Below, one piece after another: positions 1-64,000 of a stretch of 64,000 nucleotides of DNA. Positions within the stretch are counted from its first letter, which is position 1; the number at the start of each line of letters is the position of its first letter. This DNA is from an uncultured delta proteobacterium (lineage in GTDB: Bacteria > Myxococcota_A > Polyangia > Fen-1088): NCBI GenBank assembly GCA_963767925.1, contig CAVYGB010000010.1, positions 384,001 to 448,000 of the forward strand, given 5' to 3'. The notes below the pieces were generated by a model. It had not been told where the DNA came from. It did no database searches and worked only from the letters and a program-made list of their open reading frames with translations. The position numbers were made by a program, and so were the translations under genes.

Positions 1-1
1 C

Positions 2-463
2 CGCGCCCTGCTCGCCCACGGGCAGCACGAGACCCCCCGCACCACCTGGCGCCTCGCCACCGGCGATCTGCTGGCCGCGCTCGCCCGCGAGGCCACCCGG
101 GCCGACCTCGTCTTCTGGGATCCCTTCTCGCCCCGGAACAACCCGGAGCTCTGGACCGTGGCCGCCTTCGCCACCCTCCGCGCCGCCGCCGCTCCCCGCT
201 GCACCCTCTTCACCTACAGCGCCTCGACCGCCACCCGGGCCGCGATGCTGCTCGCCGGCTGGGCGGTCGGCGCCGGCGATCCGATCGGCGACAAGGCCGA
301 GACCACCGCCGCCGCGCTGACCGTCGCCGATCTCGCCCGCCCCCTGCCCCCCGCCTGGCTCTCCCGCGTGCGCCGCCCCGACGCCCGCCTCCCCCCCGAC
401 GCCCCCTCCGACGCCGCCGCCCGCCTCGCCCACGCCCCCCAGTTCACCGCCACGCCACCCTGA
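2..463 (+). CDS. MnmC-family SAM-dependent methyltransferase, C-terminal part (5' end outside window)
   Basis: Frame open from window start: ADLVFWDPFSPRNNPELWT...LFTYSASTATRAAMLLAGW matches the MnmC methyltransferase DxFSP..NPELW / TYS motifs. Confidence 0.75.
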   Translation, partial: RALLAHGQHETPRTTWRLATGDLLAALAREATRADLVFWDPFSPRNNPELWTVAAFATLRAAAAPRCTLFTYSASTATRAAMLLAGWAVGAGDPIGDKAETTAAALTVADLARPLPPAWLSRVRRPDARLPPDAPSDAAARLAHAPQFTATPP

Positions 464-586
464 CCCCCGAAGGGGGCGCGCGCGCCCGTCGACGGAATCG
501 AGGCTGCGATCCGCTCAGGTCAGAGCGTCAAGTCTCGCGGCTCATCCAGTCGTTGATCTGGTCCGCCGCCCGGTCGGCGAGCGCTG

Positions 587-1492
587 CTAGGAGGCGCGGA
601 AGATGGTGCCGCGGCGGAGGGCGCGGGGGGCGGCGGGGGTAGAGGGCCAGGTCGCGGTGGGTCGGGGGGTGCCCTGCAGGCGGGCGCTCAGCTCGGCCGG
701 GCTGGCGCAGGCGAGCGCGGACTGGAGGAAGCCGCGGGCGGGGTTGTTCGGGCGGCGCAGCCCCTCGAGCAAGGTGGGCGGCCCCTGCATCGCGTTCGCC
801 CCCGCGCACAACATGACCAGCTCGCTGCGGGTGGTGGCGCCGAGCTTGCGAAACACGTTGGCCAGGCAGTTGCGGACGGTGTTGCGGGAGATGCCCAGGA
901 GCTGCGCGATCTCGGGGTTCTGCATCCCCTTGCACACCAGCTCGGTGATCTGGGCCTCGCGGCCCATCAGGCCGAAGGCGGTGTCGGGATCGGGCTGGGC
1001 CAGCGACTGGCGCCGGCGCTGCAGCTCCTCGGCCATCTTGACCACCGGGAAGATGGAGTCCAGCAGGCGCGCGTCGGCGTCGGTGAACGGCCCGATCCGG
1101 CTGCGGCTCAGGCTGGCCCCGAGCACGAAGCAGTCGGCCACCACGATCCGCCCGATCACCGAGCGGGCCTGGATCCGGCGGTAGGCGTGGAACCAGGTCA
1201 GGCGATCGTACTCCGGGGCGTCGGGCGCGACGCACACGGTGCCCTGGACCGCCCGCCGGACGAGCGCGTCGGCCTCCAGCTCGCTCATGGCCAGGATGAG
1301 GGCGTACTCCTTCGGTCGCGAATGGCCGATCACCTCCATGGTGGTGTGCCCGACGGCGTCGGTCACGTGGAGGGAGCCCCCGTCGGCGTCCAGGCGCTGG
1401 ACCAGGGTTGCAAGCAGCTCGCGCTCGAAGCTCGCGCTCGACTGCGCGGAAAGCCCGATCTCTGCCACGTCCGAAAGCAGCCTCGCCGACAT
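587..1492 (-). CDS. LuxR-family HTH transcriptional regulator with N-terminal sensor-like region
   Basis: LMGREAQITELVCKGMQNPEIAQLLGISRNTVRNCLANVFRKLG is a LuxR HTH; GGAGG RBS upstream. Confidence 0.85.
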   Translation of the reverse strand: MSARLLSDVAEIGLSAQSSASFERELLATLVQRLDADGGSLHVTDAVGHTTMEVIGHSRPKEYALILAMSELEADALVRRAVQGTVCVAPDAPEYDRLTWFHAYRRIQARSVIGRIVVADCFVLGASLSRSRIGPFTDADARLLDSIFPVVKMAEELQRRRQSLAQPDPDTAFGLMGREAQITELVCKGMQNPEIAQLLGISRNTVRNCLANVFRKLGATTRSELVMLCAGANAMQGPPTLLEGLRRPNNPARGFLQSALACASPAELSARLQGTPRPTATWPSTPAAPRALRRGTIFRAS

Positions 1493-1612
1493 CCTCGCCT
1501 CCTACCCTCGAATCGTAATCGACTCGCCGGGGCCGGCAAAGAACGTCGCGGACCGATCTCCGGCACCGCCTGTAGCACGTTCGAGACCCGAAATATTCCG
1601 TGCTTTCCTTTC

Positions 1613-3148
1613 TCAGGGCGCCGATTGCAGCGGCGCTGGCTCCGCCGCGAAGGCCGGGTGGGCGTCCGTCCCGGCCAGGTAGCGCAGCGCCCGCCGGCCG
1701 GGCAAGAACAGGTAAGCCCCCCCGACGGTTGTCACGAAGCTGGGCAGGCCGAGCAGCCGCTTGCGGACCGGCTCGCCCTGGATGGTGAAGGTCCCCGACG
1801 AGGCCGGGTCGCCGGGGCGGGGCGGTGGCCCCACCAGCGGGTCGGCCTCGGCGTACAGCCCGTTGAATTTGGGGTTGTTGATCCAGGTGCTCTGCACGAA
1901 CTCGAACTGGCGGGCGATGCTGCTGTTGAGGGCGATGAAGGTCAGGCCCCGCTCCCCCAGCTCGGGGGCCGCCAGCATCGCTCGCGGCTCGAAGGCCGGG
2001 TCGAGCGGCTCGCCCCAGATCCGCCCCCGCCGCAGCAGCCGGCGCCGCCGGACCACCTCGTCCGAATCGGCCGGGGCCCCCTTCAGCCCGTCGCGCGGGT
2101 TGGCCCGGCGCACGTGGGCCCCGAGGGGACAGCGCAGGCCCTCGCGGTCCCCGCCGTAGCGGATGTCCTGCTGCCGCTCGCGGCCGGCGAGAGGATCGCC
2201 CCCGAGCAGCGACCGGCCGTCGAGACGCCGGCCCATCACCCGGGCGGCCACCTCCACGCCCTCGGGATCCTGCTTCGGGTCGCCCTGCTCGCGCATGTAG
2301 CGCCAGAAGGCGTGCACCTGTTGCCGGAGCTGCCGGAGCACGAGGTAGGTCCCGTTGCGCCCGAGATCGCGGCGGGGCAGCGGGTCCCCGGCGTGAGGGC
2401 CCTCGGGCTCCGCCATCACCGGCGTGAGGAGCTCGGCCAGCGGGCCGCCATCGGGCACGGACGGCGACCCCGGCCGGCGGCCATAGGCGTTGGGGTAGCC
2501 CAGCAGCAGCTCGCCGAGGGGGACCCGGTCGGCGGTGTCCTTCTCCGGAACCTCTTCGACCCCGATCTCCGCCTCCCTGACCTTCGGGTCGAGCTCGCGG
2601 AAGTAGGGCTGCGAGCGGCCGTCCAGGAAGCCGAAGTGTTCCTTGTCCGCCACCCGGGCCTCGATCTCGGCGACGACCGAGAGCTCGGTCCGGAGGGCCC
2701 GGAGCTCGGCCTGCAGCTCCGCTTGCCGCTCCGGCGCGGCAAAGAGGAACAGCACCCCGTGCACGCGCGCCTGGTCGGGGGCGCCCCAGCGCCAGTGGCG
2801 GGGGTCGGAGGGGCCCAGGTCCCCCAGCAGCCGCTGGCGGTGCGCGGTGGTCATGCCCTCGGCGAACTCCCGGGAGAAGGTCTTCAGGCTGTCCTCGGCG
2901 AGGCCAAGCGCGCGCAGGCCCTCGGCGGTGAAGGCCACGTTGATCACCAGCGCCTCCGTCGGGGCCGCGTCCGACTGCACCGCGGCCACCCGCGGGCAGA
3001 GGCCGGCCAGCCAGCGTCGAGCCCGGCCCGGATCTTCGGGCAGGGCGAAGACGACGTACCAGCCGGGAAAGCCCTGGTAGGCATGGCCCACCAGCCCCTG
3101 CACGTCCTCCAGCGGGACCTCCTCGGCGTCTACAGCAAGGCCAGCCAT
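1613..3148 (-). CDS. Dyp-type (dye-decolorising) heme peroxidase, 511 aa
   Basis: EHFGFLDGRSQP (GxxDG), NGTYLVLRQL, CPLGAHVRRANPRD (proximal His), RLLRRG (distal Arg), RQFEFVQSTW; ATG at 3148 overlaps the upstream gene. Confidence 0.9.
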   Translation of the reverse strand: MAGLAVDAEEVPLEDVQGLVGHAYQGFPGWYVVFALPEDPGRARRWLAGLCPRVAAVQSDAAPTEALVINVAFTAEGLRALGLAEDSLKTFSREFAEGMTTAHRQRLLGDLGPSDPRHWRWGAPDQARVHGVLFLFAAPERQAELQAELRALRTELSVVAEIEARVADKEHFGFLDGRSQPYFRELDPKVREAEIGVEEVPEKDTADRVPLGELLLGYPNAYGRRPGSPSVPDGGPLAELLTPVMAEPEGPHAGDPLPRRDLGRNGTYLVLRQLRQQVHAFWRYMREQGDPKQDPEGVEVAARVMGRRLDGRSLLGGDPLAGRERQQDIRYGGDREGLRCPLGAHVRRANPRDGLKGAPADSDEVVRRRRLLRRGRIWGEPLDPAFEPRAMLAAPELGERGLTFIALNSSIARQFEFVQSTWINNPKFNGLYAEADPLVGPPPRPGDPASSGTFTIQGEPVRKRLLGLPSFVTTVGGAYLFLPGRRALRYLAGTDAHPAFAAEPAPLQSAP

Positions 3149-4707
3149 TCCCGCCCCTCCTGCTCGGTCCGCAGGCCCCGGGAGAGACCCAGACGGATCC
3201 GGCTGTTCTGGTTGATGTTGTCGACGGTGAGCGACTTGTAGGCGCTGTACCAGAGCGCGGTGGGGACCTGCCGGTCGCGGGAGTAGGCCTTGAAGGCCTC
3301 CTCGTCCGCCGCTCCGCCGCCGCTGAGGTAGGAGGTCCGGGGGAAGCCCACGCAGTTGCTCCAGATGGAGGTCAACCCGCCGTGCGCCTTGTCGACGAAC
3401 TCGCCGAGGTAGGCCTCCCAGCTCCCGTCGAAGTTGCTGAAGAACAGCAGCCGGCGCCCGCCGTCGACGATCGCCCAGCGGGCAAAGTGAATCGACTCGA
3501 TCTTGCCCAGCTTGCCCTCGACGTACAGCCACCGGCTGGACATGGAGAACAGGTGCAGCACCCCGCGCAGCACCGCCCGGCGGAACCACAGCGGTTGCTT
3601 CAGGAAGATGACGCTGCTCATCTGGTTCTGGTGGACCTGGTCCTCGTCGGCCGCCAGCGCGCGGGCATGAACCGGGTCGCGCTGGATGATGACCCTGTCG
3701 TTGTCCGACAGGTGCCCCAGGTAGCAGTAGGCCAGCCAACCTCCCACCGCCAGCAACGAACCGACGGTGGCGAAGCCGGCCCAGAAGCCCCACCAGCCGC
3801 TCCGACCGGCCAGGAGGGCGAAGCACAGAGCGGTCAGCAGCACCGGCAAGACGACCAGCCCGGCGGCCAGGGCCCCGAAGATCGAGGACGGCAACCTGGC
3901 CGAGCGGTCCCGCAGCAGGCGGACCCACAGCGGCGGTCGCGGCAGGCCAGCCACCGGCCGCACCGCCCAGCCGAAGCGCGGATCCTTGCCGATCGCCTCC
4001 CGGAGACGCTGGCAGAGGTCGAGCGCGGAGGGGGGCGACTGGCGCTCGCCGAGCGCCTGGTCCAGCAGCTCCTGGATGTGGGTGCGGAGGGCGTCCTCGC
4101 GCCGGATCTGGTGGACCGACCGGCCCGGGGTGCCCACGAACTCGGTGTGCGAACGCCGGCGGTGCGCGAGGAGGAAGGCCCGCAGGTCCTCGGCCCGCGT
4201 CCAGCCGGCACAGTGCTGGAACAGGCGGCCGAGGCCGTCGCCAGCCACGGTCACCAGCTCGTCCAGATGGCGGCCCAGCGGCCCGTCGAAGTCGGTGGCG
4301 AACACGAGCTGGGCCGGGAGGGGTGGCTGGTTGGACCCGCCCTCGACGAGCAGCCCCTCCGGGCGCGGGTGAAGCAGGGCCCGGGCGAAGTGCACCGTCT
4401 CGAGCCGCAGGAAGGGGATCGGGCCATCGATCTCCAGGTCGCCGGCCGGATGGGCCAGGTCGTGCAGGACCGCCTGCAGCGGCGCGACCCGATCGGCCGG
4501 CACGTCGGCGATCACCAGCAAGGCGCGCTGGCGGTGGCGGTTGTCGCCCGGATGGGCGTCGGCCCGCTCCGCGCGGGCCACCTGATCCAGCGCCTGCCTG
4601 ACGCGCTCGCGGCGATCGGCGGACGTCGGTGGGATCAAGCGGGACCGGGCCAGGACCGACGGTTCCGCCTGGTCTGGACCGAACGTGACGATTCCGGCGC
4701 TGTCCAT
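3130..4707 (-). CDS. DyP-associated membrane protein with internally duplicated HFAR/FDG domains
   Basis: TVHFARALL...LVFATDFDGPLGRHLDEL and SIHFARWAI...LLFFSNFDGSWEAYLGEF separated by two hydrophobic helices; AGGAGG RBS; overlaps the DyP start. Confidence 0.75.
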   Translation of the reverse strand: MDSAGIVTFGPDQAEPSVLARSRLIPPTSADRRERVRQALDQVARAERADAHPGDNRHRQRALLVIADVPADRVAPLQAVLHDLAHPAGDLEIDGPIPFLRLETVHFARALLHPRPEGLLVEGGSNQPPLPAQLVFATDFDGPLGRHLDELVTVAGDGLGRLFQHCAGWTRAEDLRAFLLAHRRRSHTEFVGTPGRSVHQIRREDALRTHIQELLDQALGERQSPPSALDLCQRLREAIGKDPRFGWAVRPVAGLPRPPLWVRLLRDRSARLPSSIFGALAAGLVVLPVLLTALCFALLAGRSGWWGFWAGFATVGSLLAVGGWLAYCYLGHLSDNDRVIIQRDPVHARALAADEDQVHQNQMSSVIFLKQPLWFRRAVLRGVLHLFSMSSRWLYVEGKLGKIESIHFARWAIVDGGRRLLFFSNFDGSWEAYLGEFVDKAHGGLTSIWSNCVGFPRTSYLSGGGAADEEAFKAYSRDRQVPTALWYSAYKSLTVDNINQNSRIRLGLSRGLRTEQEGREWLALL

Positions 4708-4758
4708 GGCCCCCTCCTGCCGCAAGAAACTCTCCTATCGAGAAACGTGGACCCGCCC

Positions 4759-5328
4759 CTAGATTCCCGCCTCTCGCCGAAACGACCTTCCTGGGATCCG
4801 CCGGGCCCGGGCTGCGACCGGCTCGGTCTGGCCGCTGATCCGCCGCATCATCCGCCGCGCCCGCAGCAGCCGGGTCCCGACCGTGCTCACCGGAATGGAG
4901 AGGCGCCGCGCGATTTCGCTATACCGCAGGCCGCCGCGCGCGTGCAGCTCGAGCACCGCCCGGTAGTCGCGGGGCAGACGGGCCAGCAGCTCGTCGACCC
5001 GGGCCAGGGTGCCCAGCAGGAGGTTCTCCCGGTCTTCGCGCTCCCGGTCGGGCTCGGTGGCGGGCAGGTCGGTCAACGGAGTCAGGGTGACGTTGCGGTT
5101 GCGGCGGTGCCGGTCGATCATCAACCGTTGCATCATCGTCGCCAGCCAGGCCTGCAGGTCGGATCCGGGCGTGAACCGGTGCAAGTTGCGCAGGGCGCGT
5201 TCCAGCGTGTCCTGGACCAGGTCCTCGCAATCCGGCAGGTTGCGGCCGGCGAGCCGCCAGGCCCGCTCGCGCAGAAACCGTTGCAGGTTGCGAGCCCCCA
5301 GGCTCGTCGTCTCCGTCCGGTCGTTCAT
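4759..5328 (-). CDS. ECF-type RNA polymerase sigma-70 factor
   Basis: Region 2 (EDLVQDTLERALRNLHRF...AWLATMMQRLMIDRHRR) and region 4 (LPRDYRAVLELHARGGLRYSEIARRLSIPVSTVGTRLLRAR). Confidence 0.9.
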   Translation of the reverse strand: MNDRTETTSLGARNLQRFLRERAWRLAGRNLPDCEDLVQDTLERALRNLHRFTPGSDLQAWLATMMQRLMIDRHRRNRNVTLTPLTDLPATEPDREREDRENLLLGTLARVDELLARLPRDYRAVLELHARGGLRYSEIARRLSIPVSTVGTRLLRARRMMRRISGQTEPVAARARRIPGRSFRREAGI

Positions 5329-5407
5329 GGTCGTCGTTCCCCCCTCTGTCGATCTCCGGCTGAAACAACAGCTACCGCGCGACCGCCGGGGGCGAAATGG
5401 TACGGAT

Positions 5408-5440
5408 GTACCGGTGTCCGGACGGTGGGTACCGGTATCC
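5408..5440. promoter_or_regulatory. Direct repeat GTACCGGT(G/A)TCC, 21-bp period, in divergent promoter
   Basis: GTACCGGTGTCC at 5408-5419 and GTACCGGTATCC at 5429-5440, each with palindromic core ACCGGT. Confidence 0.45.
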
Positions 5441-5447
5441 TCGACCC

Positions 5448-6284
5448 ATGAGATTTTCACTCGTGCAGGCCCTGGCGGAGCTGCTCGGGCTGCTGGTCGG
5501 ACTGGCGCTGGCGCCGGTGGTGGCGCTCCGGACCCGGATGCGGCGCCGGCACCTTTTTCACGGGGACGGACGGCTGCTCGAGGGGGAGATGATCGCACCG
5601 CCGCCGGCCGGGTTACCCCCCGAGCTGCGGCCGTTCGCCCAGGCCATCGCGGGGGTGGCCCGGGTCCGCTTCTCCTGGGCCGGGGGGACGCCGGGAGCGA
5701 GGCCGGCGGGCGAGAAGCGACGGGCGAAGATCCTCGGGCTCAGCCTGCAGCTCGGCAACCCGCAGTGGCCGCAGCACCTGCTGCTCGCCACCCTCCGCTT
5801 CCGCAAGCCGCGCATCCCCGGCAACCCCGACGACTTCCTCGATCCGGACAACGTCTACGCGACGGTGCTGCGCCACCAGCTCCGGCAGGTGGGCGGCGTG
5901 TACCTGAGAGCGCGCCCGCTGCGCAAGCTGACCGGAGAGGGGGCGTTCGACATCCTGGAGCGCGCCACCCAGGGGACCGGCCCGCACCTCTGCCTGGAGC
6001 TGGCCCTGGCCCGGGAGCGGGAGCGCTGGGTGCCGGTGGGGCTCATCCGGCTGCGTCGCCTGCTGCCGGTCGGGGCGCGGCCGGCGGCCGACGTCTACAG
6101 CGATCGCGCGCTGTCGCCGGCCCTGTCCCCCTTCGCCGCCGCAGCCGGGCTGCGCACGCTGGGCTTCCTCGCCGGGCTCCGCCGCATCCTCTACCCGGTC
6201 TCCCGCTGGGGGCGCCAGCCGCGCGCCGCCGAGAAGAGCAGCGGCGCGCTGCCGATCAAGGGGGGGCGCTCAGCAGCGACTTGA
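5448..6284 (+). CDS. Catalase-fold-like protein, degenerate
   Basis: RHLFHGDG...ARVRFS...KILGLSLQL...HLLLAT resembles the catalase-superfamily pattern RxxHxxG / VRFS / D.xGxAxx. Confidence 0.5.
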   Translation: MRFSLVQALAELLGLLVGLALAPVVALRTRMRRRHLFHGDGRLLEGEMIAPPPAGLPPELRPFAQAIAGVARVRFSWAGGTPGARPAGEKRRAKILGLSLQLGNPQWPQHLLLATLRFRKPRIPGNPDDFLDPDNVYATVLRHQLRQVGGVYLRARPLRKLTGEGAFDILERATQGTGPHLCLELALARERERWVPVGLIRLRRLLPVGARPAADVYSDRALSPALSPFAAAAGLRTLGFLAGLRRILYPVSRWGRQPRAAEKSSGALPIKGGRSAAT

Positions 6285-8331
6285 CCATGGCGAACCCCGC
6301 GGCGTTACCCGCGACCTGACCGTCCATCACCTTCATCGACGCCGCCGAGAGGGCCCAGCCGAGCGGGACGTCGGCGGTGTCATCCGAGAGGCTGATATCG
6401 ATGTGAGCGCCCCGCTGGGTGCGCAGGGCCCGGTGCCGCCCCGGCGCCTCTTCGCTCTCCAGCAGGTCGCGAAACAGGCTCACCCGGGCCAGCTCACCGC
6501 GGGCGGCGCGGGTGTTGAAGAGGGCCACCGGCGGCCCGGTCACCTCGGTGAGCAGACGGATGATCCCGCCCGATGCGCTGGTGGACCGGCGGCTGTTCTG
6601 CAGGGAGAGCACCACCGGGTAGAACCGGTGCTGCCAGCCTCGCTGCTCGACCACCTTCCGCACGCTGGCCAGGACGTCGGCCGCGGTGGCCGCCCCCGAG
6701 TTCTCGAAGTAGCCGCCGTCGACCAGGTGCCGGGCCTCGCCCCCCTCCCACACCTTGCCGGGCGGGCTGACGTAGGGGAAGCGGGCGCTCAGGTGGGCCG
6801 CCACGCTGGCGCTGACGGGTGCCTGCAAGACGACCAGGCCATCCTCGACGTCGCAGAAGAAGCGGGGATCGAGCCGCAGGTTGGACAGCACCACCCGCGA
6901 CCCGCGCTCGGCCGAGGTGGCGTTGAGAAACAGGCTGGGCCGCTCGCGGAGCTCGTCGCCTTGCCACAGCGCCAGGAACGGCTTCGCCAGCCGGTCGCTG
7001 CCGGCGTGCTGGAACCAGGCCCGCTCCCAGCCCAGCTCGAGCGCGGCGGCCCGGTCGGGGCCCCAGAGCCAGGGGACGAACAGGCGGGCGACATCGGGGA
7101 ACAGCAGCGCGGCGAGCAGCGGCGACACGAAGTCCTCGCCCAGCACCCGCTTGGCGAGGCAGACATGTCTTCCCGTGGGCCCGCAGCCCTCCGGCTGCAG
7201 CCGTTCGCCGTCGGCCAGCATCCCGGCGAAGAGCAAGCCGCCGAGCGATCCGCCCGACACGCCGCTGATGGCGTAGACGTGGCGGCCGAAGCTGGGGTTG
7301 TCGTCCTGCAGCCGGGCCAGCGCGCTGGCGGTCCAGTAGGCCGCCCGGATCCCGCCCCCCTCGGCGTGCACGACGAACACCGGGACCGGCGCGGTGCTGC
7401 TGGCCCCCCGCTCGGCCAGGCGGGCCTCGAACCACTTCGGGAAGTCCTCCGCGATGCGCTCGCGCGGGGCCGCTTCCCCCGACAGCGTGCGCACCGGGTG
7501 CGGGTTGCCGGTCAGGCTGATGATCACCAGCAGCAGCAGCGCCAGCAGCCCGAACGGCACCCGCAGGTGGTCGGAGAGCGCGGCGAGCGTCGATCCGAAC
7601 GCCACCGCCAGGGCCAGCGCCGTCACCACCACCGCCAGCGCCCCGCTGTGGCCCCCGAACCAGAGCGGCGCCGCCGCCACCGCCGCAACCAGGAGCACCG
7701 AGAGCGCCACCGCCCCGCCCACCACCCGCCAGGTGACGGGCTGGTAGCGCACCGGGTGGTCGGGGGTGGCCACGGGCGGCTGCCGCCAGGTGTCGCCATC
7801 GCGCCCGCGGCGGCGGCGGACGATCGCCAGGAAGATGACCGCGCCGACAAGGAAACCGCCGGCCAGCAGCCACATGCTCCAGCGCAGCCCCTGCCCGTCG
7901 GCGCCCCCCATGACGTCGTGGTGGTGCCGCGCAGCCAGGACGAACCCTCCTCCGACGATGACGAAGGTGGCGCTGCCCATCAGCCGGGGGACCCAGGTGG
8001 CCACGCGCCTGTCGACGCCGTGGGGCAAATAGAGGCGAACGCGGGCGAAGTACCAGGTCGCCGTGGCCCAGCCGATCATGGCCACGAAGAACGCCGCCAC
8101 CCGGGAGTCCTCCCGGAAGCCCCAGGGACGCGGCCGCCCCAGCTCGTGCAGCAGATCATGGCCCTGATCCAGCCCCAGGAATACGACCGCGCCGGCGACC
8201 AGCACCAGCAGGGGCGCCCGGAGCACCTTCAGCGTGTGCCAGGTGGCACGGATCGAGCGCCCCAGACCCACCCACCCCGCCCCCTCACCCGGCTGCGCCT
8301 CCGGATTACCTCGCTCACCGTCATGTGGCAT
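6256..8331 (-). CDS. Patatin-like phospholipase with multi-pass N-terminal membrane domain
   Basis: AEGGGIRAA oxyanion loop, GVSGG nucleophile, LVDGGYFENSG catalytic Asp; about 7 hydrophobic segments N-terminally. Confidence 0.88.
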   Translation of the reverse strand: MPHDGERGNPEAQPGEGAGWVGLGRSIRATWHTLKVLRAPLLVLVAGAVVFLGLDQGHDLLHELGRPRPWGFREDSRVAAFFVAMIGWATATWYFARVRLYLPHGVDRRVATWVPRLMGSATFVIVGGGFVLAARHHHDVMGGADGQGLRWSMWLLAGGFLVGAVIFLAIVRRRRGRDGDTWRQPPVATPDHPVRYQPVTWRVVGGAVALSVLLVAAVAAAPLWFGGHSGALAVVVTALALAVAFGSTLAALSDHLRVPFGLLALLLLVIISLTGNPHPVRTLSGEAAPRERIAEDFPKWFEARLAERGASSTAPVPVFVVHAEGGGIRAAYWTASALARLQDDNPSFGRHVYAISGVSGGSLGGLLFAGMLADGERLQPEGCGPTGRHVCLAKRVLGEDFVSPLLAALLFPDVARLFVPWLWGPDRAAALELGWERAWFQHAGSDRLAKPFLALWQGDELRERPSLFLNATSAERGSRVVLSNLRLDPRFFCDVEDGLVVLQAPVSASVAAHLSARFPYVSPPGKVWEGGEARHLVDGGYFENSGAATAADVLASVRKVVEQRGWQHRFYPVVLSLQNSRRSTSASGGIIRLLTEVTGPPVALFNTRAARGELARVSLFRDLLESEEAPGRHRALRTQRGAHIDISLSDDTADVPLGWALSAASMKVMDGQVAGNAAGFAMVKSLLSAPP

Positions 8332-8360
8332 GTCTTTCCCCTCATCCTCCGGCCGATGGC

Positions 8361-9536
8361 CTACAGCAAGAACGGGCCGGCCCGGGAAAGTTTCCCGGGG
8401 CCCGCGCGCTCCCGTCCGAGGTGGGGGACGTGGCGGCGGCGCCAGAAGGGGTGGCCGGGCCAGCGCTGCTCGAGGCCGTAGTAGAGCGCGCGCTCGCGGC
8501 GGTAGATCGACCACTCGCGGTCGCGATCGATCTCGTAGGCGGCCAGCGCCTGCGGGCCGGCGCCCTCCAGGAGGGCGAGGGTGGTGCGGACGGCGGCGGC
8601 GGCGGTCCGGAGGGCGCGGACCACGCCGCTGCCCGAGACCGGATCCACCGCCAGAGCGGCGTCGCCGACGGCGAGCCAGGGGCCGGGCGCGTGTGCCCGG
8701 CGGAGGCGCTGGCTCACCGCCGAGACAACCCGGGGGAGCTCCCGGGGGGCGGCGCCGCGGGTGCGGGCCTGAGTGGCGGCGGCGCGGTCGAGCCCCACCC
8801 GCCAGGAGGCCACCGCCGCTGCCCGATCCGAGGCCAGGAGGTCAGCGTCGGTCATCAACATGGCCACCAGGCCGTCGCCGGGCACGGGCGCGGAATACCA
8901 CCACCCCGCCTCCGCCGCCTCGACGAGCGTGTAGCCCTGGTCGCCGCCCGCGATGCCCTCGAACGGCGCGGCCACGGCCACCAGGCGGTCGAGCAAGCGC
9001 CGGCGGGCTTTCAGCCGGCGGGCCAGGCTGGCGGTCCGCCCGGTGGCGTCGACGACAACCGCTGCCTGCAGCGAACCCGGACCCTCCGGCCCGGCGAGGT
9101 AGAGCCGCCAGAGGTCGCCGGCGCGCTCGCAGCCCTGCACGGCGGTGCCGAGCCGCAGATCCGCCCCGGCGGCGGCCGCCCCTTCCGCCAGCATGCGGTC
9201 GAAGGCCAGGCGGTCGACGTGCCAGCCGCAGGCATAGGGCGACATCAGGTGCGAGTGGACATTTTCGGCCTCGGCCCCCCAGACGCTGCGGGTGCCCCAG
9301 GAAGGCATGGGGCCGAGGGCGGTGAAGGCGTCCCACAGCTCCAGCGCGCGCAACAGCGGCTGCACGGCGGGCGCCAGCGACTCGCCGATCCGGGGCTGAT
9401 CGAAGCGGGATCGCTCGAGCAGGACGACCCGCCGGCCGGCGCGGGCCAGGCCGCGCGCGGTGGCGGCTCCGGCGGGGCCAGCGCCGACAACCGCGACGTC
9501 ATAGCGGTCGTCGCCCGGTTCATGCGACTTGCTCAT
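8361..9536 (-). CDS. lodB: LodB/GoxB-like FAD-dependent flavoprotein (CTQ maturation)
   Basis: DVAVVGAGPAG, RIGESLAP, GWHVDRLAFD, DATGR, GWWYSAP, AVGDAALAVDPVSGSG; ATGA overlap with the LodA-like gene. Confidence 0.85.
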   Translation of the reverse strand: MSKSHEPGDDRYDVAVVGAGPAGAATARGLARAGRRVVLLERSRFDQPRIGESLAPAVQPLLRALELWDAFTALGPMPSWGTRSVWGAEAENVHSHLMSPYACGWHVDRLAFDRMLAEGAAAAGADLRLGTAVQGCERAGDLWRLYLAGPEGPGSLQAAVVVDATGRTASLARRLKARRRLLDRLVAVAAPFEGIAGGDQGYTLVEAAEAGWWYSAPVPGDGLVAMLMTDADLLASDRAAAVASWRVGLDRAAATQARTRGAAPRELPRVVSAVSQRLRRAHAPGPWLAVGDAALAVDPVSGSGVVRALRTAAAAVRTTLALLEGAGPQALAAYEIDRDREWSIYRRERALYYGLEQRWPGHPFWRRRHVPHLGRERAGPGKLSRAGPFLL

Positions 9537-12500
9537 GCGTCTTCGCCGCTGCTTCGTTCGCCCGAGGCCTTCGGGCGGCACAGCCGCTCCACACAGGCGC
9601 GCAGGCGCCGGACGTCGACCCCCAGGTCCTCCAGCCGGCGCTCGAGCCCGGCGTCGATGACGTGGCCGCGACCCAGCAGGCACCCGAGCAGCTCGCACAG
9701 CGCCTGGTCGCGCCCGCGCAGGTGATCGATGAGGCTGTCGCCCCGGCCGGCGGCCGCCCCGGCATCGCGGTCGCCCCCGCGCCACACCTGGACCGTCAGC
9801 GCGCGCTCGCGCGAAAAGGGCGTGCCCTTGCGGGTGCGACCCCGTGCGCGCACGCGCGCCCGGTAGACCCCCGGCCGGGGGAGGGCCAGCTCACCGGCAT
9901 AGGTGCCGGGCTCGGCCAGGGCGAGGGGGACGGTGCGGTGGCCGCCGCCGGGGAGCTCCACCTCGGCCCAGACCTGGGCGTCGGCCCTCGCGGGGATCCC
10001 CGCCTCGGTCAAGGTGGCCTGCAGGTGGGCCCGGTCTCCCGGCTCCCAGCCCGACTGCTCCGCGGTCGCCTGCAGGGAGATGCTGGAGTAGCTGTGCACC
10101 ACGAGGCTGTACGGGACCGCCCGGCCGGCGGCGGCGCCGGTGGCGCCCGCCCCGCTGGCTGCCGCTGCCCCTGCTGCGGCGGACGCCACCGGCGGACCGC
10201 CCGGCTGGCGGGCGAGGTTGAACGCCCGCACCTTCTCGTTGCGCACCCGTGGGACCGCAGCGCGCCCCAGGCCGGTCCGCTTGATTCCGCGCACGATGCC
10301 CCGATCGACACCGTCCTCCCGCCCGGGGGTGGGCTGCAGGCGCGGGTGTCCCAGCGTGAGCAGCGCGTGCCACAGCCCGCTCTGATCGAAGCGGTTCGCC
10401 TGGAGCTGCACCGGCAGGGCGAGCCGGTAGCAGCTCACCCCGCCGGACAGCACGAACCGCATGCCGGGATCACCCTGGGCCCGCCAGGGCTCGAGGATGA
10501 GGCCGGTCGGCGTCTGCAGGCGAAAGTCGACGATCTTGCTGTCGGGGGTCAGCAGGATGACGTCCACCCCCGCGTCGGCCTCGGTCAGCAAGAACGGCAC
10601 CCGCTGCACCTGCCCGGGGAGCAGCCGGCCCTGCGGATCGAGCACCACCTCGGCGTTGCTGATCCCCGCCAGGATCTCCAGGAAGTACTTCTGCAGGAGA
10701 AAGCGGTTGTCCCCGGCGATGGCCCCGCTGACCAGCAGGAAGCCACCCGTGTTGCCCGAGACCGTCTGCAGCGCCGGGGCGCTCGTGTTCTGAGGCGTCC
10801 CCAGGCCGATGGCGTAGGTCCGGGCATCGATCTGGGGCGCGACCTCGTGGATGTACCGGGCCCGGTTCTCCTTGCCGTCGGTCAGCACCACCAGCGCCTT
10901 CACGTCGAACGGCTGGGTGGCCGCCTGCAGGGCGCCCCGCCCCTCGAAGATGCCGTCGCCGATGGAGGTGGCGCCCTGCGGATCCAGGCCGTTGCCGGCG
11001 ATGAGATCCCGGGTGGCGTTGCGGTTGAGGTCGGACAGCCCGCCGCCGCCGAGGGGCAGCACCGGCTGCAACACCTGGGCGTCGTCGTTGTAGCGGACCA
11101 GCGCGGCGCCGTCTCCCTCCAGCATGAGGTCCACGAAGATGCTGGCGGCCTGCTGGAGCGAGGCGTGTTTGGATTGCCCGTCGCCCCGATCCTCGCCCAT
11201 GCTGCCGGACCGATCGAGCACCAGCGCCACCGCGGCGGTCTTGCGCGCGACGGTGTTGCCGGTGATGGTGACCTCCCAGGTCTGTCCGCTCGCGGGCTCC
11301 CGCACCGTGACCGTCTGCGGGTCGATGGCGGAGGGTGCCGCGCCGGTGCGGTAGATGACCCACAGGCGCGCCGTCACGACCTGGTTCGCCGTGGCCGGGC
11401 CCACCGTGACCGAAGGGACCGCGCCGACGAGCTGGGGATGTGACGGTCCGCCGCCCGGCGCGTACTCCAGCGTGACCCCTGCGCTGGGGGCGATGACCTC
11501 GAAGGTGATGGCCAGGGACTGCTCTCGCACCATCCCCATCGGCCCCTGGGGCACGTCCACGAAGTCCAGGTGGGGCGTGAGGAGGGCGATGGAGGGCTGC
11601 TCGCAGCGGTCGATCTCCTCCTTGCGGCTCCCCTGGGTGACAACGAAGCCGAGGGTGTGCCAGCGGGCGACCATCTCTTCGTAGTCGCCGATGTCGCGAT
11701 CCCACTCGACCCGCGTGGTCTGGCCCTGGGGAAACACCTCGTTCGGGCGGGGCACCGGCCACCAGTTGTCCGCGCAGGCCAAAAAGTCCGCCTGCCAGGG
11801 CAAGGCCATGGTGTAGGTGATGTCGCCCGGGCTGACCACGGCGTGATCGAGCCGGAAGGCGGCGGCATAGTTCGCCGGATCGAGGATGGGACGGGAGCTG
11901 GCGTCCAGGCCACCGGCCTCGATCCCGGGAAAGAACGAGCCGCCGGCGCAGGCCTCCAGGGCGGCGCGATCGAGGCCGTCGGGGGTGACGCTGGCCTCGG
12001 GCGGGGGGACGCCCGCCCAGTCGTTGAAGTAGTCGTTGTTCTTCCAGCGCTCCATGTGGGCGTACTGGGTGGCCGTCAGGTTGTTGTCGCCGGTGCCCGA
12101 GTCGTTGAGCTGGGGCATGTCGCCGCCGCCCGCGGGGGTGCCCAGGCGCGAGAAGATCCCGATCCGGGTGGCCTCGTCGGTCACGGGATCGATCCAGGCG
12201 TGCGGCGAGGTGCCGATGGTCTCCACCCAGCGGATGTCCCGCGCCCGCTGCAAGACGGGAAAGACATCCTTGCTGTACGAGGTGGCGCCGGGCGCGGCCG
12301 CCAGCCCGCCGTCGACCATGGCCTGCAGCACCCGATCGAAGAGCGTGATGGGGCTGTCCATGTGGGGGGCGAACTTCGGTGGCGCCGCGATGACCCAGGC
12401 CCCCACCACCGGCGGCGTCTCGCCGCCAGCCCGGAGCTTGATGCTGGCCCGGACCGGCCCGTCCGACACGTCGTCGTACCAATCCTCGTTGCCCCAGAAG

Positions 12501-12994
12501 CTGGAGATGCCCGAGCCGGGCGGCGAAGCGGAGGTGCCGAACCCGCCGAGCACCAGCAAGCGCCCCTGGTCGTCGGTGCGGATCTCCCCCAGGGGCACCG
12601 CCACCGCGGCCTCCCCGGAAAACCGGATGACCCCGCTGTCGAACACCGCCCGCTGGTCCGGCCCGCTCAAGGTGCGGGCGCCCGGGTCGATGTCGAGATC
12701 GGCCGCCGCCTCGGTGTTTCCGCGCCCCGGGTTGCTCGCCTTCTTGTTGGCCAGGTGAACCGTCCAGGCGATCTCCGCCTCGACGTCGGTGATCTCCTCC
12801 ACGGTGCCATCGTCGTGGTGGCCGAAGATGCGAAACCTCGCCGCCTGCCGCTTGACCCGGCACTGGGCATCCTTGAACCCGCCCGCCGGCTGGGGCCGCT
12901 CCCCCACCCGCTCCGGCCCGATGAAGAACCCGTCCGGGCTGTTGCCAACCCGCCCGATGCCAATCGCAGGATGAATCTTGTAGATCGTCGCCAT
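9533..12994 (-). CDS. LodA/GoxA-family CTQ-dependent oxidase fused to beta-rich, vWA and C-terminal domains, 1153 aa
   Basis: IHPAIGIGRVGNS, KRQAARFRIF, WYDDVSDGPV, CAGGSFFPGIE, PWQADFLACADNWWP; vWA MIDAS LDRSGSM...TSIGDG...VLTDG. Confidence 0.93.
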   Translation of the reverse strand: MATIYKIHPAIGIGRVGNSPDGFFIGPERVGERPQPAGGFKDAQCRVKRQAARFRIFGHHDDGTVEEITDVEAEIAWTVHLANKKASNPGRGNTEAAADLDIDPGARTLSGPDQRAVFDSGVIRFSGEAAVAVPLGEIRTDDQGRLLVLGGFGTSASPPGSGISSFWGNEDWYDDVSDGPVRASIKLRAGGETPPVVGAWVIAAPPKFAPHMDSPITLFDRVLQAMVDGGLAAAPGATSYSKDVFPVLQRARDIRWVETIGTSPHAWIDPVTDEATRIGIFSRLGTPAGGGDMPQLNDSGTGDNNLTATQYAHMERWKNNDYFNDWAGVPPPEASVTPDGLDRAALEACAGGSFFPGIEAGGLDASSRPILDPANYAAAFRLDHAVVSPGDITYTMALPWQADFLACADNWWPVPRPNEVFPQGQTTRVEWDRDIGDYEEMVARWHTLGFVVTQGSRKEEIDRCEQPSIALLTPHLDFVDVPQGPMGMVREQSLAITFEVIAPSAGVTLEYAPGGGPSHPQLVGAVPSVTVGPATANQVVTARLWVIYRTGAAPSAIDPQTVTVREPASGQTWEVTITGNTVARKTAAVALVLDRSGSMGEDRGDGQSKHASLQQAASIFVDLMLEGDGAALVRYNDDAQVLQPVLPLGGGGLSDLNRNATRDLIAGNGLDPQGATSIGDGIFEGRGALQAATQPFDVKALVVLTDGKENRARYIHEVAPQIDARTYAIGLGTPQNTSAPALQTVSGNTGGFLLVSGAIAGDNRFLLQKYFLEILAGISNAEVVLDPQGRLLPGQVQRVPFLLTEADAGVDVILLTPDSKIVDFRLQTPTGLILEPWRAQGDPGMRFVLSGGVSCYRLALPVQLQANRFDQSGLWHALLTLGHPRLQPTPGREDGVDRGIVRGIKRTGLGRAAVPRVRNEKVRAFNLARQPGGPPVASAAAGAAAASGAGATGAAAGRAVPYSLVVHSYSSISLQATAEQSGWEPGDRAHLQATLTEAGIPARADAQVWAEVELPGGGHRTVPLALAEPGTYAGELALPRPGVYRARVRARGRTRKGTPFSRERALTVQVWRGGDRDAGAAAGRGDSLIDHLRGRDQALCELLGCLLGRGHVIDAGLERRLEDLGVDVRRLRACVERLCRPKASGERSSGEDA

Positions 12995-13010
12995 GACGAT
13001 CCTTCAACGG

Positions 13011-13040
13011 CGGCGGCAGGCCGGTATTCCCCTGCCGCCG
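13011..13040. promoter_or_regulatory. Perfect 10-bp hairpin just upstream of the lodA-like RBS
   Basis: CGGCGGCAGG-CCGGTATTCC-CCTGCCGCCG; no U-tract. Confidence 0.45.
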
Positions 13041-13102
13041 GCGCTGTCGTCGCGCGCACAGGGGAGGAAGGACCGGCGCCCAGGCCGGCCCTGGCGGCCG
13101 GC

Positions 13103-14467
13103 TCAGCCGGTGCGGAGCGCGCCGGCGACGCTGCTGATGGTGGCGAACAGGGCGAGGCGGTCCAGGATCGCGAAGCGGGCGGGCATGAGCTCGCGCAGCT
13201 CGGTCTCCTGGGGCGTGCCCTTGACGTTCCAGTAGGTCAGCAGGGCCTCGGCGAAGTCCTCGGAGGGGTTGAACCGCGGGGGGTTGCCCTGGACTTCTTT
13301 GGGGTCGGTGTGCTTGGTGTGGCCATAGTTCGAGGGGTACAGGCCATCCGAGGCGATGGCGCTCTGCCAGTCGTCCCAGCGCTGGTCGAAGGTCCAGTTC
13401 CCGAGCATGACGTCGCTGAACATGTGGGCGGCCTCGTGGATCATGAGGCGGTCGAGGGGAGCCTGGTCGGCGGTGCCGGGGAAGACGATGATCTTGCCGT
13501 TCCCCCCGTTGGCGCCGCCGCCGCGGGCCGTGTCGCCGGAGACGAAGACGTCTTTCGTGTATTGCAGGGCGTGCGCCGGCATCGTCGCCAGCGACAGGGC
13601 GACCATGTCGGCGGTCGGGGAGTTGGCGGGGGGCGGCTCGGCGATGGTGACCTTGATGGTGCGACCCCGGAGGGTCACGTCGTATTGCTTGGCGGGGGCG
13701 CTTGTCTCGTCGACCCCGACGTTGGCGGTCACGTCCACCCCGGCCGAGACGGTGAAGGCGACCGCCGGTCCCCGCATGGGAAACAGGTCGGCGGCGCCGC
13801 CGGGCAAATACGATTGCTCGTCGAGGAAGGTACGCAGCTTCCCGGCGGAGGAGGGGCCGTCGAAGAGCTGCAGCTCCAGCATCCGGGTCGCCAGGGCTTC
13901 CCGGGCGCGATCGCTCAGCGGGTTCTTGCCCCCGATGTCCTTCATCAGGCGGAACTGGTCGCTGGGGTCGAGGTGCGAAAATCCCGGGAGGGTGGCCAGA
14001 TCGGTGATGGTGCGACGGGCGTTGCTGGCGCTGATGTCCGGCAAGATGACCAGGCCCGGGTCGCGCCCCGGGATGGGCTTCGCATCCCGGTGTTTGCTCA
14101 GCTCGTACACCGCCCAGTCCTGGGTGGTCTCGGGGAGGCCGCGGAAGCTGGCGCTGGCCGCCATCCGCTGCATCGAGGGCAGCGACTCGGGCGCGTTGCC
14201 CACGTCGGCCAGCATCCGATCGCGAATCGCGGGGGCCAGCTCCGCGAAACCGGGCGACGCCGCGAGCGCCGCCTTCGGGTCGCCGGCCGGGCGCTCCAGC
14301 CGCGGCAGTCCCTCGAAGCGCAGCGCCGCCTCCGGCCGGAAGGCCAGCTCGATCTGATCCTGCGCGGCGAGGGGCGTCGCCTGGAGCGAGGAGTCGACCT
14401 TCGACGGCCCCTCGTCGAACAGCTCGGGCGACACGCGAGAACCAGAGAGACGATCGAGTTGAATCAT
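13103..14467 (-). CDS. Putative zinc metallopeptidase (HEXXH) with helical N-terminal region
   Basis: LMIHEAAHM and downstream SNYG...NPSEDFAE; no signal peptide; start chosen at ATG 14467. Confidence 0.7.
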   Translation of the reverse strand: MIQLDRLSGSRVSPELFDEGPSKVDSSLQATPLAAQDQIELAFRPEAALRFEGLPRLERPAGDPKAALAASPGFAELAPAIRDRMLADVGNAPESLPSMQRMAASASFRGLPETTQDWAVYELSKHRDAKPIPGRDPGLVILPDISASNARRTITDLATLPGFSHLDPSDQFRLMKDIGGKNPLSDRAREALATRMLELQLFDGPSSAGKLRTFLDEQSYLPGGAADLFPMRGPAVAFTVSAGVDVTANVGVDETSAPAKQYDVTLRGRTIKVTIAEPPPANSPTADMVALSLATMPAHALQYTKDVFVSGDTARGGGANGGNGKIIVFPGTADQAPLDRLMIHEAAHMFSDVMLGNWTFDQRWDDWQSAIASDGLYPSNYGHTKHTDPKEVQGNPPRFNPSEDFAEALLTYWNVKGTPQETELRELMPARFAILDRLALFATISSVAGALRTG

Positions 14468-14943
14468 GGTGACCTTCTCGGTTTCCCCGCCCCGGTGTTG
14501 CCGCCGGCGCGCCGATTCCATGTGTCGCGTTTGGTGTCGGCCCGCCGCCGCCCCGTCTCCGGACGGGCCGGGACCGGGACCTTCCCCTGAGGGATCTCGC
14601 CCGGCACCGCGCTTCACGGTGCAGAGGGCGACGCCCGAGGATCTCGAGCTGCCTCGGGGAGGCGGCTCGGCGTGGCAAATGCGACGTCCTAGACCGCCCG
14701 GAGGGACGGCCACCACCAGCGGCGGCGGGACGAGCGCGACGACATGGCCCGATGGTGCGGGTCGCCCCTCACCTTGTCAAGCGCGCCGGCGCAGGGTGTC
14801 GCATCGGGCTTCGTCTGACGGAAGTAAAATTCGCGCGAGCCTTCCGTCGCGGACGGCCCGGGACCGCTGGCCCGGGCGCGGCCGCCAGGTGGACCGGCAG
14901 CCGGGGCTTGTGGCGGGGGCGGTTTAATCGGTAAAGAGGACGG

Positions 14944-16119
14944 ATGAACGACTCCCCGGCAGGCCGCGTCCGCCTCCCCTTCGCCCTGGTCGCGTCGTGT
15001 TCCGTCTGGCTGGCCTGTGCGGGGCAGTCGGCGAATCAGGGTGCCAGCGGGGTCTTCAGCCCCGAGGACTGGGAGCACTCGAAGGTCATCACCCTCGACA
15101 CGACCGCGGCGGGGGCCAACGTCAGCGAAGACGTCGAGCACTACCCGCTGGCGGTGCTGCTCGACCGGAGCCGGTTCGACTTCGATCAGGCGCAGCCCGG
15201 CGGGGCGGACCTCCGGTTCTTCGACAGCGCCGGCAAGCCGCTGCCCCACGCCATCGAGCTGTGGGACAAGCAGGCCGGCAAGGCCGCCGTCTGGGTGTTG
15301 CTCGACCGGGTCAAGGCGAGCAGTCAGGACCAGTCGATCGTGATGCGCTGGGGGCACCCGCACGCGCCCGACGCCAGCGACTCGAAGGCGGTGTTCCGCA
15401 AGGAGAACGGCTTCGTCGGCGTCTGGCACCTCGACGAGGAGGGCAACACCAGCCCCGACGGCTACCGGGACGCCAGCGATCACGAAGCGCACGGCACCGG
15501 CGTCGGCATGGTCCCGGGCTCGCGGGTCGACGCGCGGGTGGGCAAGGGCGTGCACCTCGACAACCCGAAGGGCCAGGAGACCGCCCGCTGGATCCGGGTC
15601 AGCGGCGACAAGACCACCCGGTTCAACCCGGGCCCGCCGATCACGGTCTCGATCTGGGCGCTCGGCTATTCGTACCCCATCCGCAGCTACGAGACGATGA
15701 TCGCCAAGGGCGACACCTCCTGGACCCTGCAGCGGGTGCAGTACTCCAGCGGCCAGGGCTACCAGACCTGCGTGCGCGTCCCCAGCTACCACCTGTGCGC
15801 GTACAACTTCGCCGGTCAGGGGCTGGTCACCAAGCAGTGGCTGCACTTCATGGTCGTGCTGCAGGAGCCGAGCATGAAGATCTACATCAACGGCCAGCTC
15901 AACGCGTCCCAGGAGGCGGGCCCCTGGAACAAGGGGACGCACGACCTCGGCATCGGCAACCAGACCCAGAACCTCAACGGCCGCCGCCAGTGGGACGGCA
16001 TCCTCGACGAGGCCCGGGTGATGCAAGCCATCCGCAGCCCGGCCTGGGCCAAGCTGGACTACGAGACCCAGCGCGAGTCCCCCACCCTCCTCAAGTTCGG
16101 CGAGACCCGGACCCGCTGA
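14944..16119 (+). CDS. Secreted DUF2341 + LamG/concanavalin-like domain lipoprotein
   Basis: Lipobox-like WLACAG; GADLRFFD...LPHAIELWD...AAVWV (DUF2341); GVWHLDE...WLHF...GILDEARV (LamG). Confidence 0.85.
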   Translation: MNDSPAGRVRLPFALVASCSVWLACAGQSANQGASGVFSPEDWEHSKVITLDTTAAGANVSEDVEHYPLAVLLDRSRFDFDQAQPGGADLRFFDSAGKPLPHAIELWDKQAGKAAVWVLLDRVKASSQDQSIVMRWGHPHAPDASDSKAVFRKENGFVGVWHLDEEGNTSPDGYRDASDHEAHGTGVGMVPGSRVDARVGKGVHLDNPKGQETARWIRVSGDKTTRFNPGPPITVSIWALGYSYPIRSYETMIAKGDTSWTLQRVQYSSGQGYQTCVRVPSYHLCAYNFAGQGLVTKQWLHFMVVLQEPSMKIYINGQLNASQEAGPWNKGTHDLGIGNQTQNLNGRRQWDGILDEARVMQAIRSPAWAKLDYETQRESPTLLKFGETRTR

Positions 16120-16205
16120 CCCCGGATCGAGGCAGGGCCCCCGCTGCGCCCTGCCGGGACTCGCGCTCCGTGCCCCGCTGACGCCGGGGCGGCGTTACGG
16201 CGCGC

Positions 16206-17681
16206 CTACTTCTCGCCCGCCACCGGCTGGCCGTTGATTCGCACCTGCTCGAAGCGGGCCTGCTGGGTGTTGGCCACCTGGGTGGGGGTGGCGGCCTGCT
16301 TGATGACGATGTCGCGCAGGTGCAGGTCGCGGATGGGGAGCTGGGGGAGCCCGTCGGAGATGACGCCGTGGTTGGCCTCGTCGCAGACCACCCGATCGAA
16401 GCTCATCTTCCGGAAGGCGGTGGGGTGGGCGTGGTCCTTCACGTCGTTGTAGGTCGATTCGAGCATGATGCAGCGGTCGGCCTTGGCGACCTGGACGTTG
16501 CGGGCGTGGATGTTCTCCACGAACCCGCCCCGGTCGGTGTTGGACTTCACGTAGAGCGCCCGTCCGACCTGCCCCATCCAGACGTTGTCGATGAACACGT
16601 TGCGGACCCCGCCGCCCACCTCGCTGCCGATGACGACCCCGCCCCAGTGGGCATAGGCGAAGGTGGAGTTGCGCACGATGATGTTCTCCGAGGGGGGACC
16701 GCTCCAGGCGTCGTTGTCCCGCCCCGACTTGATGGCGATGTTGTCGTCGACCGTATCGAAGTGCGACCCGTCGACGAGGACGTCCTGGCTGGAGTCGGGG
16801 TCGAAGCCGTCGTCGTTGCCGATCCGGTTTGGGTGGCTGCGCTTGACCGTCACGTTGCGCACGCTGATGTTGCGGGAGAAGGCCGGGTGCAGCGTCCAGA
16901 ACGGGCTGCCCGTGAAGGTGACCCCGTGGAGCAGGATGTTCTCACACTCGTAGACGTGAAAGAGCTGCGGCCGCAGCTTGCTGCCCTTGCCGAACACCCG
17001 CTTGGCCACCGGCACGCCCTTTTGCCCCATCGCCCGCAGCGCTTCGCGCGACTTGGCCGGCACGGGCTCGAGCTTGAGCAGCTCCAGCCAGCCGCTGCCG
17101 TCGGTGCCGGCCTGGCCGTCGATGGTGCCGCGGCCGGTGATGGCGATGTTCTTCTCCTTGTACGCGTAGATGAGCGGCGAGTAGTTGTACGCGCGCGTCC
17201 CCTCCCAGCGCACCAGCACCGGCGGCAGGTAGTGGCCGGGGTTGGTGCTGAAGCGGATGACGGCCCGCTCGAGCAGGTGCAGGTTGATCCCGCTCTTCAA
17301 ATAGATGGGACCGTGCAGGAGAAAGTCCCCGGCCGGCACGACGACCCGCCCGCCGCCCGCCTTGGCGCAGGTGTCGATGGCCTTCTTGAAGGCCGCCCGC
17401 GCATCGGTGCGGCCGTCGCCCTTGGCTCCGTGCTGGGTCACGTCGCAGTCCCGCTCGGGAAAGCGCGGCGGCACGATGCGGGCGAGGATCGCCGGCACCT
17501 GCTCCCAGGCCGGGTCGGAGGGGGGAGGCGCCGGCGCGGGCGCCGGCGTCGGAACGACCGCCGGCGCTGCCACCACCTCCGGCTCGCGGTCACCCCCGCC
17601 GGTGGCACAGGCGGTCAGGAGGGCCGCCAGCGGCAGCAAGCGGCGCACGGTAAAAGACGGGTGAAAAGCGTGTCGGATCAT
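16206..17681 (-). CDS. Glycoside hydrolase family 28 (polygalacturonase-like) lipoprotein
   Basis: LLTAC lipobox; GAKGDGRTD, NDDGFDP, DDNIAIKSG, IGSE, VKS motifs. Confidence 0.92.
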   Translation of the reverse strand: MIRHAFHPSFTVRRLLPLAALLTACATGGGDREPEVVAAPAVVPTPAPAPAPPPSDPAWEQVPAILARIVPPRFPERDCDVTQHGAKGDGRTDARAAFKKAIDTCAKAGGGRVVVPAGDFLLHGPIYLKSGINLHLLERAVIRFSTNPGHYLPPVLVRWEGTRAYNYSPLIYAYKEKNIAITGRGTIDGQAGTDGSGWLELLKLEPVPAKSREALRAMGQKGVPVAKRVFGKGSKLRPQLFHVYECENILLHGVTFTGSPFWTLHPAFSRNISVRNVTVKRSHPNRIGNDDGFDPDSSQDVLVDGSHFDTVDDNIAIKSGRDNDAWSGPPSENIIVRNSTFAYAHWGGVVIGSEVGGGVRNVFIDNVWMGQVGRALYVKSNTDRGGFVENIHARNVQVAKADRCIMLESTYNDVKDHAHPTAFRKMSFDRVVCDEANHGVISDGLPQLPIRDLHLRDIVIKQAATPTQVANTQQARFEQVRINGQPVAGEK

Positions 17682-17819
17682 GGCGAACCTCCCGGGAACG
17701 TCTGGGCCTGCACGCTCACACGATCGCCTTGAAAACGGAAGCGCGCTCCGGGGCGGCGTCGCTTGAGGAGAGAACTACGGGCGGGCTCCCTCCTCGCTTT
17801 CGACTTAAAGTGGGCGCGC

Positions 17820-19556
17820 ATGCCTACAACGATCCCGACCCCCGGGAGCACGATCGCGTCACGCCGGTCGGCCCGGCGCGTAACGAGCATCCTCCTGGGC
17901 ACGGCGGTCAGCGGGCTCGCCCTGGCGTTGCCGCTCCCCGCGGTCGCGCTGCCGGCGGCGCCGGGCGCCGACTTGAAGAGTCAGCTCGCCGCGGAGGTGG
18001 CGGTCCACTTCCGGCCCGACCTGCCGGGGGCCGCGGTGCTCGTGCGCAAGGGCAAGGAGATCCTCCTGCGGAAGGGATACGGGATGGGCGACCTCGCGCG
18101 GGGCCGACCGGTGCTGCCCGAACAGGTCTTCCGGATCGGCTCGCTCACCAAGCCGTTCACCGCGACCGCCATCATGCTCCTGGCCGACGCGGGCAAGCTG
18201 TCGGTCGAGGACGATATCCGGAAGTATTTGCCCCAGTACCCGACCCACGACGCGCCAATCACCATCGAGCACCTGCTCACCCACACCTCGGGGATCCCGG
18301 GCTACACCGAGCAGCGCGGGTTCACCCAGAAGATGGGACAGGACATCGAGCCGGCCGCGCTGGTCGACCAGTTCAAGGACCTGCCGCTCGAGTTCCTGCC
18401 CGGCTCGCGCATGAAGTACTCGAACTCCGGGTACCACCTGCTCGGCCTCATCATCGAGAAGGTCTCGGGGCAGCCCTACGGCCGGTTCGTGGCCCAGAAG
18501 ATCTTCAAGCCGCTCGGCATGACCCACAGCGGATATGGCGACGATCCCAAGCTCGACCGCGTGCTGGGGTACAGCCGGGGCAAGGAGGGGCCACCCCTGG
18601 CCGCGACCCCCATCAGCATGAAGATCCCCTTCGCCGCCGGGGGCCTCGTCTCGTCGGTCGATGACCTCGCCCGCTGGGACAGCGCCATCCAGGCCGGCAA
18701 GCTGCTGAAGAAGGACACCTGGAAGCGCGTGTTCACCCCCACCCGGCTGATGGACGGACGCGCCACCGACTACGGCTACGGCTGGAGCGTCGGCAACCTC
18801 GAGGGCCACCCGGCCCAGCGACACGGCGGCGGCATCCCGGGCTTCGCCAGCCACATCCTGCGGGTGCCCGACGAGGGCCTGCTGGTGGCCATCCTGTTCA
18901 ACTCGATCCCCGGCCCCACCGACCCGGCCCTGCTGGCGCACCGGCTGGCGATGATCGCCCTCGGCAAGCCGCTGGTCGACCCCAAGGTCGCAAAGGTCGA
19001 GGGCGCCGTGCTCGACCGCTACCCCGGGGTCTACCGCACCCGGGACCGGGGCGCCGTCCTGGTCCGCCGCGACAGCGACCACCTGACCGTGCAGCCGCTC
19101 GGCGCCCCCCCGCTCGACGCCTGGCCCGAGTCGGACAGCCGCTACTTCGTCAAGGGTCAGCCGCTGCGCTTCGCCTTCACCACCGGCGCGGGCGGCACCG
19201 TCAGCGAGCTGGCGATCACCGGCCCCACCGGGAACGTCGATCGCGCGGTCCGCACCTCCGAGCGCCTGCCCGCCGAGCGGCCGGCGGCGACCCTGGCGCC
19301 CGCGGTGCTCGATCGCTACGTCGGCGAATACCGCATGACCCCCGACTTCGCCATCACCGTCACCCGCAGCGGCACCCAGCTCTTCGCCCAGGCCACCGAC
19401 CAGCCCCGGGTGGAGATGGTCCCCGGCCGCCCCGGCGAATTCAACCTCCGCGCGATCGACGCCCAGCTCACCTTCCCCAGCAGGGGCAACGCGCTCCCCG
19501 AGATGGTGCTCCTGCGCCAGAACGGGCGCACCCTCCCCGGCAAACGCGTCCGCTGA
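17820..19556 (+). CDS. Serine hydrolase (beta-lactamase/S12 family) with two C-terminal DUF3471-like domains
   Basis: FRIGSLTK (SxxK), YSN, HGG; two LDRYxGxY repeats; signal peptide. Confidence 0.9.
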   Translation: MPTTIPTPGSTIASRRSARRVTSILLGTAVSGLALALPLPAVALPAAPGADLKSQLAAEVAVHFRPDLPGAAVLVRKGKEILLRKGYGMGDLARGRPVLPEQVFRIGSLTKPFTATAIMLLADAGKLSVEDDIRKYLPQYPTHDAPITIEHLLTHTSGIPGYTEQRGFTQKMGQDIEPAALVDQFKDLPLEFLPGSRMKYSNSGYHLLGLIIEKVSGQPYGRFVAQKIFKPLGMTHSGYGDDPKLDRVLGYSRGKEGPPLAATPISMKIPFAAGGLVSSVDDLARWDSAIQAGKLLKKDTWKRVFTPTRLMDGRATDYGYGWSVGNLEGHPAQRHGGGIPGFASHILRVPDEGLLVAILFNSIPGPTDPALLAHRLAMIALGKPLVDPKVAKVEGAVLDRYPGVYRTRDRGAVLVRRDSDHLTVQPLGAPPLDAWPESDSRYFVKGQPLRFAFTTGAGGTVSELAITGPTGNVDRAVRTSERLPAERPAATLAPAVLDRYVGEYRMTPDFAITVTRSGTQLFAQATDQPRVEMVPGRPGEFNLRAIDAQLTFPSRGNALPEMVLLRQNGRTLPGKRVR

Positions 19557-20297
19557 TCAGCCCGTCTCGTCCGGATCCGCCGTGGTCCAGCGCGGCGCCT
19601 CGCCGGCTGCTGGCCGCCCCTGCAACAGCTCGTGGGGACGGAACCCGGCCTTGTAGCGCATGGAGATGCAACCAAGCAGCCGATAGCCCAGGTAGACGTG
19701 TCGCTTTCCCACCTTGCGGGCGTGCTCGATCAAGGTGAGCACGTGGTTCACCCCGAGCGACAGCCGCTCCAGCGCCGGATCGTGGAAGAAGTAGACCGCG
19801 CTGAAGGCGGTCTCCGTCTCGTCGCAGATGCCGACGCCGACCAGCCTCCCCGCTTCCCGGTACAGCATCTCGCGGCTGCAGGCATCGACCGAGGCGAAGC
19901 TGCGCGTGTATTCGGCGGCGTCCAGCGCCGCCGGCTGCCAGCCGCGCCGCTGCTCGCGCACAGAGTGCCAGCGGTTGTGCAGGGCCAGGCGCTCCTCGTC
20001 GACCTGGGGGGGCCCCAGCTCCACTTGCAGGTGCTGGCACCGGTTGCGGGCGCGCCGCTGGGCCCGGGAGGGGTGGAAGGTGTCCACGTCGATCCGCAGC
20101 GACACGCACTCGCCGCAGGTCGCACAGGCCGGCCGGAACACCGCCGCGCCGAACCGCCGCCAGCCGCGCTCGAGCAGCCGGTCGAGGTCGGCCGGCTGCA
20201 GGCCGAGCAGCACCCGATACTCCATTTGCGCCTCCCGGTCCGGGAGGTAGTCACAGACGGCGGCTTCGGTGACGAAGTGCGCGAGCTCGAGCGGCAA
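19557..20297 (-). CDS. bpt: Arginyl-tRNA-protein transferase family (ATE/Bpt)
   Basis: CDYLPDR...GWRRFG..FRPACATCGECVSLRI...SAVYFFHDP..SLG...YLGY....MRYK. Confidence 0.88.
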   Translation of the reverse strand: MPLELAHFVTEAAVCDYLPDREAQMEYRVLLGLQPADLDRLLERGWRRFGAAVFRPACATCGECVSLRIDVDTFHPSRAQRRARNRCQHLQVELGPPQVDEERLALHNRWHSVREQRRGWQPAALDAAEYTRSFASVDACSREMLYREAGRLVGVGICDETETAFSAVYFFHDPALERLSLGVNHVLTLIEHARKVGKRHVYLGYRLLGCISMRYKAGFRPHELLQGRPAAGEAPRWTTADPDETG

Positions 20298-20365
20298 CTC
20301 CTGATTGTGCCCCGCCCGCCGGCCGCCGTCGAGCGTCCGCGCCGGCCACGGCCTATAACAGGGCG

Positions 20366-21142
20366 GTGGGAGATCACCTGGTCCTGGCGGTCGCCGGCCT
20401 GCCGCCGGGGGCGGAGGTCCGCCGGCAGGCTGCCCGGATCGCCGATCTGGCGCCCGCTGACTTCGACCGCCGGCTGGTGGGGATCTTGCCCCGGGTGCTG
20501 CTCTCGGGGCTGTCCGGGGACCGCGCCGAGCAGCTCTCCACCGGCCTGGCCGCGCTGGGCTACACGCTGCTCACCTGCGATCCCGCGGCCGTCCCGGGTG
20601 ACGGGGACCGGCTGGTGGCTCGCGAGCTGCAGCTCGCGGACCGCGCGCTGGTCATCACCGATGGACAGGGCAACACCCACACCTGCCCCCGGGCGGCCAT
20701 CTCGCTGTTCCAGCGGGGAGTGCGGCTGTCCCGGACGACGACAAAGGCGACGACCTCCGAACGGCGCTTCTCGATCGGCAAGGCCCTGCTCTCCGGCGGG
20801 CTCCTGCTGACCAGCAAAGTGGAGCGAACCCAGGTCAAGACGCGCGACAGCCAGGAGGCCTTCCTGCTGGTCCAGCGAAGCGACGGCGAGCCAGACATCA
20901 TCGTCTACGAGCGCCGCCTCGACTACCGCTTCCTCGGTCCCGAGATGTCCACCTCCAGCCGGACCAACCTGGATCGGGTGCTCGCCGCCCTGTGTGGCCT
21001 GGCCCCCGACGTCGCCGTCGACGAGCGGGTCGCCCAGCCGGGCTTCGTCTCCGGTCTGCCCACCACGCCCGCCGATCCGGTCGACCTGGCCCTGTTCCTC
21101 GTCACCCTGGCCCGCCTCAAACACCCCGACCAGCAACCCTAG
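20366..21142 (+). CDS. Hypothetical protein
   Basis: 258-aa ORF with genome-like codon use filling the gap between flanking genes. Confidence 0.65.
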   Translation: MGDHLVLAVAGLPPGAEVRRQAARIADLAPADFDRRLVGILPRVLLSGLSGDRAEQLSTGLAALGYTLLTCDPAAVPGDGDRLVARELQLADRALVITDGQGNTHTCPRAAISLFQRGVRLSRTTTKATTSERRFSIGKALLSGGLLLTSKVERTQVKTRDSQEAFLLVQRSDGEPDIIVYERRLDYRFLGPEMSTSSRTNLDRVLAALCGLAPDVAVDERVAQPGFVSGLPTTPADPVDLALFLVTLARLKHPDQQP

Positions 21143-22215
21143 GGGCGGCGGTCGCCTCCTTTTTCGACAAGCGCCAGCGTTTGCTCGAGCATTTGCCGCC
21201 GCCGGCCGTCGGTCTCAGCCTTCAGGATGCCCCGCAGCGCCCGCAGGTGGGCGACCTTCAGGGCGTCGGCCGCCGGCGTGGCCAGGTCCGGCTTGACCCC
21301 CACCCCCTCCCAGTTCGTCTTGGTGACCGGGTTGATCGCCCGCCCGGTGGGGACGAAGGCCACGAACCCCGCCCCCAGGGCCACCGGGCCGCCGGGGTGG
21401 GCGCCGCCGCCGGTTGTCTCGCCGATCAGGGTGGCGCGCTTCTGGGTCTGCAGATTGTAGCTGAACTCCTCGGCGCCGCTGAAGGTGCGGGCGCTGGTGA
21501 GGACGAAGACCGGCTTGTCGGGGTAGCGCGGGCCGGGCAGGGTCGACTCGGTCCAGAACTGCTGCGTCCGGTTCTTCGGGCGGTCGTAGATGTCGTTGAG
21601 GTGGACGCGCCGGCCTTCGGCGAACAGGTAGCTGCACAGGAAGGCGACCGTCTCGGGGTCACCGCCGCCGTTTTCGCGCAGGTCGACGATCAGGGCCTCG
21701 GTGTGGGCCAGCAGGTTCATGGCGGCGGTGAGCGCGGGGGCAGAGAGGGACCTGGGCGCGAAGGAGCGCAGGTCGAGCAGGCCGACGTTGCCGGGGAGCA
21801 CCTCGACCTTGCTCACGCCGAAGTTGTGGCGGGCCATCAGCCGGGCGAAGCGCGCCTTCTCCTCGACCGAGGGCTCGGCGTCGGGGTCGTCGGAGCCGCG
21901 GAAGCCAGGGTCGAAGCGCACGCGCAGGTGACCATCTCTTGTCGTCGCGCGCAGGCTCCTGGTCAACGCCTCGGCGAAGCCCTGCGCGTGGCGCTGGGCG
22001 TAGGTGCCAGCGGCGAGCTGGCGGGCCAGATCGCTGGCCGCCCGCTCGGCGACCTCCGGGAAGACGTAGTGGCGGCGCAGGGCCTGGGCGAGGGCCTGCA
22101 CAACGGCTTGCCGCTTGGCTCCGTCCATGGGTGCGTCGGGGGGCGGCGGGGACGGGGCGAGGGAGATCAGCCCGGGCAGGACCAGGGTGAAGACCAGGGC
22201 GGCGATGGACGACAT
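21139..22215 (-). CDS. S41-family peptidase
   Basis: DGHLRV, LIVDLRENGGG, TFSGAEEF, GETTGGGA, WEGVGVKPD; signal peptide. Confidence 0.92.
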   Translation of the reverse strand: MSSIAALVFTLVLPGLISLAPSPPPPDAPMDGAKRQAVVQALAQALRRHYVFPEVAERAASDLARQLAAGTYAQRHAQGFAEALTRSLRATTRDGHLRVRFDPGFRGSDDPDAEPSVEEKARFARLMARHNFGVSKVEVLPGNVGLLDLRSFAPRSLSAPALTAAMNLLAHTEALIVDLRENGGGDPETVAFLCSYLFAEGRRVHLNDIYDRPKNRTQQFWTESTLPGPRYPDKPVFVLTSARTFSGAEEFSYNLQTQKRATLIGETTGGGAHPGGPVALGAGFVAFVPTGRAINPVTKTNWEGVGVKPDLATPAADALKVAHLRALRGILKAETDGRRRQMLEQTLALVEKGGDRRP

Positions 22216-22317
22216 GGAGCCTCCTCGGAGAGCCAGCGGATGCGTCCATCACCTTGCGGGCCGCTCCTGCCGGTCTCAAGGCGGCAAAGTGCCGGAATCC
22301 AGGCACAATGACGGGGC

Positions 22318-22758
22318 ATGACCAGGACGCATCTGGATGACACCGACCGGCGGCTGCTGGCGGAGCTCGAGGCGGATGGGCGGCTGACCCAGGTGGCGCT
22401 GGCGGCCCGGGTGGGGCTGTCGCGGACGGCGGTGCAGGAGCGCATCGCCCGGCTGGAGCGCGAGGGGGTGATCCAGGGGTACACGATTCGACTGCGCGAC
22501 CCGGGCGCCCGGCCGGGGCTGCGGGCGTACCTGCTGCTCAAGGGCGGGGCGAGCCACGAACGGGCGGTCAAGCTGCTGCGGGGCTTTCCCCAGGTGAAGG
22601 TGGCCGACTCGGTCAGCGGCGACATCGACCTCATCCTCCAGCTCGAGGCGGAACGTATCGAAGATGTCACGCGGGTGCGGGACGAGGTGGCAAAGCTGCC
22701 GGGCGTTGTCTCGACCCAGACGCTGGTGGTGATGACCCCCCGGTTCGATCGGCGCTGA
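22318..22758 (+). CDS. Lrp/AsnC-family transcriptional regulator
   Basis: LDDTDRRLLAELEADGR...VGLSRTAVQERIARLEREGVIQGY; VSGDIDL. Confidence 0.93.
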   Translation: MTRTHLDDTDRRLLAELEADGRLTQVALAARVGLSRTAVQERIARLEREGVIQGYTIRLRDPGARPGLRAYLLLKGGASHERAVKLLRGFPQVKVADSVSGDIDLILQLEAERIEDVTRVRDEVAKLPGVVSTQTLVVMTPRFDRR

Positions 22759-22841
22759 GCTGCGCCGGCTGGCCGGGGTCGCCGGGAAACCGGGTGGAAT
22801 TCGGGTCGCGGCGCCGGCCGATTTCTCGTAGAACTTGCCCC

Positions 22842-23261
22842 ATGAGCGACGCCAGCGCGAAGGACAAGGGCCCCCACCCCTTCACCGTCAACGTGGAGGA
22901 GGCCACCCTCCAGAACGCGAACTACCGGGCCACCTTGTGGACCGGCAAGTTCCTGCAGCTCACCGTCATGAGCATCGAGCCGGGCCACGACATCGGCCTC
23001 GAGGTGCACGAGGATCACGACCAGTTCCTGCGGGTGGAGGCGGGCCAGGCCCGGGTCCAGATGGGCCCCCGCAAGGACGACCTGTCGTACGACCGCACGG
23101 TGGAGGACGACTGGGTCATCCTGGTGCCGGCGGGGTCGTGGCACAACGTCACCAACGTGGGAAAGCAGCCGCTGAAGCTGTATTCGCTGTACGCCCCGCC
23201 GGAGCACCCCCACGGCACCGTGCACCGGACGAAGGAAGAGGCGGACGCGGCGGAGCACTAG
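22842..23261 (+). CDS. Cupin domain protein
   Basis: IGLEVHEDHDQFLRVEAG...VPAGSWHNVTN...LYSLYAPPEH. Confidence 0.92.
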   Translation: MSDASAKDKGPHPFTVNVEEATLQNANYRATLWTGKFLQLTVMSIEPGHDIGLEVHEDHDQFLRVEAGQARVQMGPRKDDLSYDRTVEDDWVILVPAGSWHNVTNVGKQPLKLYSLYAPPEHPHGTVHRTKEEADAAEH

Positions 23262-23281
23262 ACCGTCTCGCTGGGCCGGCC

Positions 23282-23869
23282 GTGAAAGACGTCGTGAACG
23301 GAATCAGGAAGCGCCGGACGGCGATCGCATGCGCCCTGGGCCTGGGGATGGCGGCGGCGATCGGCTGCTCGGGGATCTTCGGTCGGGGCCAGGGCGAGGG
23401 CCCTTCTCCCGGTGCGCCGCCCGGGGACGCGGCGGCCTGCCAGGCGGCCGGGCTGGTCTGGCGGAGCGGGCGCAAGACGAACTACACCTCCTACCCCGAG
23501 CCGGGCAGCGAGGAGTGCATCGCGTACAGCGGGTGCAAATACGAGGGGCTGTTCGCCGCCTGCGAGGGGAAGCGATCGGAGGACTGGGTGCGCGCGCACA
23601 ACATCGCCGCCTTCTTCCCCGGCTTCGGCTCCATGCGGCTTCACGATCTGTGCATCCGCCGGGGGGACCGCTCGATGGTCGTGACGGTGTACGACACCTG
23701 CGGCGACGGGGACTGCAACGGCTGCTGCACCCGGAACCAGGGGAGCGCCGAGGCGCTGGTCGACCTCGAGCACTACACCAACGCCCGCTTCGGTCTGGCC
23801 GACGGGCCGATCGAGTGGGCCGATCTCGGCCCCACCCGCTCGGCGGGCTGCGACGCGCCCGGGCGCTGA
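23282..23869 (+). CDS. Cys-rich lipoprotein, probable double-psi beta-barrel (barwin/kiwellin/RlpA-like) fold
   Basis: AAIGC lipobox; TNYTSYP..EC..YSGC; VVTVYDTCGDGDCNGCC...LVDL; start approximate. Confidence 0.55.
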   Translation: MKDVVNGIRKRRTAIACALGLGMAAAIGCSGIFGRGQGEGPSPGAPPGDAAACQAAGLVWRSGRKTNYTSYPEPGSEECIAYSGCKYEGLFAACEGKRSEDWVRAHNIAAFFPGFGSMRLHDLCIRRGDRSMVVTVYDTCGDGDCNGCCTRNQGSAEALVDLEHYTNARFGLADGPIEWADLGPTRSAGCDAPGR

Positions 23870-23958
23870 GCGGCCGGCGCCATTCGTCCCCGAACCAGCG
23901 GCTGGTCGGGCTCGCACCCGCCGGCGCCTGACGTACACTGCCGGTCCAGCGAGCCCCC

Positions 23959-24958
23959 ATGTCAGACGCCATCGAAACCAGCGCCCTCGTCAAGACCTTC
24001 GGGATCCACCCGCGCCCTCGACGGGGTGAACCTGTCCATCCGGGGCGGCTCCGTCTACGGGCTCCTGGGGCCCAACGGCGCCGGCAAGACCACCATCATC
24101 CGGGTGCTGACGACTCTGCTGCAGCCGACCAGCGGTCGGGCCTCCGTGCTGGGGCACGACGTGGTTCGCGAGGCGGCGACCGTGCGCGAGAAGGTCAGCC
24201 TGACCGGGCAATACGCCTCGGTGGACGAAGATCTCACGGGCCACGAGAACCTGCGTCCTCGTCGCCCGGCTGCTGGGCCTGTCGTGGCGGGACGCCCGGA
24301 GCGCGCGCCAGCGAGCTGCTGGAGGCCTTCGGCCTGGCGGACGCGGCCGGCCGGCAGGTGCGCACCTATCTCGGGCGGCATGCGCCGGCGCATCGACATC
24401 GCCGCCAGCCTCGTCACCCGGCCCGAGATCCTGTTCCTCGACGAGCCGACGACCGGGCTGGACCCGCGCAGCCGCAACCAGGTGTGGGATCTCGTGCGCC
24501 AGATCGCCGCCGACGGGACCACGGTGCTGCTGACCACCCAGTACCTGGAGGAGGCGGACCGCCTGGCCGAACGCATGGCGGTCATCGACCACGGGCGGGT
24601 GATCGCCGAGGGGACCAGCCGCGAGCTCAAGGCCTCCATCGGCAGCAACGCCCTGCTGGTCCACCTGGCCAAGCCCGAGCAGCGCGCCTCAGGCGCAGAC
24701 GCTCATCGCCGGCTTGCTCGGCGACGGCGTCCTGCCCACCACCGACCCCGCGATCGATCACGGTGAAGGTGGCGGACGCCGCCGCGGCCACCGAGGTGCT
24801 CGCGCGCGCTGGCGCGGGCCAACATCCCGGTGACCAACTTCTCCCTGGGCACGCCCAGCCTGGACGACGTGTTCTTCGCCCTGACCGGGCGGCCCGCCGA
24901 GGACCGAGCCGCCGAAGGAACCAGCGGCAAAGGCAACGGAAAGGAAGCCCGCCCATGA
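23959..24958 (+). pseudogene. DrrA-like ABC transporter ATP-binding protein, frameshifted
   Basis: [55 protein letters not shown] spread over frames; several +1 insertions; end approximate. Confidence 0.85.
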
Positions 24959-25775
24959 CCACCGACGCGATCCCCACCCAGCGGGAGGGCCTGCTCCTGC
25001 GGCATCGCCCGCGACCGGTCTCGGCCCTGTCCGCGGTCGGCACCCTGGCCTGGCGGGCCATGCTGAAGATCAAACACGTCCCGTTCCAGCTCTTCGACGT
25101 GACGGTCACGCCGATCATGTTCACCCTGCTGTTCACGTACATGTTCGGCGGGGCGCTGGCGCGGCTCACCGCGGGCGTACATCCAGTTCCTGCTGCCCGG
25201 CATCCTGGTGCAGACCATCATCTTCATCACCGTCTACACCGGCGTCGGCCTGAACACCGACATCCAGAAGGGCCTCTTCGACCGCTTCCGCTCGCTGCCC
25301 ATGTGGCAGCCGGCGCCCATCCTGGGCGCGCTGGCCGGCGACCTGTTCCGCTACTCCGTCGCCTCGCTGCTGATCATCGTGCTGGGTCTGATCCTGGGCT
25401 TTCGCCCGGGCGGCGGCGCGCTCGGGGTCCTGCTGGCCTTCGCCCTGGTGCTGATCTTCGCCTTCGCCGTGTCGTGGATCTGGATCATCTTCGGCATGAA
25501 GGTCAAGACGCCCGAGTCGGTGATGACCACCAGCTTCGTCTTCCTGATGCCGCTCACCTTCGCCAGCAACATCTTCGTCGGCCTCGAGACCATGCCCGCG
25601 TGGCTGCAGGCCGTCGTGCGCCACAACCCGGTCACCCACCTGACCAACGCCTCCCGCGGCCTCATGCACGGCAAGCCCGTCGGCCGCCGACGTCGTCTGG
25701 GTGCTTGTCGCCTCCGCCGTCATCGTGCTCGTCGCCGCCCCCATCGCCCTGCGCATGTACCACCGCGAGCGCTGA
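24955..25775 (+). pseudogene. DrrB-like ABC-2 permease, frameshifted
   Basis: WRAMLKIKHVPFQLFDV..PIMFTLLFTYMFGGA / YIQFLLPGI..DIQKGLFDRFRSLP..NPVTHL; two +1 insertions. Confidence 0.85.
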
Positions 25776-25826
25776 CCCCCTTGGTGACGGCGCCCGCCTC
25801 GGCGCGCGCCGTGATTGCGGCGACGG

Positions 25827-26849
25827 TCAGTTCGTCGCGGCGGCTTCGGGGGGGAGCGCGAGGTCGCCGAGGACGTACTGGATGCCGTCGAGGTAGAAGG
25901 TGAGGACGCGCGGATCCCAGGAGGAGTCGGCGATGTGGCCGAACATGCCGTAAAAGACGCGGCCGGCGCCGTGGCGCTTGATCCAGGAGACGGCGAAGTC
26001 CTTGTCGGTGCGGTGGATGGGCTTGACGCCGGCGGTGGCGGGGTCGGACAGGTCGAGGGTCATCAGCACGCGGCGGTCGGAGCGGCGGTAGGGGTCGGCC
26101 AGCTCGTAGAACTCTTCCTTGATCTTGAAGTCCTGGCCGGCCCAGGCCCGCAGCAGCGGATGCTGGGGCTCGGCCAGCTCGACCGCCCAGCTCCCCGAGG
26201 GGTTCCAGGGGTGTCCGCCGAAGGTGGCGCCCACCACCTCGGCCCCCTCGGGCCAGTACTTGAAGGTGTCGATCGCGGCGTGGATCCCGACCACGCCGCC
26301 GCCCGCCCCCACCCAGTCGAGCAGCGCCTGCTGCTTGGCCGCGTCGGGCAGGACGACGTGGGCGGTGCTGTTGAGCACCAGGGCGTCGTAGCGGGAGAGC
26401 ACGCGGCGGTCGAACACCTCGTAGTCGCGCGAGAAGTGGACCTCGAAGGCGCCGGTCTTCTTGCCCAGCAGGGCGAGGGCGTGGTTGGCGGCGGGCACGC
26501 CCCCCTTGTGCAAGATCGCGTCGGCACGCCAGAACACCAGCAGCTTGCGCGGCTTGCGCGCGGCGACCGCGGCCCGCGCCGGGATGGCGGCGGCGATCCG
26601 ATCCAGCACCTCGGCCGACAGGGGCGGCAGCGGCACGGTGAAGGTGTTCAAGGTGCCGCCGGCGTCGGCGGCGACCATCTTCTGGCCGTTGGGGTTGAAG
26701 GCCACCGCCCCCACCGGCCGGGTGTGTCCGGTCTGGGTGCAGAGCAGGCGGCCGGAGGGGACGTCCCAGACCTGGACGGTGCGGCCGGCGGCGGTGGCGA
26801 GCTCGTCGCTCCGCGGGCTGAGCGCGACGGCGGCGATCTCGCCGGGGAT
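25827..26849 (-). CDS. ThuA-like domain protein preceded by a WD40 fragment; appears 5'-truncated
   Basis: IAAVALSP..LATAAG..VQVWD..GHTRPVGAVAFNP (WD40) then GGGVVGIHAA, FGGHPW, EEFY, GRVFY..FGH (ThuA); coding-like codon use stops near 26850. Confidence 0.75.
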   Translation of the reverse strand: MPGEIAAVALSPRSDELATAAGRTVQVWDVPSGRLLCTQTGHTRPVGAVAFNPNGQKMVAADAGGTLNTFTVPLPPLSAEVLDRIAAAIPARAAVAARKPRKLLVFWRADAILHKGGVPAANHALALLGKKTGAFEVHFSRDYEVFDRRVLSRYDALVLNSTAHVVLPDAAKQQALLDWVGAGGGVVGIHAAIDTFKYWPEGAEVVGATFGGHPWNPSGSWAVELAEPQHPLLRAWAGQDFKIKEEFYELADPYRRSDRRVLMTLDLSDPATAGVKPIHRTDKDFAVSWIKRHGAGRVFYGMFGHIADSSWDPRVLTFYLDGIQYVLGDLALPPEAAATN

Positions 26850-26884
26850 GCGCCTACCCGCTGAAGAACAGCGGTGCCTTCGAG

Positions 26885-27820
26885 ATGAAGGTCGACCTGG
26901 CCCGGGGCAAGGGGAGCGACGCGGACATCGTCTGGCAATACCAGCAAGACCAGGGCAGCGAACGACTTGGCGCGAAGGGCCTGGTGGCGGTGCGGCTCGG
27001 TGACGGCGCCAGCCCCCGACCGGCGGCGGTGACCTTCGGCGCCGACGGCACGCCGCTCGCGCTCATCGTGGACGGCGAGCCACCGGTGCCGCCGGGGCTC
27101 CTCGTCCCGCGGCTGCGCGAACGGTCGGCCGTCGCGCCGGCAGGTGGGGGCACCGGCGCCCGCCTCGTGCCGCCGATCCTGGTCGGCCTGGGGATCGTCG
27201 CGGTGGTGGCGGGCGGCCTCTTGTGGGCGAGGAGCCTGGACAACGTCGCGTGCGGCATCACCTCGCTGGGCGGCGGATGCCCCGAGTCGTCCCCCTCCAG
27301 CGGCGGCGCCCAGGCGCTGGCCGGTCTCGGTGTTCTGACCATCGTCGCCGGCCTGATCGCCGGCTCGGCCGCCCCGGCAGACGCCCCCGGCCCCCCCGCC
27401 GCGGCCCGCCGTTCGTCCTCACTTTCAGCGACCGCTTCTGATCAGGTCCGGCGCGCCATCGACGGCGCGCGGGTGTCGACCGGGTCTCCGCGGGGCTACC
27501 CGCGCGATCCCAGGCTCGCCTGGATCTTCAGCTTGCGCTCACAGGCCCGGGCGCCCTTGCACTTCTTGGCGATGAAGTCGCGGACGGTCTGCTCCAGGAA
27601 GGTGACGAGCTGGCGTTCGCTGGTGGCCGGAGGCTGGCCCCGGCAGGCGGCGAGGGCGAAGGCGGTGGCGCTGAGGCGGTGCGTGTGTCCCTCCGGGGAG
27701 GTCCAGCTCAGCGGGGGCGGATCGGCGCGCGGGTCGGTCTCCTGCTGCGCGAGCCGGAGGGTACGCTCCGGGACGATCGTCCGCGACCCGTCGCGGCGAT
27801 CGGTGAGCGCCAAGCCATAG
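26885..27820 (+). CDS. Hypothetical membrane protein fragment, possibly chimeric
   Basis: Two hydrophobic helices at about 27170-27370; the 3' part overlaps the opposite gene and is probably not real. Confidence 0.3.
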   Translation: MKVDLARGKGSDADIVWQYQQDQGSERLGAKGLVAVRLGDGASPRPAAVTFGADGTPLALIVDGEPPVPPGLLVPRLRERSAVAPAGGGTGARLVPPILVGLGIVAVVAGGLLWARSLDNVACGITSLGGGCPESSPSSGGAQALAGLGVLTIVAGLIAGSAAPADAPGPPAAARRSSSLSATASDQVRRAIDGARVSTGSPRGYPRDPRLAWIFSLRSQARAPLHFLAMKSRTVCSRKVTSWRSLVAGGWPRQAARAKAVALRRCVCPSGEVQLSGGGSARGSVSCCASRRVRSGTIVRDPSRRSVSAKP

Positions 27821-28455
27821 AAGCTCCCCTGCGCGCCCTCCACGATGTCGACCAGCACCTCCAGAGGGCCGGAGGCGCAGGCCAGCTCCACCGCCCGCTT
27901 CGGGTGGGCGGCCCCCTCGGGAGGCGCGGCGCGCTCCTCGGGTGGACCGGGGCTCTCGCCCTGGCCTCCGCAGGTCGTGCCGTCGCTGACCTGGAAGATG
28001 CGGACCTTCAGCTCGCTCGTCCGGGCGCCGAGCGCGCAGGTGTCGACATCGAGCTGCCGGTAAGCCGGCACAACGAGCTCGATGTAGCGCCCTCCGGTAG
28101 GCGCCCCGCCGAGGGTGGCCGTCGCGGCAAAGTCATGCAGGTTCTTGCACCGCGCGCCGCGGACCGGGTAGGCCGCGGTGAAGGTCCCCGCGAGGCTGGC
28201 GCTCGCGACATCGAAGCGAACGCCGGGCGGAACGTCGTGCTGGATCTGGGCGCGGGAACGGCGCACAACCGTCCCCCTGGTCCTGCCGCCCTCGCTGGTG
28301 ACACATATCGTGCCGACGGAGGTGCAATCCCCCTTGTCGGGCGTGGCCGCACATCGTTGCTCGGTGATGTAGAGCCCACCACCTGGACCGGGATCGGCCC
28401 AGGCCCGTGAGACGCACAACCAGGAGCCGATGGCGGCCAGCGCGAGCCTCCTCAT
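27496..28455 (-). CDS. Hypothetical secreted Cys-rich protein
   Basis: Signal peptide MRRLALAAIGSWLCVSRAWA; about ten Cys in the mature part. Confidence 0.6.
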   Translation of the reverse strand: MRRLALAAIGSWLCVSRAWADPGPGGGLYITEQRCAATPDKGDCTSVGTICVTSEGGRTRGTVVRRSRAQIQHDVPPGVRFDVASASLAGTFTAAYPVRGARCKNLHDFAATATLGGAPTGGRYIELVVPAYRQLDVDTCALGARTSELKVRIFQVSDGTTCGGQGESPGPPEERAAPPEGAAHPKRAVELACASGPLEVLVDIVEGAQGSFYGLALTDRRDGSRTIVPERTLRLAQQETDPRADPPPLSWTSPEGHTHRLSATAFALAACRGQPPATSERQLVTFLEQTVRDFIAKKCKGARACERKLKIQASLGSRG

Positions 28456-28508
28456 CGAAAAATTCCTTCGGCTCAAGCGGTTGCCGCTTTAGCTCGAGAT
28501 CAGGAGGC

Positions 28509-29429
28509 ATGCGTGCTCTCCTGGCGCTGTCTCTTGGCGGTTTCTGTCTCGTGACCGGGGCCTGTGGCGCTCACGTCCCGCAGCCGTACGTGGCTCCCCC
28601 GCTGCCCCCTCCTCCGACGCCGCTCAAGAGCGTGCCCCACGCCCTGGTCCACACAAACGGGGTCACGATTCGCTCGGCCGAGGGGTCGTTCCAGCTCCAG
28701 GCGGGCGCCCACGCGGTCACGCCCTTTTCCTCCGCCGATTGCCCGGAAGAGCCCGACACCTCCAACTACGTCCTGGCCATCCAGGCCGGGGGCCAGGCGG
28801 TGTGGGTCGACATCCCGGGTCGGCCGCAGCCGCTCGCCGGGATCCTGCTGTTCTGTGATGTGCCAGAGACCGCGACCGGCCCGGCCACCCGGATGCACCT
28901 GGTCCGCATTCCAGACCAGTACGTGGAAGCGACCGCCGGCGGCCGCATGAGCGTTGTCTACGAGCCGCTGATGGCCCGGGTGGGCTTCGAGCAGAAGAAG
29001 GTGGCCACCTGGATCCTGTACCTGTCCGAACACCCGGTGCCTGGTCTGAACTGGCCGGCCACCGGGGCGGGCGGGGGCAACCGTGGCACCGTCAGCAAAC
29101 CCGAGGCGGGCATCGGCGGCTCCCACGCGGGGCGCATCAGCGGGGCCCAGGGCGAACAGTTCAGCTCCGCGCCGGGCTCGGTCGGCCTGCGGCTCGAAGC
29201 CCGCAACGGCCAGGTGGTGGTGACCGGCGTTCAAGCGGGCGGCCCGGCGGAGGCGGCGGGCATCGGCTCGGGTGATGTCATCGTGTCCGTCGGCCCGGTT
29301 ATCGCGGCGAAGGCGCCCCTGCAGCAGGTGGTGGGCGCGCTGAAGGGGCAGTCCGGGTCGACGGTGTTCGTCACCGTGCGCCGGAGCTCCTCCGGTCTGG
29401 ACGAAGTGCTGGCTGTGCAGCGGCGGTGA
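28509..29429 (+). CDS. Lipoprotein with C-terminal PDZ domain
   Basis: AGGAGG RBS; LVTGAC lipobox; GSVGLRL...VVTGVQAGGPAEAAGIGSGDVIVSV...LKGQSGSTV. Confidence 0.8.
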   Translation: MRALLALSLGGFCLVTGACGAHVPQPYVAPPLPPPPTPLKSVPHALVHTNGVTIRSAEGSFQLQAGAHAVTPFSSADCPEEPDTSNYVLAIQAGGQAVWVDIPGRPQPLAGILLFCDVPETATGPATRMHLVRIPDQYVEATAGGRMSVVYEPLMARVGFEQKKVATWILYLSEHPVPGLNWPATGAGGGNRGTVSKPEAGIGGSHAGRISGAQGEQFSSAPGSVGLRLEARNGQVVVTGVQAGGPAEAAGIGSGDVIVSVGPVIAAKAPLQQVVGALKGQSGSTVFVTVRRSSSGLDEVLAVQRR

Positions 29430-30112
29430 CGCGCGTGCGGCACATCCTCTGGGCGCTCGTCACGGCGGGATGCGCGACCCCCCGGTTGCCGCCGCCCGCG
29501 GAGCTGGTACGCGCAACCCCGCCTTCCGCGGAGGGGACCTGCACGATCGCGGGCCCGGTTCCGTCCGATCTTCACGCCGTGTTCGTCGCGCGCGGCGCCT
29601 CGCTGCCCGTCGCCGACGGCTACTTGCTGTCCTGCACCTGTGGCGGCCGTTCCCTGGAGGGCGGCGCCGAGCGGCGCGGCCTGGCAGGTGGCACCGAAGA
29701 TCGCGCCCTGGCCGGCGCCGTGGAAGACCGCGCCCTGGCCGGCCAATCCGAGGAGCGGGCCCTGGCCGGCGCGACGGAAGATCGCGCGCTGGCCGGGCAG
29801 GCCGAGGAGCGGGCCCTGGCCGGCGCGGTGGAGAGCCGGGCCCTGGCCGGGCAGGCCGAGGAGCGGGCCCTGGCGGGTGGCACCGAAGATCGCGCGCTGG
29901 CCGGCGCCACCGAGGATCGCGGTCTGGCCGGCGCGGTGGAGAGCCGGGCCCTGGCCGGCGCCTCCGAGGATCGCGGCCTGGCCGGCGCGGCCGCCGCCTT
30001 GACCTGCCACCTGCGTCCTGACTGCGAAGGGTACGTCGTCAGCGGACACGGTCTGCTGCGGTACTACGACGGCCAGCAACTCGTGGCCGCGAGCGGCCGC
30101 TGCGTGCGCTGA
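29426..30112 (+). CDS. Lipoprotein with tandem 9-aa repeats E[DES]RALAGxx
   Basis: LVTAGC lipobox; GTGA overlap with the PDZ gene; 12 repeats flanked by Cys-containing segments. Confidence 0.75.
   Translation: MTRVRHILWALVTAGCATPRLPPPAELVRATPPSAEGTCTIAGPVPSDLHAVFVARGASLPVADGYLLSCTCGGRSLEGGAERRGLAGGTEDRALAGAVEDRALAGQSEERALAGATEDRALAGQAEERALAGAVESRALAGQAEERALAGGTEDRALAGATEDRGLAGAVESRALAGASEDRGLAGAAAALTCHLRPDCEGYVVSGHGLLRYYDGQQLVAASGRCVR
29669..29992 (+). repeat. 12 x 27-bp in-frame tandem repeat (plus one degenerate unit at 29642-29668)
   Basis: Core GCCCTGGCCGG recurs every 27 bp; units begin with GAR at 29669 through 29966. Confidence 0.92.
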
Positions 30113-30132
30113 ACGCCAACAGGGAGGAGCCC

Positions 30133-30858
30133 ATGCCCGTGTCCGAGGCCCGGTCCAACATCTCGATCGCTGACGGTCGCCCCTGGCGCTTTCCGCCGGC
30201 GGCGCTCGCCGCCCTGCTCCTGGCAGGGGCCGCCGCCTCTGGCTGCGTCTTCTCGAACATGACGTTGCGGCCACCGGCGCACGCCAAGGTGACCAGCGCG
30301 ACGACTCCCGTCGCGCAGGGGCGAGAGATCCTGCTTGTCGTGCCCTTCACCGACCAGCGCCCGATCAAAGACCAATGCGGCATGAAGAAGAACGGCTTCA
30401 ACATGGTGACCTCGCGCATCGATTGCTCGGCGCCGCCCGACCAGTTCCTGTCCCAGCTCCTCGGCCAGGAGCTGACCGCCGCCGGCTTCAAGGTTGTCAC
30501 CGATCCCGCCCAGGCGACCTCGGCGGCGATCCGGATCGAGGGGGTACTCTTGCAATTCTTCGCCGAGCCGCACGCCGCCTACACGACCACTCCCGAGGCG
30601 GACATCGAGCTGCGCTTGCTGGCCTCCAGCGCGAGCGGCCTGCAGGCGCAGCGGCGGTTCTACGTCAAGGCGCGGGAGCTCTCGCTTTCGGGCGCGGACC
30701 TCAACTTTCAGCTCGCGGCGAACGACGCGATCAAGCAGGTCCTCAACCGCTCGGTCGCCGCGATCCTGGAGCTCCTGCAGCAGTTCCCGCAGCTCGGGCT
30801 TCCGGCCCAGGAAGAGCTCGCCGCGCGGCGCTCGGTCGGAAAGACGGTGTGGCGATGA
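30133..30858 (+). CDS. Lipoprotein, YajG-like (tentative)
   Basis: GGAGG RBS; AASGC lipobox; FTDQRP...CGMKKNGFNMVTS. Confidence 0.65.
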   Translation: MPVSEARSNISIADGRPWRFPPAALAALLLAGAAASGCVFSNMTLRPPAHAKVTSATTPVAQGREILLVVPFTDQRPIKDQCGMKKNGFNMVTSRIDCSAPPDQFLSQLLGQELTAAGFKVVTDPAQATSAAIRIEGVLLQFFAEPHAAYTTTPEADIELRLLASSASGLQAQRRFYVKARELSLSGADLNFQLAANDAIKQVLNRSVAAILELLQQFPQLGLPAQEELAARRSVGKTVWR

Positions 30859-31091
30859 GGGCGGGGAAGCTGCTGCTGGTGGCGGCGCTCGGGGCGGCGG
30901 CCCTGGGCTGCGCCCGCAAGGTGGTGCTGGACCCCGTCCTGGTCCCCGGGCGCAACGATCCGGCCTGGGTCATCCACCAGCCCCCTGCCCCCACCCGAGC
31001 GGGGCGCGCCTCGGCGCCGGCCGGCGCGCCGGTCCCCACGGTGCCCCGGAAACCGATTCCACCGCCTCTGGGGCGCCCCGCGACCCGCTGA
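30855..31091 (+). CDS. Small Pro-rich lipoprotein, 78 aa
   Basis: ATGA overlap; MRAGKLLLVAALGAAALGC lipobox; RNDPAWVI. Confidence 0.6.
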   Translation: MRAGKLLLVAALGAAALGCARKVVLDPVLVPGRNDPAWVIHQPPAPTRAGRASAPAGAPVPTVPRKPIPPPLGRPATR

Positions 31092-31316
31092 TTCGGCAGG
31101 AAGACGCCGGCACGCGCCGCTTCACGCGACGGCGAACAGTCGGCCACCCGCGACAGGCGATCCTCGACCGCCGTCCGGGGTCTGCGACCACCCGGCAGAG
31201 CGCCGCTTGACCGCGCTGGCGCGCCAGCGCGGTCCATGTAATGTGCGCAGGGAGCGGCCCGACGGTCACCTCGCCGGTGACGCAAAGCCGGCTGCCGGGT
31301 CAAGACCAGGGGATCC

Positions 31317-32535
31317 ATGAAGCACGACGTCTCGAACCACCGCCGCGCCCTGACCGTTGCGCTGGGCGTCTTCCTGATCGCACCTTCCGTTTCGGCGCAA
31401 CCGGGCCGCGGACGCGGCACGCCGATCGCGGCGGAGGCGGCCTGTCCGCCCGGGATGACGGAGACCCGCCCGGGCAACTGCATGGCGCCCGAGGCGACGC
31501 CGCCGAGCATCGTCGACTACCGCCCCCGCTCGACGCTCGTCGTTCCGGGACATGCCCTGCAAGAAGGCGAAATATCCGGTGATCGACTTTCACGGCCACC
31601 CCCAGGGGCGGATCGGGTCGGCCGAGGGGCTCGCCGAGCTGGGCGCGTCGCTCGACACGATCAACGTCCGGCTGATGGTGGCGGCGAACAACATGTCCGG
31701 CGACGAGCTCAAGCGGGTCGTGGCCGCGGTCCGCGAATCGCCCCAGATGAAGGATCGCGTTCGCGTGCTCACCGGCATCAGCTTCCAGGGCGTGGGCCCG
31801 GGCTGGGCCGAGCGCGTGATCGCCCAGCTCGAGGCCGACGTGGCGGCAGGCGCGGTCGGCGTCGGAGAGATCGGCAAGGGCTTCGGCCAGAACACCCGCA
31901 AGGCGGACGGCACCCGGCTCGCGCTCGACGACGCCGCCTTGAAGCCGATCTGGGACGCCTGCGCCCGGCTCAAGCTGCCGGTGTTCATCCACACCGGCGA
32001 CCCGCAGGAGTTCTACCAGCCCTTCGACAACCAGAACGAGCGCTGGCTGGAGATGGCCCTGTTTCCCCGCCGCCGCATCCCGCCCGAGCAGCGTCCGACC
32101 TTCGACGAGCTGATGAAGGAGCGCGACAATCTGTTCCGGAACAACCCGAAGACCACCTTCGTCGCGGCGCACATGGGCTGGCACGCGAACGACCTCGAGC
32201 GCCTGGGCAAGATGCTGACCGAGATGCCGAACCTGTACACCGAGGTCGGAGCGGTGCTGTACGACATCGGCCGGCAGCCGCGGGCGGCCCGCGACTTCTT
32301 CGTGAAGTACCAGGACCGCATCCTGTTCGGGAAGGACTCCTTCCAGCCCGAGGAGTACCCGTATTACTGGCGGGTCTTCGAGACGCGGGACGACTACTTC
32401 GACTACTACCGGAACTACCACGCGTTCTGGAAGCTGTACGGCATCGACTTGCCGGACGCCGTCCTCAAGAAGGTCTACTACCAGAACGCCCTGCGAATCA
32501 CGCCAGGTCTTCCGAAGGCCGGCTGGCCACGATAG
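31317..32535 (+). CDS. Secreted amidohydrolase-family protein with one frameshift near 31558
   Basis: Signal peptide and SIVDYRPRSTLVV in one frame; KAKYPVIDFHGH, GEIGK, IHTGDP, AHMGW, DRILFGKD in the next. Confidence 0.85.
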
Positions 32536-32903
32536 GCGCCGCCCGGGGGCGGGAGGCCCGCACGTTCAGGGCGCTGATCGCCCGGTGACAGGTTGAACCG
32601 AGCCGTGGGCGAACGCCGCCGACAGTTCGTGAACGTCGACACGGGCCTGCCACCATCGGCCGGCACACTGGGCGGCGATGAACCACGCTGGCGGCCGTCC
32701 GCGCGTGGTTGCCAGAAGCGGCTCGCTGAAGGCGGGCCGGGATTCCCCCCGACTCCACTTCTCGCCGCGGCCTGCCGGACCGAGCCTGGCCGGCAGCTTC
32801 GGCACGATTCGCCGGGCCCACCACTCCCAGGCGAGCGGCGCGCGGCCCGTCGGAGGCGGGAGCGAGGACCAGCGGCGCGCCACTTCGTGAGCTGTCCAAC
32901 AAA

Positions 32904-33257
32904 ATGCATCGCATCCACGAAGAGCCGGCTACACTGTGGCTCGTGACCGAACCCCGCGTCCGAGTCGAAGTTGACGGCCAGAATGTTGCCTATGGAAAGC
33001 GCCTGCACATCCTCCCCGACATCCCCATCCGGATGCCGCTCGACCCGGAGGATCTCGTATCGCGGGCGTACCTCAACGCCTGGGCACTCTCCAAGGAAGA
33101 GCGAGACGCGGTCCTGATCGATCTCGGCGGCGCCAAGCGCGCGGTGCGGGTCAAGGTCGCGATCCACGATGACGCCTGCTTCTTCTACGCCAGCCAGACG
33201 CCGGTCATCAGCGAGCGCGTTCGCTTCCAGCGCGAGCGCTACCCCGTCAAGCAGTAG
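32904..33257 (+). CDS. Hypothetical protein, 117 aa
   Basis: Globular-looking composition and GC3-rich codons; no family recognised. Confidence 0.55.
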   Translation: MHRIHEEPATLWLVTEPRVRVEVDGQNVAYGKRLHILPDIPIRMPLDPEDLVSRAYLNAWALSKEERDAVLIDLGGAKRAVRVKVAIHDDACFFYASQTPVISERVRFQRERYPVKQ

Positions 33258-33356
33258 GGCCTCCGGGCCAGCCAGCGGGCGCACCACCTCGCCCGTTCTG
33301 CGCCAAGAGCGCACGCTCCGTCACCGCTGAACGGCTGCACCGCGCGTCGCGCGCGC

Positions 33357-34334
33357 TCAGGGCACCTGCCGCGAGGCAGGTCCGCTCCTGGCGCGCCGTC
33401 GCACCAGCCGGCCAGCGAGGATGACAGCGCCGACCACCACCCCGCCGGCGATCAGCCCGACGAGGGCGTTGCCCAGCGCGGGCGCCAGGAACGCGAGCAG
33501 CCCGCCGACCCCAGGGACGGCGCCCGCATGTTCGGCGGTGCCCTCGATAAGGTGGTCCAGGGGCGGGATGCCGTGAGTGAGGATGCCGCCGCCCACCAGG
33601 AACATGGCCACCGTCCCGGCGATCGACAGCCCCTTCATCATATAGGGCGCTGCCCGCAAGATCCCGGTCCCGAGGCTGCGCTGGAAGCGCGCCGAGACGG
33701 CCTGGCCCGGGCGCTGGCTGAGGTGCAGCCCGGCGTCGTCCAGCTTGACGATGCCGGCCACGAAGCCATACACCCCCACGGTCATCACCAGCGCGATGGC
33801 GGTGAGGACGCTGACGCGGGTGACGAACGAAGACGCCGCCACGGTGCCCAGCGTGATGGCGACGATCTCCGCCGAGAGGATGAAGTCGGTGCGGATGGCG
33901 CCCTTGATCTTGTCCTTCTCGAGGGCGACGAGATCAACGCTGGGATCGACCAGGGCGGCGACGTGCTTTTCGCGGTGGTCGGCGTCCTCAGCCGGCCCGT
34001 GCAGCAGCTTGTGGGCGACCTTCTCGAAGCCCTCGTAACACAGGAACGCGCCGCCGATCATGAGCAGCGGCACCACCGCCCAGGGGATGAGGGCGCTGAT
34101 CGCCAGCGCCGCCGGGACCAGGATGGCCTTGTTCAGCAGCGAGCCTTTGGCCACCGCCCACACCACCGGCAGCTCCCGGCTGGCGTCCACGCCGCTGACC
34201 TGCTGGGCGTTGAGCGCGAGGTCATCGCCGAGAACGCCCGCCGTCTTCTTGGCGGCGACCTTGGTCAACACCGCCACATCGTCGAGGACGCTGGCGATGT
34301 CGTCGATCAGCGCCAGCAAACTGCCACCCGCCAT
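33357..34334 (-). CDS. yedI: DUF808 / YedI-family inner membrane protein
   Basis: [16 protein letters not shown]...[18 protein letters not shown]...[13 protein letters not shown]...[13 protein letters not shown]. Confidence 0.92.
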
Positions 34335-34683
34335 GACGGCACGACGCTATCACGGACAGCGTCAGCGCCGGGCGGTGAAAGGGACCGCGCGCGGGGGGCG
34401 TGGTCCGCGGCCGCCGGTCACCCCCGCGCTCGGTGCGCGGAGACGATCTCGCGGAAGCGATTCTCTTCCCAGGTCCAGTCCTCCCGGACCATGCGCGGGC
34501 CTGGCGGGCGCCTCTGACCTGCCTCGGGGCGGTTGGACCCCTTGGAGCGGCGAGGGCGGCGTTCATCGTTGCGGCGCATCTTCATTTCGGGGGTCTTCTT
34601 AGCACGGGCTCGGCCTTCAGCGGCGCCCGGTTCGCGCGCAAAGATCGCTGACTTCTTTTGACCACTCGGCCATACCTCTGGCC

Positions 34684-35295
34684 ATGGCCCCGGTGGTTCC
34701 GGACCCGAAGAAGATCAAGAGCTTCCCCACCGAGGCGGCGTTCGAGCGCTGGCTGGCCGCGCACCACGACCGGGAGACGGAGATCTGGCTGAAGGTCTTC
34801 AAGAAGGGCTCGAAGGTGCCGTCGGTGACCTGTCCGCAGGCGCTGGACGTCGCGCTCTGCTGGGGGTGGATCGACGGCATCCGCAAGTCCCTCGACGAGA
34901 GCTCGTTCCTGCAGCGCTACAGCCCGCGCCGGTCCCGCAGCATCTGGAGTCAGATCAACCGCGACAACGTGGCCCGGCTGACGGCGGCGGGCCGCATGAC
35001 CGAACACGGCCAGCGGCAGGTGGACGCCGCCCGGGCGGACGGGCGCTGGGAGGCGGCCTACGCCCCCATGCGCAGCGCGACCACCGCCACCGTCCCCGAC
35101 GATCTGCGCGCGGCCATCGAGGCGAACCCCCGGGCGCGCAAGCGGTTCAACACCCTCGGGCGGCCAAACCTCTTCGCCCTGGCCTTCCGCGTGAACAACC
35201 TGAAGACCCCCGCCGGACGCGCCCGGAAGATCGCCGAGCTGGTGGCGATGCTGGCCCGGGGCGAGACCATCGTCCCCGAGCCCGGGCGCTCGTGA
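34684..35295 (+). CDS. YdeI/OmpD-associated family protein
   Basis: WLAAHH..EIWL...ALCWGWIDG...PRRSRSIWSQINR...VPDDL. Confidence 0.9.
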   Translation: MAPVVPDPKKIKSFPTEAAFERWLAAHHDRETEIWLKVFKKGSKVPSVTCPQALDVALCWGWIDGIRKSLDESSFLQRYSPRRSRSIWSQINRDNVARLTAAGRMTEHGQRQVDAARADGRWEAAYAPMRSATTATVPDDLRAAIEANPRARKRFNTLGRPNLFALAFRVNNLKTPAGRARKIAELVAMLARGETIVPEPGRS

Positions 35296-35422
35296 CGCCG
35301 GGCCCCAGCAGCCCGCTGGACGACACGAGGGTCAAAGGTTCAACATCTGGTCGGGCACCGCTGAATACGCCGGCGTGCCGCCGCATGAACGCTATCGCTC
35401 AACCAGACACGGACAGGGTGCG

Positions 35423-36160
35423 ATGAAAATGACTGGAGAAGCAAAGGCGCCGGGACGCATCGAGGGAGCGATCGCGCGCCTCTTCATGAAGCGCGTCCTG
35501 GTTCGCGAATCACGCGCGCTCGACGAACGCTTCCGTCTGGTCACGCTGAGCGGCGAGTCGCTTCGAGGCATTCGGTGGACGCCCGGGCAGAAGGTGCAAG
35601 TGGCGCTCGGCGGCTGGGTCTATCGAACCTTCACGCCGCTCTCCTGGGACGCGGTCGAGGGCTCCACGCAGCTCCTCCTGTTCCTCCACGGCGAAGCCCC
35701 GGGCGCGGTCTGGGGGCGCACCCTGGCGGCCGGTGATTCGTGCACGATGTTCGGTCCGCGCCATTCGCTCGCCCTCGACACGCTCGATCGGCCCGCGCTG
35801 CTCTTTGGCGACGAGACCTCGTTCGCGCTGGCCCACGCGATGCGCTTCACCTCCCGAGGCGCAGAAGGCGTCCGCATGGTGTTCGAGGTGGACTCCCGGG
35901 AAATCGCCGAAGGCATCCTGGGGGACCTCGGGGTCGCCGACTTCGATCTGATCGAACGAAGGCCGAACGATGCCCACCTGAGCGAGGTCGAGGAGGTCGC
36001 CGCCGGTCACCTGCAGGCTCGCTCCATCAAGAGCTGCGCCCTCTCGGGCAAGGCGTCTTCGATCCAGAGGCTGAACAAGCGCCTGCGCGCGCTCGGCCTC
36101 TCGAGCGCCCAGCTTCGAACGCGGGCCTACTGGGCAACGGGGAAGGTGGGCCTGGACTGA
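35423..36160 (+). CDS. Siderophore-interacting protein / FAD-binding oxidoreductase
   Basis: PGQKVQV, RTFTP, GPR, LFGDETS, RAYW..G. Confidence 0.82.
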   Translation: MKMTGEAKAPGRIEGAIARLFMKRVLVRESRALDERFRLVTLSGESLRGIRWTPGQKVQVALGGWVYRTFTPLSWDAVEGSTQLLLFLHGEAPGAVWGRTLAAGDSCTMFGPRHSLALDTLDRPALLFGDETSFALAHAMRFTSRGAEGVRMVFEVDSREIAEGILGDLGVADFDLIERRPNDAHLSEVEEVAAGHLQARSIKSCALSGKASSIQRLNKRLRALGLSSAQLRTRAYWATGKVGLD

Positions 36161-36762
36161 GGAGCCTTGCGGTCCGCGCGCGGTCGTGTGGGGAGCGGCG
36201 GAGTGGGGGTCAGACGTGATCTTCTGGCCGTCCTTCGCGGCTGCCGGTGTCGTGCCGGTTGGCATCGTCGCCACGGCGATCCACCTGGTCTTCGCCGTCC
36301 TCGAGCTCTGGGCGTACGTGGCGCGCGCCTCACGCGCGACCGCCGCCAGCGGCTGAGCTTCCGTTACGTCGACAGGTGAGCCGGGGTGGAGGCCTCGGGG
36401 CACTTCGAGGCGGGGGGCGGGCCGGGCCGATGAGGCGGCCGGCTGCGGGCGGCATGGGTCTAGACGCGAGTCGCCGCCGCGGATGGCCATGGGCGAGCGA
36501 GGCCGGGTTGGAATTTTACACGGACGCGGATTGACCGGGAAAAGCCTGGAGACTCGCGTGGATAAGACGGGCGGGACCGCCCGGGGGGGCGCGGCGGCGC
36601 GGCCAGCGGACCCCCTGAACCGTTTCTATCGTGTGGTTTTTTTGATCCGATCTGCCCCAGTGATCGTACACGGACGGATAGAGCACGTGTGACCGCTTGT
36701 CGTGGTGCGCGAGTACCGCCATGGCCCAGGTAGTCACTCCCTCATCCCCCCAAGGAGTGCAG

Positions 36763-38475
36763 ATGAAGAATATGTTTCGATCCGCGGCGCTCGCCGCAAC
36801 CTTCTCGTTGCTTGGAGCGGCGTGCGTCGAATACCAGCCGCGCAACTCCGTGAACCGCGTGGACGGCGGCGGTCGCCTGGACGCCGGCGGTCGCCTGGAC
36901 GGCGGGGGCGGCGGCCCGGGCACCCTGTACGCACGGCTGGGCGGTGAGCCCGCGATCCGCACCGTTGTCACCGACTTCGTGACCCGCGTGGTGAAGGATC
37001 CCAAGATCAACGGCTACTTCCTCAACTCCTCGATCAGCGGCGCCCGGGTGATCGACTGCCTCGTCATCCAGGTCAGCTCGCTGACCGGCAGCGGGCAGGC
37101 CTACCCCGGCATGAGCGGCTGCCGTGAGATGAAGGCGCTTCACGCCGGCATGAAGATCTCCAAGCAGGACTTCGACGACACGGCCGGCCACCTCGCGGCC
37201 GCCCTCAGCGCCGCCCGCGTGCCCGCGGCGGACGCCAACACGATCCTCACCGCCGTCGCCGGGACCGCCCCCGACATCATCGAAGACGGTGGCAACAACG
37301 CCACGGTGTACCAGCGGGTGGGCCGCAAGCCGGCCATCGCCACCGTCGTGGATCTGTTCGTCAACCGGGTGGCAGCCGACCCCCGCATCAATGGCTTCTT
37401 CGCCGGGGGCGACATCGCCCGTCTGAAGACCTGCCTGGTCCGGCAGGTGTGCAACATCGATGGCCCCTGCAAATACGGGGAAGAGGTCATGGACGCCTCC
37501 GAGCCAGGGGTTGGCCCGGGCAACCGGGCCTGCAGGGACATGCGCTCGCTCCACCTCGGGCTGAAGCTCGGTGGCGCTGCGGGCCGGACCATCGCCAAGG
37601 CCGACTTCGACGCCCTGGTCGAGGACCTGGTCGCGGTGCTCGACCAGGCGGGCGTGCCGGCGGCGGACAAGAACGCCATCCTGGGCGCCCTCGGTCCCCA
37701 GTGCGACGACATCGTGGCCGGCGGCGCCGGGTGCCCCGGTCGTCGGGTCGTGGCCCTGACCAGCGCCAACGCCATCGTTGTCTTCGATTCCAAGACGCCG
37801 GGCACGACCACCGCGCCCATCGCGGTGACCGGCCTGGCCCAGAACGAGACCCTGCACGGCATCACCTTCCGGCCGAAGAACAACCAGCTCATCGGCCTGG
37901 GGTCGAGCAGCCGCATGTACACCATCAACCCCGCCACCGGGGCAGCCACCCCCATCGGCCCGGGCCCCTTCACGCCCGCGCTGAACGGCACGGTCTTCGG
38001 GTTCGACTTCAACCCGACGGTCGACCGCATCCGGGTGGTGAGCGACACGGGGCAGAACCTGCGCATGCACCCCGACACCGGCGCGCTGGCGGGCATGGAC
38101 GCCAACATCAACCCGGGCGGGCTCACCGTCTCGGCGGTGGCCTACACCAACAGCTCGCCCAGCGCCTCCCGGCGGTTCACCACGCTCTACAACATCGACG
38201 TCACCGGGAACAAGCTGGTCACGCAGGGAGGCCTCAACGGCAATCCCTCGCCCAACACCGGCATCCTGATCGACGTCGGTCCGCTGGGCGTAGACCCCAC
38301 GGGCGCCGCCGGGTTCGACATCGTGTACCTGGGCGCCTCGAACTACGCCTACGCGGCGATGACCGTCGGCGGAGCCACCTCGCTGTATTCGATCTCGCTG
38401 GCCACCGGGGCCGCCACCGCGGTGGCCCCCATCGGCGGCGGCGTCGCGGTCAAGGCCCTCGCGATCCTGCCCTGA
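36763..38475 (+). CDS. Lipoprotein with two group-I truncated hemoglobin domains and a C-terminal DUF4394-like domain
   Basis: AAGGAG RBS; LGAAC lipobox; LYARLGG..DPKINGYF..MKALHAGM; VYQRVG..DPRINGFF..MRSLHLGL; then GITFRP..FDFNPTVDRIRVVS..AYTNS..LYNID. Confidence 0.85.
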   Translation: MKNMFRSAALAATFSLLGAACVEYQPRNSVNRVDGGGRLDAGGRLDGGGGGPGTLYARLGGEPAIRTVVTDFVTRVVKDPKINGYFLNSSISGARVIDCLVIQVSSLTGSGQAYPGMSGCREMKALHAGMKISKQDFDDTAGHLAAALSAARVPAADANTILTAVAGTAPDIIEDGGNNATVYQRVGRKPAIATVVDLFVNRVAADPRINGFFAGGDIARLKTCLVRQVCNIDGPCKYGEEVMDASEPGVGPGNRACRDMRSLHLGLKLGGAAGRTIAKADFDALVEDLVAVLDQAGVPAADKNAILGALGPQCDDIVAGGAGCPGRRVVALTSANAIVVFDSKTPGTTTAPIAVTGLAQNETLHGITFRPKNNQLIGLGSSSRMYTINPATGAATPIGPGPFTPALNGTVFGFDFNPTVDRIRVVSDTGQNLRMHPDTGALAGMDANINPGGLTVSAVAYTNSSPSASRRFTTLYNIDVTGNKLVTQGGLNGNPSPNTGILIDVGPLGVDPTGAAGFDIVYLGASNYAYAAMTVGGATSLYSISLATGAATAVAPIGGGVAVKALAILP

Positions 38476-38543
38476 CGGCAGCCGCTCCTGGAGGGTGGCC
38501 GGGCCCCTGGCTCGGCCGCCCTCACCTTCCGCGTTCCACGAAG

Positions 38544-38584
38544 CCCCCCGGTCCGACCGCTCAGCGAGCGGTCGCGGGGGGTTT
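38544..38584. terminator. Stem-loop at convergent gene ends
   Basis: CGACCGCTC-AGC-GAGCGGTCG inner stem within CCCCCCG/CGGGGGG, followed by TTT. Confidence 0.45.
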
Positions 38585-40372
38585 GTGCGTTGGGGGCTCT
38601 GTCAGCACTACCCGCACCTCGCCCTCTCCGGCGGGCAAGGGTGAATCGCCGACAAGCACCACGGAGCGCCCCACCGGTAGATCCGCGACGCTGCCGAGCC
38701 CGCCCAGCAGCCACAGCGCGCCGCTGGGCCTCGCGGCGGCTGCCTCCCCGCCGGCCGACCGCACCAGCAGCAGGTGGATCGCCCGACCCGCGGGCGCCGG
38801 CGCAGTCCGCAGCACGAGCGCCCGGGGCGGCCTGTCGGCTGGCAGCGTGAGCTGGCAGAGGGCCAGCCCCGCTTCGGGCCACTCCTGCAGCGGCTGGGCG
38901 CAGGCGGCGGGAGGCGCGGTGGTCAGCGCGGCCCACGGCATTTGCTGGAAGGCGGGGTCACGGGTGAGGAGGACCACCGGCCCCCCCGGCGGGCCCGCCA
39001 GCTTGAAGCCGTACCCGAACACGAGCGCCCGGCCCATCGCCAGGCTGTCCGGGCCGTGAAGCGCCACGGTCTGGAGCGCCTCGGGGAGCGCGCGCTGCTG
39101 CACCAGATGTTTCTGCAGCATCTCGAGGTGCCAGACGAAGGTTCGGTCCGCCAGCGGCGCCGCCAGCGGCCAGGGGACCGCCGCCCCGTGGTGGTCGGGA
39201 ATGCGCGCCAGCGTCCGGTGGGCGGCCAGCCCGCCCGGGCTGTGCGCGGCGAGATTCCAGCGTAGCCCGCCCTGCGGGTCGGCCATGTCGAAGTTGTAGC
39301 GCGCGAAGTGCCGGCCGCCCGGGGCGGACGAGCCGAACAGGAAGGCCACCGCGGCGACCACGGTGACGCCCGCGATGGCTGCCGCCCGCCGGGCGGGCGA
39401 CAGCGCCGACAGGCGGCGAAACCCCTGGACCGCGGCAGCGGCGAAGGCCGGCGCCGCGAACATGGCGTAGTGAAACCGGAGCTGCTCCTCCACCTTCCAG
39501 CGCGTGCCGATCAACATGAGCACGCCCGGCAGAGCCCCCGCGAGCCACCTCCCGCCCAGCCAGGGCAACCCGCCCGCCGTCGCCGCGATGGCCAGGACCA
39601 GCGCCAGGCGCGCGCTCAGCAACGGCGCTACCGCACCCCGGCCGTCGCCTCCGGCCGAACCGGTCAGGTGGATCGCCATCGAGAGATCGCTGCCTCCCAG
39701 CCAGCGCCGCACCCCGAAGAAGTAGAGGGCAAAGTAGGCCGCAAACGCCGCCGCCGTCGCCAGCCGGCGCCGCTTCGACAACTGCGGCGCCGCCAGCACG
39801 GTCGCGATCGCCACCAGCGCAAACTCCTCGCGGGCCAGGCAGGCGATCCCCAGGCCCGCGAGCGACAGATGGTCGAGCGTGCCCCGCCGCCCGGCGCGCA
39901 GCAGGGCCGCCGTCGCGAACGGCACCCCCAGGAGATCCGGCCGGGCATCGAACAGGAAGGGGTTGAGCACCAGCGGCGAGCTCAGCACCACCAGCCCTAG
40001 CCAGAGCACGAGCAGCGCCGGCGCGCTCGTGCGGCTCACCTCGCGGACAACCAGCGCCGCCGTCACCCCGAAGGCGATGGCCTGGGCCGCCGCCAGGACC
40101 GCGGCCGCCGGCAGGAGCAGGGTCAACGGCGCCAGCGCCACACCCAGGAAATGGCCGTGCAGGCCGAGGTTGTGCATCCCCACCACAGGGTTCCAGGGAT
40201 CGCCATGCCCCCAGCCCCACAGCCCGCGCGCGTAGAGGAGGAGGTCGAAGCTCTGCGCGCGGCCGAAGAAGCAGAGCCGCAGCAGCAGAACCCCGACGAG
40301 GCCCGTCGCGACCGCTGCCACGGCCCCGGGCAGCCACAGATGTCGCAGCCGCGAGCCGATCCCCGCAGTCAC
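38561..40372 (-). CDS. DUF2079-like multi-pass membrane protein (GT-C-like)
   Basis: SFDLLLYARGLW...LGLHGH...LFDARPD...AREE...FHYA; many TM segments. Confidence 0.7.
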   Translation of the reverse strand: MTAGIGSRLRHLWLPGAVAAVATGLVGVLLLRLCFFGRAQSFDLLLYARGLWGWGHGDPWNPVVGMHNLGLHGHFLGVALAPLTLLLPAAAVLAAAQAIAFGVTAALVVREVSRTSAPALLVLWLGLVVLSSPLVLNPFLFDARPDLLGVPFATAALLRAGRRGTLDHLSLAGLGIACLAREEFALVAIATVLAAPQLSKRRRLATAAAFAAYFALYFFGVRRWLGGSDLSMAIHLTGSAGGDGRGAVAPLLSARLALVLAIAATAGGLPWLGGRWLAGALPGVLMLIGTRWKVEEQLRFHYAMFAAPAFAAAAVQGFRRLSALSPARRAAAIAGVTVVAAVAFLFGSSAPGGRHFARYNFDMADPQGGLRWNLAAHSPGGLAAHRTLARIPDHHGAAVPWPLAAPLADRTFVWHLEMLQKHLVQQRALPEALQTVALHGPDSLAMGRALVFGYGFKLAGPPGGPVVLLTRDPAFQQMPWAALTTAPPAACAQPLQEWPEAGLALCQLTLPADRPPRALVLRTAPAPAGRAIHLLLVRSAGGEAAAARPSGALWLLGGLGSVADLPVGRSVVLVGDSPLPAGEGEVRVVLTEPPTHKPPATAR

Positions 40373-40477
40373 ACCCGGAATATCGTCGGTCGACCACCTC
40401 GCCTTGAACGGCGACGGCCGCCGCCGACCGGCGAGGAGCTCACGTCAGGACCCGACTGACCGGTGGCCTCGGTCGGG

Positions 40478-41923
40478 CTACCCCGAGCGCAGGCGCTGGC
40501 GACGGGTGTGGAGGATCTGGGCGAACGAGCGCAGGGCGAGCTCGTCGGGGGTGAGGCCGGTCGCGGCGGCGTCTTCCAGATCGATGGCGCCCGCGCTGAG
40601 GGCGCGCAGGAAGTAGTTGAGCAAGCCCTGGCCGGTGGCGGCGTCGTCGAAGACGTCGCCGACCAGGGTGGCCTGGGCGGCCTTCTCGACGAAGGCGCGC
40701 AGGCGCTCGGCGGCCTGGTCGAGGCCTTCGAGGAAGAAGGCGAAGCTGGCGGCGTAGCGCGCGGGGAGCTGGGCGGGGTGCAGGTCCCAGCCCTGGTAGA
40801 AGCCGCCGCGCAGGGAGTGGCGGATGTGGCGGTGGGCGAGCTGCCAGGCGGCGTGGACCGCGGCCCGGTTCTGGGCCTGCTGCTCGGCGGTCAGCGTCTC
40901 TTCGGCTTGCCGGTGCGGGCCCACCGGCATGACGTTGGTGGCCCCGTCGGACAGGAAGATCCCGGTGCCGGCGTAGGCGAGCAGCATCATGCCCTTGGCC
41001 AGATCGCACATGGGGTGGGCCATGGTCTGGTGGGCGGCGGTGATGCCGCAGGAGGCGGTGTAATCGTAGGTCCCGAAGTGGGCGCCCCGGCAGCGCCCCT
41101 CGCAGGCGGCCAGGAAGCCCGGCAAGGGAGAGCGGCCGTCGGGGCCCAGCAGGGCCTGGGTCACCTCGATCATGATCTCCATGTGCAGCGTCCCCGGCCC
41201 GAGGTTGTGGCGGGCCTCGAGGATCTCGAACAGCCGCACCAGGGTGCGCGGCTGCTCGGCCAGGGTGACCTTGGGCAGGGTGACCACGAAGTTGTCGGGC
41301 AAGCGCGCAGGCCGGCCGCGCGTCTCGTGGAGGAGGGTGTCGACGAACAGCTCCAGCGTGCGGGCGCCCCGGCGCTGCCACTCCTCGCCGAAGGATTTGA
41401 TGCGGATGCCGAAGAAGGGCGGCAGGAGCCCTCCGGCCATCGCCCGGCTCACCTCGCGGGCAGCGGCCCGGGCGGCCTCGTCCTCCTCGGCGTCGGGGCG
41501 GGCGCCGAACCCGTCCTCGAAGTCGATGCGGAAGTCCTCCACCGGCTCGCGGGCCAGCTTCGCCCGCACCCGGTCGAACACGGTGAGGGCCAGCCAGGCC
41601 TCCGGCTCGCGCCGGCGGAAGGCGGCCCGATCGCGGACCAGCTCCCCCGTCAGGGCGCCCAGCTCCCTCCCCGCCAGCGCGGCGGCGGACCCGAAGCCCA
41701 CCCCGCGGGCCAGCTCCAGGGGATCGGGGGCGTAGCGCTCGAGGCTGCTTAGGGCCAGCTCGCCCAGGCGCCGGGTGGTCTCGGCTCGGTAGAGCTGCGC
41801 CCCGCCGTAGACGGTGTGGACGGGCTGGCGGCCGGGCGGATCGCCCGGGTAAAACGCGGCAAGGGTGCGGTTCGCCGCCGCCAGGGCGTCGAGGTGGTGT
41901 CGGGCCTCGTCGAGCAAGCTCAT
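40478..41923 (-). CDS. HpcH/HpaI-citrate lyase/malate synthase-like enzyme (DUF6986-type)
   Basis: RQPVHTVYGGA, EDFRIDFEDGFG, GIRIK, TLPKV, IEVTQ, HFGTYDYTA, LSDGATNVMP, GFYQGWDLHPAQL. Confidence 0.8.
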   Translation of the reverse strand: MSLLDEARHHLDALAAANRTLAAFYPGDPPGRQPVHTVYGGAQLYRAETTRRLGELALSSLERYAPDPLELARGVGFGSAAALAGRELGALTGELVRDRAAFRRREPEAWLALTVFDRVRAKLAREPVEDFRIDFEDGFGARPDAEEDEAARAAAREVSRAMAGGLLPPFFGIRIKSFGEEWQRRGARTLELFVDTLLHETRGRPARLPDNFVVTLPKVTLAEQPRTLVRLFEILEARHNLGPGTLHMEIMIEVTQALLGPDGRSPLPGFLAACEGRCRGAHFGTYDYTASCGITAAHQTMAHPMCDLAKGMMLLAYAGTGIFLSDGATNVMPVGPHRQAEETLTAEQQAQNRAAVHAAWQLAHRHIRHSLRGGFYQGWDLHPAQLPARYAASFAFFLEGLDQAAERLRAFVEKAAQATLVGDVFDDAATGQGLLNYFLRALSAGAIDLEDAAATGLTPDELALRSFAQILHTRRQRLRSG

Positions 41924-41931
41924 GGCGTGCC

Positions 41932-42270
41932 TCAGCTTCCGCGGTAGGTGGAGTAACCGAACGGGGAGAGCAGCAAGGGGATGTGGTGGTGCTCCCCCGG
42001 AGCGGTGACCTCGAAGACCACCTCCACCCGGGGGTAGAACACCGGCCGGCCGCCCGCGCGGAGGTAGGCCCCGGTGTCGAAGGTGAGCCGATAGGTCCCC
42101 GCCACCAGCCCGCCCGCCGGCAGCAGGTCCCGCACCCGCCCGTCCCCGTCGCTGACCCGCTCGGCCAGCAGGCGCCAGGACGCCGCCTCGAGCACGTCGA
42201 GGCGGATCGGCACGCCCCCCGCAGGCCGGCCCAGCGCGGTGTCGAGCACGTGGGTGGTGAGAGGGCTCAT
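41932..42270 (-). CDS. uraH: 5-hydroxyisourate hydrolase
   Basis: LTTHVLDT..G.PA...DGR...FYP...HHHIPLLLSPFGYSTYRGS. Confidence 0.96.
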   Translation of the reverse strand: MSPLTTHVLDTALGRPAGGVPIRLDVLEAASWRLLAERVSDGDGRVRDLLPAGGLVAGTYRLTFDTGAYLRAGGRPVFYPRVEVVFEVTAPGEHHHIPLLLSPFGYSTYRGS

Positions 42271-42788
42271 GGCGGCGGCCCCGCGAGCTTGTCCAGGCGG
42301 AGATGGGTGATCTTGGCCTGCTCGGCGGCGGCCTGGACGAGCTCGATCTCCGGCGGGTTCGGCAGGCGGGCCTGCAGCAGGGCCAGCATCTCGCCAGCGC
42401 TCTTGCCGGTGGCGCAAACGATGAAGATGAAGCCGAAGCGAGCCTGGTAGGCGGCGTTCCCCGCGCGCAGCGCCTCGAGCACGCCCGGATCGGCCTCCGC
42501 GACCCGGCCCTGCTCCTGGCTGGCCCAGGCGCTGGTGCCCGCGGACCGGGCCTGCAGCTCGCCGGCGCCGGCCCCGATGCGCGGATGGTGGGCGAACGTT
42601 TCGAGGAGGTCGTCGCGACCGAGCTGGGCCCACGCCTCGTCGGCGGTGGCGTGCAGGGCCGCCCGGGAGGGGAACGGCCGGCGGGACAACATCGCCTCCA
42701 CCCAGCGGCGGGCGCCACAACACGCGCCGAGGGCGGCGCGCGCCTCCTCTTCGGCGAGCGCGTTCAGCAGCGCGTGCGGCTCAGCCAC
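42267..42788 (-). CDS. uraD: OHCU decarboxylase
   Basis: CCG..RW, HHPRIG, SQEQ, NAAYQARFGFIFIVCATGKS, EQAKIT.LRL. Confidence 0.95.
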   Translation of the reverse strand: MAEPHALLNALAEEEARAALGACCGARRWVEAMLSRRPFPSRAALHATADEAWAQLGRDDLLETFAHHPRIGAGAGELQARSAGTSAWASQEQGRVAEADPGVLEALRAGNAAYQARFGFIFIVCATGKSAGEMLALLQARLPNPPEIELVQAAAEQAKITHLRLDKLAGPPP

Positions 42789-43815
42789 CGCGGCTCCCCC
42801 ACAGGCGCAGGCGGCTGACCCCGCCGTCGGGAAAGATGTCGAGCCGCACGTGGGTGGCCGGCGCCCGGGCCCCCTCGGCCACCGGGAAGAAGTGCCGCTG
42901 GTCGGCCGAGAGCCGCGTCTCGGGCAAGACGGGCGACCAGGCGGGGCTCGCCAGCAGATCGGTGATGCGCGGCGAGGCGGCCGCGCCCGCGTCGAGCGCC
43001 TCGAGAGAGAAGCGATCCGGGAAGTTGCCCTTGAAGTGGTGGGTGTCGACCTCGACGACCGCGAGCCGCCCGCGCGCGCCCAGCTTGACGAGGATCCAGT
43101 CGCGCCCGGAGCCGCGCCGGCGGGTCTCCCAGCCGTCGCCCATGTTCCGGCCGCGGCCGGGGTGGAGCAGGTTGTTCATCGGCCCGAAGAACGCGTCCGA
43201 GCAGGCGAGCGCCAGGCCGCCGTTCTTCACCGCCGCGAGATCGTCGAGACCGGCCGGCACCTGGGTCGCCGTCTCGGGGTCGCGCTCGGCCGCGTCCCAG
43301 CGCGGGTGGACCCGCCCGTAGACCCGAAAGCGGGCCACCCCCCCGTCGGGAAAGATGTTCAGCCGAACGTGGCTGACAGGCCCCTGCGGGCGGGCGCCGA
43401 ACAGGTTCTGGGAGTCGGGCCGCAGCGGGCTCTGCTCCAGCAGGGGCCGCCAGCTCGCCGGCTCGAGCGCCGCCAGCGGCGCCCCGGGCGGGGCCAGGAC
43501 CCCCTCGACCGAGGCGAACGGCGGGTGGTTGCCCCGGAAGTGGTGGGTGTCGATGTCCAGGCCCACCACCTCGCCGGGCGCGCCCAGCTCGAGGATGCAC
43601 CAGTCGTGGCCGGGCCCGCGCTTGCGGCGGCTCTCCCAGCCGTCCATCCACTTGCCGCGGTCGGTGAACTTGCCCTCGATGAACTCCCCGCGCCCCGGCT
43701 GGATCAGGTTCTCCATGCCGGCGAAGAAGTCGTCGCTGGTGGCCAGGGCCCTCCCGCCCAGGCCCGCCGCCGCCAGATCGATCAGCCCGGTGAAGCTGGC
43801 GGCCGCGTCGTTCAC
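42781..43815 (-). CDS. alc: Allantoicase
   Basis: Two repeats: SDDFFA..NLI..GKWMDGWESRRKR..DTHHFRGN..RLNIFPDGGVARFR, and MGDGWETRR..PDGGVSRLRLWG. Confidence 0.95.
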   Translation of the reverse strand: MNDAAASFTGLIDLAAAGLGGRALATSDDFFAGMENLIQPGRGEFIEGKFTDRGKWMDGWESRRKRGPGHDWCILELGAPGEVVGLDIDTHHFRGNHPPFASVEGVLAPPGAPLAALEPASWRPLLEQSPLRPDSQNLFGARPQGPVSHVRLNIFPDGGVARFRVYGRVHPRWDAAERDPETATQVPAGLDDLAAVKNGGLALACSDAFFGPMNNLLHPGRGRNMGDGWETRRRGSGRDWILVKLGARGRLAVVEVDTHHFKGNFPDRFSLEALDAGAAASPRITDLLASPAWSPVLPETRLSADQRHFFPVAEGARAPATHVRLDIFPDGGVSRLRLWGSRGG

Positions 43816-45179
43816 GATGCACCTCGCGACAGCAGCGGCCGGCCGGCCGGCTCGCCCAGGGGAAGGCCGTCGCGGTAGACGCAACGGCCGCCCAGCCAGG
43901 TGGCCACAACCTGGCCCTCGAGCCGCCGGCCGAGGTAGGGCGAGATCTTGTGGCGGAACAGGAGCGCCTCCGGCCGTACGGTGAAGTCGGCTTCGGGGTT
44001 CCACACGACCACATCGGCGTCGTACCCCGGGGCCAGCCGCCCCTTGCGGTGCCCCAGCCCGGCGAAGGCCGCCGGCCGTTCACTCATCCAGGCCGTCAGC
44101 GCGCTCAGGGTCGCGCCCCGGCGGCGCGCCTCGGTCCAGACCGCGGCCAGGCCGAGCTGCAGCGAGGCGATACCGCCCCAGGCCGCCAGGAAGTCGCCCC
44201 GCTCGGGCAGCTTGAGGTGGGGGGCGCAGGGGCTGTGGTCGGTGATCACGAAGTCGATGACCCCCTCGAAGAGAGCCTGCCACAGCCGCTCCCGGTTTTC
44301 CCGCTCCCGGATGGGGGGCGCGCACTTGAAGTGGGTGGCCCCGGCGGGGATGGCTTCGGCCTCGAAGCAGAGGTAGTGGGGGCAGGTCTCGACGGTGAGC
44401 GGCAGCCCGGCGGCCCTGGCCGCCCGGATGGTCTCCACCGACGAGGCCGTCGAGAGGTGGACCACGTGGACCGCGCAGCCCGTCTCCCGGCACAGCTCCA
44501 CCAGCAGCCGGATGGCCGCGTCCTCCCAGGCGCGCGGCCGCGAGGCGAGGTACCCGGGGTAGGCGCGGGGATCGGCTCCGGCGGGGGCGGCCAGCGGGGG
44601 GCCCAGATCCAGCTCGGCGTGGGCCAGCAGGGGCAGGCCGAGGCGCTTCAGCACGGGCATGGCCGCGCGCAGGTCGTCGGCGCTGGCGTTGGGGAACTCC
44701 TCGATCCCCGAGTGCACGAGGAAGGCCTTGCACCCGAGCACGCCGGCCTCCGCCAGCCCGGGCAGCTCCCCGAGGTTCCCCGGCACAACCCCGCCCCAGA
44801 AGCCGACATCGACGAAGAGCTGCCCGGCGGCGGCCGCGAGCTTGGCCTCCAGGGCGGCGCGGGTGGTGGTGACGGGGAGGCAGTTGAGCGGCATGTCGAC
44901 CAGGGTCGTCACGCCGCCGGCCGCCGCCGCCCGGGTGGCGGTGGCGAACCCCTCCCACTCGGTGCGGCCCGGCTCGTTGAGGTGGACGTGGCAGTCGACA
45001 AGGCCCGGGGCGATAACCAGGTCGCCGAAGTCGGTCACCACCTCGCCGGCCGGGTCCGGGGCCGGCGGGCGCCCGGGATCTTCGACCGCCTCGATGCGGC
45101 CGGCGCGCATCCAGACCGTGGCGGGGCCGATGCCCTCCGGCCTGACCACCCGGCGGCTGCGCAGGCCCTCGCGCGGCAT
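43812..45179 (-). CDS. allB: Allantoinase
   Basis: PGLVDCHVHLNEPGRTEWEGF..AAAAGGVTTLVDMPLN, HAE, HVVHLS, ETCPHYL, KCAPPIR, TDHSP, AWGGI. Confidence 0.95.
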   Translation of the reverse strand: MPREGLRSRRVVRPEGIGPATVWMRAGRIEAVEDPGRPPAPDPAGEVVTDFGDLVIAPGLVDCHVHLNEPGRTEWEGFATATRAAAAGGVTTLVDMPLNCLPVTTTRAALEAKLAAAAGQLFVDVGFWGGVVPGNLGELPGLAEAGVLGCKAFLVHSGIEEFPNASADDLRAAMPVLKRLGLPLLAHAELDLGPPLAAPAGADPRAYPGYLASRPRAWEDAAIRLLVELCRETGCAVHVVHLSTASSVETIRAARAAGLPLTVETCPHYLCFEAEAIPAGATHFKCAPPIRERENRERLWQALFEGVIDFVITDHSPCAPHLKLPERGDFLAAWGGIASLQLGLAAVWTEARRRGATLSALTAWMSERPAAFAGLGHRKGRLAPGYDADVVVWNPEADFTVRPEALLFRHKISPYLGRRLEGQVVATWLGGRCVYRDGLPLGEPAGRPLLSRGAS

Positions 45180-46594
45180 CACGGCTCGGTCTCCGAAAAG
45201 CGGCAGAGGCTGTCGAGGTGCTGGTCGCGGTCCTCGTGGAAGAAAGACCCGGTGATCGCCGAGACCAGCCGGGGGATGGAGTATTTCATGCCGGAGATGC
45301 TGGCCCCGCCGAGGCCCAGGCTGAGCAGGCAACCGAAGGTGTAGTTGTACAGGTAGCGCAGATACGGCGCCTGCCCGGGGATCCGCTCGGTCAGCTCGAA
45401 CCCGGGCCCCAGGTAGGGGTGGCGCGCCAGGTCCTCGTGCTGCTCGCCCTCGGGCGGCGTGTAGCGATCGGCCCAGCGGGCGATGTGCGGCTCGACGATC
45501 GCCAGCTCGGGCCGGAGCCGCAGGTCGGTCACGAAGCCGGTCCCCACGATGACGAAGTCGGCCTCGAACGTCTGATCGTCGGTGCGGATGAGGACGGTGT
45601 CGCCCCGGGCCTCGAACGACCGGCAGCTCGCCCGCGGCTGCAGGTGAAACCCCGGGTGGCGGCTGGCCCGCGCGAGGGTGTCGGCCGGCGGCAATTGCCC
45701 CATGCGCACGATCTGACGGATGAAGCGCCACTTGTCGGCGTCGGGGAGGTCGCCGAGGTGGCGCAGGAACCCGACGAACTCCGCCCAGCGGTAGGCGTTC
45801 ACGGTGACAAGGGCCGCCCGGCGGAAGAACAGGCGCACCTCGCGGGCCCCGTGCTCGAGCGCGACGGCGGCGTTGTCGAAGGCCGAGGCGCCCGCCCCCA
45901 GCACCGCCACCCGCTTGCCGGCCAGGGCCGGGAAGTCGATGTCCCGGCGGGTGTGGGCGTACAGCCGCTCGGGCAACGCCGCGCGGATCATGGCCGGCAC
46001 GTGCCACTGACCCGAGCCCTCGATGCCGGTGGCCAGCACCACCCGGCGGGCGTGCAGCGCCGGCAACCCGGCGCCGCTGCGGGCGTCGCTGCAGGGGATC
46101 TCCCAGGCGCGCTCGGCGACGTTCCAGGCCAGGACGCCCACCCGGGTGTCGGGGCGCACCGGGATGTCCAGTGTGTGGCGGTACCAGGCGAGGTAGGAGG
46201 CCCAGCCCTCCCGGGGCAGACGCTCGAGGCCCTCCCAGCTCCCCGGGCCGTGCTGGGCCTCGTACCAGGCCCGGGGGGTCAGGCTGGGGATCCCGAGATC
46301 CGGCCCGGTGAGGTGCTTGGGCGTGCGCAGGGTGGCCATGCGGGCGAAGCTCAGCCAGGGACCGGCGCGATCGAGCGGGTTCTCGTCGAGGACCAGCAGG
46401 CGGGTCACCCGCTCGCGCAGGAGCCCGAAGGCGGCGGCCAGCCCGCTTTGGCCCCCGCCCACGATCACAACGTCGTGGATGGCCTGGCCGTCGGCCGTGC
46501 GGCGGGGGCTCAACCAGTCGCGCCGGGGGTAGTCCAGCAACCCCAGGTCGCGCCGCACGCGCTCGGCGTGCTCGTCGAGAGCCGTCCCCGTCAC
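45179..46594 (-). CDS. hpyO: FAD-dependent urate hydroxylase, HpyO-like
   Basis: IVGGGQSG, GPWLSFARMATLRTPK.LTGPDLG.PSLT..AWYEAQ, LGAGASAFDNA; first gene of the urate catabolic operon. Confidence 0.8.
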   Translation of the reverse strand: MTGTALDEHAERVRRDLGLLDYPRRDWLSPRRTADGQAIHDVVIVGGGQSGLAAAFGLLRERVTRLLVLDENPLDRAGPWLSFARMATLRTPKHLTGPDLGIPSLTPRAWYEAQHGPGSWEGLERLPREGWASYLAWYRHTLDIPVRPDTRVGVLAWNVAERAWEIPCSDARSGAGLPALHARRVVLATGIEGSGQWHVPAMIRAALPERLYAHTRRDIDFPALAGKRVAVLGAGASAFDNAAVALEHGAREVRLFFRRAALVTVNAYRWAEFVGFLRHLGDLPDADKWRFIRQIVRMGQLPPADTLARASRHPGFHLQPRASCRSFEARGDTVLIRTDDQTFEADFVIVGTGFVTDLRLRPELAIVEPHIARWADRYTPPEGEQHEDLARHPYLGPGFELTERIPGQAPYLRYLYNYTFGCLLSLGLGGASISGMKYSIPRLVSAITGSFFHEDRDQHLDSLCRFSETEP

Positions 46595-46620
46595 CCTCCC
46601 CCCAGTCTATCGCGTCTGGT

Positions 46621-49074
46621 TCAGCGAGACCGCTTCTCCGGACGGGCCCGCCGCGCTTCCGGCGCTGCCGCGGGCGTTTTTGCGGGCCTCGCTGCCGGGG
46701 CTATTGCAGCCTTGGACCGGCCCCCGACGTAGGCCGCCAGGTGCTCGCCGGTGAGCGTCGACCTTGCCGCCACCAGGTCGGCCGGGGGGCCTTCGAAGAC
46801 GATCCGGCCGCCGTCGTGGCCCGCGCCCGGGCCGAGGTCGATGATCCAGTCGGCGTGGGCCATCACCGACTGGTGGTGCTCGATCACGATCACCGACTTC
46901 CCCGAGTCGACGAGCCGGTCCAGCAGGCCGAGGAGCTGCTCGAGGTCGGCCAGGTGCAACCCGGTTGTCGGCTCGTCGAGCACGTAGACCCCTCCCTCGG
47001 CCCCCATGTGGGTGGCGAGCTTGAGCCGCTGCCGCTCACCCCCCGACAGCGTGGTGAGCGGCTGGCCGAGCCGCAGGTAACCGAGCCCCACGTCGGCCAT
47101 GCGCTGCAAGATGGCGTGGGCGGCCGGCGTGTGCGCCTTGCCCCCGCCGAAGAAGCCGACCGCCTCCTCGACCGGCAGGTCGAGCACCTCGGCGATGTTG
47201 CGCCCGCCGAACCGGTACTCCAGGACCGACGCCTGGAACCGCCGGCCCTCGCAGTCCTGGCAGACCGTGGTGACCGAGGCCATCAGGCCGAGGTCGGTGT
47301 AGATCAACCCGGCGCCGCTGCAGGTCGGGCAGGCCCCCTCGGAGTTGGCGCTGAACAGGGCGGGCTTCACCCCGTTCTCCTTGGCGAAGGCCTTGCGGAT
47401 CGGCTCCAGCAGGTCGGAGTAGGTCGCGGGGTTGCTCCGGCGCGAGCCCCGGATCGGGCTCTGGTCGACCGACACAACCCCGTCCTTGCCCGACACCGAG
47501 CCGTGGATCAGCGAGCTCTTGCCTGACCCGGCCACCCCGGTCACGACCACCAGCACGCCGAGCGGGATGTCGACGTCGACCTTCTTCAAGTTGTGGGTGC
47601 TGGCGCCACGTACCTTCATCACCCCCGACGGCTTCCGCACCGCCGGCTTCAGGGCGGCCCTGTCGTTCAGGTGACGCCCGGTGAGCGTGTCGCTGCTCCG
47701 CAGCTCGGCGACGGTGCCCTCGAAGACCACCTCCCCGCCGGCGGTGCCGGCGCCCGGGCCCAGGTCGACCACGTGGTCGGCGATCGCTATCGTCTCGGGC
47801 TTGTGCTCGACAACCAGGACGGTGTTGCCCTTGTCGCGCAGGCGCAGCAGCAGATCGTTCATCCGCTGGATGTCGTGGGGGTGCAGCCCGATGGTCGGCT
47901 CGTCGAAGACGTAGGTCACGTCGGTCAGCGACGATCCGAGGTGGCGGATCATCTTGGTCCGCTGGGCCTCACCGCCCGAGAGCGTGCCGGAGGGCCGGTC
48001 CAGGCTGAGGTAGCCCAGCCCGATCTCCACGAACGAGTCGAGGGTGTGGCGGAGCGTCCCGAGCAGCGGCGCCACCGATGGCTCGTTCAGGCCACGCACC
48101 CACTCTGCCAGGTCGCTGATCTGCATCGCGCAGGCCTCGGCGATGTTGACCTTCTTGATCCGGGAGGAGCGAGCGGCCTCGTTGAGCCGGGTGCCGCCGC
48201 AGTCGGGACAGGGGGTGAAGGTGACCGCGCGCTCCACGAAGGCCCGGATGTGGGGCTGCATCGCCTCGACGTCCTTGGACAGGAACGACTTCTGGATCCG
48301 GGGGACCAGGCCCTCGTAGGTGAGGTTCATGCTCTGGATCTTCACCTTGGTCGGTTCCTTGTAGAGGAAGTCGTGGCGCTCCTGCTTGGTGTACTTGCGG
48401 ATCGGCTTTTCGGGGTCGAGAAAGCCCGAGGCGGCGAAGATGCGCACCTCCCAGCCGTCGGCCTTGTAGCCGGGGATGGTCAGGGCGCCCTCGGAGAGCG
48501 ACTTGCTGTCGTCGTAGAGCTGCGACAGATCGATGTCGTTGACCGAGCCCATGCCTTCGCAGCGCGGGCACATGCCGCCGGCGATCGAGAAGCTGCGCTT
48601 TTCGGTCTTCCCCCCGCCCTTGTCGACCGTCATCTGCCCGACCCCCTTGACCGAGGGGACGTTGAAGGAGAAGGCGTTGGACGAGCCGATGTGGGGCTTG
48701 CCGAGGCGGCTGAACAGCACCCGCAACATCGCGTTGGCGTCGGTCGCCGTCCCGACCGTCGAGCGGGAGTTGGCCCCCATCCGCTCCTGGTCGACGATGA
48801 TCGCGGTGGTCAGCCCCTCCAGCACGTCGACCTCGGGCCGGGACTGGCTGGGCATGAACCCCTGCACGAACGCGCTGTAGGTCTCGTTGATCATCCGCTG
48901 CGATTCGGCCGCGATGGTGGCGAAGACGAGCGACGACTTGCCCGATCCCGAGACGCCCGTGAAAACGGTCAGCCGCCGCTTCGGGATCTCCACGCTGACG
49001 TCCTTCAGGTTGTTCTCCCGGGCGCCCTGGACGCGGATCAGATCGTGGCTGTCGGCGGGATGTTTGGCGCTCAT
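46621..49074 (-). CDS. Class II UvrA-like ABC ATPase (DrrC-like)
   Basis: GARENNLK, GVSGSGKSS, CPRC/CPDC, LSGGEAQR, second GVAGSGKSS and LSGGERQR; 817 aa, shorter than class I UvrA. Confidence 0.9.
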   Translation of the reverse strand: MSAKHPADSHDLIRVQGARENNLKDVSVEIPKRRLTVFTGVSGSGKSSLVFATIAAESQRMINETYSAFVQGFMPSQSRPEVDVLEGLTTAIIVDQERMGANSRSTVGTATDANAMLRVLFSRLGKPHIGSSNAFSFNVPSVKGVGQMTVDKGGGKTEKRSFSIAGGMCPRCEGMGSVNDIDLSQLYDDSKSLSEGALTIPGYKADGWEVRIFAASGFLDPEKPIRKYTKQERHDFLYKEPTKVKIQSMNLTYEGLVPRIQKSFLSKDVEAMQPHIRAFVERAVTFTPCPDCGGTRLNEAARSSRIKKVNIAEACAMQISDLAEWVRGLNEPSVAPLLGTLRHTLDSFVEIGLGYLSLDRPSGTLSGGEAQRTKMIRHLGSSLTDVTYVFDEPTIGLHPHDIQRMNDLLLRLRDKGNTVLVVEHKPETIAIADHVVDLGPGAGTAGGEVVFEGTVAELRSSDTLTGRHLNDRAALKPAVRKPSGVMKVRGASTHNLKKVDVDIPLGVLVVVTGVAGSGKSSLIHGSVSGKDGVVSVDQSPIRGSRRSNPATYSDLLEPIRKAFAKENGVKPALFSANSEGACPTCSGAGLIYTDLGLMASVTTVCQDCEGRRFQASVLEYRFGGRNIAEVLDLPVEEAVGFFGGGKAHTPAAHAILQRMADVGLGYLRLGQPLTTLSGGERQRLKLATHMGAEGGVYVLDEPTTGLHLADLEQLLGLLDRLVDSGKSVIVIEHHQSVMAHADWIIDLGPGAGHDGGRIVFEGPPADLVAARSTLTGEHLAAYVGGRSKAAIAPAARPAKTPAAAPEARRARPEKRSR

Positions 49075-49529
49075 GCCAGCCTCGCCAGCAGGTCGGCGAG
49101 CTTGCCGCCCATCAGGTTCCACCCGTAGCGCGCGCCACCGAAGGCCTGCTTCTGGGCCGGCTTGAAGCCCGACTGCACCAGGGACAGGCGGGTGCCCGCG
49201 GGGGTCGGCGTGAGGGTGAAGGTCACCACGGTGTCCAGATAGAAGTCCTGGCCGCTGTCGCCGACGACCCAGGCGTAGCTGAGCTTCCGCTGCGCTTCGA
49301 TCTCGAGCACCCGGCAGCTCACCGTGCCGTCCCACCCGGGGTAGGCCGGCGCCTTGAAGGTGAAGGTGGCCCCCGGGGCGAGCGAGAGCTCGACGCTGGG
49401 CAGGAGCCACTGCTCCAGCAGCAGGGGGTCGGTCAGCGCGCGCCAGACCTTGGCCGGCGGATGCTGCAGATCGAATTCGAAGGAGAGGGCTTCGGTTTGC
49501 GAGGGGGCGGTCTTGTCTGCGAGGCTCAT
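49071..49529 (-). CDS. SRPBCC / AHSA1-like domain protein
   Basis: HPPAKVWRALTDP.LL.QW...LSYAW...TVVTFTL...GTRL.L.QSGF...GW. Confidence 0.9.
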   Translation of the reverse strand: MSLADKTAPSQTEALSFEFDLQHPPAKVWRALTDPLLLEQWLLPSVELSLAPGATFTFKAPAYPGWDGTVSCRVLEIEAQRKLSYAWVVGDSGQDFYLDTVVTFTLTPTPAGTRLSLVQSGFKPAQKQAFGGARYGWNLMGGKLADLLARLA

Positions 49530-49645
49530 GCGTCCATCTTCTCCAGCAGGTCTTCGAGGCGCTCGACGGATTCCGTCCAGAAGGCGCGGCCGTGCGCGAT
49601 CCAATCTAGGACTGACTGCAAGGCGATCTGCCTCGGGATGATGCT
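49526..49645 (-). pseudogene. 3' remnant of an ArsR/SmtB-type regulator
   Basis: LQSVLDWIAHGRAFWTESVERLEDLLEKMDA* with ATGA coupling to SRPBCC, typical of ArsR-SRPBCC pairs; HTH absent. Confidence 0.6.
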
Positions 49646-49804
49646 TGGTTCCGGGCGAGGATGCCACCGTCCGCTCCGACGGGCCCCCGCTAACGCCCGG
49701 GGTGGCCGGAGCAGTGGCCGCGGGCTGGGCCCGGGTGGTGAACCGTTCCTGTTTCGTGGGGCAGCTGGCGGCGGGCAGGTGGCCGGTGAGCGTGCAGACC
49801 TCCC

Positions 49805-51673
49805 GGTGCCCGCCGACTCGACCCCCAGGCCCCAGGGGGCGTAGAAGGCCGGCAGCGGATCGGGCGTCTTGAACCCCAGGATCTGCAAGACGCCCTCGTC
49901 GGCGACGGCCAGGGCCAGCTCCGCCCGCACCGGCTGGCCGCCGCTGCCGGACACGCGCACGCCAGCCCGCACCCGATCGCCGGGCTGGTAGGAGGGGCGG
50001 TCGGTCTCGACGGCGACGGTGAGCCGCCGGTCGCCGGCCTCGACGACAAGGTCCACCACGCCCATGCGGAAGCGCGGGCGCCCCGGGTCCCCCTCGCCGG
50101 TGCGGCCGCGCACCAGGACCACCGAGGCGAAGGCGTTGGACGCCAGCCGCGCCTCCACCGGGATCTCGATGGCCTCGCCGGTGGTGGCCCGCGGCCTGAC
50201 CGAATACGACAAGATGCCGTCGCGCTCGAGGGTGACGAGGGCCAGGGCCCCGGGGAGCTGGGTCTGGGGGACGAGGCGCGCCTTTGCCCGCGGGGTCGAG
50301 GACCAGCGTGCCGTCGCCGACCGGATCGGAGAACGACCGCTCCTCGTCGCCGGCCCAGTAGCGCCCGCTGTCCCACAGCGCGGCCAGGTCCTGGAAGGCG
50401 TAGCCCTCGAAGCCCGGGAGTCCGGCAGGCGGGCGCGCCGCCGCACCTGCCAGCTCACCTTCGCCCCCCGCAGGGGGCTGCCGTGCAGGTAGCTCGCCGC
50501 AGCGAGAAGGCGAGCTTGTCCCCCACGAACACGTTCTTGCGCGGGGTAGCGACCTTCACCTCGAAGATGCGCGGACGGTACTCCTCGACGGAGAAGCGCT
50601 CGCGGAAGGGTTGCCCGTCGATCTCGCCCCGCACCTGGTAGTCGCCCAGGCGCGCCTCGGCCGGCTGGACCAGGTCGCGCGAGAAGCCACCGAAGGCGCT
50701 GACGGGCAGCTCCTGCGCGGCGATGCTGACGCCGCGCGGGTCCTCCACGACCATCTTGATCGTGCGGCCGCGGGGGACCTTCATCCGGCCGGCCACGTCG
50801 ATGCGCCGGACCAGGCCGCGCAGGTGGACGGTGTCGCCCGGCCGGTAGAGCCCGCGGTCCGAGTGCAGAAAGCCGCGCACGCGCGCCTCGCCCCCGCCGC
50901 GGTCCTGGTCGAGGCCGAAGTTCCAGGCCTGCATGCCGTTGTTCCAGTTCGTGTCCAGCACCGCCAGATCGTCGCCGGCCCGGGCGCTGACGATGACCCG
51001 CCGGGCCCGGTACTCGTCCCAGCCCTCCCCGGCGTCGCCCTGCGGGCGCAGGCCGATCGGCTTGCTCGCCCCGGGCGCCAGCACGACCCCATCGGCGTTG
51101 CTCTTGCCGGTGTAGCGGACCTGCCCGCGCAGGTCGCGCACCTGCACCATCGCGTCGGGCACCGGCCGCCCGGTCGACAGGCGCACGACCCAGACTTGAA
51201 GGTCGTGGCACGGTGACAGCGGGCGTGCGCGGCTGGTGCAGGGCCGCCCCGGTCACCGCCAGGTCCTCGACGGCGATCCGCTGGTTGACGAAGCGGGTCC
51301 CTGGCCAGCGCGCCAGGGTGACGTTCGAGGCCAGCGCCAGGGCGGGGTGCAGCTTCACCTGGTAGGCGGTCGAGGGGCGAAGCCGAACTTTGGGGAAGAA
51401 GGCCAGCGTCGCGGCATCCAGCCAGCGGGTCTCGCCCTCGAGGGCCGGTGAGATGTCGAAGGCAGGCCCCCCGACCGGTCGCCCCGGTCTCCCGGCGGGG
51501 GCCACGGGTCTGTCGAAGGTCACCCGGATGCCCCGGTCCAGCCCGTCCCCGCCGACCTCGCTGCCCGCTGGCGTCACCTGCAAGACCCGGGCGACATGTC
51601 GGGATCGGTCGCAGGCCCCGAGGCAGGCGATCGCGGCGGTCAGGACGAGGAGAGACGCTCGGTTGCACGGCAT
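49805..51673 (-). pseudogene. Bacterial alpha-2-macroglobulin, internally deleted and truncated
   Basis: Lipobox CLGAC + VTFDRPV; SDRGLYRPGDTVHLRG..EEYRP; LVTLERDG..YQPGD..LAVADEGVL; no CxEQ thioester region. Confidence 0.8.
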
Positions 51674-51890
51674 GCCGGGATCCCCCAGCAACCGCTGCGC
51701 CAGCCCAGGTCAGCGCGGCGGGCGGGCCACCGCTCCCGCACGCGGGGACGTCAGATACGTTCTATCGATCGTCGAAACCTTCGCCACGGTGACGCTTCAT
51801 CGACGGAGAGCGGCAAGCGCCTGAACCGCACCTCGAGGTCTCGGAGGCGGGCATTTTGTGGCTCAGGGCGACCATCGCCGCCGCTGACCG

Positions 51891-53438
51891 CTATTCCGAC
51901 TTGCGGTGAACGACGTGACAGCCCCTCGCCGGATGTTCGGGATAGTCACCCGGGGTTCGCATGCGGGCGACGGTCTCGTAACCCTGCTCGACGGCCTGGA
52001 CGAAGCGGGGGTGGTGCTGGGTGAGAAGCTTCGTGCAGACCGCGACGACCGCCGGGCGGTATCGATCGAGCGCCGCGACGAGCGCCTCGTCGGTCAAGCC
52101 GCCGCTGACGATCCGCTTGTGGGCGATCAGGACCAGCGCCGGCGGGGTCCGCCGCCGCGCCAGGAACGCGAGGATCGGCCGGTCGACGATGACGAAGTCG
52201 GCGGCGCTGCTGCTCCGGGCGATGGCGTCCGCGACAACCCCCAGCGACGCTTCGGTCGTGTTGTTGTACCAGCGGCGCCAGTAGCCGTGGTTGCCGGCCT
52301 GGGTGACGACCACCGCGCCCGAGACCAGCGCCAGCAGGGCCGCTCCCACCCGGCCGGCGGCTCCCGGGCGGTCGAGCAGCCGGGCGCAGCGCTGGCTGGT
52401 AGCCACGGACAGGGTCACCGCCATCGGCAGGAGGAGGTCGGGCAGGTGGTGCGCCCACAGCGGGCGGTGGTTCACGATCCACAGAACCACCACCGCCAGC
52501 CAGACCAGCACCACCCGCTGCCGGCCGTCCGGCTGCCCGCGCAGGGTCGCCGCCGCGGCCAAAATGACCCCGCCATAAAACAGCGGCATGCCCGGCGCGA
52601 GCAACATGAGCCGGCGGACCGCGTCGGTGTGGCGAACGTCGGCCTCCCAGGCCGTCACGTGCGGCTGGACGAGCTGGGACCAGGCCTGGGCGGGCGCTTG
52701 CAGGGCCAGCACCACGCCGACAACGACGAGGAGACTGCCCCCGCCCCACAGGGCCGCCGGTAGCCGCCGGCCAGTCGGCTCCACAGTGGATCGACCCCAC
52801 CAGCAGGCCGCCGCCACGATCGGCACGAAATAGACGGTGGCCAGCTTCGTCATCAGCGCCAGCCCCAGCAACCCGCCCGCCGCGACCCACCAGCCGGGCC
52901 GCCTCGACGGGCCCCCGCCGAGGGCGCAGAGGAGCGCGCAGAGGCCGAGGCAGGTAGCAGGCGTCGTGATCAGGACCGCCGTGCTGAACTTCAGGAAGGG
53001 GGCGCAGGCCAGCAGGATCCCGGCGCAGAGGGCGCCGGCCAGCGGACCGGCCAGGGTCGCGGCGACCGCCGCGGCCAGGACCAGGGTTGCCACACCCGCC
53101 GCCAGCGCCAGGGCCCGGCCGGTGGCGACCGTGCTGCCGAACCCCTTCATCAGCGCCGCCAGCAGCTCGGTGTGGAGCGGCGCCTGATCCGAATAGATCT
53201 CTCGGTACAGGTCATGTCCCTCGGCGACCATCATCGCCTTGAGCAGGTTGATGCCCTCGTCTTCGTAGAAGCCATAACGACCCTGCGCCCACCTCAGGAT
53301 CAGCAACCCGCTGGTTGCGACGGCAAACGCCATGACGGCGCGCCGTGGTCCGTCGGGCGCAAACGCATTTCGCCAGCGCTTGCTGGGTCCGGCGCCCGTC
53401 CGCGCGGGCGGCGACGTTCTCCCGGTGGTTCTTCGCAT
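51891..53438 (-). CDS. GT-C family (ArnT/PMT-like) glycosyltransferase
   Basis: YEDEG..LY.EI.SDQAPL, GLALMTK, many TM helices; start uncertain (53438 or 53333). Confidence 0.78.
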   Translation of the reverse strand: MRRTTGRTSPPARTGAGPSKRWRNAFAPDGPRRAVMAFAVATSGLLILRWAQGRYGFYEDEGINLLKAMMVAEGHDLYREIYSDQAPLHTELLAALMKGFGSTVATGRALALAAGVATLVLAAAVAATLAGPLAGALCAGILLACAPFLKFSTAVLITTPATCLGLCALLCALGGGPSRRPGWWVAAGGLLGLALMTKLATVYFVPIVAAACWWGRSTVEPTGRRLPAALWGGGSLLVVVGVVLALQAPAQAWSQLVQPHVTAWEADVRHTDAVRRLMLLAPGMPLFYGGVILAAAATLRGQPDGRQRVVLVWLAVVVLWIVNHRPLWAHHLPDLLLPMAVTLSVATSQRCARLLDRPGAAGRVGAALLALVSGAVVVTQAGNHGYWRRWYNNTTEASLGVVADAIARSSSAADFVIVDRPILAFLARRRTPPALVLIAHKRIVSGGLTDEALVAALDRYRPAVVAVCTKLLTQHHPRFVQAVEQGYETVARMRTPGDYPEHPARGCHVVHRKSE

Positions 53439-53591
53439 GGCTTGCGCTCGCCCCTGCCCGATATTCGTCCCGCGCGACAATCGTCTTGCCTCCGGTTCCC
53501 GCCGCCGTTGACGGCGATCTCGGCCTGACCGCCCGGCCGCCGGCGATTGGAGCCATTCACGCCAGGCCCTTCCTCCCACCAAGGAGAGTTC

Positions 53592-56500
53592 GTGAATCAC
53601 TCATTTGCTCACGGCCGAATCTGGCAGACCACCGGATTTCTGATCGTCTCGCTGGCCGGCTGCCTGCTGTCGTGTGACGACGGGCCAGCCGGCGACCGGA
53701 CGGCGATGGATCCAGGGACGGACCAGGTCGGGCGCCGGCCCCCGGGACCGTCCGCGCTGCCCGGTCTGGTGGACACCGGAACCGACGTGGGCGCCCTCCC
53801 CGCGAGGTACTACGTCGGGGCCAGCGGCGACTTCAGCTACGTGGTGCCGCTGTGGACGCCGGCGGGCCGCAACCGCGTCGAGCCGGACCTGTCGCTCACC
53901 TACTCGAGCGGAGGATCCGAATCTGTCCTCGGCCAGGGCTGGACGGTGCGCGGCCTGGGCGAGATCCGACGGTGCAGCCACGTCTCCTCCCGCCTGGAGC
54001 GGCCGGCCCCTCTGCGCTGGGATGCCGAAGCCCACTTCTGCCTCAACGGTACCCCGCTGGTGCTCGTCGCGGGGGCCAACGCCGAGCCAGGGGCCGAATA
54101 CCGGACCGAGCCGGACACCTTCGCGAAGGTCACCGTCCTGCGGGCCGATCCGCTCGGTCCGCTGGAGTTCGAGGTCCGCAGCCGCGAGGGGCGTATCCAC
54201 CGCTACGGCAGCGCGGCCGACGCCCGGGTCGAGGGGCAGAAGGTGACCTGGTCGAGCGACCAGGCCGCCCCCCGGAGCGCGGCCCCCACCCGGACCCTCC
54301 AGATGGTCCGCCTCTCCTGGCTGCACGCCGCGACAGAAGATCGCCACGGCAACCGGTTCACCGTCCAGTACCAGCATCCGGCCGAGGCCGGCCAGGAGGG
54401 TGGCTTCCAGGAGCCCCTTCCTACCGCCATCGACTACGTCTTCACCGCCGGGGCGCCCACCCGCCGGGTCCTGTTCTCGTACCTGCCGCGGCCCGAGCCC
54501 ACCTCGCTCCGGCGGGAGTTCGTGGCCGGCCTCGAGTTCCGCCGCACCCGCCTGCTCGAGGGGATCGAGATGCAGGCGCCCGGTGCGGGTGGGGTCCAGA
54601 CCGTTCGCCACTACCGCTTCGCCTACGAGACGTCCCCCGCCACCCGGCGCCCGCTGCTGCGGACCATCGAGGAGTGCGACGGCAATCCCCGCGGGGCCAC
54701 CCGGGCCGTGAGCTGCAAGCGACCCACCACCTTCAGCTACGACCCCGGCAGCAGGGAGTTCGTCGAGCGCCGCCTGCCCGCCCCCGACACGAGACAGCCG
54801 GGGCTGGAGAAGTTCTGGGGCTTCCAGACGGCGGACATCGACAACGACGGCCGCGACGACCTGGTCTACCGGGCGATGCCCCGGGGGCAGCGCAACCCGA
54901 ACTGGTATTACCGGCGCAGCACCGGCACCGCCTTCGGGGCGCCGGTGGAGATGAGCGTCGGAGACAAGGGCCAGCTCAATGATCTGGTGCTGGTCGATCT
55001 GGACCAGGACGGCTTCATCGACGCGGCCCGGGCCGATCCCGCCACCCGCACCGTGCGCTACTTCCGCAACCAGGCCGGCACCTTCCAGCCCTTCCCCGAG
55101 AGCGCGCCCGGCGCCGAGAGCGCCAGCGCCAGTCTCCTCACCGCGGTTCACATCGGCGACTACAGCGGCAAGGCCCGCCTGAGCATCCTGCGGCCGCGCA
55201 ACGACGGCCGCTGGGGCTACCGGGCCCTCGTCGCCGGCCAGATCGGAGGGGTCAGCGATCCGCTCGACCTCGCCTTCGATCCCGCGGGCAGCCCGACGGT
55301 CTGGAACGGATACAACGTCGACCTGGACAACGACGGGGCCCTCGAGCTGCTGAGCCTCCCGGTGGCCGCGCCTCGCAACCGCCTGCGGGCCCTGGTCCAG
55401 CAGGACGTGCCGCTGTCGGCGCCGGGCGGTGGGGACGACGCCGCCCACTTCTCGACCCAGGACACGACCCTGCTGACGGCCGCCGAGGGCGAGCAGATCC
55501 GCTACTACTTCGCCGACCTCAACGGCGACGGCCTGAGCGACGCCATCCGCCTCATCCAGGGCGGGGAGGCCATCGAGACCCTCCTAAACTCCGGGGCCGG
55601 CTTCGCGCCACCCGTCCGCCACGACGAGCTGCTGGGCACCAGCGCCAACCTGCGGGTGGGGCCGGGCGCCGTGCGGGACGACCTGGCCGACCCGGGCCTG
55701 CAGACCCTGGACTTCGACGGCGACGGTCGCCGCGACATCATCCTGTTCGACAACGGCGCCGTCCGCGATCGCAGCCTGGCCGGCAACACCGCCACCCGGA
55801 GCAACGTGACGGTCCTGCTCAGCCGGGGCGATCGCTTCGAGCCGCTAACGACGGCGATCCCCATCGGCGCCCCGGCCGACGGCAAGACGGCCCTGCCGGG
55901 CAGCGGCCCCTTGCACGACTGGAAGCAATCCCGGCTGCTCGACGCCAACGGCGACGGGCTGCTCGACCTGGTGCAGGTGGACCAGGACGGCACCATCCGG
56001 CTCGCCCTCCGGCAGGGCAAGCGGGCCGACCTCCTGCTCGCGGTCAAGGACGGCATGGGCAAGCGGATGGACGTCACCTTCGCCCCCCTGATCGACGCCG
56101 AGACCTACCAGCCCGGCTCGGGCTGCGTCTTTCCCCAGCACTGCGCCCGCCGGGGGCGCTGGCTTGTCGAGAGCTACCGGGAGGACAACGGCATCGGCGC
56201 GGCCCAGAACGAGCAACGCTTCCGCTACGAGGACGGGCGGACCGATCTCGAGGGCGGCGGCTTTCTCGGGTTCGGCAAGACAACCCGGGTCGACCTGGCC
56301 AGCAGCACCACCACCGTCGAGACCTACGACCTGGCCTTCAAGGAGCGGGTGCCGCCGCTGCACCACGGAGCCGCCGAGCCGACGATCTTCTCCCGGCGCT
56401 GGGTCCCGCAGGTGCGCACGGTGGAGACCAACGATCGGGGGACGATCCGCCGGAATACCAGCACCAGCGCCGGCGAGCTGGTCCCCACCAACGGGGGGGC

Positions 56501-59500
56501 GACCTACTACTTCCGGGCCTCCAGCTACCGCCTGGTGGACGAGGAGGTGCGCGCCGCCGGCAGCAAGGTGCTGCGCACCGTGGAGCGCACCTTGCGCTAC
56601 CGCCCCGAGGAGAACGACTACGGCCTGCTGGCCTCGGAGGAGACCCGCACCTCGAGCGACGCCGGCGAGCTGATCGAGATCTCCTCGAACACGTTCGACA
56701 ACCTGCCCGGACCCTGGCTGGTGGGCCTGCTGCGGACGAACCTCCAGGAGGGGCAGGCCAACGGCAAGGGCGAACGCCGCACCACCACCTACCAGCGCAG
56801 CGCCGTCACCGGCGAGGTGGAGTCCTTCGCCGTGGGCGAGCCCGACCAGGACACCTACCTCGCGACAAGCTTTACCCGCAACGGGTTCGGGCAGGTCATC
56901 GCCACCCGCTACGAGACGCGCGATGCCGGCGACGGCTCGGCCCACGTGCGGGAGGAGGCGGTGGGGTTCGACGGCGACTCGGTCCATCCCCACACGATGA
57001 CCAACAGCCTGGGACACGTCTCGACCGTGGTCAGCAATCCGGTGTTCGGCTTGCCCGAGTCGCTCACCCATCCCGGCGGCGCGGTGACCACCTACAACTA
57101 CGACCGCTTCGGGCGGCGCCGGCGGGTCAACTATCCCGGCGGGGGCGGCGTGAGCTGGAGCTACAGCCGCGACGTCGAGGAGGGCTCCCGTTCCTCCGAC
57201 GAGCGCTTCGTCATGAAGGCCCTCGAGGAGATCGACGGGGGCGGCGAATACCGCTCGGTCCACAACCGGGTCAACCAGGTGATCCGCCGGGAGACGCGCA
57301 ACCTGGGGGGCAAGGTCAGCTACTCGAACGCCGCCTACAACGACCTCGGCTTCCTGGCGGCCTACACCCGGCGTGCCCTGGTCGGGTCGGCCCCCGGACC
57401 GAGCACCCAGATCGACTACGACGAGCTGGCGCGGGTCACGGCCCGGACCCGTCCCGAAGACGGCGCGGGCGCGGGGTACGGCACCGCGGTGGCCAGCGCC
57501 GGCTTCGAGGAGCGGACCGTCACCACGACCGACGACGTGGGCCGGACCCAGCGCATCGTGGAGAACGAAGTGGGGCGGGTGGTGCGGACCGAGCTGCGCA
57601 ACGACGCCGGCCAGTGGGTGCCGACCGCGTTCACCTACCATCCCTGGGGCCTCGTGGAGAGCGTGGTCCGGCGCGACGGAGCCGGCCAGGCCAGCCAGAC
57701 GGTGACCGCGGAGTACGACTCGCTCGGGCGCCGCACCAAGCTGGTGGATCCCGACGCCGGGACCACGGCCTTCGCCTTCAACGGCTTCGGAGACGTGCGG
57801 GAGGAGACCGACGGCAACGGTCGCGTCTCGACCTACGTCCGCGATGCCCTGGGGCGGGTGACCGAACGGCGCGACCCCGACGGCGTGACCCGCTTCGTCT
57901 TCGACAGCGCCGAGCACGGGCTGGGCCAGCTCGCCGAGAGCAGCAGCCCGACCGGGGTCCGACGGCAGTTCTTCTACGATCGCTTCGGGCGGATGCGGGC
58001 CCAGACCTGGACGATCGGGGCGACCGACTACCGCATGGAGTACACCTACGACCCCCATGGCCGCCTGGAGACGCTGAGCTATCCCGAGACGCGGGGGGGA
58101 GAGCGCCTGGTGGTGCGGCAGGAGTACGACCCCTACTCGGGACAGATGTTCCGGGTCACCGACGCGCGGACCGGGCGGCGGTTCTGGGAGGCCCGCGACA
58201 GCGCGGAGGACGGCCAGCTCAGCGAGGAGCTGTTCGGCAACGACCTCACGACCCGCTACGGGTACTCCGAGCGCACCGGTCGGGTGGCGAGCATCCGGAC
58301 CGGGAAGGCGGGCCAGAAGGATCGCCTGCGGGACCACTCCTACGACTACTGGGCGGACGGCAACCTCCTGCGCCAGTCCGATCACCGGACCAACCAGCAC
58401 GAACGCTTCGAGTTCGACGCCAGCAACCGGGTCCGGCGCTGGGTGCGCGCGGAGGCCGACGGCCGCGAGCAGGCGGGCGGCTGGAAGGTCGACTACGGCT
58501 TCGACGACTTCGGCAACCACACCTGGCGCCGGTTCACCCCGGGCAAGCATTCGGGCGGGGCGGTCCAGGACCTGCGCTTCGAATTCGAGGAGGGATCGGA
58601 TCGCCTCCTGGCCGCCCCCTGGGGCCGGTTCGAATACGACGGCCGGGGCCAGCAGGTGCGGCGCCCCGACGGCGAGACCATCGACTACACGATGTTCGGG
58701 CTGCCCCGGCGCATCGACGGCCCGCGGGCGGCCACCTTCCAGTACGACGCCAACGGGCAGCGGGTCGAGAAGCGGCATTCCGACTCCGACTCCACCGTCT
58801 ACCTGCCCGGATTCTACGAGAAGCGGACCGCGGGAGCGGACGTCCAGCACGTGTTTTACGTCCAGGCCCGGTCGACGATCGTGGCCCAGGTCCTGCGCGC
58901 GGAGGGCAGCGGCGAGGAGCGCACCCTGTTCCTGCACACCGATCGGCTCGGCTCTGTCGATTCGGTCAGCGACGAGGCGGGCAAGGTCGTCGAGCGATCC
59001 CGGCGCGATCCCTTCGGCAACCGGGTTGACGACTTCAACCGCCCGGCGCTCCGGGGCGCCACCGGCAAGCGCCCGGCCGGGCCGGTCCGCCTGGGCTTCA
59101 CCGGCCACGAGCAGGACGACGACCTCGGCCTGGTGAACATGGGCGGGCGGCTGTACGACGCGCGCCTGGGTCGGTTCATCACGCCCGATCCGCTCATCCG
59201 CGAGGCGCTGCACGGGCCCAGCTACAACCGCTACAGCTACGCCCTCAACAACCCCCTGCGCAACGTCGATCCCACCGGCTTCAGCGAGGTGGAGGTGGAC
59301 GCGGCCACCGCCAAGGAGCTGGAGCAGGCCGGCTTTCAGTGCACCGGCTCGGGCAGCACCGTGACCTGCGACGACGGCGGCGGGGTGGAGGAGATCAACA
59401 TCGTCGAGGAGTCGGAGTGCAAGCCGTATTACATCGAGTGCCGCGACGACGACGACAACGGCCGCTCGGACACCTCCTCGGCCGGTGGCGGCGGCGGCGA

Positions 59501-60206
59501 CGTCTCGACCCCCACCAACTCCGACGGCAGCGAGCAGAAGAGCGAGGACAAGCAAGAGACCGAGGACAAGGGCGACACCTGCGAGTCACCGCAGCCCGCC
59601 GGAGGGGCCGACGGCTCGAGCCTGCTGGACGCGGTCCAGGTCGGCCTGGACATCGCCTCGCTGGCGCTGGACGCCACCGGCGTCGGCGCGTCGATAAGCT
59701 GGGCGCCGGATCTGGTCAACGCCGGCATCTCGCTGGGACGGGGAGACTGGGTGGGGGCGGGGCTCTCGATCGCGGCGGCCATCCCGATCGTGGGGGCGGC
59801 GGGGAACGCCGGGCGCCTGGGACGTACCGCCGCCAACGCGGCCGACGCCGCCCCGCCCGGCGCCTCGCGCCTGGGGCCGAACGAGCCCCCCCAGCGGTAC
59901 CAGGGACCGTGGACCGAAGACGATCTGGCCCGGGCCGAGAAGGGCCAGGGGCCGGTGGACATGGTCCCCGACACCGACAGCGCGGGCCGACAGCAACCCA
60001 TCCAGGTCCACCACGGCGATCAGATGCCCGGGTCGGGCGTGCACGAGGTGTCGCGCGTGGGACATCGAGAGACGGGCCTGCACCCCAACCCGGGTAACCA
60101 GGGCGTCACGAAGGCGATGCGTCGGTCGGATCGCGAGACCCACTGGAAATATCGAGGACAGGAGATGGGCAATCCCCCTACGATGAACCCGGACTGCAAG
60201 AAATGA
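53592..60206 (+). CDS. Secreted SpvB/FG-GAP/YD-Rhs polymorphic toxin with C-terminal LHH-type HNH nuclease
   Basis: AAGGAG RBS + GTG; signal/lipobox; G.FSYVVPL.TP.GR...P.LSL.YSS; DIDNDGRDD-type repeats; YD repeats; GFTGHEQD..RLYD..GRF.TPD..YALNNPL..DPTGF; IQVHHGDQ..HE..GH..LH..HWK. Confidence 0.92.
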   Translation: MNHSFAHGRIWQTTGFLIVSLAGCLLSCDDGPAGDRTAMDPGTDQVGRRPPGPSALPGLVDTGTDVGALPARYYVGASGDFSYVVPLWTPAGRNRVEPDLSLTYSSGGSESVLGQGWTVRGLGEIRRCSHVSSRLERPAPLRWDAEAHFCLNGTPLVLVAGANAEPGAEYRTEPDTFAKVTVLRADPLGPLEFEVRSREGRIHRYGSAADARVEGQKVTWSSDQAAPRSAAPTRTLQMVRLSWLHAATEDRHGNRFTVQYQHPAEAGQEGGFQEPLPTAIDYVFTAGAPTRRVLFSYLPRPEPTSLRREFVAGLEFRRTRLLEGIEMQAPGAGGVQTVRHYRFAYETSPATRRPLLRTIEECDGNPRGATRAVSCKRPTTFSYDPGSREFVERRLPAPDTRQPGLEKFWGFQTADIDNDGRDDLVYRAMPRGQRNPNWYYRRSTGTAFGAPVEMSVGDKGQLNDLVLVDLDQDGFIDAARADPATRTVRYFRNQAGTFQPFPESAPGAESASASLLTAVHIGDYSGKARLSILRPRNDGRWGYRALVAGQIGGVSDPLDLAFDPAGSPTVWNGYNVDLDNDGALELLSLPVAAPRNRLRALVQQDVPLSAPGGGDDAAHFSTQDTTLLTAAEGEQIRYYFADLNGDGLSDAIRLIQGGEAIETLLNSGAGFAPPVRHDELLGTSANLRVGPGAVRDDLADPGLQTLDFDGDGRRDIILFDNGAVRDRSLAGNTATRSNVTVLLSRGDRFEPLTTAIPIGAPADGKTALPGSGPLHDWKQSRLLDANGDGLLDLVQVDQDGTIRLALRQGKRADLLLAVKDGMGKRMDVTFAPLIDAETYQPGSGCVFPQHCARRGRWLVESYREDNGIGAAQNEQRFRYEDGRTDLEGGGFLGFGKTTRVDLASSTTTVETYDLAFKERVPPLHHGAAEPTIFSRRWVPQVRTVETNDRGTIRRNTSTSAGELVPTNGGATYYFRASSYRLVDEEVRAAGSKVLRTVERTLRYRPEENDYGLLASEETRTSSDAGELIEISSNTFDNLPGPWLVGLLRTNLQEGQANGKGERRTTTYQRSAVTGEVESFAVGEPDQDTYLATSFTRNGFGQVIATRYETRDAGDGSAHVREEAVGFDGDSVHPHTMTNSLGHVSTVVSNPVFGLPESLTHPGGAVTTYNYDRFGRRRRVNYPGGGGVSWSYSRDVEEGSRSSDERFVMKALEEIDGGGEYRSVHNRVNQVIRRETRNLGGKVSYSNAAYNDLGFLAAYTRRALVGSAPGPSTQIDYDELARVTARTRPEDGAGAGYGTAVASAGFEERTVTTTDDVGRTQRIVENEVGRVVRTELRNDAGQWVPTAFTYHPWGLVESVVRRDGAGQASQTVTAEYDSLGRRTKLVDPDAGTTAFAFNGFGDVREETDGNGRVSTYVRDALGRVTERRDPDGVTRFVFDSAEHGLGQLAESSSPTGVRRQFFYDRFGRMRAQTWTIGATDYRMEYTYDPHGRLETLSYPETRGGERLVVRQEYDPYSGQMFRVTDARTGRRFWEARDSAEDGQLSEELFGNDLTTRYGYSERTGRVASIRTGKAGQKDRLRDHSYDYWADGNLLRQSDHRTNQHERFEFDASNRVRRWVRAEADGREQAGGWKVDYGFDDFGNHTWRRFTPGKHSGGAVQDLRFEFEEGSDRLLAAPWGRFEYDGRGQQVRRPDGETIDYTMFGLPRRIDGPRAATFQYDANGQRVEKRHSDSDSTVYLPGFYEKRTAGADVQHVFYVQARSTIVAQVLRAEGSGEERTLFLHTDRLGSVDSVSDEAGKVVERSRRDPFGNRVDDFNRPALRGATGKRPAGPVRLGFTGHEQDDDLGLVNMGGRLYDARLGRFITPDPLIREALHGPSYNRYSYALNNPLRNVDPTGFSEVEVDAATAKELEQAGFQCTGSGSTVTCDDGGGVEEINIVEESECKPYYIECRDDDDNGRSDTSSAGGGGGDVSTPTNSDGSEQKSEDKQETEDKGDTCESPQPAGGADGSSLLDAVQVGLDIASLALDATGVGASISWAPDLVNAGISLGRGDWVGAGLSIAAAIPIVGAAGNAGRLGRTAANAADAAPPGASRLGPNEPPQRYQGPWTEDDLARAEKGQGPVDMVPDTDSAGRQQPIQVHHGDQMPGSGVHEVSRVGHRETGLHPNPGNQGVTKAMRRSDRETHWKYRGQEMGNPPTMNPDCKK

Positions 60207-61237
60207 CGGACGAGCCGATCCTGATCGAGGACCGTGGCCCCAACGGAAACGTGACCGCCTGGGTGCAGGACGACGGCCGGTCGGTCTACCTGCGCCTGGA
60301 AGGGGACGCGGGCACCGGGATCGATCAGCGGGCGGTCTGGGTCTGCAACCGCGTGCCCGCGCCCGAGGGGGAACCCGCCGGCGCCGACGCGGCGCTGATG
60401 CCCCGGGCGCACTGCCGGCACCCCGCCGGCGCCGGTCCCCTCGATCCCGGGTCGCTGCGCCTGGTGTGGCTGCCCGAAGGCGATGGCGTGGGGCTCTTCG
60501 AGGCCGGCGTGCTCCTGGCGGCGCTCGTGCCCTGGAGCGGAAGGAAGGGGTTTCCCGGGTACGCGCGGGAGGCGATCGGCCGCAGCGCCTGGGCCTGGGA
60601 TCTGAGCGCGGCGGAGGCCCTGCTCCGGCGGTTCGCCGACGCCGAGGCGTACTGGGCCGAGTGGGATCGCCCGGGGGGCCCGACCCACCCCTGGGGGCGG
60701 CTGCAGGAGGCCGAGTTGCAGGCCTACGAAAGATCGCTGGGGAAGCTCGGCCAGTACCTCGCCACCGACGGCGACACCTGGCCCCCACGCGCCGTCGCCT
60801 CGATCGAGCGGAGCGACGGCACCTTCCTCACGACGGTCGGGATGGCCCTGCGCCCGCAGCCGGCGGTCGAGAGAGTCACCGAGCGCCCCGAAGCCTTGCG
60901 CCGGATCGAGCTCGGCCTCGCCCTCCCGCCGGGCACCGATGCGATCACCGCGCGGCGCTGGGCGAGCTACCTGGGCGGGCAGAGCGCGCTCCCCTGGGCA
61001 CGCTACACCTGGCTGGGCCCCGGCCACACCCTCCCCTGCGACCTCGTCGCCAGCGAGGGCTTTCCCGCGCTGGGGCTGATCCCGGCGGCGGGCTCGACGC
61101 GGCCGTGCCCCCTGCCGGACGCCTGGGGCGATCCGGTCTCCCTGCTCTGGATGGTGCCGCTACGTCCGGCGGAGCTCGCCACCCTGCGCGCGCAGGGGCT
61201 GGCCAGCCTCCCCGCCCTGCCCCTCCCCCGGCGCTGA
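60203..61237 (+). CDS. Suppressor-of-fused (SUFU)-like immunity protein
   Basis: ATGA overlap with the toxin; TTVGMALRPQP..RRIEL..PW..TWLGPGHT..LLWMVPL..E. Confidence 0.85.
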   Translation: MTDEPILIEDRGPNGNVTAWVQDDGRSVYLRLEGDAGTGIDQRAVWVCNRVPAPEGEPAGADAALMPRAHCRHPAGAGPLDPGSLRLVWLPEGDGVGLFEAGVLLAALVPWSGRKGFPGYAREAIGRSAWAWDLSAAEALLRRFADAEAYWAEWDRPGGPTHPWGRLQEAELQAYERSLGKLGQYLATDGDTWPPRAVASIERSDGTFLTTVGMALRPQPAVERVTERPEALRRIELGLALPPGTDAITARRWASYLGGQSALPWARYTWLGPGHTLPCDLVASEGFPALGLIPAAGSTRPCPLPDAWGDPVSLLWMVPLRPAELATLRAQGLASLPALPLPRR

Positions 61238-61999
61238 GCCGGTGGCAGCCCGGCCGGGCTCCTTCGCGGTGCTGCGAAGCTTGCGGCTCTGCATCCAGCG
61301 CACGGCCAGGGCATCGCCGAGCGCGGTGAAGGTCCGTCCCAGGCCGGCGCCATAGCGGGACCTCCCCTGCTGGCGGGGCCGGTGCTCGACCGCGATCTCC
61401 CGGACCGTGCCGCCCTCGAGGCGGACCAGCGCCGCAAGGAAGCGATGATTGCCCCGAAACGCCGGGAGCTTGCGCAGGATGGGCGCCCGGAAGGCCTTGA
61501 GCCCGCAGCCGGCGTCGCGGGTGGGCTCGGCGAGGATGCCGGCTGCGATCCGGTTCGCGATCCGGGACGACACCCGGCGGATCCAGCCATCCCGGCGCTG
61601 GGCCCGGCGCCCCACCACCGCGGCGAGCGCCGGCTCGGCATCGAGCAACGCGAGCATGGGCCCGATGTCGGCCGGGTCGTTCTGGAGATCGGCGTCCATC
61701 AGCACGACGATCGCCCCGCGCGCCGCCTGGACGCCGGCGTGGAGGGCCGCCGACTGGCCCCCGTGCCCATCGAGCGCCAGCACCCGGAGACCGGGAACGA
61801 CCCGCCGCAGACCCTCCAGCCGGATCAACGTGCCGTCGGTCGACCCGTCGTCGACGCAGACGATCTCCCAGGCCCGGCCGAGCTGGTCGAGGGCGCGGGC
61901 CACCTCGGCCACCCAGGGCTCGATGCTGGCCTCCTCGTTGAAGGCCGGCGCGACGAGCGATACCAGACGCGCGTCGGAGGGGAGCGATGCCAGCGTCAT
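61160..61999 (-). CDS. GT2 polyprenol-phosphate glycosyltransferase (DPM1/ArnC-like)
   Basis: PAFNEE, VDDGSTDGT, GQSAAL, MDADLQNDP, DAGCGLKAFR, HRPR..G.SRYG. Confidence 0.92.
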   Translation of the reverse strand: MTLASLPSDARLVSLVAPAFNEEASIEPWVAEVARALDQLGRAWEIVCVDDGSTDGTLIRLEGLRRVVPGLRVLALDGHGGQSAALHAGVQAARGAIVVLMDADLQNDPADIGPMLALLDAEPALAAVVGRRAQRRDGWIRRVSSRIANRIAAGILAEPTRDAGCGLKAFRAPILRKLPAFRGNHRFLAALVRLEGGTVREIAVEHRPRQQGRSRYGAGLGRTFTALGDALAVRWMQSRKLRSTAKEPGRAATGSAPGEGQGGEAGQPLRAQGGELRRT

Positions 62000-62598
62000 C
62001 CTGATCCTTGCCCGGATCCCGACAGCGACGCTAACCCGCTTCGAACCCGCACGATACTGGGCGAGTGCCGTACTCCCGCGGGCGGCGCGCCCGCGTCGCG
62101 GGGCGCATCAGTCCAGGAGGTACCTTGTCGAGGTGAGCACAATGGCAAGGCGTACGGGCTGACCGTTCATCCTGGCGCGGAGCGGACCGAGGTCGAACCG
62201 AACGCCCTCGCGCCGAGGTTCTGGCCGCTTGGTTCGGGGGAGACCATCTGCGGGGCGGCCGACGGCTAAACGACACGGATCTCTTCGCGGTGATCGTCCC
62301 GGCCGGCGCGCCCCACCACCTGCGCTTCCGGCTGGAGGTGCGGGAAGTCGGGCTGACCAGGACCTATCCGTTCTGCAGCTCAACGTGCGGGTCGGCGAGG
62401 GAAACCCCACGCCTCCGAGCTTCCACCTGCAGGATCTGGCTCGGGCCAAGGTCCTGGAAGCTGGGCTCGACCTGCCCGCCGCCGCCGGCGACCGCACCGA
62501 GATCGTCCGGGTCGAAACCGGTGGGTTGGTGCCGGAGGACACCCGTTACGCCCTGACGTAACCTGGACTGACGCCGCCACCCGCCGGCCGCGAGAGGC

Positions 62599-63999
62599 TC
62601 AGCGGGCGCCGGTGAACAGGGCGGTGACGTCCTCCGACGTGAGGGCGCGCTGGGACCAGACGCGGAGGTCGTCGAGCTGGCCGACGAAGTGGTCGCGCCC
62701 GCTCAGGAAGTTGCCGATCGCCCCTTCGGTCGCCTGGCAGGCGCCCGAGACGGTGGCGGTGGTGACGGGGGCGGCGCCGTCCAGGTAGAGCGCCTGGGTC
62801 GTCCCGTCGTAGGTGTAGACCAGGTGGTGCCAGCCGGGCGGCGGCGCGGGGGTGGTGGCCAGGACCACGATCCGGCTGCCCCGCTGCCAGACGACGAGGT
62901 TCGGGCCCCGCGTGCCCACCTGCAGGCCGCACAGGTCCGTGCTGCTGGTCAGCGACAGCATGGTGCGGTTGCCCGACATCGGCTGGACGGCGTAGTTGAA
63001 CCACAGCGAGATGCTGAGGCTCTGATCCAGCGCCGGCAGGCGGCTGCCCAGCAGCTCCACCTGGTCCACCGTGCCGTTCAGGGTCAGCGAGAAGGGGTTG
63101 TCGAACCTGGCGGCCGGGAAGCCGCCCGCGGTCCAGGTCGGCGCGCCCGCCACGGCGCCCAGGTTGTCCGACCCCGACAGATCGCCGATGATCGTGCCCA
63201 TCCCCTCGTCGAGCGGCCAGTAGGCGATCAGCTTCTCCGCCAGCGGCCCCATGACGCCGGGGACGCCCGGGCGGCGCAAGCCCACCTCTACCGACGGGGT
63301 CTGCGCGGGCTCCTCGCCCTGGACCAGCACCGCGATCTCCGCGTCGGTGAGCACCCGATCGTAGATGCGGAGGTCGTCGAGGCTGCCCAGGAACGCCTCC
63401 CGCCCGCCGGGGGCGCTGCCGGCGACGGCCTCGCTCGTCGCGCAGGGGGGCACCGCCGTGGAGGTCGACGGCGCGATCAAGCCGTCCAGGATGATCCGGT
63501 GATCGGTGCCATCGTGGGTGTAGACCAGGTGGTGCCAGCCCGCCCGCGGCGTCGTCCGGGACACCAGCTCGGTGGCGCCGCTGCTGACCGCCAGGCGTCC
63601 CGCGCGGACCCCGAGCTGGAGGCCGCAGCCGGAGCTGCCGCCCAGCGAGAGCAGCTGGACCGCGCCGGTCGGCGGCACGACGTAGCTGAACCAGAGCGAG
63701 ATGGTCTTGGGCGACTCGGCCGCGGGGAGGCCACGCGCCCGCAACACCACCCGGCCGTCCACCCCGTCGAGCAGCAGGGATCCCGGGTTGGCGAACCGCG
63801 CCTGCGGAAAGCCGCCGCCCCCCAGCAGGGCCCCGCCGGTCAGGTCTCCGGCGTTGCGGGCGGGGGACGAATCGGCCGCCACCGCGCCGCCGACCTCGTC
63901 GAAGCGCCAGTACCCGACCAGACCGGGGTGGCTGACCGGCGTCCCCTCGGGGGTCGGACCGGCCGGCTCGGACCCGCTCGATTCGCAGCTCAGGGTGGC
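62599..63999 (-). CDS. Protein with tandem LamG domains (5' end outside window)
   Basis: Two LamG units: LVGYWRFDE/LIAYWPLDE...WHHLVYT.DG...G.LDDLR; frame open to window end. Confidence 0.85.
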   Translation of the reverse strand, partial: ATLSCESSGSEPAGPTPEGTPVSHPGLVGYWRFDEVGGAVAADSSPARNAGDLTGGALLGGGGFPQARFANPGSLLLDGVDGRVVLRARGLPAAESPKTISLWFSYVVPPTGAVQLLSLGGSSGCGLQLGVRAGRLAVSSGATELVSRTTPRAGWHHLVYTHDGTDHRIILDGLIAPSTSTAVPPCATSEAVAGSAPGGREAFLGSLDDLRIYDRVLTDAEIAVLVQGEEPAQTPSVEVGLRRPGVPGVMGPLAEKLIAYWPLDEGMGTIIGDLSGSDNLGAVAGAPTWTAGGFPAARFDNPFSLTLNGTVDQVELLGSRLPALDQSLSISLWFNYAVQPMSGNRTMLSLTSSTDLCGLQVGTRGPNLVVWQRGSRIVVLATTPAPPPGWHHLVYTYDGTTQALYLDGAAPVTTATVSGACQATEGAIGNFLSGRDHFVGQLDDLRVWSQRALTSEDVTALFTGAR

Positions 64000-64000
64000 C

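What the first reader, a model, noticed from the sequence alone, without database searches (positions are those of the whole stretch)
587..14467. Candidate undescribed peroxide/lipid system: CTQ oxidase-vWA, LodB, membrane patatin, catalase-fold protein, ECF sigma, DyP partner, DyP and LuxR
Seen: lodA-vWA overlaps lodB (ATGA) and the patatin starts 30 bp later. That unit converges on a catalase-fold gene, which shares a divergent promoter with ECF sigma -> membrane partner -> DyP -> LuxR. Established: LodA/GoxA enzymes oxidise amino acids and release H2O2, DyP and catalase folds consume peroxides, patatins release fatty acids. Inference: one regulated module linking H2O2 production to heme-dependent oxidation of membrane lipids or to protein cross-linking, e.g. 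oxylipin-like signalling, programmed lysis/defence or matrix hardening. I know of no described system with this gene set.
Basis: partly seen in the sequence, partly recalled or inferred. Interest (0 to 1): 0.82.

Follow-up and report, generated by a model that had tools for sequence, protein, structure and literature searches.

The report
Amino-acid oxidase operon beside DyP peroxidase cassette
The named genes are all there, but they are separately inherited gene sets that sit side by side only in this genome; the part worth following is a widespread, unnamed membrane partner that always accompanies one type of DyP haem peroxidase.

Summary
The gene layout is confirmed, and the 295-aa protein does have a catalase fold. 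A ninth gene, coding for an HExxH protein (13103-14467), also lies inside the coordinates.

- LodA-vWA plus LodB occurs as a self-contained pair in 3 other genomes. All three lack the DyP partner and the mini-catalase anywhere in the genome.
- In one sample of 400 other genomes of the phylum, 15 have a LodA-like gene and 12 have the partner. None has both.
- The LodA-vWA fusion was published in 2015.
- The membrane patatin has no close relative (best 36% identity) and no shared neighbours elsewhere.

The 531-aa "DyP partner" is the real finding.
- It has two ferredoxin-like barrel halves joined by a membrane hairpin, and no Pfam or NCBIfam family.
- It lies directly upstream of, or is fused to, a class V DyP in 23 of 23 other loci from two phyla.
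- A catalase-related domain is fused or adjacent in 3 of those loci.
- Non-homologous hydrolases (4 of 23), flavin oxidases (3 of 23) and second haem enzymes recur nearby.

Cooperation between an H2O2 source, a lipase and the DyP is therefore plausible here, but unproven.

The parts
587..1492 (-). LuxR-family regulator (301 aa): C-terminal GerE helix-turn-helix, N-terminal domain with no family
   Evidence: PF00196 GerE, E 1.3e-12, residues 178-228. 120-nt gap after DyP.
1613..3148 (-). Class V (C/D-type) DyP haem peroxidase, 511 aa, with no signal peptide or membrane segment by hydropathy
   Evidence: PF21105 DyP_N 28.8 bits (cut-off 27.5). TIGR01413 2.1e-20, below its cut-off. Nearest solved structures are 8RE2/8RE3 at E 1e-45, then DyP2 4G2C. 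D176 of FGFxDG, H345 and R373/R374 are invariant in 12 sequences. The ATG at 3148 follows AGGAGG and overlaps the partner's stop by 19 nt. Hydropathy.
3130..4725 (-). DyP partner (531 aa from TTG 4725; 525 aa from ATG 4707): two homologous ferredoxin-like alpha+beta-barrel halves, each with an HFAR...FDG motif, joined by a membrane helical hairpin (about residues 280-341)
   Evidence: No Pfam or NCBIfam hit. More than 331 relatives, all 'hypothetical'. AF2 pLDDT 84.7, pTM 0.83. VIA-align Z 14.5 to WhiE-ORFI 9LMN and 11.9 to AbxO 9LTX. H112 and H413 of the two HFAR motifs are invariant. The query's C-half aligns to the N-half of L034's partner (32% identity, E 1e-10). Hydropathy peak at 278-310.
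4759..5328 (-). ECF-type sigma factor (189 aa), first gene of the sigma-partner-DyP(-LuxR) string
   Evidence: Sigma70_r2 5.8e-14 and Sigma70_r4_2 7.2e-16. TIGR02937 1.4e-23. No anti-sigma gene recognised downstream; the next gene is the partner.
5329..5396 (.). 68-nt divergent intergenic region between the ECF sigma and mini-catalase genes. It holds one copy of the 11-mer GCCGGAGATCG (minus strand, 5360-5350).
   Evidence: Sequence read. A second copy lies at 1564-1554, 72 nt upstream of the LuxR ATG. There are 58 exact copies in the whole genome.
5397..6284 (+). Mini-catalase: 295-aa catalase-related haem protein with a hydrophobic N-terminal helix (about residues 20-48)
   Evidence: No Pfam or NCBIfam hit. 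Family of 131 representative clusters at E<=1e-3. Fold. Distal H55 and N152, the VRFS motif (R91, S93) and R262 are invariant, and proximal Y266 nearly so, in 45 sequences. The His, VRFS and Tyr motifs align to the matching motifs of 3E4W. Hydropathy.
6256..8331 (-). Membrane-anchored patatin-like phospholipase (691 aa): about 5-6 N-terminal membrane segments, then the patatin domain
   Evidence: PF01734 31.1 bits (cut-off 27.7), residues 324-550. GGGIR, GVSGG and DGG motifs are visible in the translation. Hydropathy. 374 relatives of similar length; the best is 36% identical.
8361..9536 (-). LodB-like FAD monooxygenase (391 aa), the expected maturase of the quinone cofactor
   Evidence: NF038171 maturase_LodB 8.7e-68, 229 bits, below the equivalog cut-off of 400. 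ATGA overlap with lodA-vWA.
9533..12994 (-). LodA-like quinoprotein oxidase fused to a vWA domain and a roughly 400-aa C-terminal region (1153 aa)
   Evidence: LodA_N 2e-58, LodA_C 2.3e-24, VWA_2 2.2e-08. C407 aligns with the Cys at chain position 516 of LodA 3WEU in PWQADFxxC. A DRSGS MIDAS-type motif is visible in the translation. GoxA and LodA equivalog cut-offs are not reached.
13103..14467 (-). 454-aa protein with an HEAAH motif; possible small zinc metallopeptidase domain at the C-terminus.
   Evidence: No Pfam, NCBIfam or PADLOC hit. ESM Atlas gives weak leads only (0.84-0.87; ATLF, Peptidase_M90, Peptidase_Mx1). No homologue beside LodA-vWA in L001, L002 or L025.

Best explanation
The 14-kb stretch is a composite of separately inherited units that lie together in an accessory part of this genome.

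Unit A is a lodA-vWA/lodB pair. It would give a cysteine-tryptophylquinone amine or amino-acid oxidase that releases H2O2, plus its flavoprotein maturase. Here a membrane patatin gene follows it in the same orientation after 29 nt, and an HExxH gene precedes it.

Unit B is a local variant of a widespread, unnamed DyP cassette. It comprises a membrane-anchored mini-catalase, a two-barrel membrane partner and a class V DyP. Here it sits behind an ECF sigma gene and ahead of a LuxR gene.

Shown:
- The partner and DyP act as one unit. They are adjacent in every locus examined and are often one polypeptide.
- The partner supplies the membrane anchor.
- All three haem or quinone enzymes keep their catalytic residues.

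Inferred:
- The partner holds the DyP, and here also the mini-catalase, at the cytoplasmic membrane, where they act on a hydrophobic hydroperoxide or phenolic or lipid substrate.
- The second haem enzyme varies between genomes: mini-catalase, P450, animal-type peroxidase or RoxA/Lcp-like.
- The patatin may feed the cassette with released fatty acids, and LodA may feed it with H2O2. That would be a lineage-specific arrangement, not a conserved system.
For: Unit A stands alone.
- Full-length LodA-vWA followed by LodB occurs in Rhizobacter (L001, 61% identity), Amycolatopsis (L002, 48%) and same-family genome G002 (L025, 57%). None has a homologue of any other window gene in the fetched flanks.
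- None of these three genomes has a partner or mini-catalase match anywhere.

Unit B is conserved.
- The partner is followed by or fused to DyP in 14 of 14 other loci of the own phylum and in 9 of 9 loci of a Pseudomonadota sample.
- 7 of 8 long database relatives are in-frame partner-DyP fusions.
- L040 and L041 are 1411- and 1409-aa ORFs with partner and DyP modules behind an N-terminal region; Pfam finds P450 in L040, the only one of the two scanned.
- A catalase-related domain is fused to the partner in L003 and L035 and lies one gene away in L020.

Co-occurrence at genome level, in one and the same sample of 400 other genomes of the phylum:
- LodA-like 15, partner 12, both 0.
- Mini-catalase 7, of which 2 also have the partner, adjacent in both.
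- Patatin relatives 2, overlapping with none.

Accessory region: the same-genus genome G001 has no DNA match to 587-14467 beyond scraps under 120 nt, while the flanking beta-lactamase gene matches at 76%.
Against: - Within one genome, a single-copy lodAB lying within about 5 kb of the single DyP cassette has a prior chance of only about 1e-3 (my estimate: 10 kb over 9.3 Mb).
- The neighbours of partner-DyP pairs elsewhere fall into the same functional classes as here. Hydrolases: L004, L034, L035, L039. Flavin oxidases: L036, L037, L039. L039 reads hydrolase - GMC oxidase - partner - DyP on one strand.
- N-terminal catalase-domain fusions to LodA-like proteins are published (PMC4417212). One in this phylum is a distant relative of the mini-catalase family (hhalign prob 82%, E 1e-5).
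- These points favour real cooperation over accident.
- G001 is only 86% complete, in 870 contigs.
- My neighbour census used heuristic ORF calls and scanned selected ORFs only.
Confidence: 0.55

Rival explanations
1. One reading: all eight or nine genes form one regulated system. LodA-vWA makes H2O2, the patatin frees fatty acids from membrane lipid, and the mini-catalase plus the partner-anchored DyP use that peroxide or the resulting lipid hydroperoxides. The outcome would be oxylipin-like signals, lysis or matrix cross-linking, under ECF sigma and LuxR control.
For: - Tight local geometry.
- Three of the proteins are membrane-anchored.
- The functional classes recur around partner-DyP pairs through non-homologous genes: hydrolase in 4 of 23 loci, flavin oxidase in 3 of 23, both together in L039.
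- LodA-catalase fusions are published.
- An 11-mer is shared upstream of the ECF and LuxR genes.
- The whole stretch is missing from the congener G001.
Against: - No other genome searched has both halves: 0 of 400 in the phylum sample, 0 of 23 partner-DyP loci, 0 of 3 LodA-vWA genomes.
- No patatin Pfam hit among the neighbour ORFs scanned, and no homologue of the window's patatin by BLAST in the 23 loci.
- The two strings are separate transcription units with a convergent gene between them.
- Pfam finds no lipoxygenase or fatty-acid dioxygenase among the 42 ORFs of the 64-kb window that I scanned, a heuristic selection.
- LodA-vWA, LodB and DyP have no export signal by hydropathy, so where H2O2 and lipid would meet is undefined.
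- The shared 11-mer links only the ECF and LuxR genes, not the lodA side.
Confidence: 0.25
2. Pure coincidence of neighbourhood. The DyP cassette serves peroxide or envelope-stress detoxification (hence the ECF sigma), LodA-vWA is a secreted or surface antimicrobial H2O2 generator as in Marinomonas, and the patatin is an unrelated membrane lipase. No substrate or product passes between them.
For: - Each unit occurs alone elsewhere.
- The neighbours of partner-DyP pairs are very heterogeneous.
- Relatives of the membrane patatin sit beside DsbA-like proteins, without any haem enzyme among the neighbours scanned.
- Roughly 250,000 windows were screened (figure from the search of earlier findings description), so rare adjacencies are expected.
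Against: - The mini-catalase is linked to the partner in 3 other loci, two of them by fusion.
- A detoxification role does not explain the obligatory two-barrel membrane partner.
- It also does not explain the recurrent P450, hydrolase and oxidase neighbours, or the sensor kinase or cyclase genes found in 8 of 23 loci.
Confidence: 0.2

Closest known systems
LodA/GoxA cysteine-tryptophylquinone oxidases with their LodB/GoxB maturases (Marinomonas mediterranea; PDB 3WEU, 2YMW, 6BYW), and the published LodA-vWA fusions (PMC4417212, Table 3)
   Same: - LodA_N and LodA_C domains are present.
- The cofactor Cys is aligned.
- A lodB-like gene follows directly.
- The vWA fusion is of the kind listed for Amycolatopsis vancoresmycina and Cryptosporangium arvum.
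   Different: - Scores fall far below the NCBIfam equivalog cut-offs for lysine or glycine oxidase, so the substrate is unknown.
- It carries a roughly 400-aa region after the vWA domain. In G467 that same vWA-plus-tail module is instead fused to a Peptidase_M64.
- A patatin gene follows lodB only here.
DyP subclass V4, P450 - transmembrane - DyP fusion proteins (Yoshida and Sugano 2022, PMC9719856; section 3.2 read)
   Same: - Class V DyP with a membrane-spanning region N-terminal to it.
- In L040 and L041 the stretch ahead of the DyP domain (behind P450 in L040; L041 was not scanned with Pfam) is the partner module (A2 profile, E 9e-92 and 6e-91).
   Different: - Here the partner is a separate gene, there is no P450, and a mini-catalase takes the place of the second haem enzyme.
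- The paper describes only 'some transmembrane regions', not a conserved two-barrel module.
- That L040 belongs to V4 is judged from its architecture, not from an accession.
Catalase-related small haem proteins: the 33-kDa protein of Mycobacterium avium subsp. paratuberculosis (3E4W/3E4Y) and coral allene oxide synthase (1U5U, 3DY5)
   Same: - Catalase core fold.
- Distal His and Asn, the VRFS motif and the proximal Tyr are kept.
   Different: - Shorter: about 250 aa in most members.
- It has an N-terminal hydrophobic helix.
- No PF00199 hit at E<=0.01.
- No lipoxygenase partner; it is linked to the DyP partner instead.
- That these relatives act on organic or fatty-acid hydroperoxides is recalled; for the coral enzymes it was seen only at the start of the abstract of PMC5617202.
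LodA-like proteins with an N-terminal catalase domain (pfam00199 / CD08152, group III; PMC4417212)
   Same: A catalase-related haem domain is associated with a LodA-like oxidase. One N-terminal extension in this phylum (L028) is a distant relative of the mini-catalase family.
   Different: - Here the two are separate genes, three genes apart and on opposite strands.
- The closest mini-catalase relatives sit with partner-DyP pairs or alone, never with LodA.
ABM/SchA-like two-domain alpha+beta-barrel proteins (WhiE-ORFI 9LMN; polyketide decarboxylase AbxO 9LTX)
   Same: Best structural matches of the partner: Z 14.5, rmsd 4.2 A over 225 residues, and Z 11.9 over 201 residues.
   Different: - Sequence identity is only 10-12%.
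- Those proteins have no membrane hairpin and no link to DyP.
- A shared fold says nothing about chemistry.

Membership tests
LodA/GoxA CTQ quinoprotein oxidases | LodA_N and LodA_C domains | tested here: met
   PF17990 2e-58 and PF18417 2.3e-24.
LodA/GoxA CTQ quinoprotein oxidases | Cys and Trp that form the quinone cofactor | tested here: inconclusive
   C407 aligns with the Cys at chain position 516 of 3WEU. The partner Trp (W411, W412 or W430) could not be placed, because LodA has an insertion there. That Cys516 and Trp581 form the cofactor is recalled.
LodA/GoxA CTQ quinoprotein oxidases | Adjacent LodB-type flavoprotein gene | tested here: met
   ATGA overlap. NF038171 8.7e-68. LodB follows LodA-like genes in 11 of 12 other LodA-like loci and in all 3 LodA-vWA loci.
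Lysine-epsilon oxidase (LodA) or glycine oxidase (GoxA) proper | NCBIfam equivalog score | tested here: not met
   160.9 bits against a cut-off of 600, and 207.7 against 750. It is a different subgroup of unknown substrate.
DyP-type peroxidase, class V | DyP fold signature; catalytic Asp and Arg; proximal His | tested here: met
   PF21105 is above its cut-off. 8RE2 at 1e-45. D176, H345 and R373/R374 are invariant. The roles of these residues are as described in PMC9719856. TIGR01413 stays below its cut-off (73.3 against 100.5).
Catalase-related (mini-catalase) haem proteins | Catalase core fold with distal His/Asn and proximal Tyr | tested here: met
   PF00199 itself gives no hit at E<=0.01 for the window protein.
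Patatin-like phospholipase | PF01734 with the GGGxR, GxSxG and DGG motifs | tested here: met
   31.1 bits against a cut-off of 27.7. GGGIR, GVSGG and DGG were read in the translation. The motif definitions are recalled.
ECF sigma / anti-sigma pair | Sigma regions 2 and 4 plus a cognate anti-sigma gene downstream | tested here: inconclusive
   The sigma regions are met. The next gene is the partner, whose N-terminal 60 residues have no family hit and low model confidence.
   0 of 400 other genomes in the phylum sample have both. 0 of 23 partner-DyP loci have LodA, LodB or the patatin. 0 of 3 LodA-vWA genomes have the partner or the mini-catalase.
Partner-DyP cassette (unnamed) | Two-barrel HFAR/FDG protein directly upstream of, or fused to, a class V DyP | tested here: met
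   19-nt overlap in the window. 23 of 23 other loci. Fusions.
Lipoxygenase / allene-oxide-synthase type oxylipin pathway | A fatty-acid dioxygenase or lipoxygenase that makes the hydroperoxide | tested here: not met
   No such Pfam family among the 42 window ORFs scanned, a heuristic selection. One other partner-DyP locus (L031) has an animal-haem-peroxidase gene.
Known anti-phage defence systems | A match to a PADLOC model beyond a generic helix-turn-helix | tested here: not met
   Only a helix-turn-helix-level hit for LuxR and a Rossmann-level hit for LodB.

The most novel reading that the evidence does not exclude
In this organism the juxtaposed units work as one membrane-lipid oxidation pathway. 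LodA-vWA supplies H2O2. The membrane patatin frees fatty acids. The partner holds a class V DyP and a mini-catalase on the membrane, where they convert these into oxygenated lipid products. An ECF sigma factor and a LuxR regulator switch the pathway. More generally, the partner module would mark a family of membrane 'haem enzyme pairs' (DyP plus P450, mini-catalase or animal-type peroxidase), fed by a lipase and a peroxide source. That would give bacterial class V DyPs a physiological role.
Probability: 0.2. Interest if true: 0.8.

Novelty: new variant of a known kind. Interest (0 to 1): 0.5.

Why it matters
The natural substrates and roles of bacterial DyP peroxidases are still unknown. This locus helps to show that one class of DyP never travels alone. 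It is always joined, as a neighbouring gene or as one polypeptide, to a conserved two-barrel membrane module that has no Pfam or NCBIfam family. The only related paper I found describes that stretch just as 'some transmembrane regions' (PMC9719856).

The companions vary: mini-catalase, P450, hydrolases, flavin oxidases, sensor kinases and cyclases. Together they give a concrete, testable picture of a membrane-bound two-haem enzyme set acting on hydrophobic peroxides.

The LodA part is ordinary. The claimed eight-gene 'system' should not be carried forward as a conserved entity.

Tried and rejected
- Metagenome scans for contigs with close relatives of the mini-catalase and of the partner found no confirmed relative.
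- The look-up of sequencing runs listed no run, and no RNA holder was listed, so co-transcription could not be examined.
- Complex prediction (DyP plus partner residues 60-531): the queue was full, and the tool was declared unavailable. Nothing was folded.
- hhalign of the mini-catalase profile against the long open frame upstream of the L030 partner showed no similarity. That extension is probably not coding.
- The L013 upstream gene and the L035 N-terminus gave only weak hhalign values (E 9e-4 and 1e-3), although L035 passes PF00199.
- hhalign of the partner profile against L037:10665-11342 and L006:10047-11066 showed no similarity.
- An ECF-type promoter pattern ([GT][GA]AAC-N15-18-[CG]GT[CAT]) gave no match in any of the six intergenic regions.
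- No tRNA gene in window 1-24000 and no long flanking repeats in 1-20000, so no mobile-element borders were seen.
- Literature: a search for 'catalase-related' + 'DyP' + 'operon' found 0 papers. A search for DyP-type peroxidase + gene neighborhood + hypothetical protein + membrane found 1 irrelevant paper. I found no paper on the partner family; these searches are narrow and cover only the held library.
- I did not determine the organism's phylum.

Full report
**Observation.** The window is about 72% G+C, so I called genes by third-position G+C and checked them against Pfam and NCBIfam.

These are the lodA/lodB ATGA overlap, 29 nt to the patatin ATG, a convergent 29-nt overlap of the patatin and the 295-aa gene, and 68 nt between the divergent ECF sigma and 295-aa starts.
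- The partner stop and the DyP start overlap by 19 nt, with AGGAGG ahead of the DyP ATG at 3148.
- A ninth gene lies inside the coordinates but is not in the title. It codes for a 454-aa HEAAH protein at 13103-14467. It has no family hit and only weak metallopeptidase leads.
- It shares a reading frame with lodA-vWA but is separated from it by two TGA codons. The LodA N-terminus begins at the canonical position, so these are two genes.

**What the genes are.**

- *LodA-vWA.* It has both LodA domains and a vWA domain. Its Cys407 aligns with the cofactor cysteine of LodA. Its scores are far below the lysine-oxidase and glycine-oxidase equivalog cut-offs, so the substrate is unknown.
- *DyP.* It is a class V enzyme. 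The nearest solved structures are 8RE2/8RE3 (E 1e-45), then DyP2 and fungal DyPs. The catalytic Asp, the distal Arg and the proximal His are invariant in 12 relatives.
- *The 295-aa protein.* It has no Pfam hit but belongs to a family of 131 representative clusters.
  - Its AF2 model (pLDDT 85) gives 184 PDB matches at E<=1e-3. Every listed row is a catalase or a catalase-fold relative, including 3E4Y and the coral allene oxide synthase.
  - The family profile finds 3E4W at E 2.3e-7, with the His, VRFS and Tyr motifs aligned (invariant columns).
- *The 531-aa partner.* It has no family but more than 331 relatives, all annotated 'hypothetical'.
  - Its model (pLDDT 84.7) shows two ferredoxin-like alpha+beta-barrel halves joined by a helical hairpin at about residues 280-341.
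  - The best structural matches are ABM/SchA-like proteins (Z 14.5 and 11.9).
  - Each half carries an invariant HFAR...FDG motif. The halves are homologous to each other.
- *Membrane segments.* Hydropathy puts membrane segments in the partner, the mini-catalase N-terminus and the patatin N-terminal third, and none in LodA-vWA, LodB, DyP or the HExxH protein.

**Is the set conserved? The LodA side.** Full-length LodA-vWA followed by LodB occurs in three other genomes: Rhizobacter sp. (L001, 61% identity), Amycolatopsis sp. (L002, 48%) and genome G002 of the same family (L025, 57%).

- In all three, tblastn with the other window proteins finds nothing in the fetched flanks.
- Whole-genome profile searches find neither the partner nor the mini-catalase in them. 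The same profiles did match.
- Twelve further LodA-like loci without vWA have LodB next door in 11 cases, and none of the other genes.
- LodA-vWA fusions were listed in 2015, as were N-terminal catalase-domain fusions (PMC4417212; passages read).
- In G467 the same vWA-plus-tail module is fused to a Peptidase_M64 instead of LodA. It therefore behaves as a transferable module.

**The patatin.** Its best relatives are only 36% identical, although 374 proteins of the same length and layout exist. The two relatives found in the phylum sample sit beside DsbA-like proteins, without any of the other genes.

**The DyP side.** The partner is directly followed by a DyP, or fused to one, in every other locus examined.

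- In the own phylum: 14 of 14 loci (L003-L006, L020, L030-L038). L005 is cut by insertion-sequence genes, and L006 is fragmentary.
- In a 251-genome Pseudomonadota sample: 9 of 9 loci (L039-L047). L046 and L047 carry the two halves as separate small genes.
- Seven of eight long database relatives are in-frame partner-DyP fusions.
- L040 and L041 are 1411- and 1409-aa ORFs with partner and DyP modules behind an N-terminal region. Pfam finds P450 in L040, the only one of the two scanned.
- That layout matches the published V4 subclass, where the middle part was described only as 'some transmembrane regions' (PMC9719856, section 3.2).

**The mini-catalase.** It is tied to this unit in three other loci.

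- A catalase-related domain is fused to the partner in L003 (PF00199 1.6e-6; mini-catalase profile 8e-13) and in L035 (PF00199 2.7e-7).
- A close family member lies one gene away in L020.
- Two other strong family members, L019 and L021, have neither the partner nor DyP nearby or elsewhere in their genomes.

**Genome-level table.** Four searches used the same 401-genome phylum sample, as shown by identical family denominators and withheld lists. Counts exclude the window's own genome.

| Query | Genomes with a match (of 400) |
|---|---|
| LodA-like | 15 |
| Partner | 12 |
| Mini-catalase | 7 |
| Patatin relatives | 2 |

- LodA-like and partner overlap in 0 genomes.
- Mini-catalase and partner overlap in 2 genomes, and the genes are adjacent in both.
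- Mini-catalase and LodA overlap in 1 genome, on different contigs.
- The patatin overlaps with none.
- One search ran with a stricter first look, so its count is a floor.
- The same-genus genome G001 (86% complete, 870 contigs) has no DNA match to 587-14467 beyond scraps under 120 nt, whereas the neighbouring beta-lactamase gene matches at 76%. The region is therefore accessory.

**Neighbour census.** I scanned selected, heuristically called ORFs within roughly 5-8 kb of the 23 partner-DyP pairs.

| Neighbour class | Loci | Count of 23 |
|---|---|---|
| Sensor kinase (Pkinase + AAA_16) | L003, L020, L030, L034 | 4 |
| Sensor cyclase (with AAA_16 and/or TPR) | L033, L037, L038, L040 | 4 |
| Crp-type regulator | L040, L041 | 2 |
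| P450 | L032, L036, L040, L047 | 4 |
| Animal haem peroxidase | L031 | 1 |
| Lcp/MpaB or RoxA-like haem protein | L030, L044 | 2 |
| Catalase-related | L003, L020, L035 | 3 |
| Lipase-like hydrolase | L004, L034, L035, L039 | 4 |
| Flavin oxidase family (DAO, amine oxidase, GMC) | L037, L036, L039 | 3 |

- No patatin Pfam hit appeared among the scanned ORFs. No LodA, LodB or window-patatin homologue appeared by BLAST in any of the 23 loci.
- L039 reads hydrolase - GMC oxidase - partner - DyP on one strand. It is the closest functional analogue of the window.

**Earlier notes of this scan.** Searches returned AI notes, which I treated as leads only. They describe the same kind of cassette in at least eight other genomes, including lipase links and a catalase-like/unknown/DyP trio. 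My independent observations agree with them. They raised my odds that the patatin belongs functionally with the DyP side.

**Regulation.**

- No consensus sigma-70 site, and no terminator-like site at a gene end.
- No ECF-type promoter pattern in the intergenic regions.
- One 11-mer, GCCGGAGATCG, lies in the same orientation 32 nt before the ECF ATG and 72 nt before the LuxR ATG. There are 58 copies in the genome. It is a possible shared operator, but a weak observation.
- No PADLOC defence model matches.

**Mechanism.**

- *Shown:* the partner and DyP are one functional unit, by universal adjacency and natural fusions. The partner supplies the membrane segment. The catalytic residues of the DyP and the mini-catalase, the cofactor Cys of LodA-vWA and the patatin motifs are intact.
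- *Inferred:* the partner tethers the DyP, and here also the membrane-anchored mini-catalase, to the membrane to act on a hydrophobic peroxide or lipid-derived substrate. The patatin and LodA may supply fatty acid and H2O2.
- *Not shown:* any binding, any substrate, or any co-regulation.

**Verdict.** The exact gene set is not a conserved system, and its LodA part is already known. The partner-DyP-mini-catalase unit is real, widespread and, as far as my narrow literature searches reach, undescribed.

Noticed in passing
window 53547-61237: A 2219-aa SpvB / TcdB_mid / FG-GAP / RHS-repeat protein is followed by a SUFU-domain protein. It looks like an Rhs/Tc-type polymorphic toxin with a possible immunity gene.
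   Followed up: no
window 36697-38475: One ORF combines a bacterial-like globin domain with DUF4394.
   Followed up: no
window 5350-5360 and 1554-1564 (minus strand); third copy at 42354: The 11-mer GCCGGAGATCG occurs upstream of both the ECF sigma gene and the LuxR gene in the same orientation. There are 58 exact copies in the 9.3-Mb genome. It may be a shared operator.
   Followed up: partly
L027 (G467:C2), ORF 8832-11750: Peptidase_M64 is fused to the same vWA-plus-C-terminal module as in LodA-vWA (37% identity to residues 469-1139). The module is therefore swapped between enzyme heads.
   Followed up: partly
L040 and L041 (Pseudomonadota genomes G574, G542): Single ORFs of 1411 and 1409 aa carry partner and DyP modules behind an N-terminal region (P450 by Pfam in L040; L041 not scanned). 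In L040 a cyclase-TPR gene lies on one side, and in both a Crp-type regulator on the other.
   Followed up: partly
L039 (G585:C13), 5365-13800: One-strand string: alpha/beta hydrolase, GMC oxidoreductase, partner, DyP and two unknown proteins (423 and 301 aa).
   Followed up: partly
L046 and L047: The two halves of the partner are encoded as separate genes of about 215-246 aa, in the order C-half-like then N-half-like, directly upstream of DyP. L047 continues with a P450 and a GST-like gene.
   Followed up: partly
G000 contig C10:927888-928916 (outside the window): A second, very distant catalase-related ORF of 343 aa (mini-catalase profile E 1.4e-3).
   Followed up: no
window 14944-19556: The genes flanking the region are a DUF2341/LamG protein, a GH28 pectinase-like protein and a beta-lactamase-fold protein. 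Only the DUF2341/LamG and beta-lactamase genes have DNA matches in the same-genus genome G001.
   Followed up: partly
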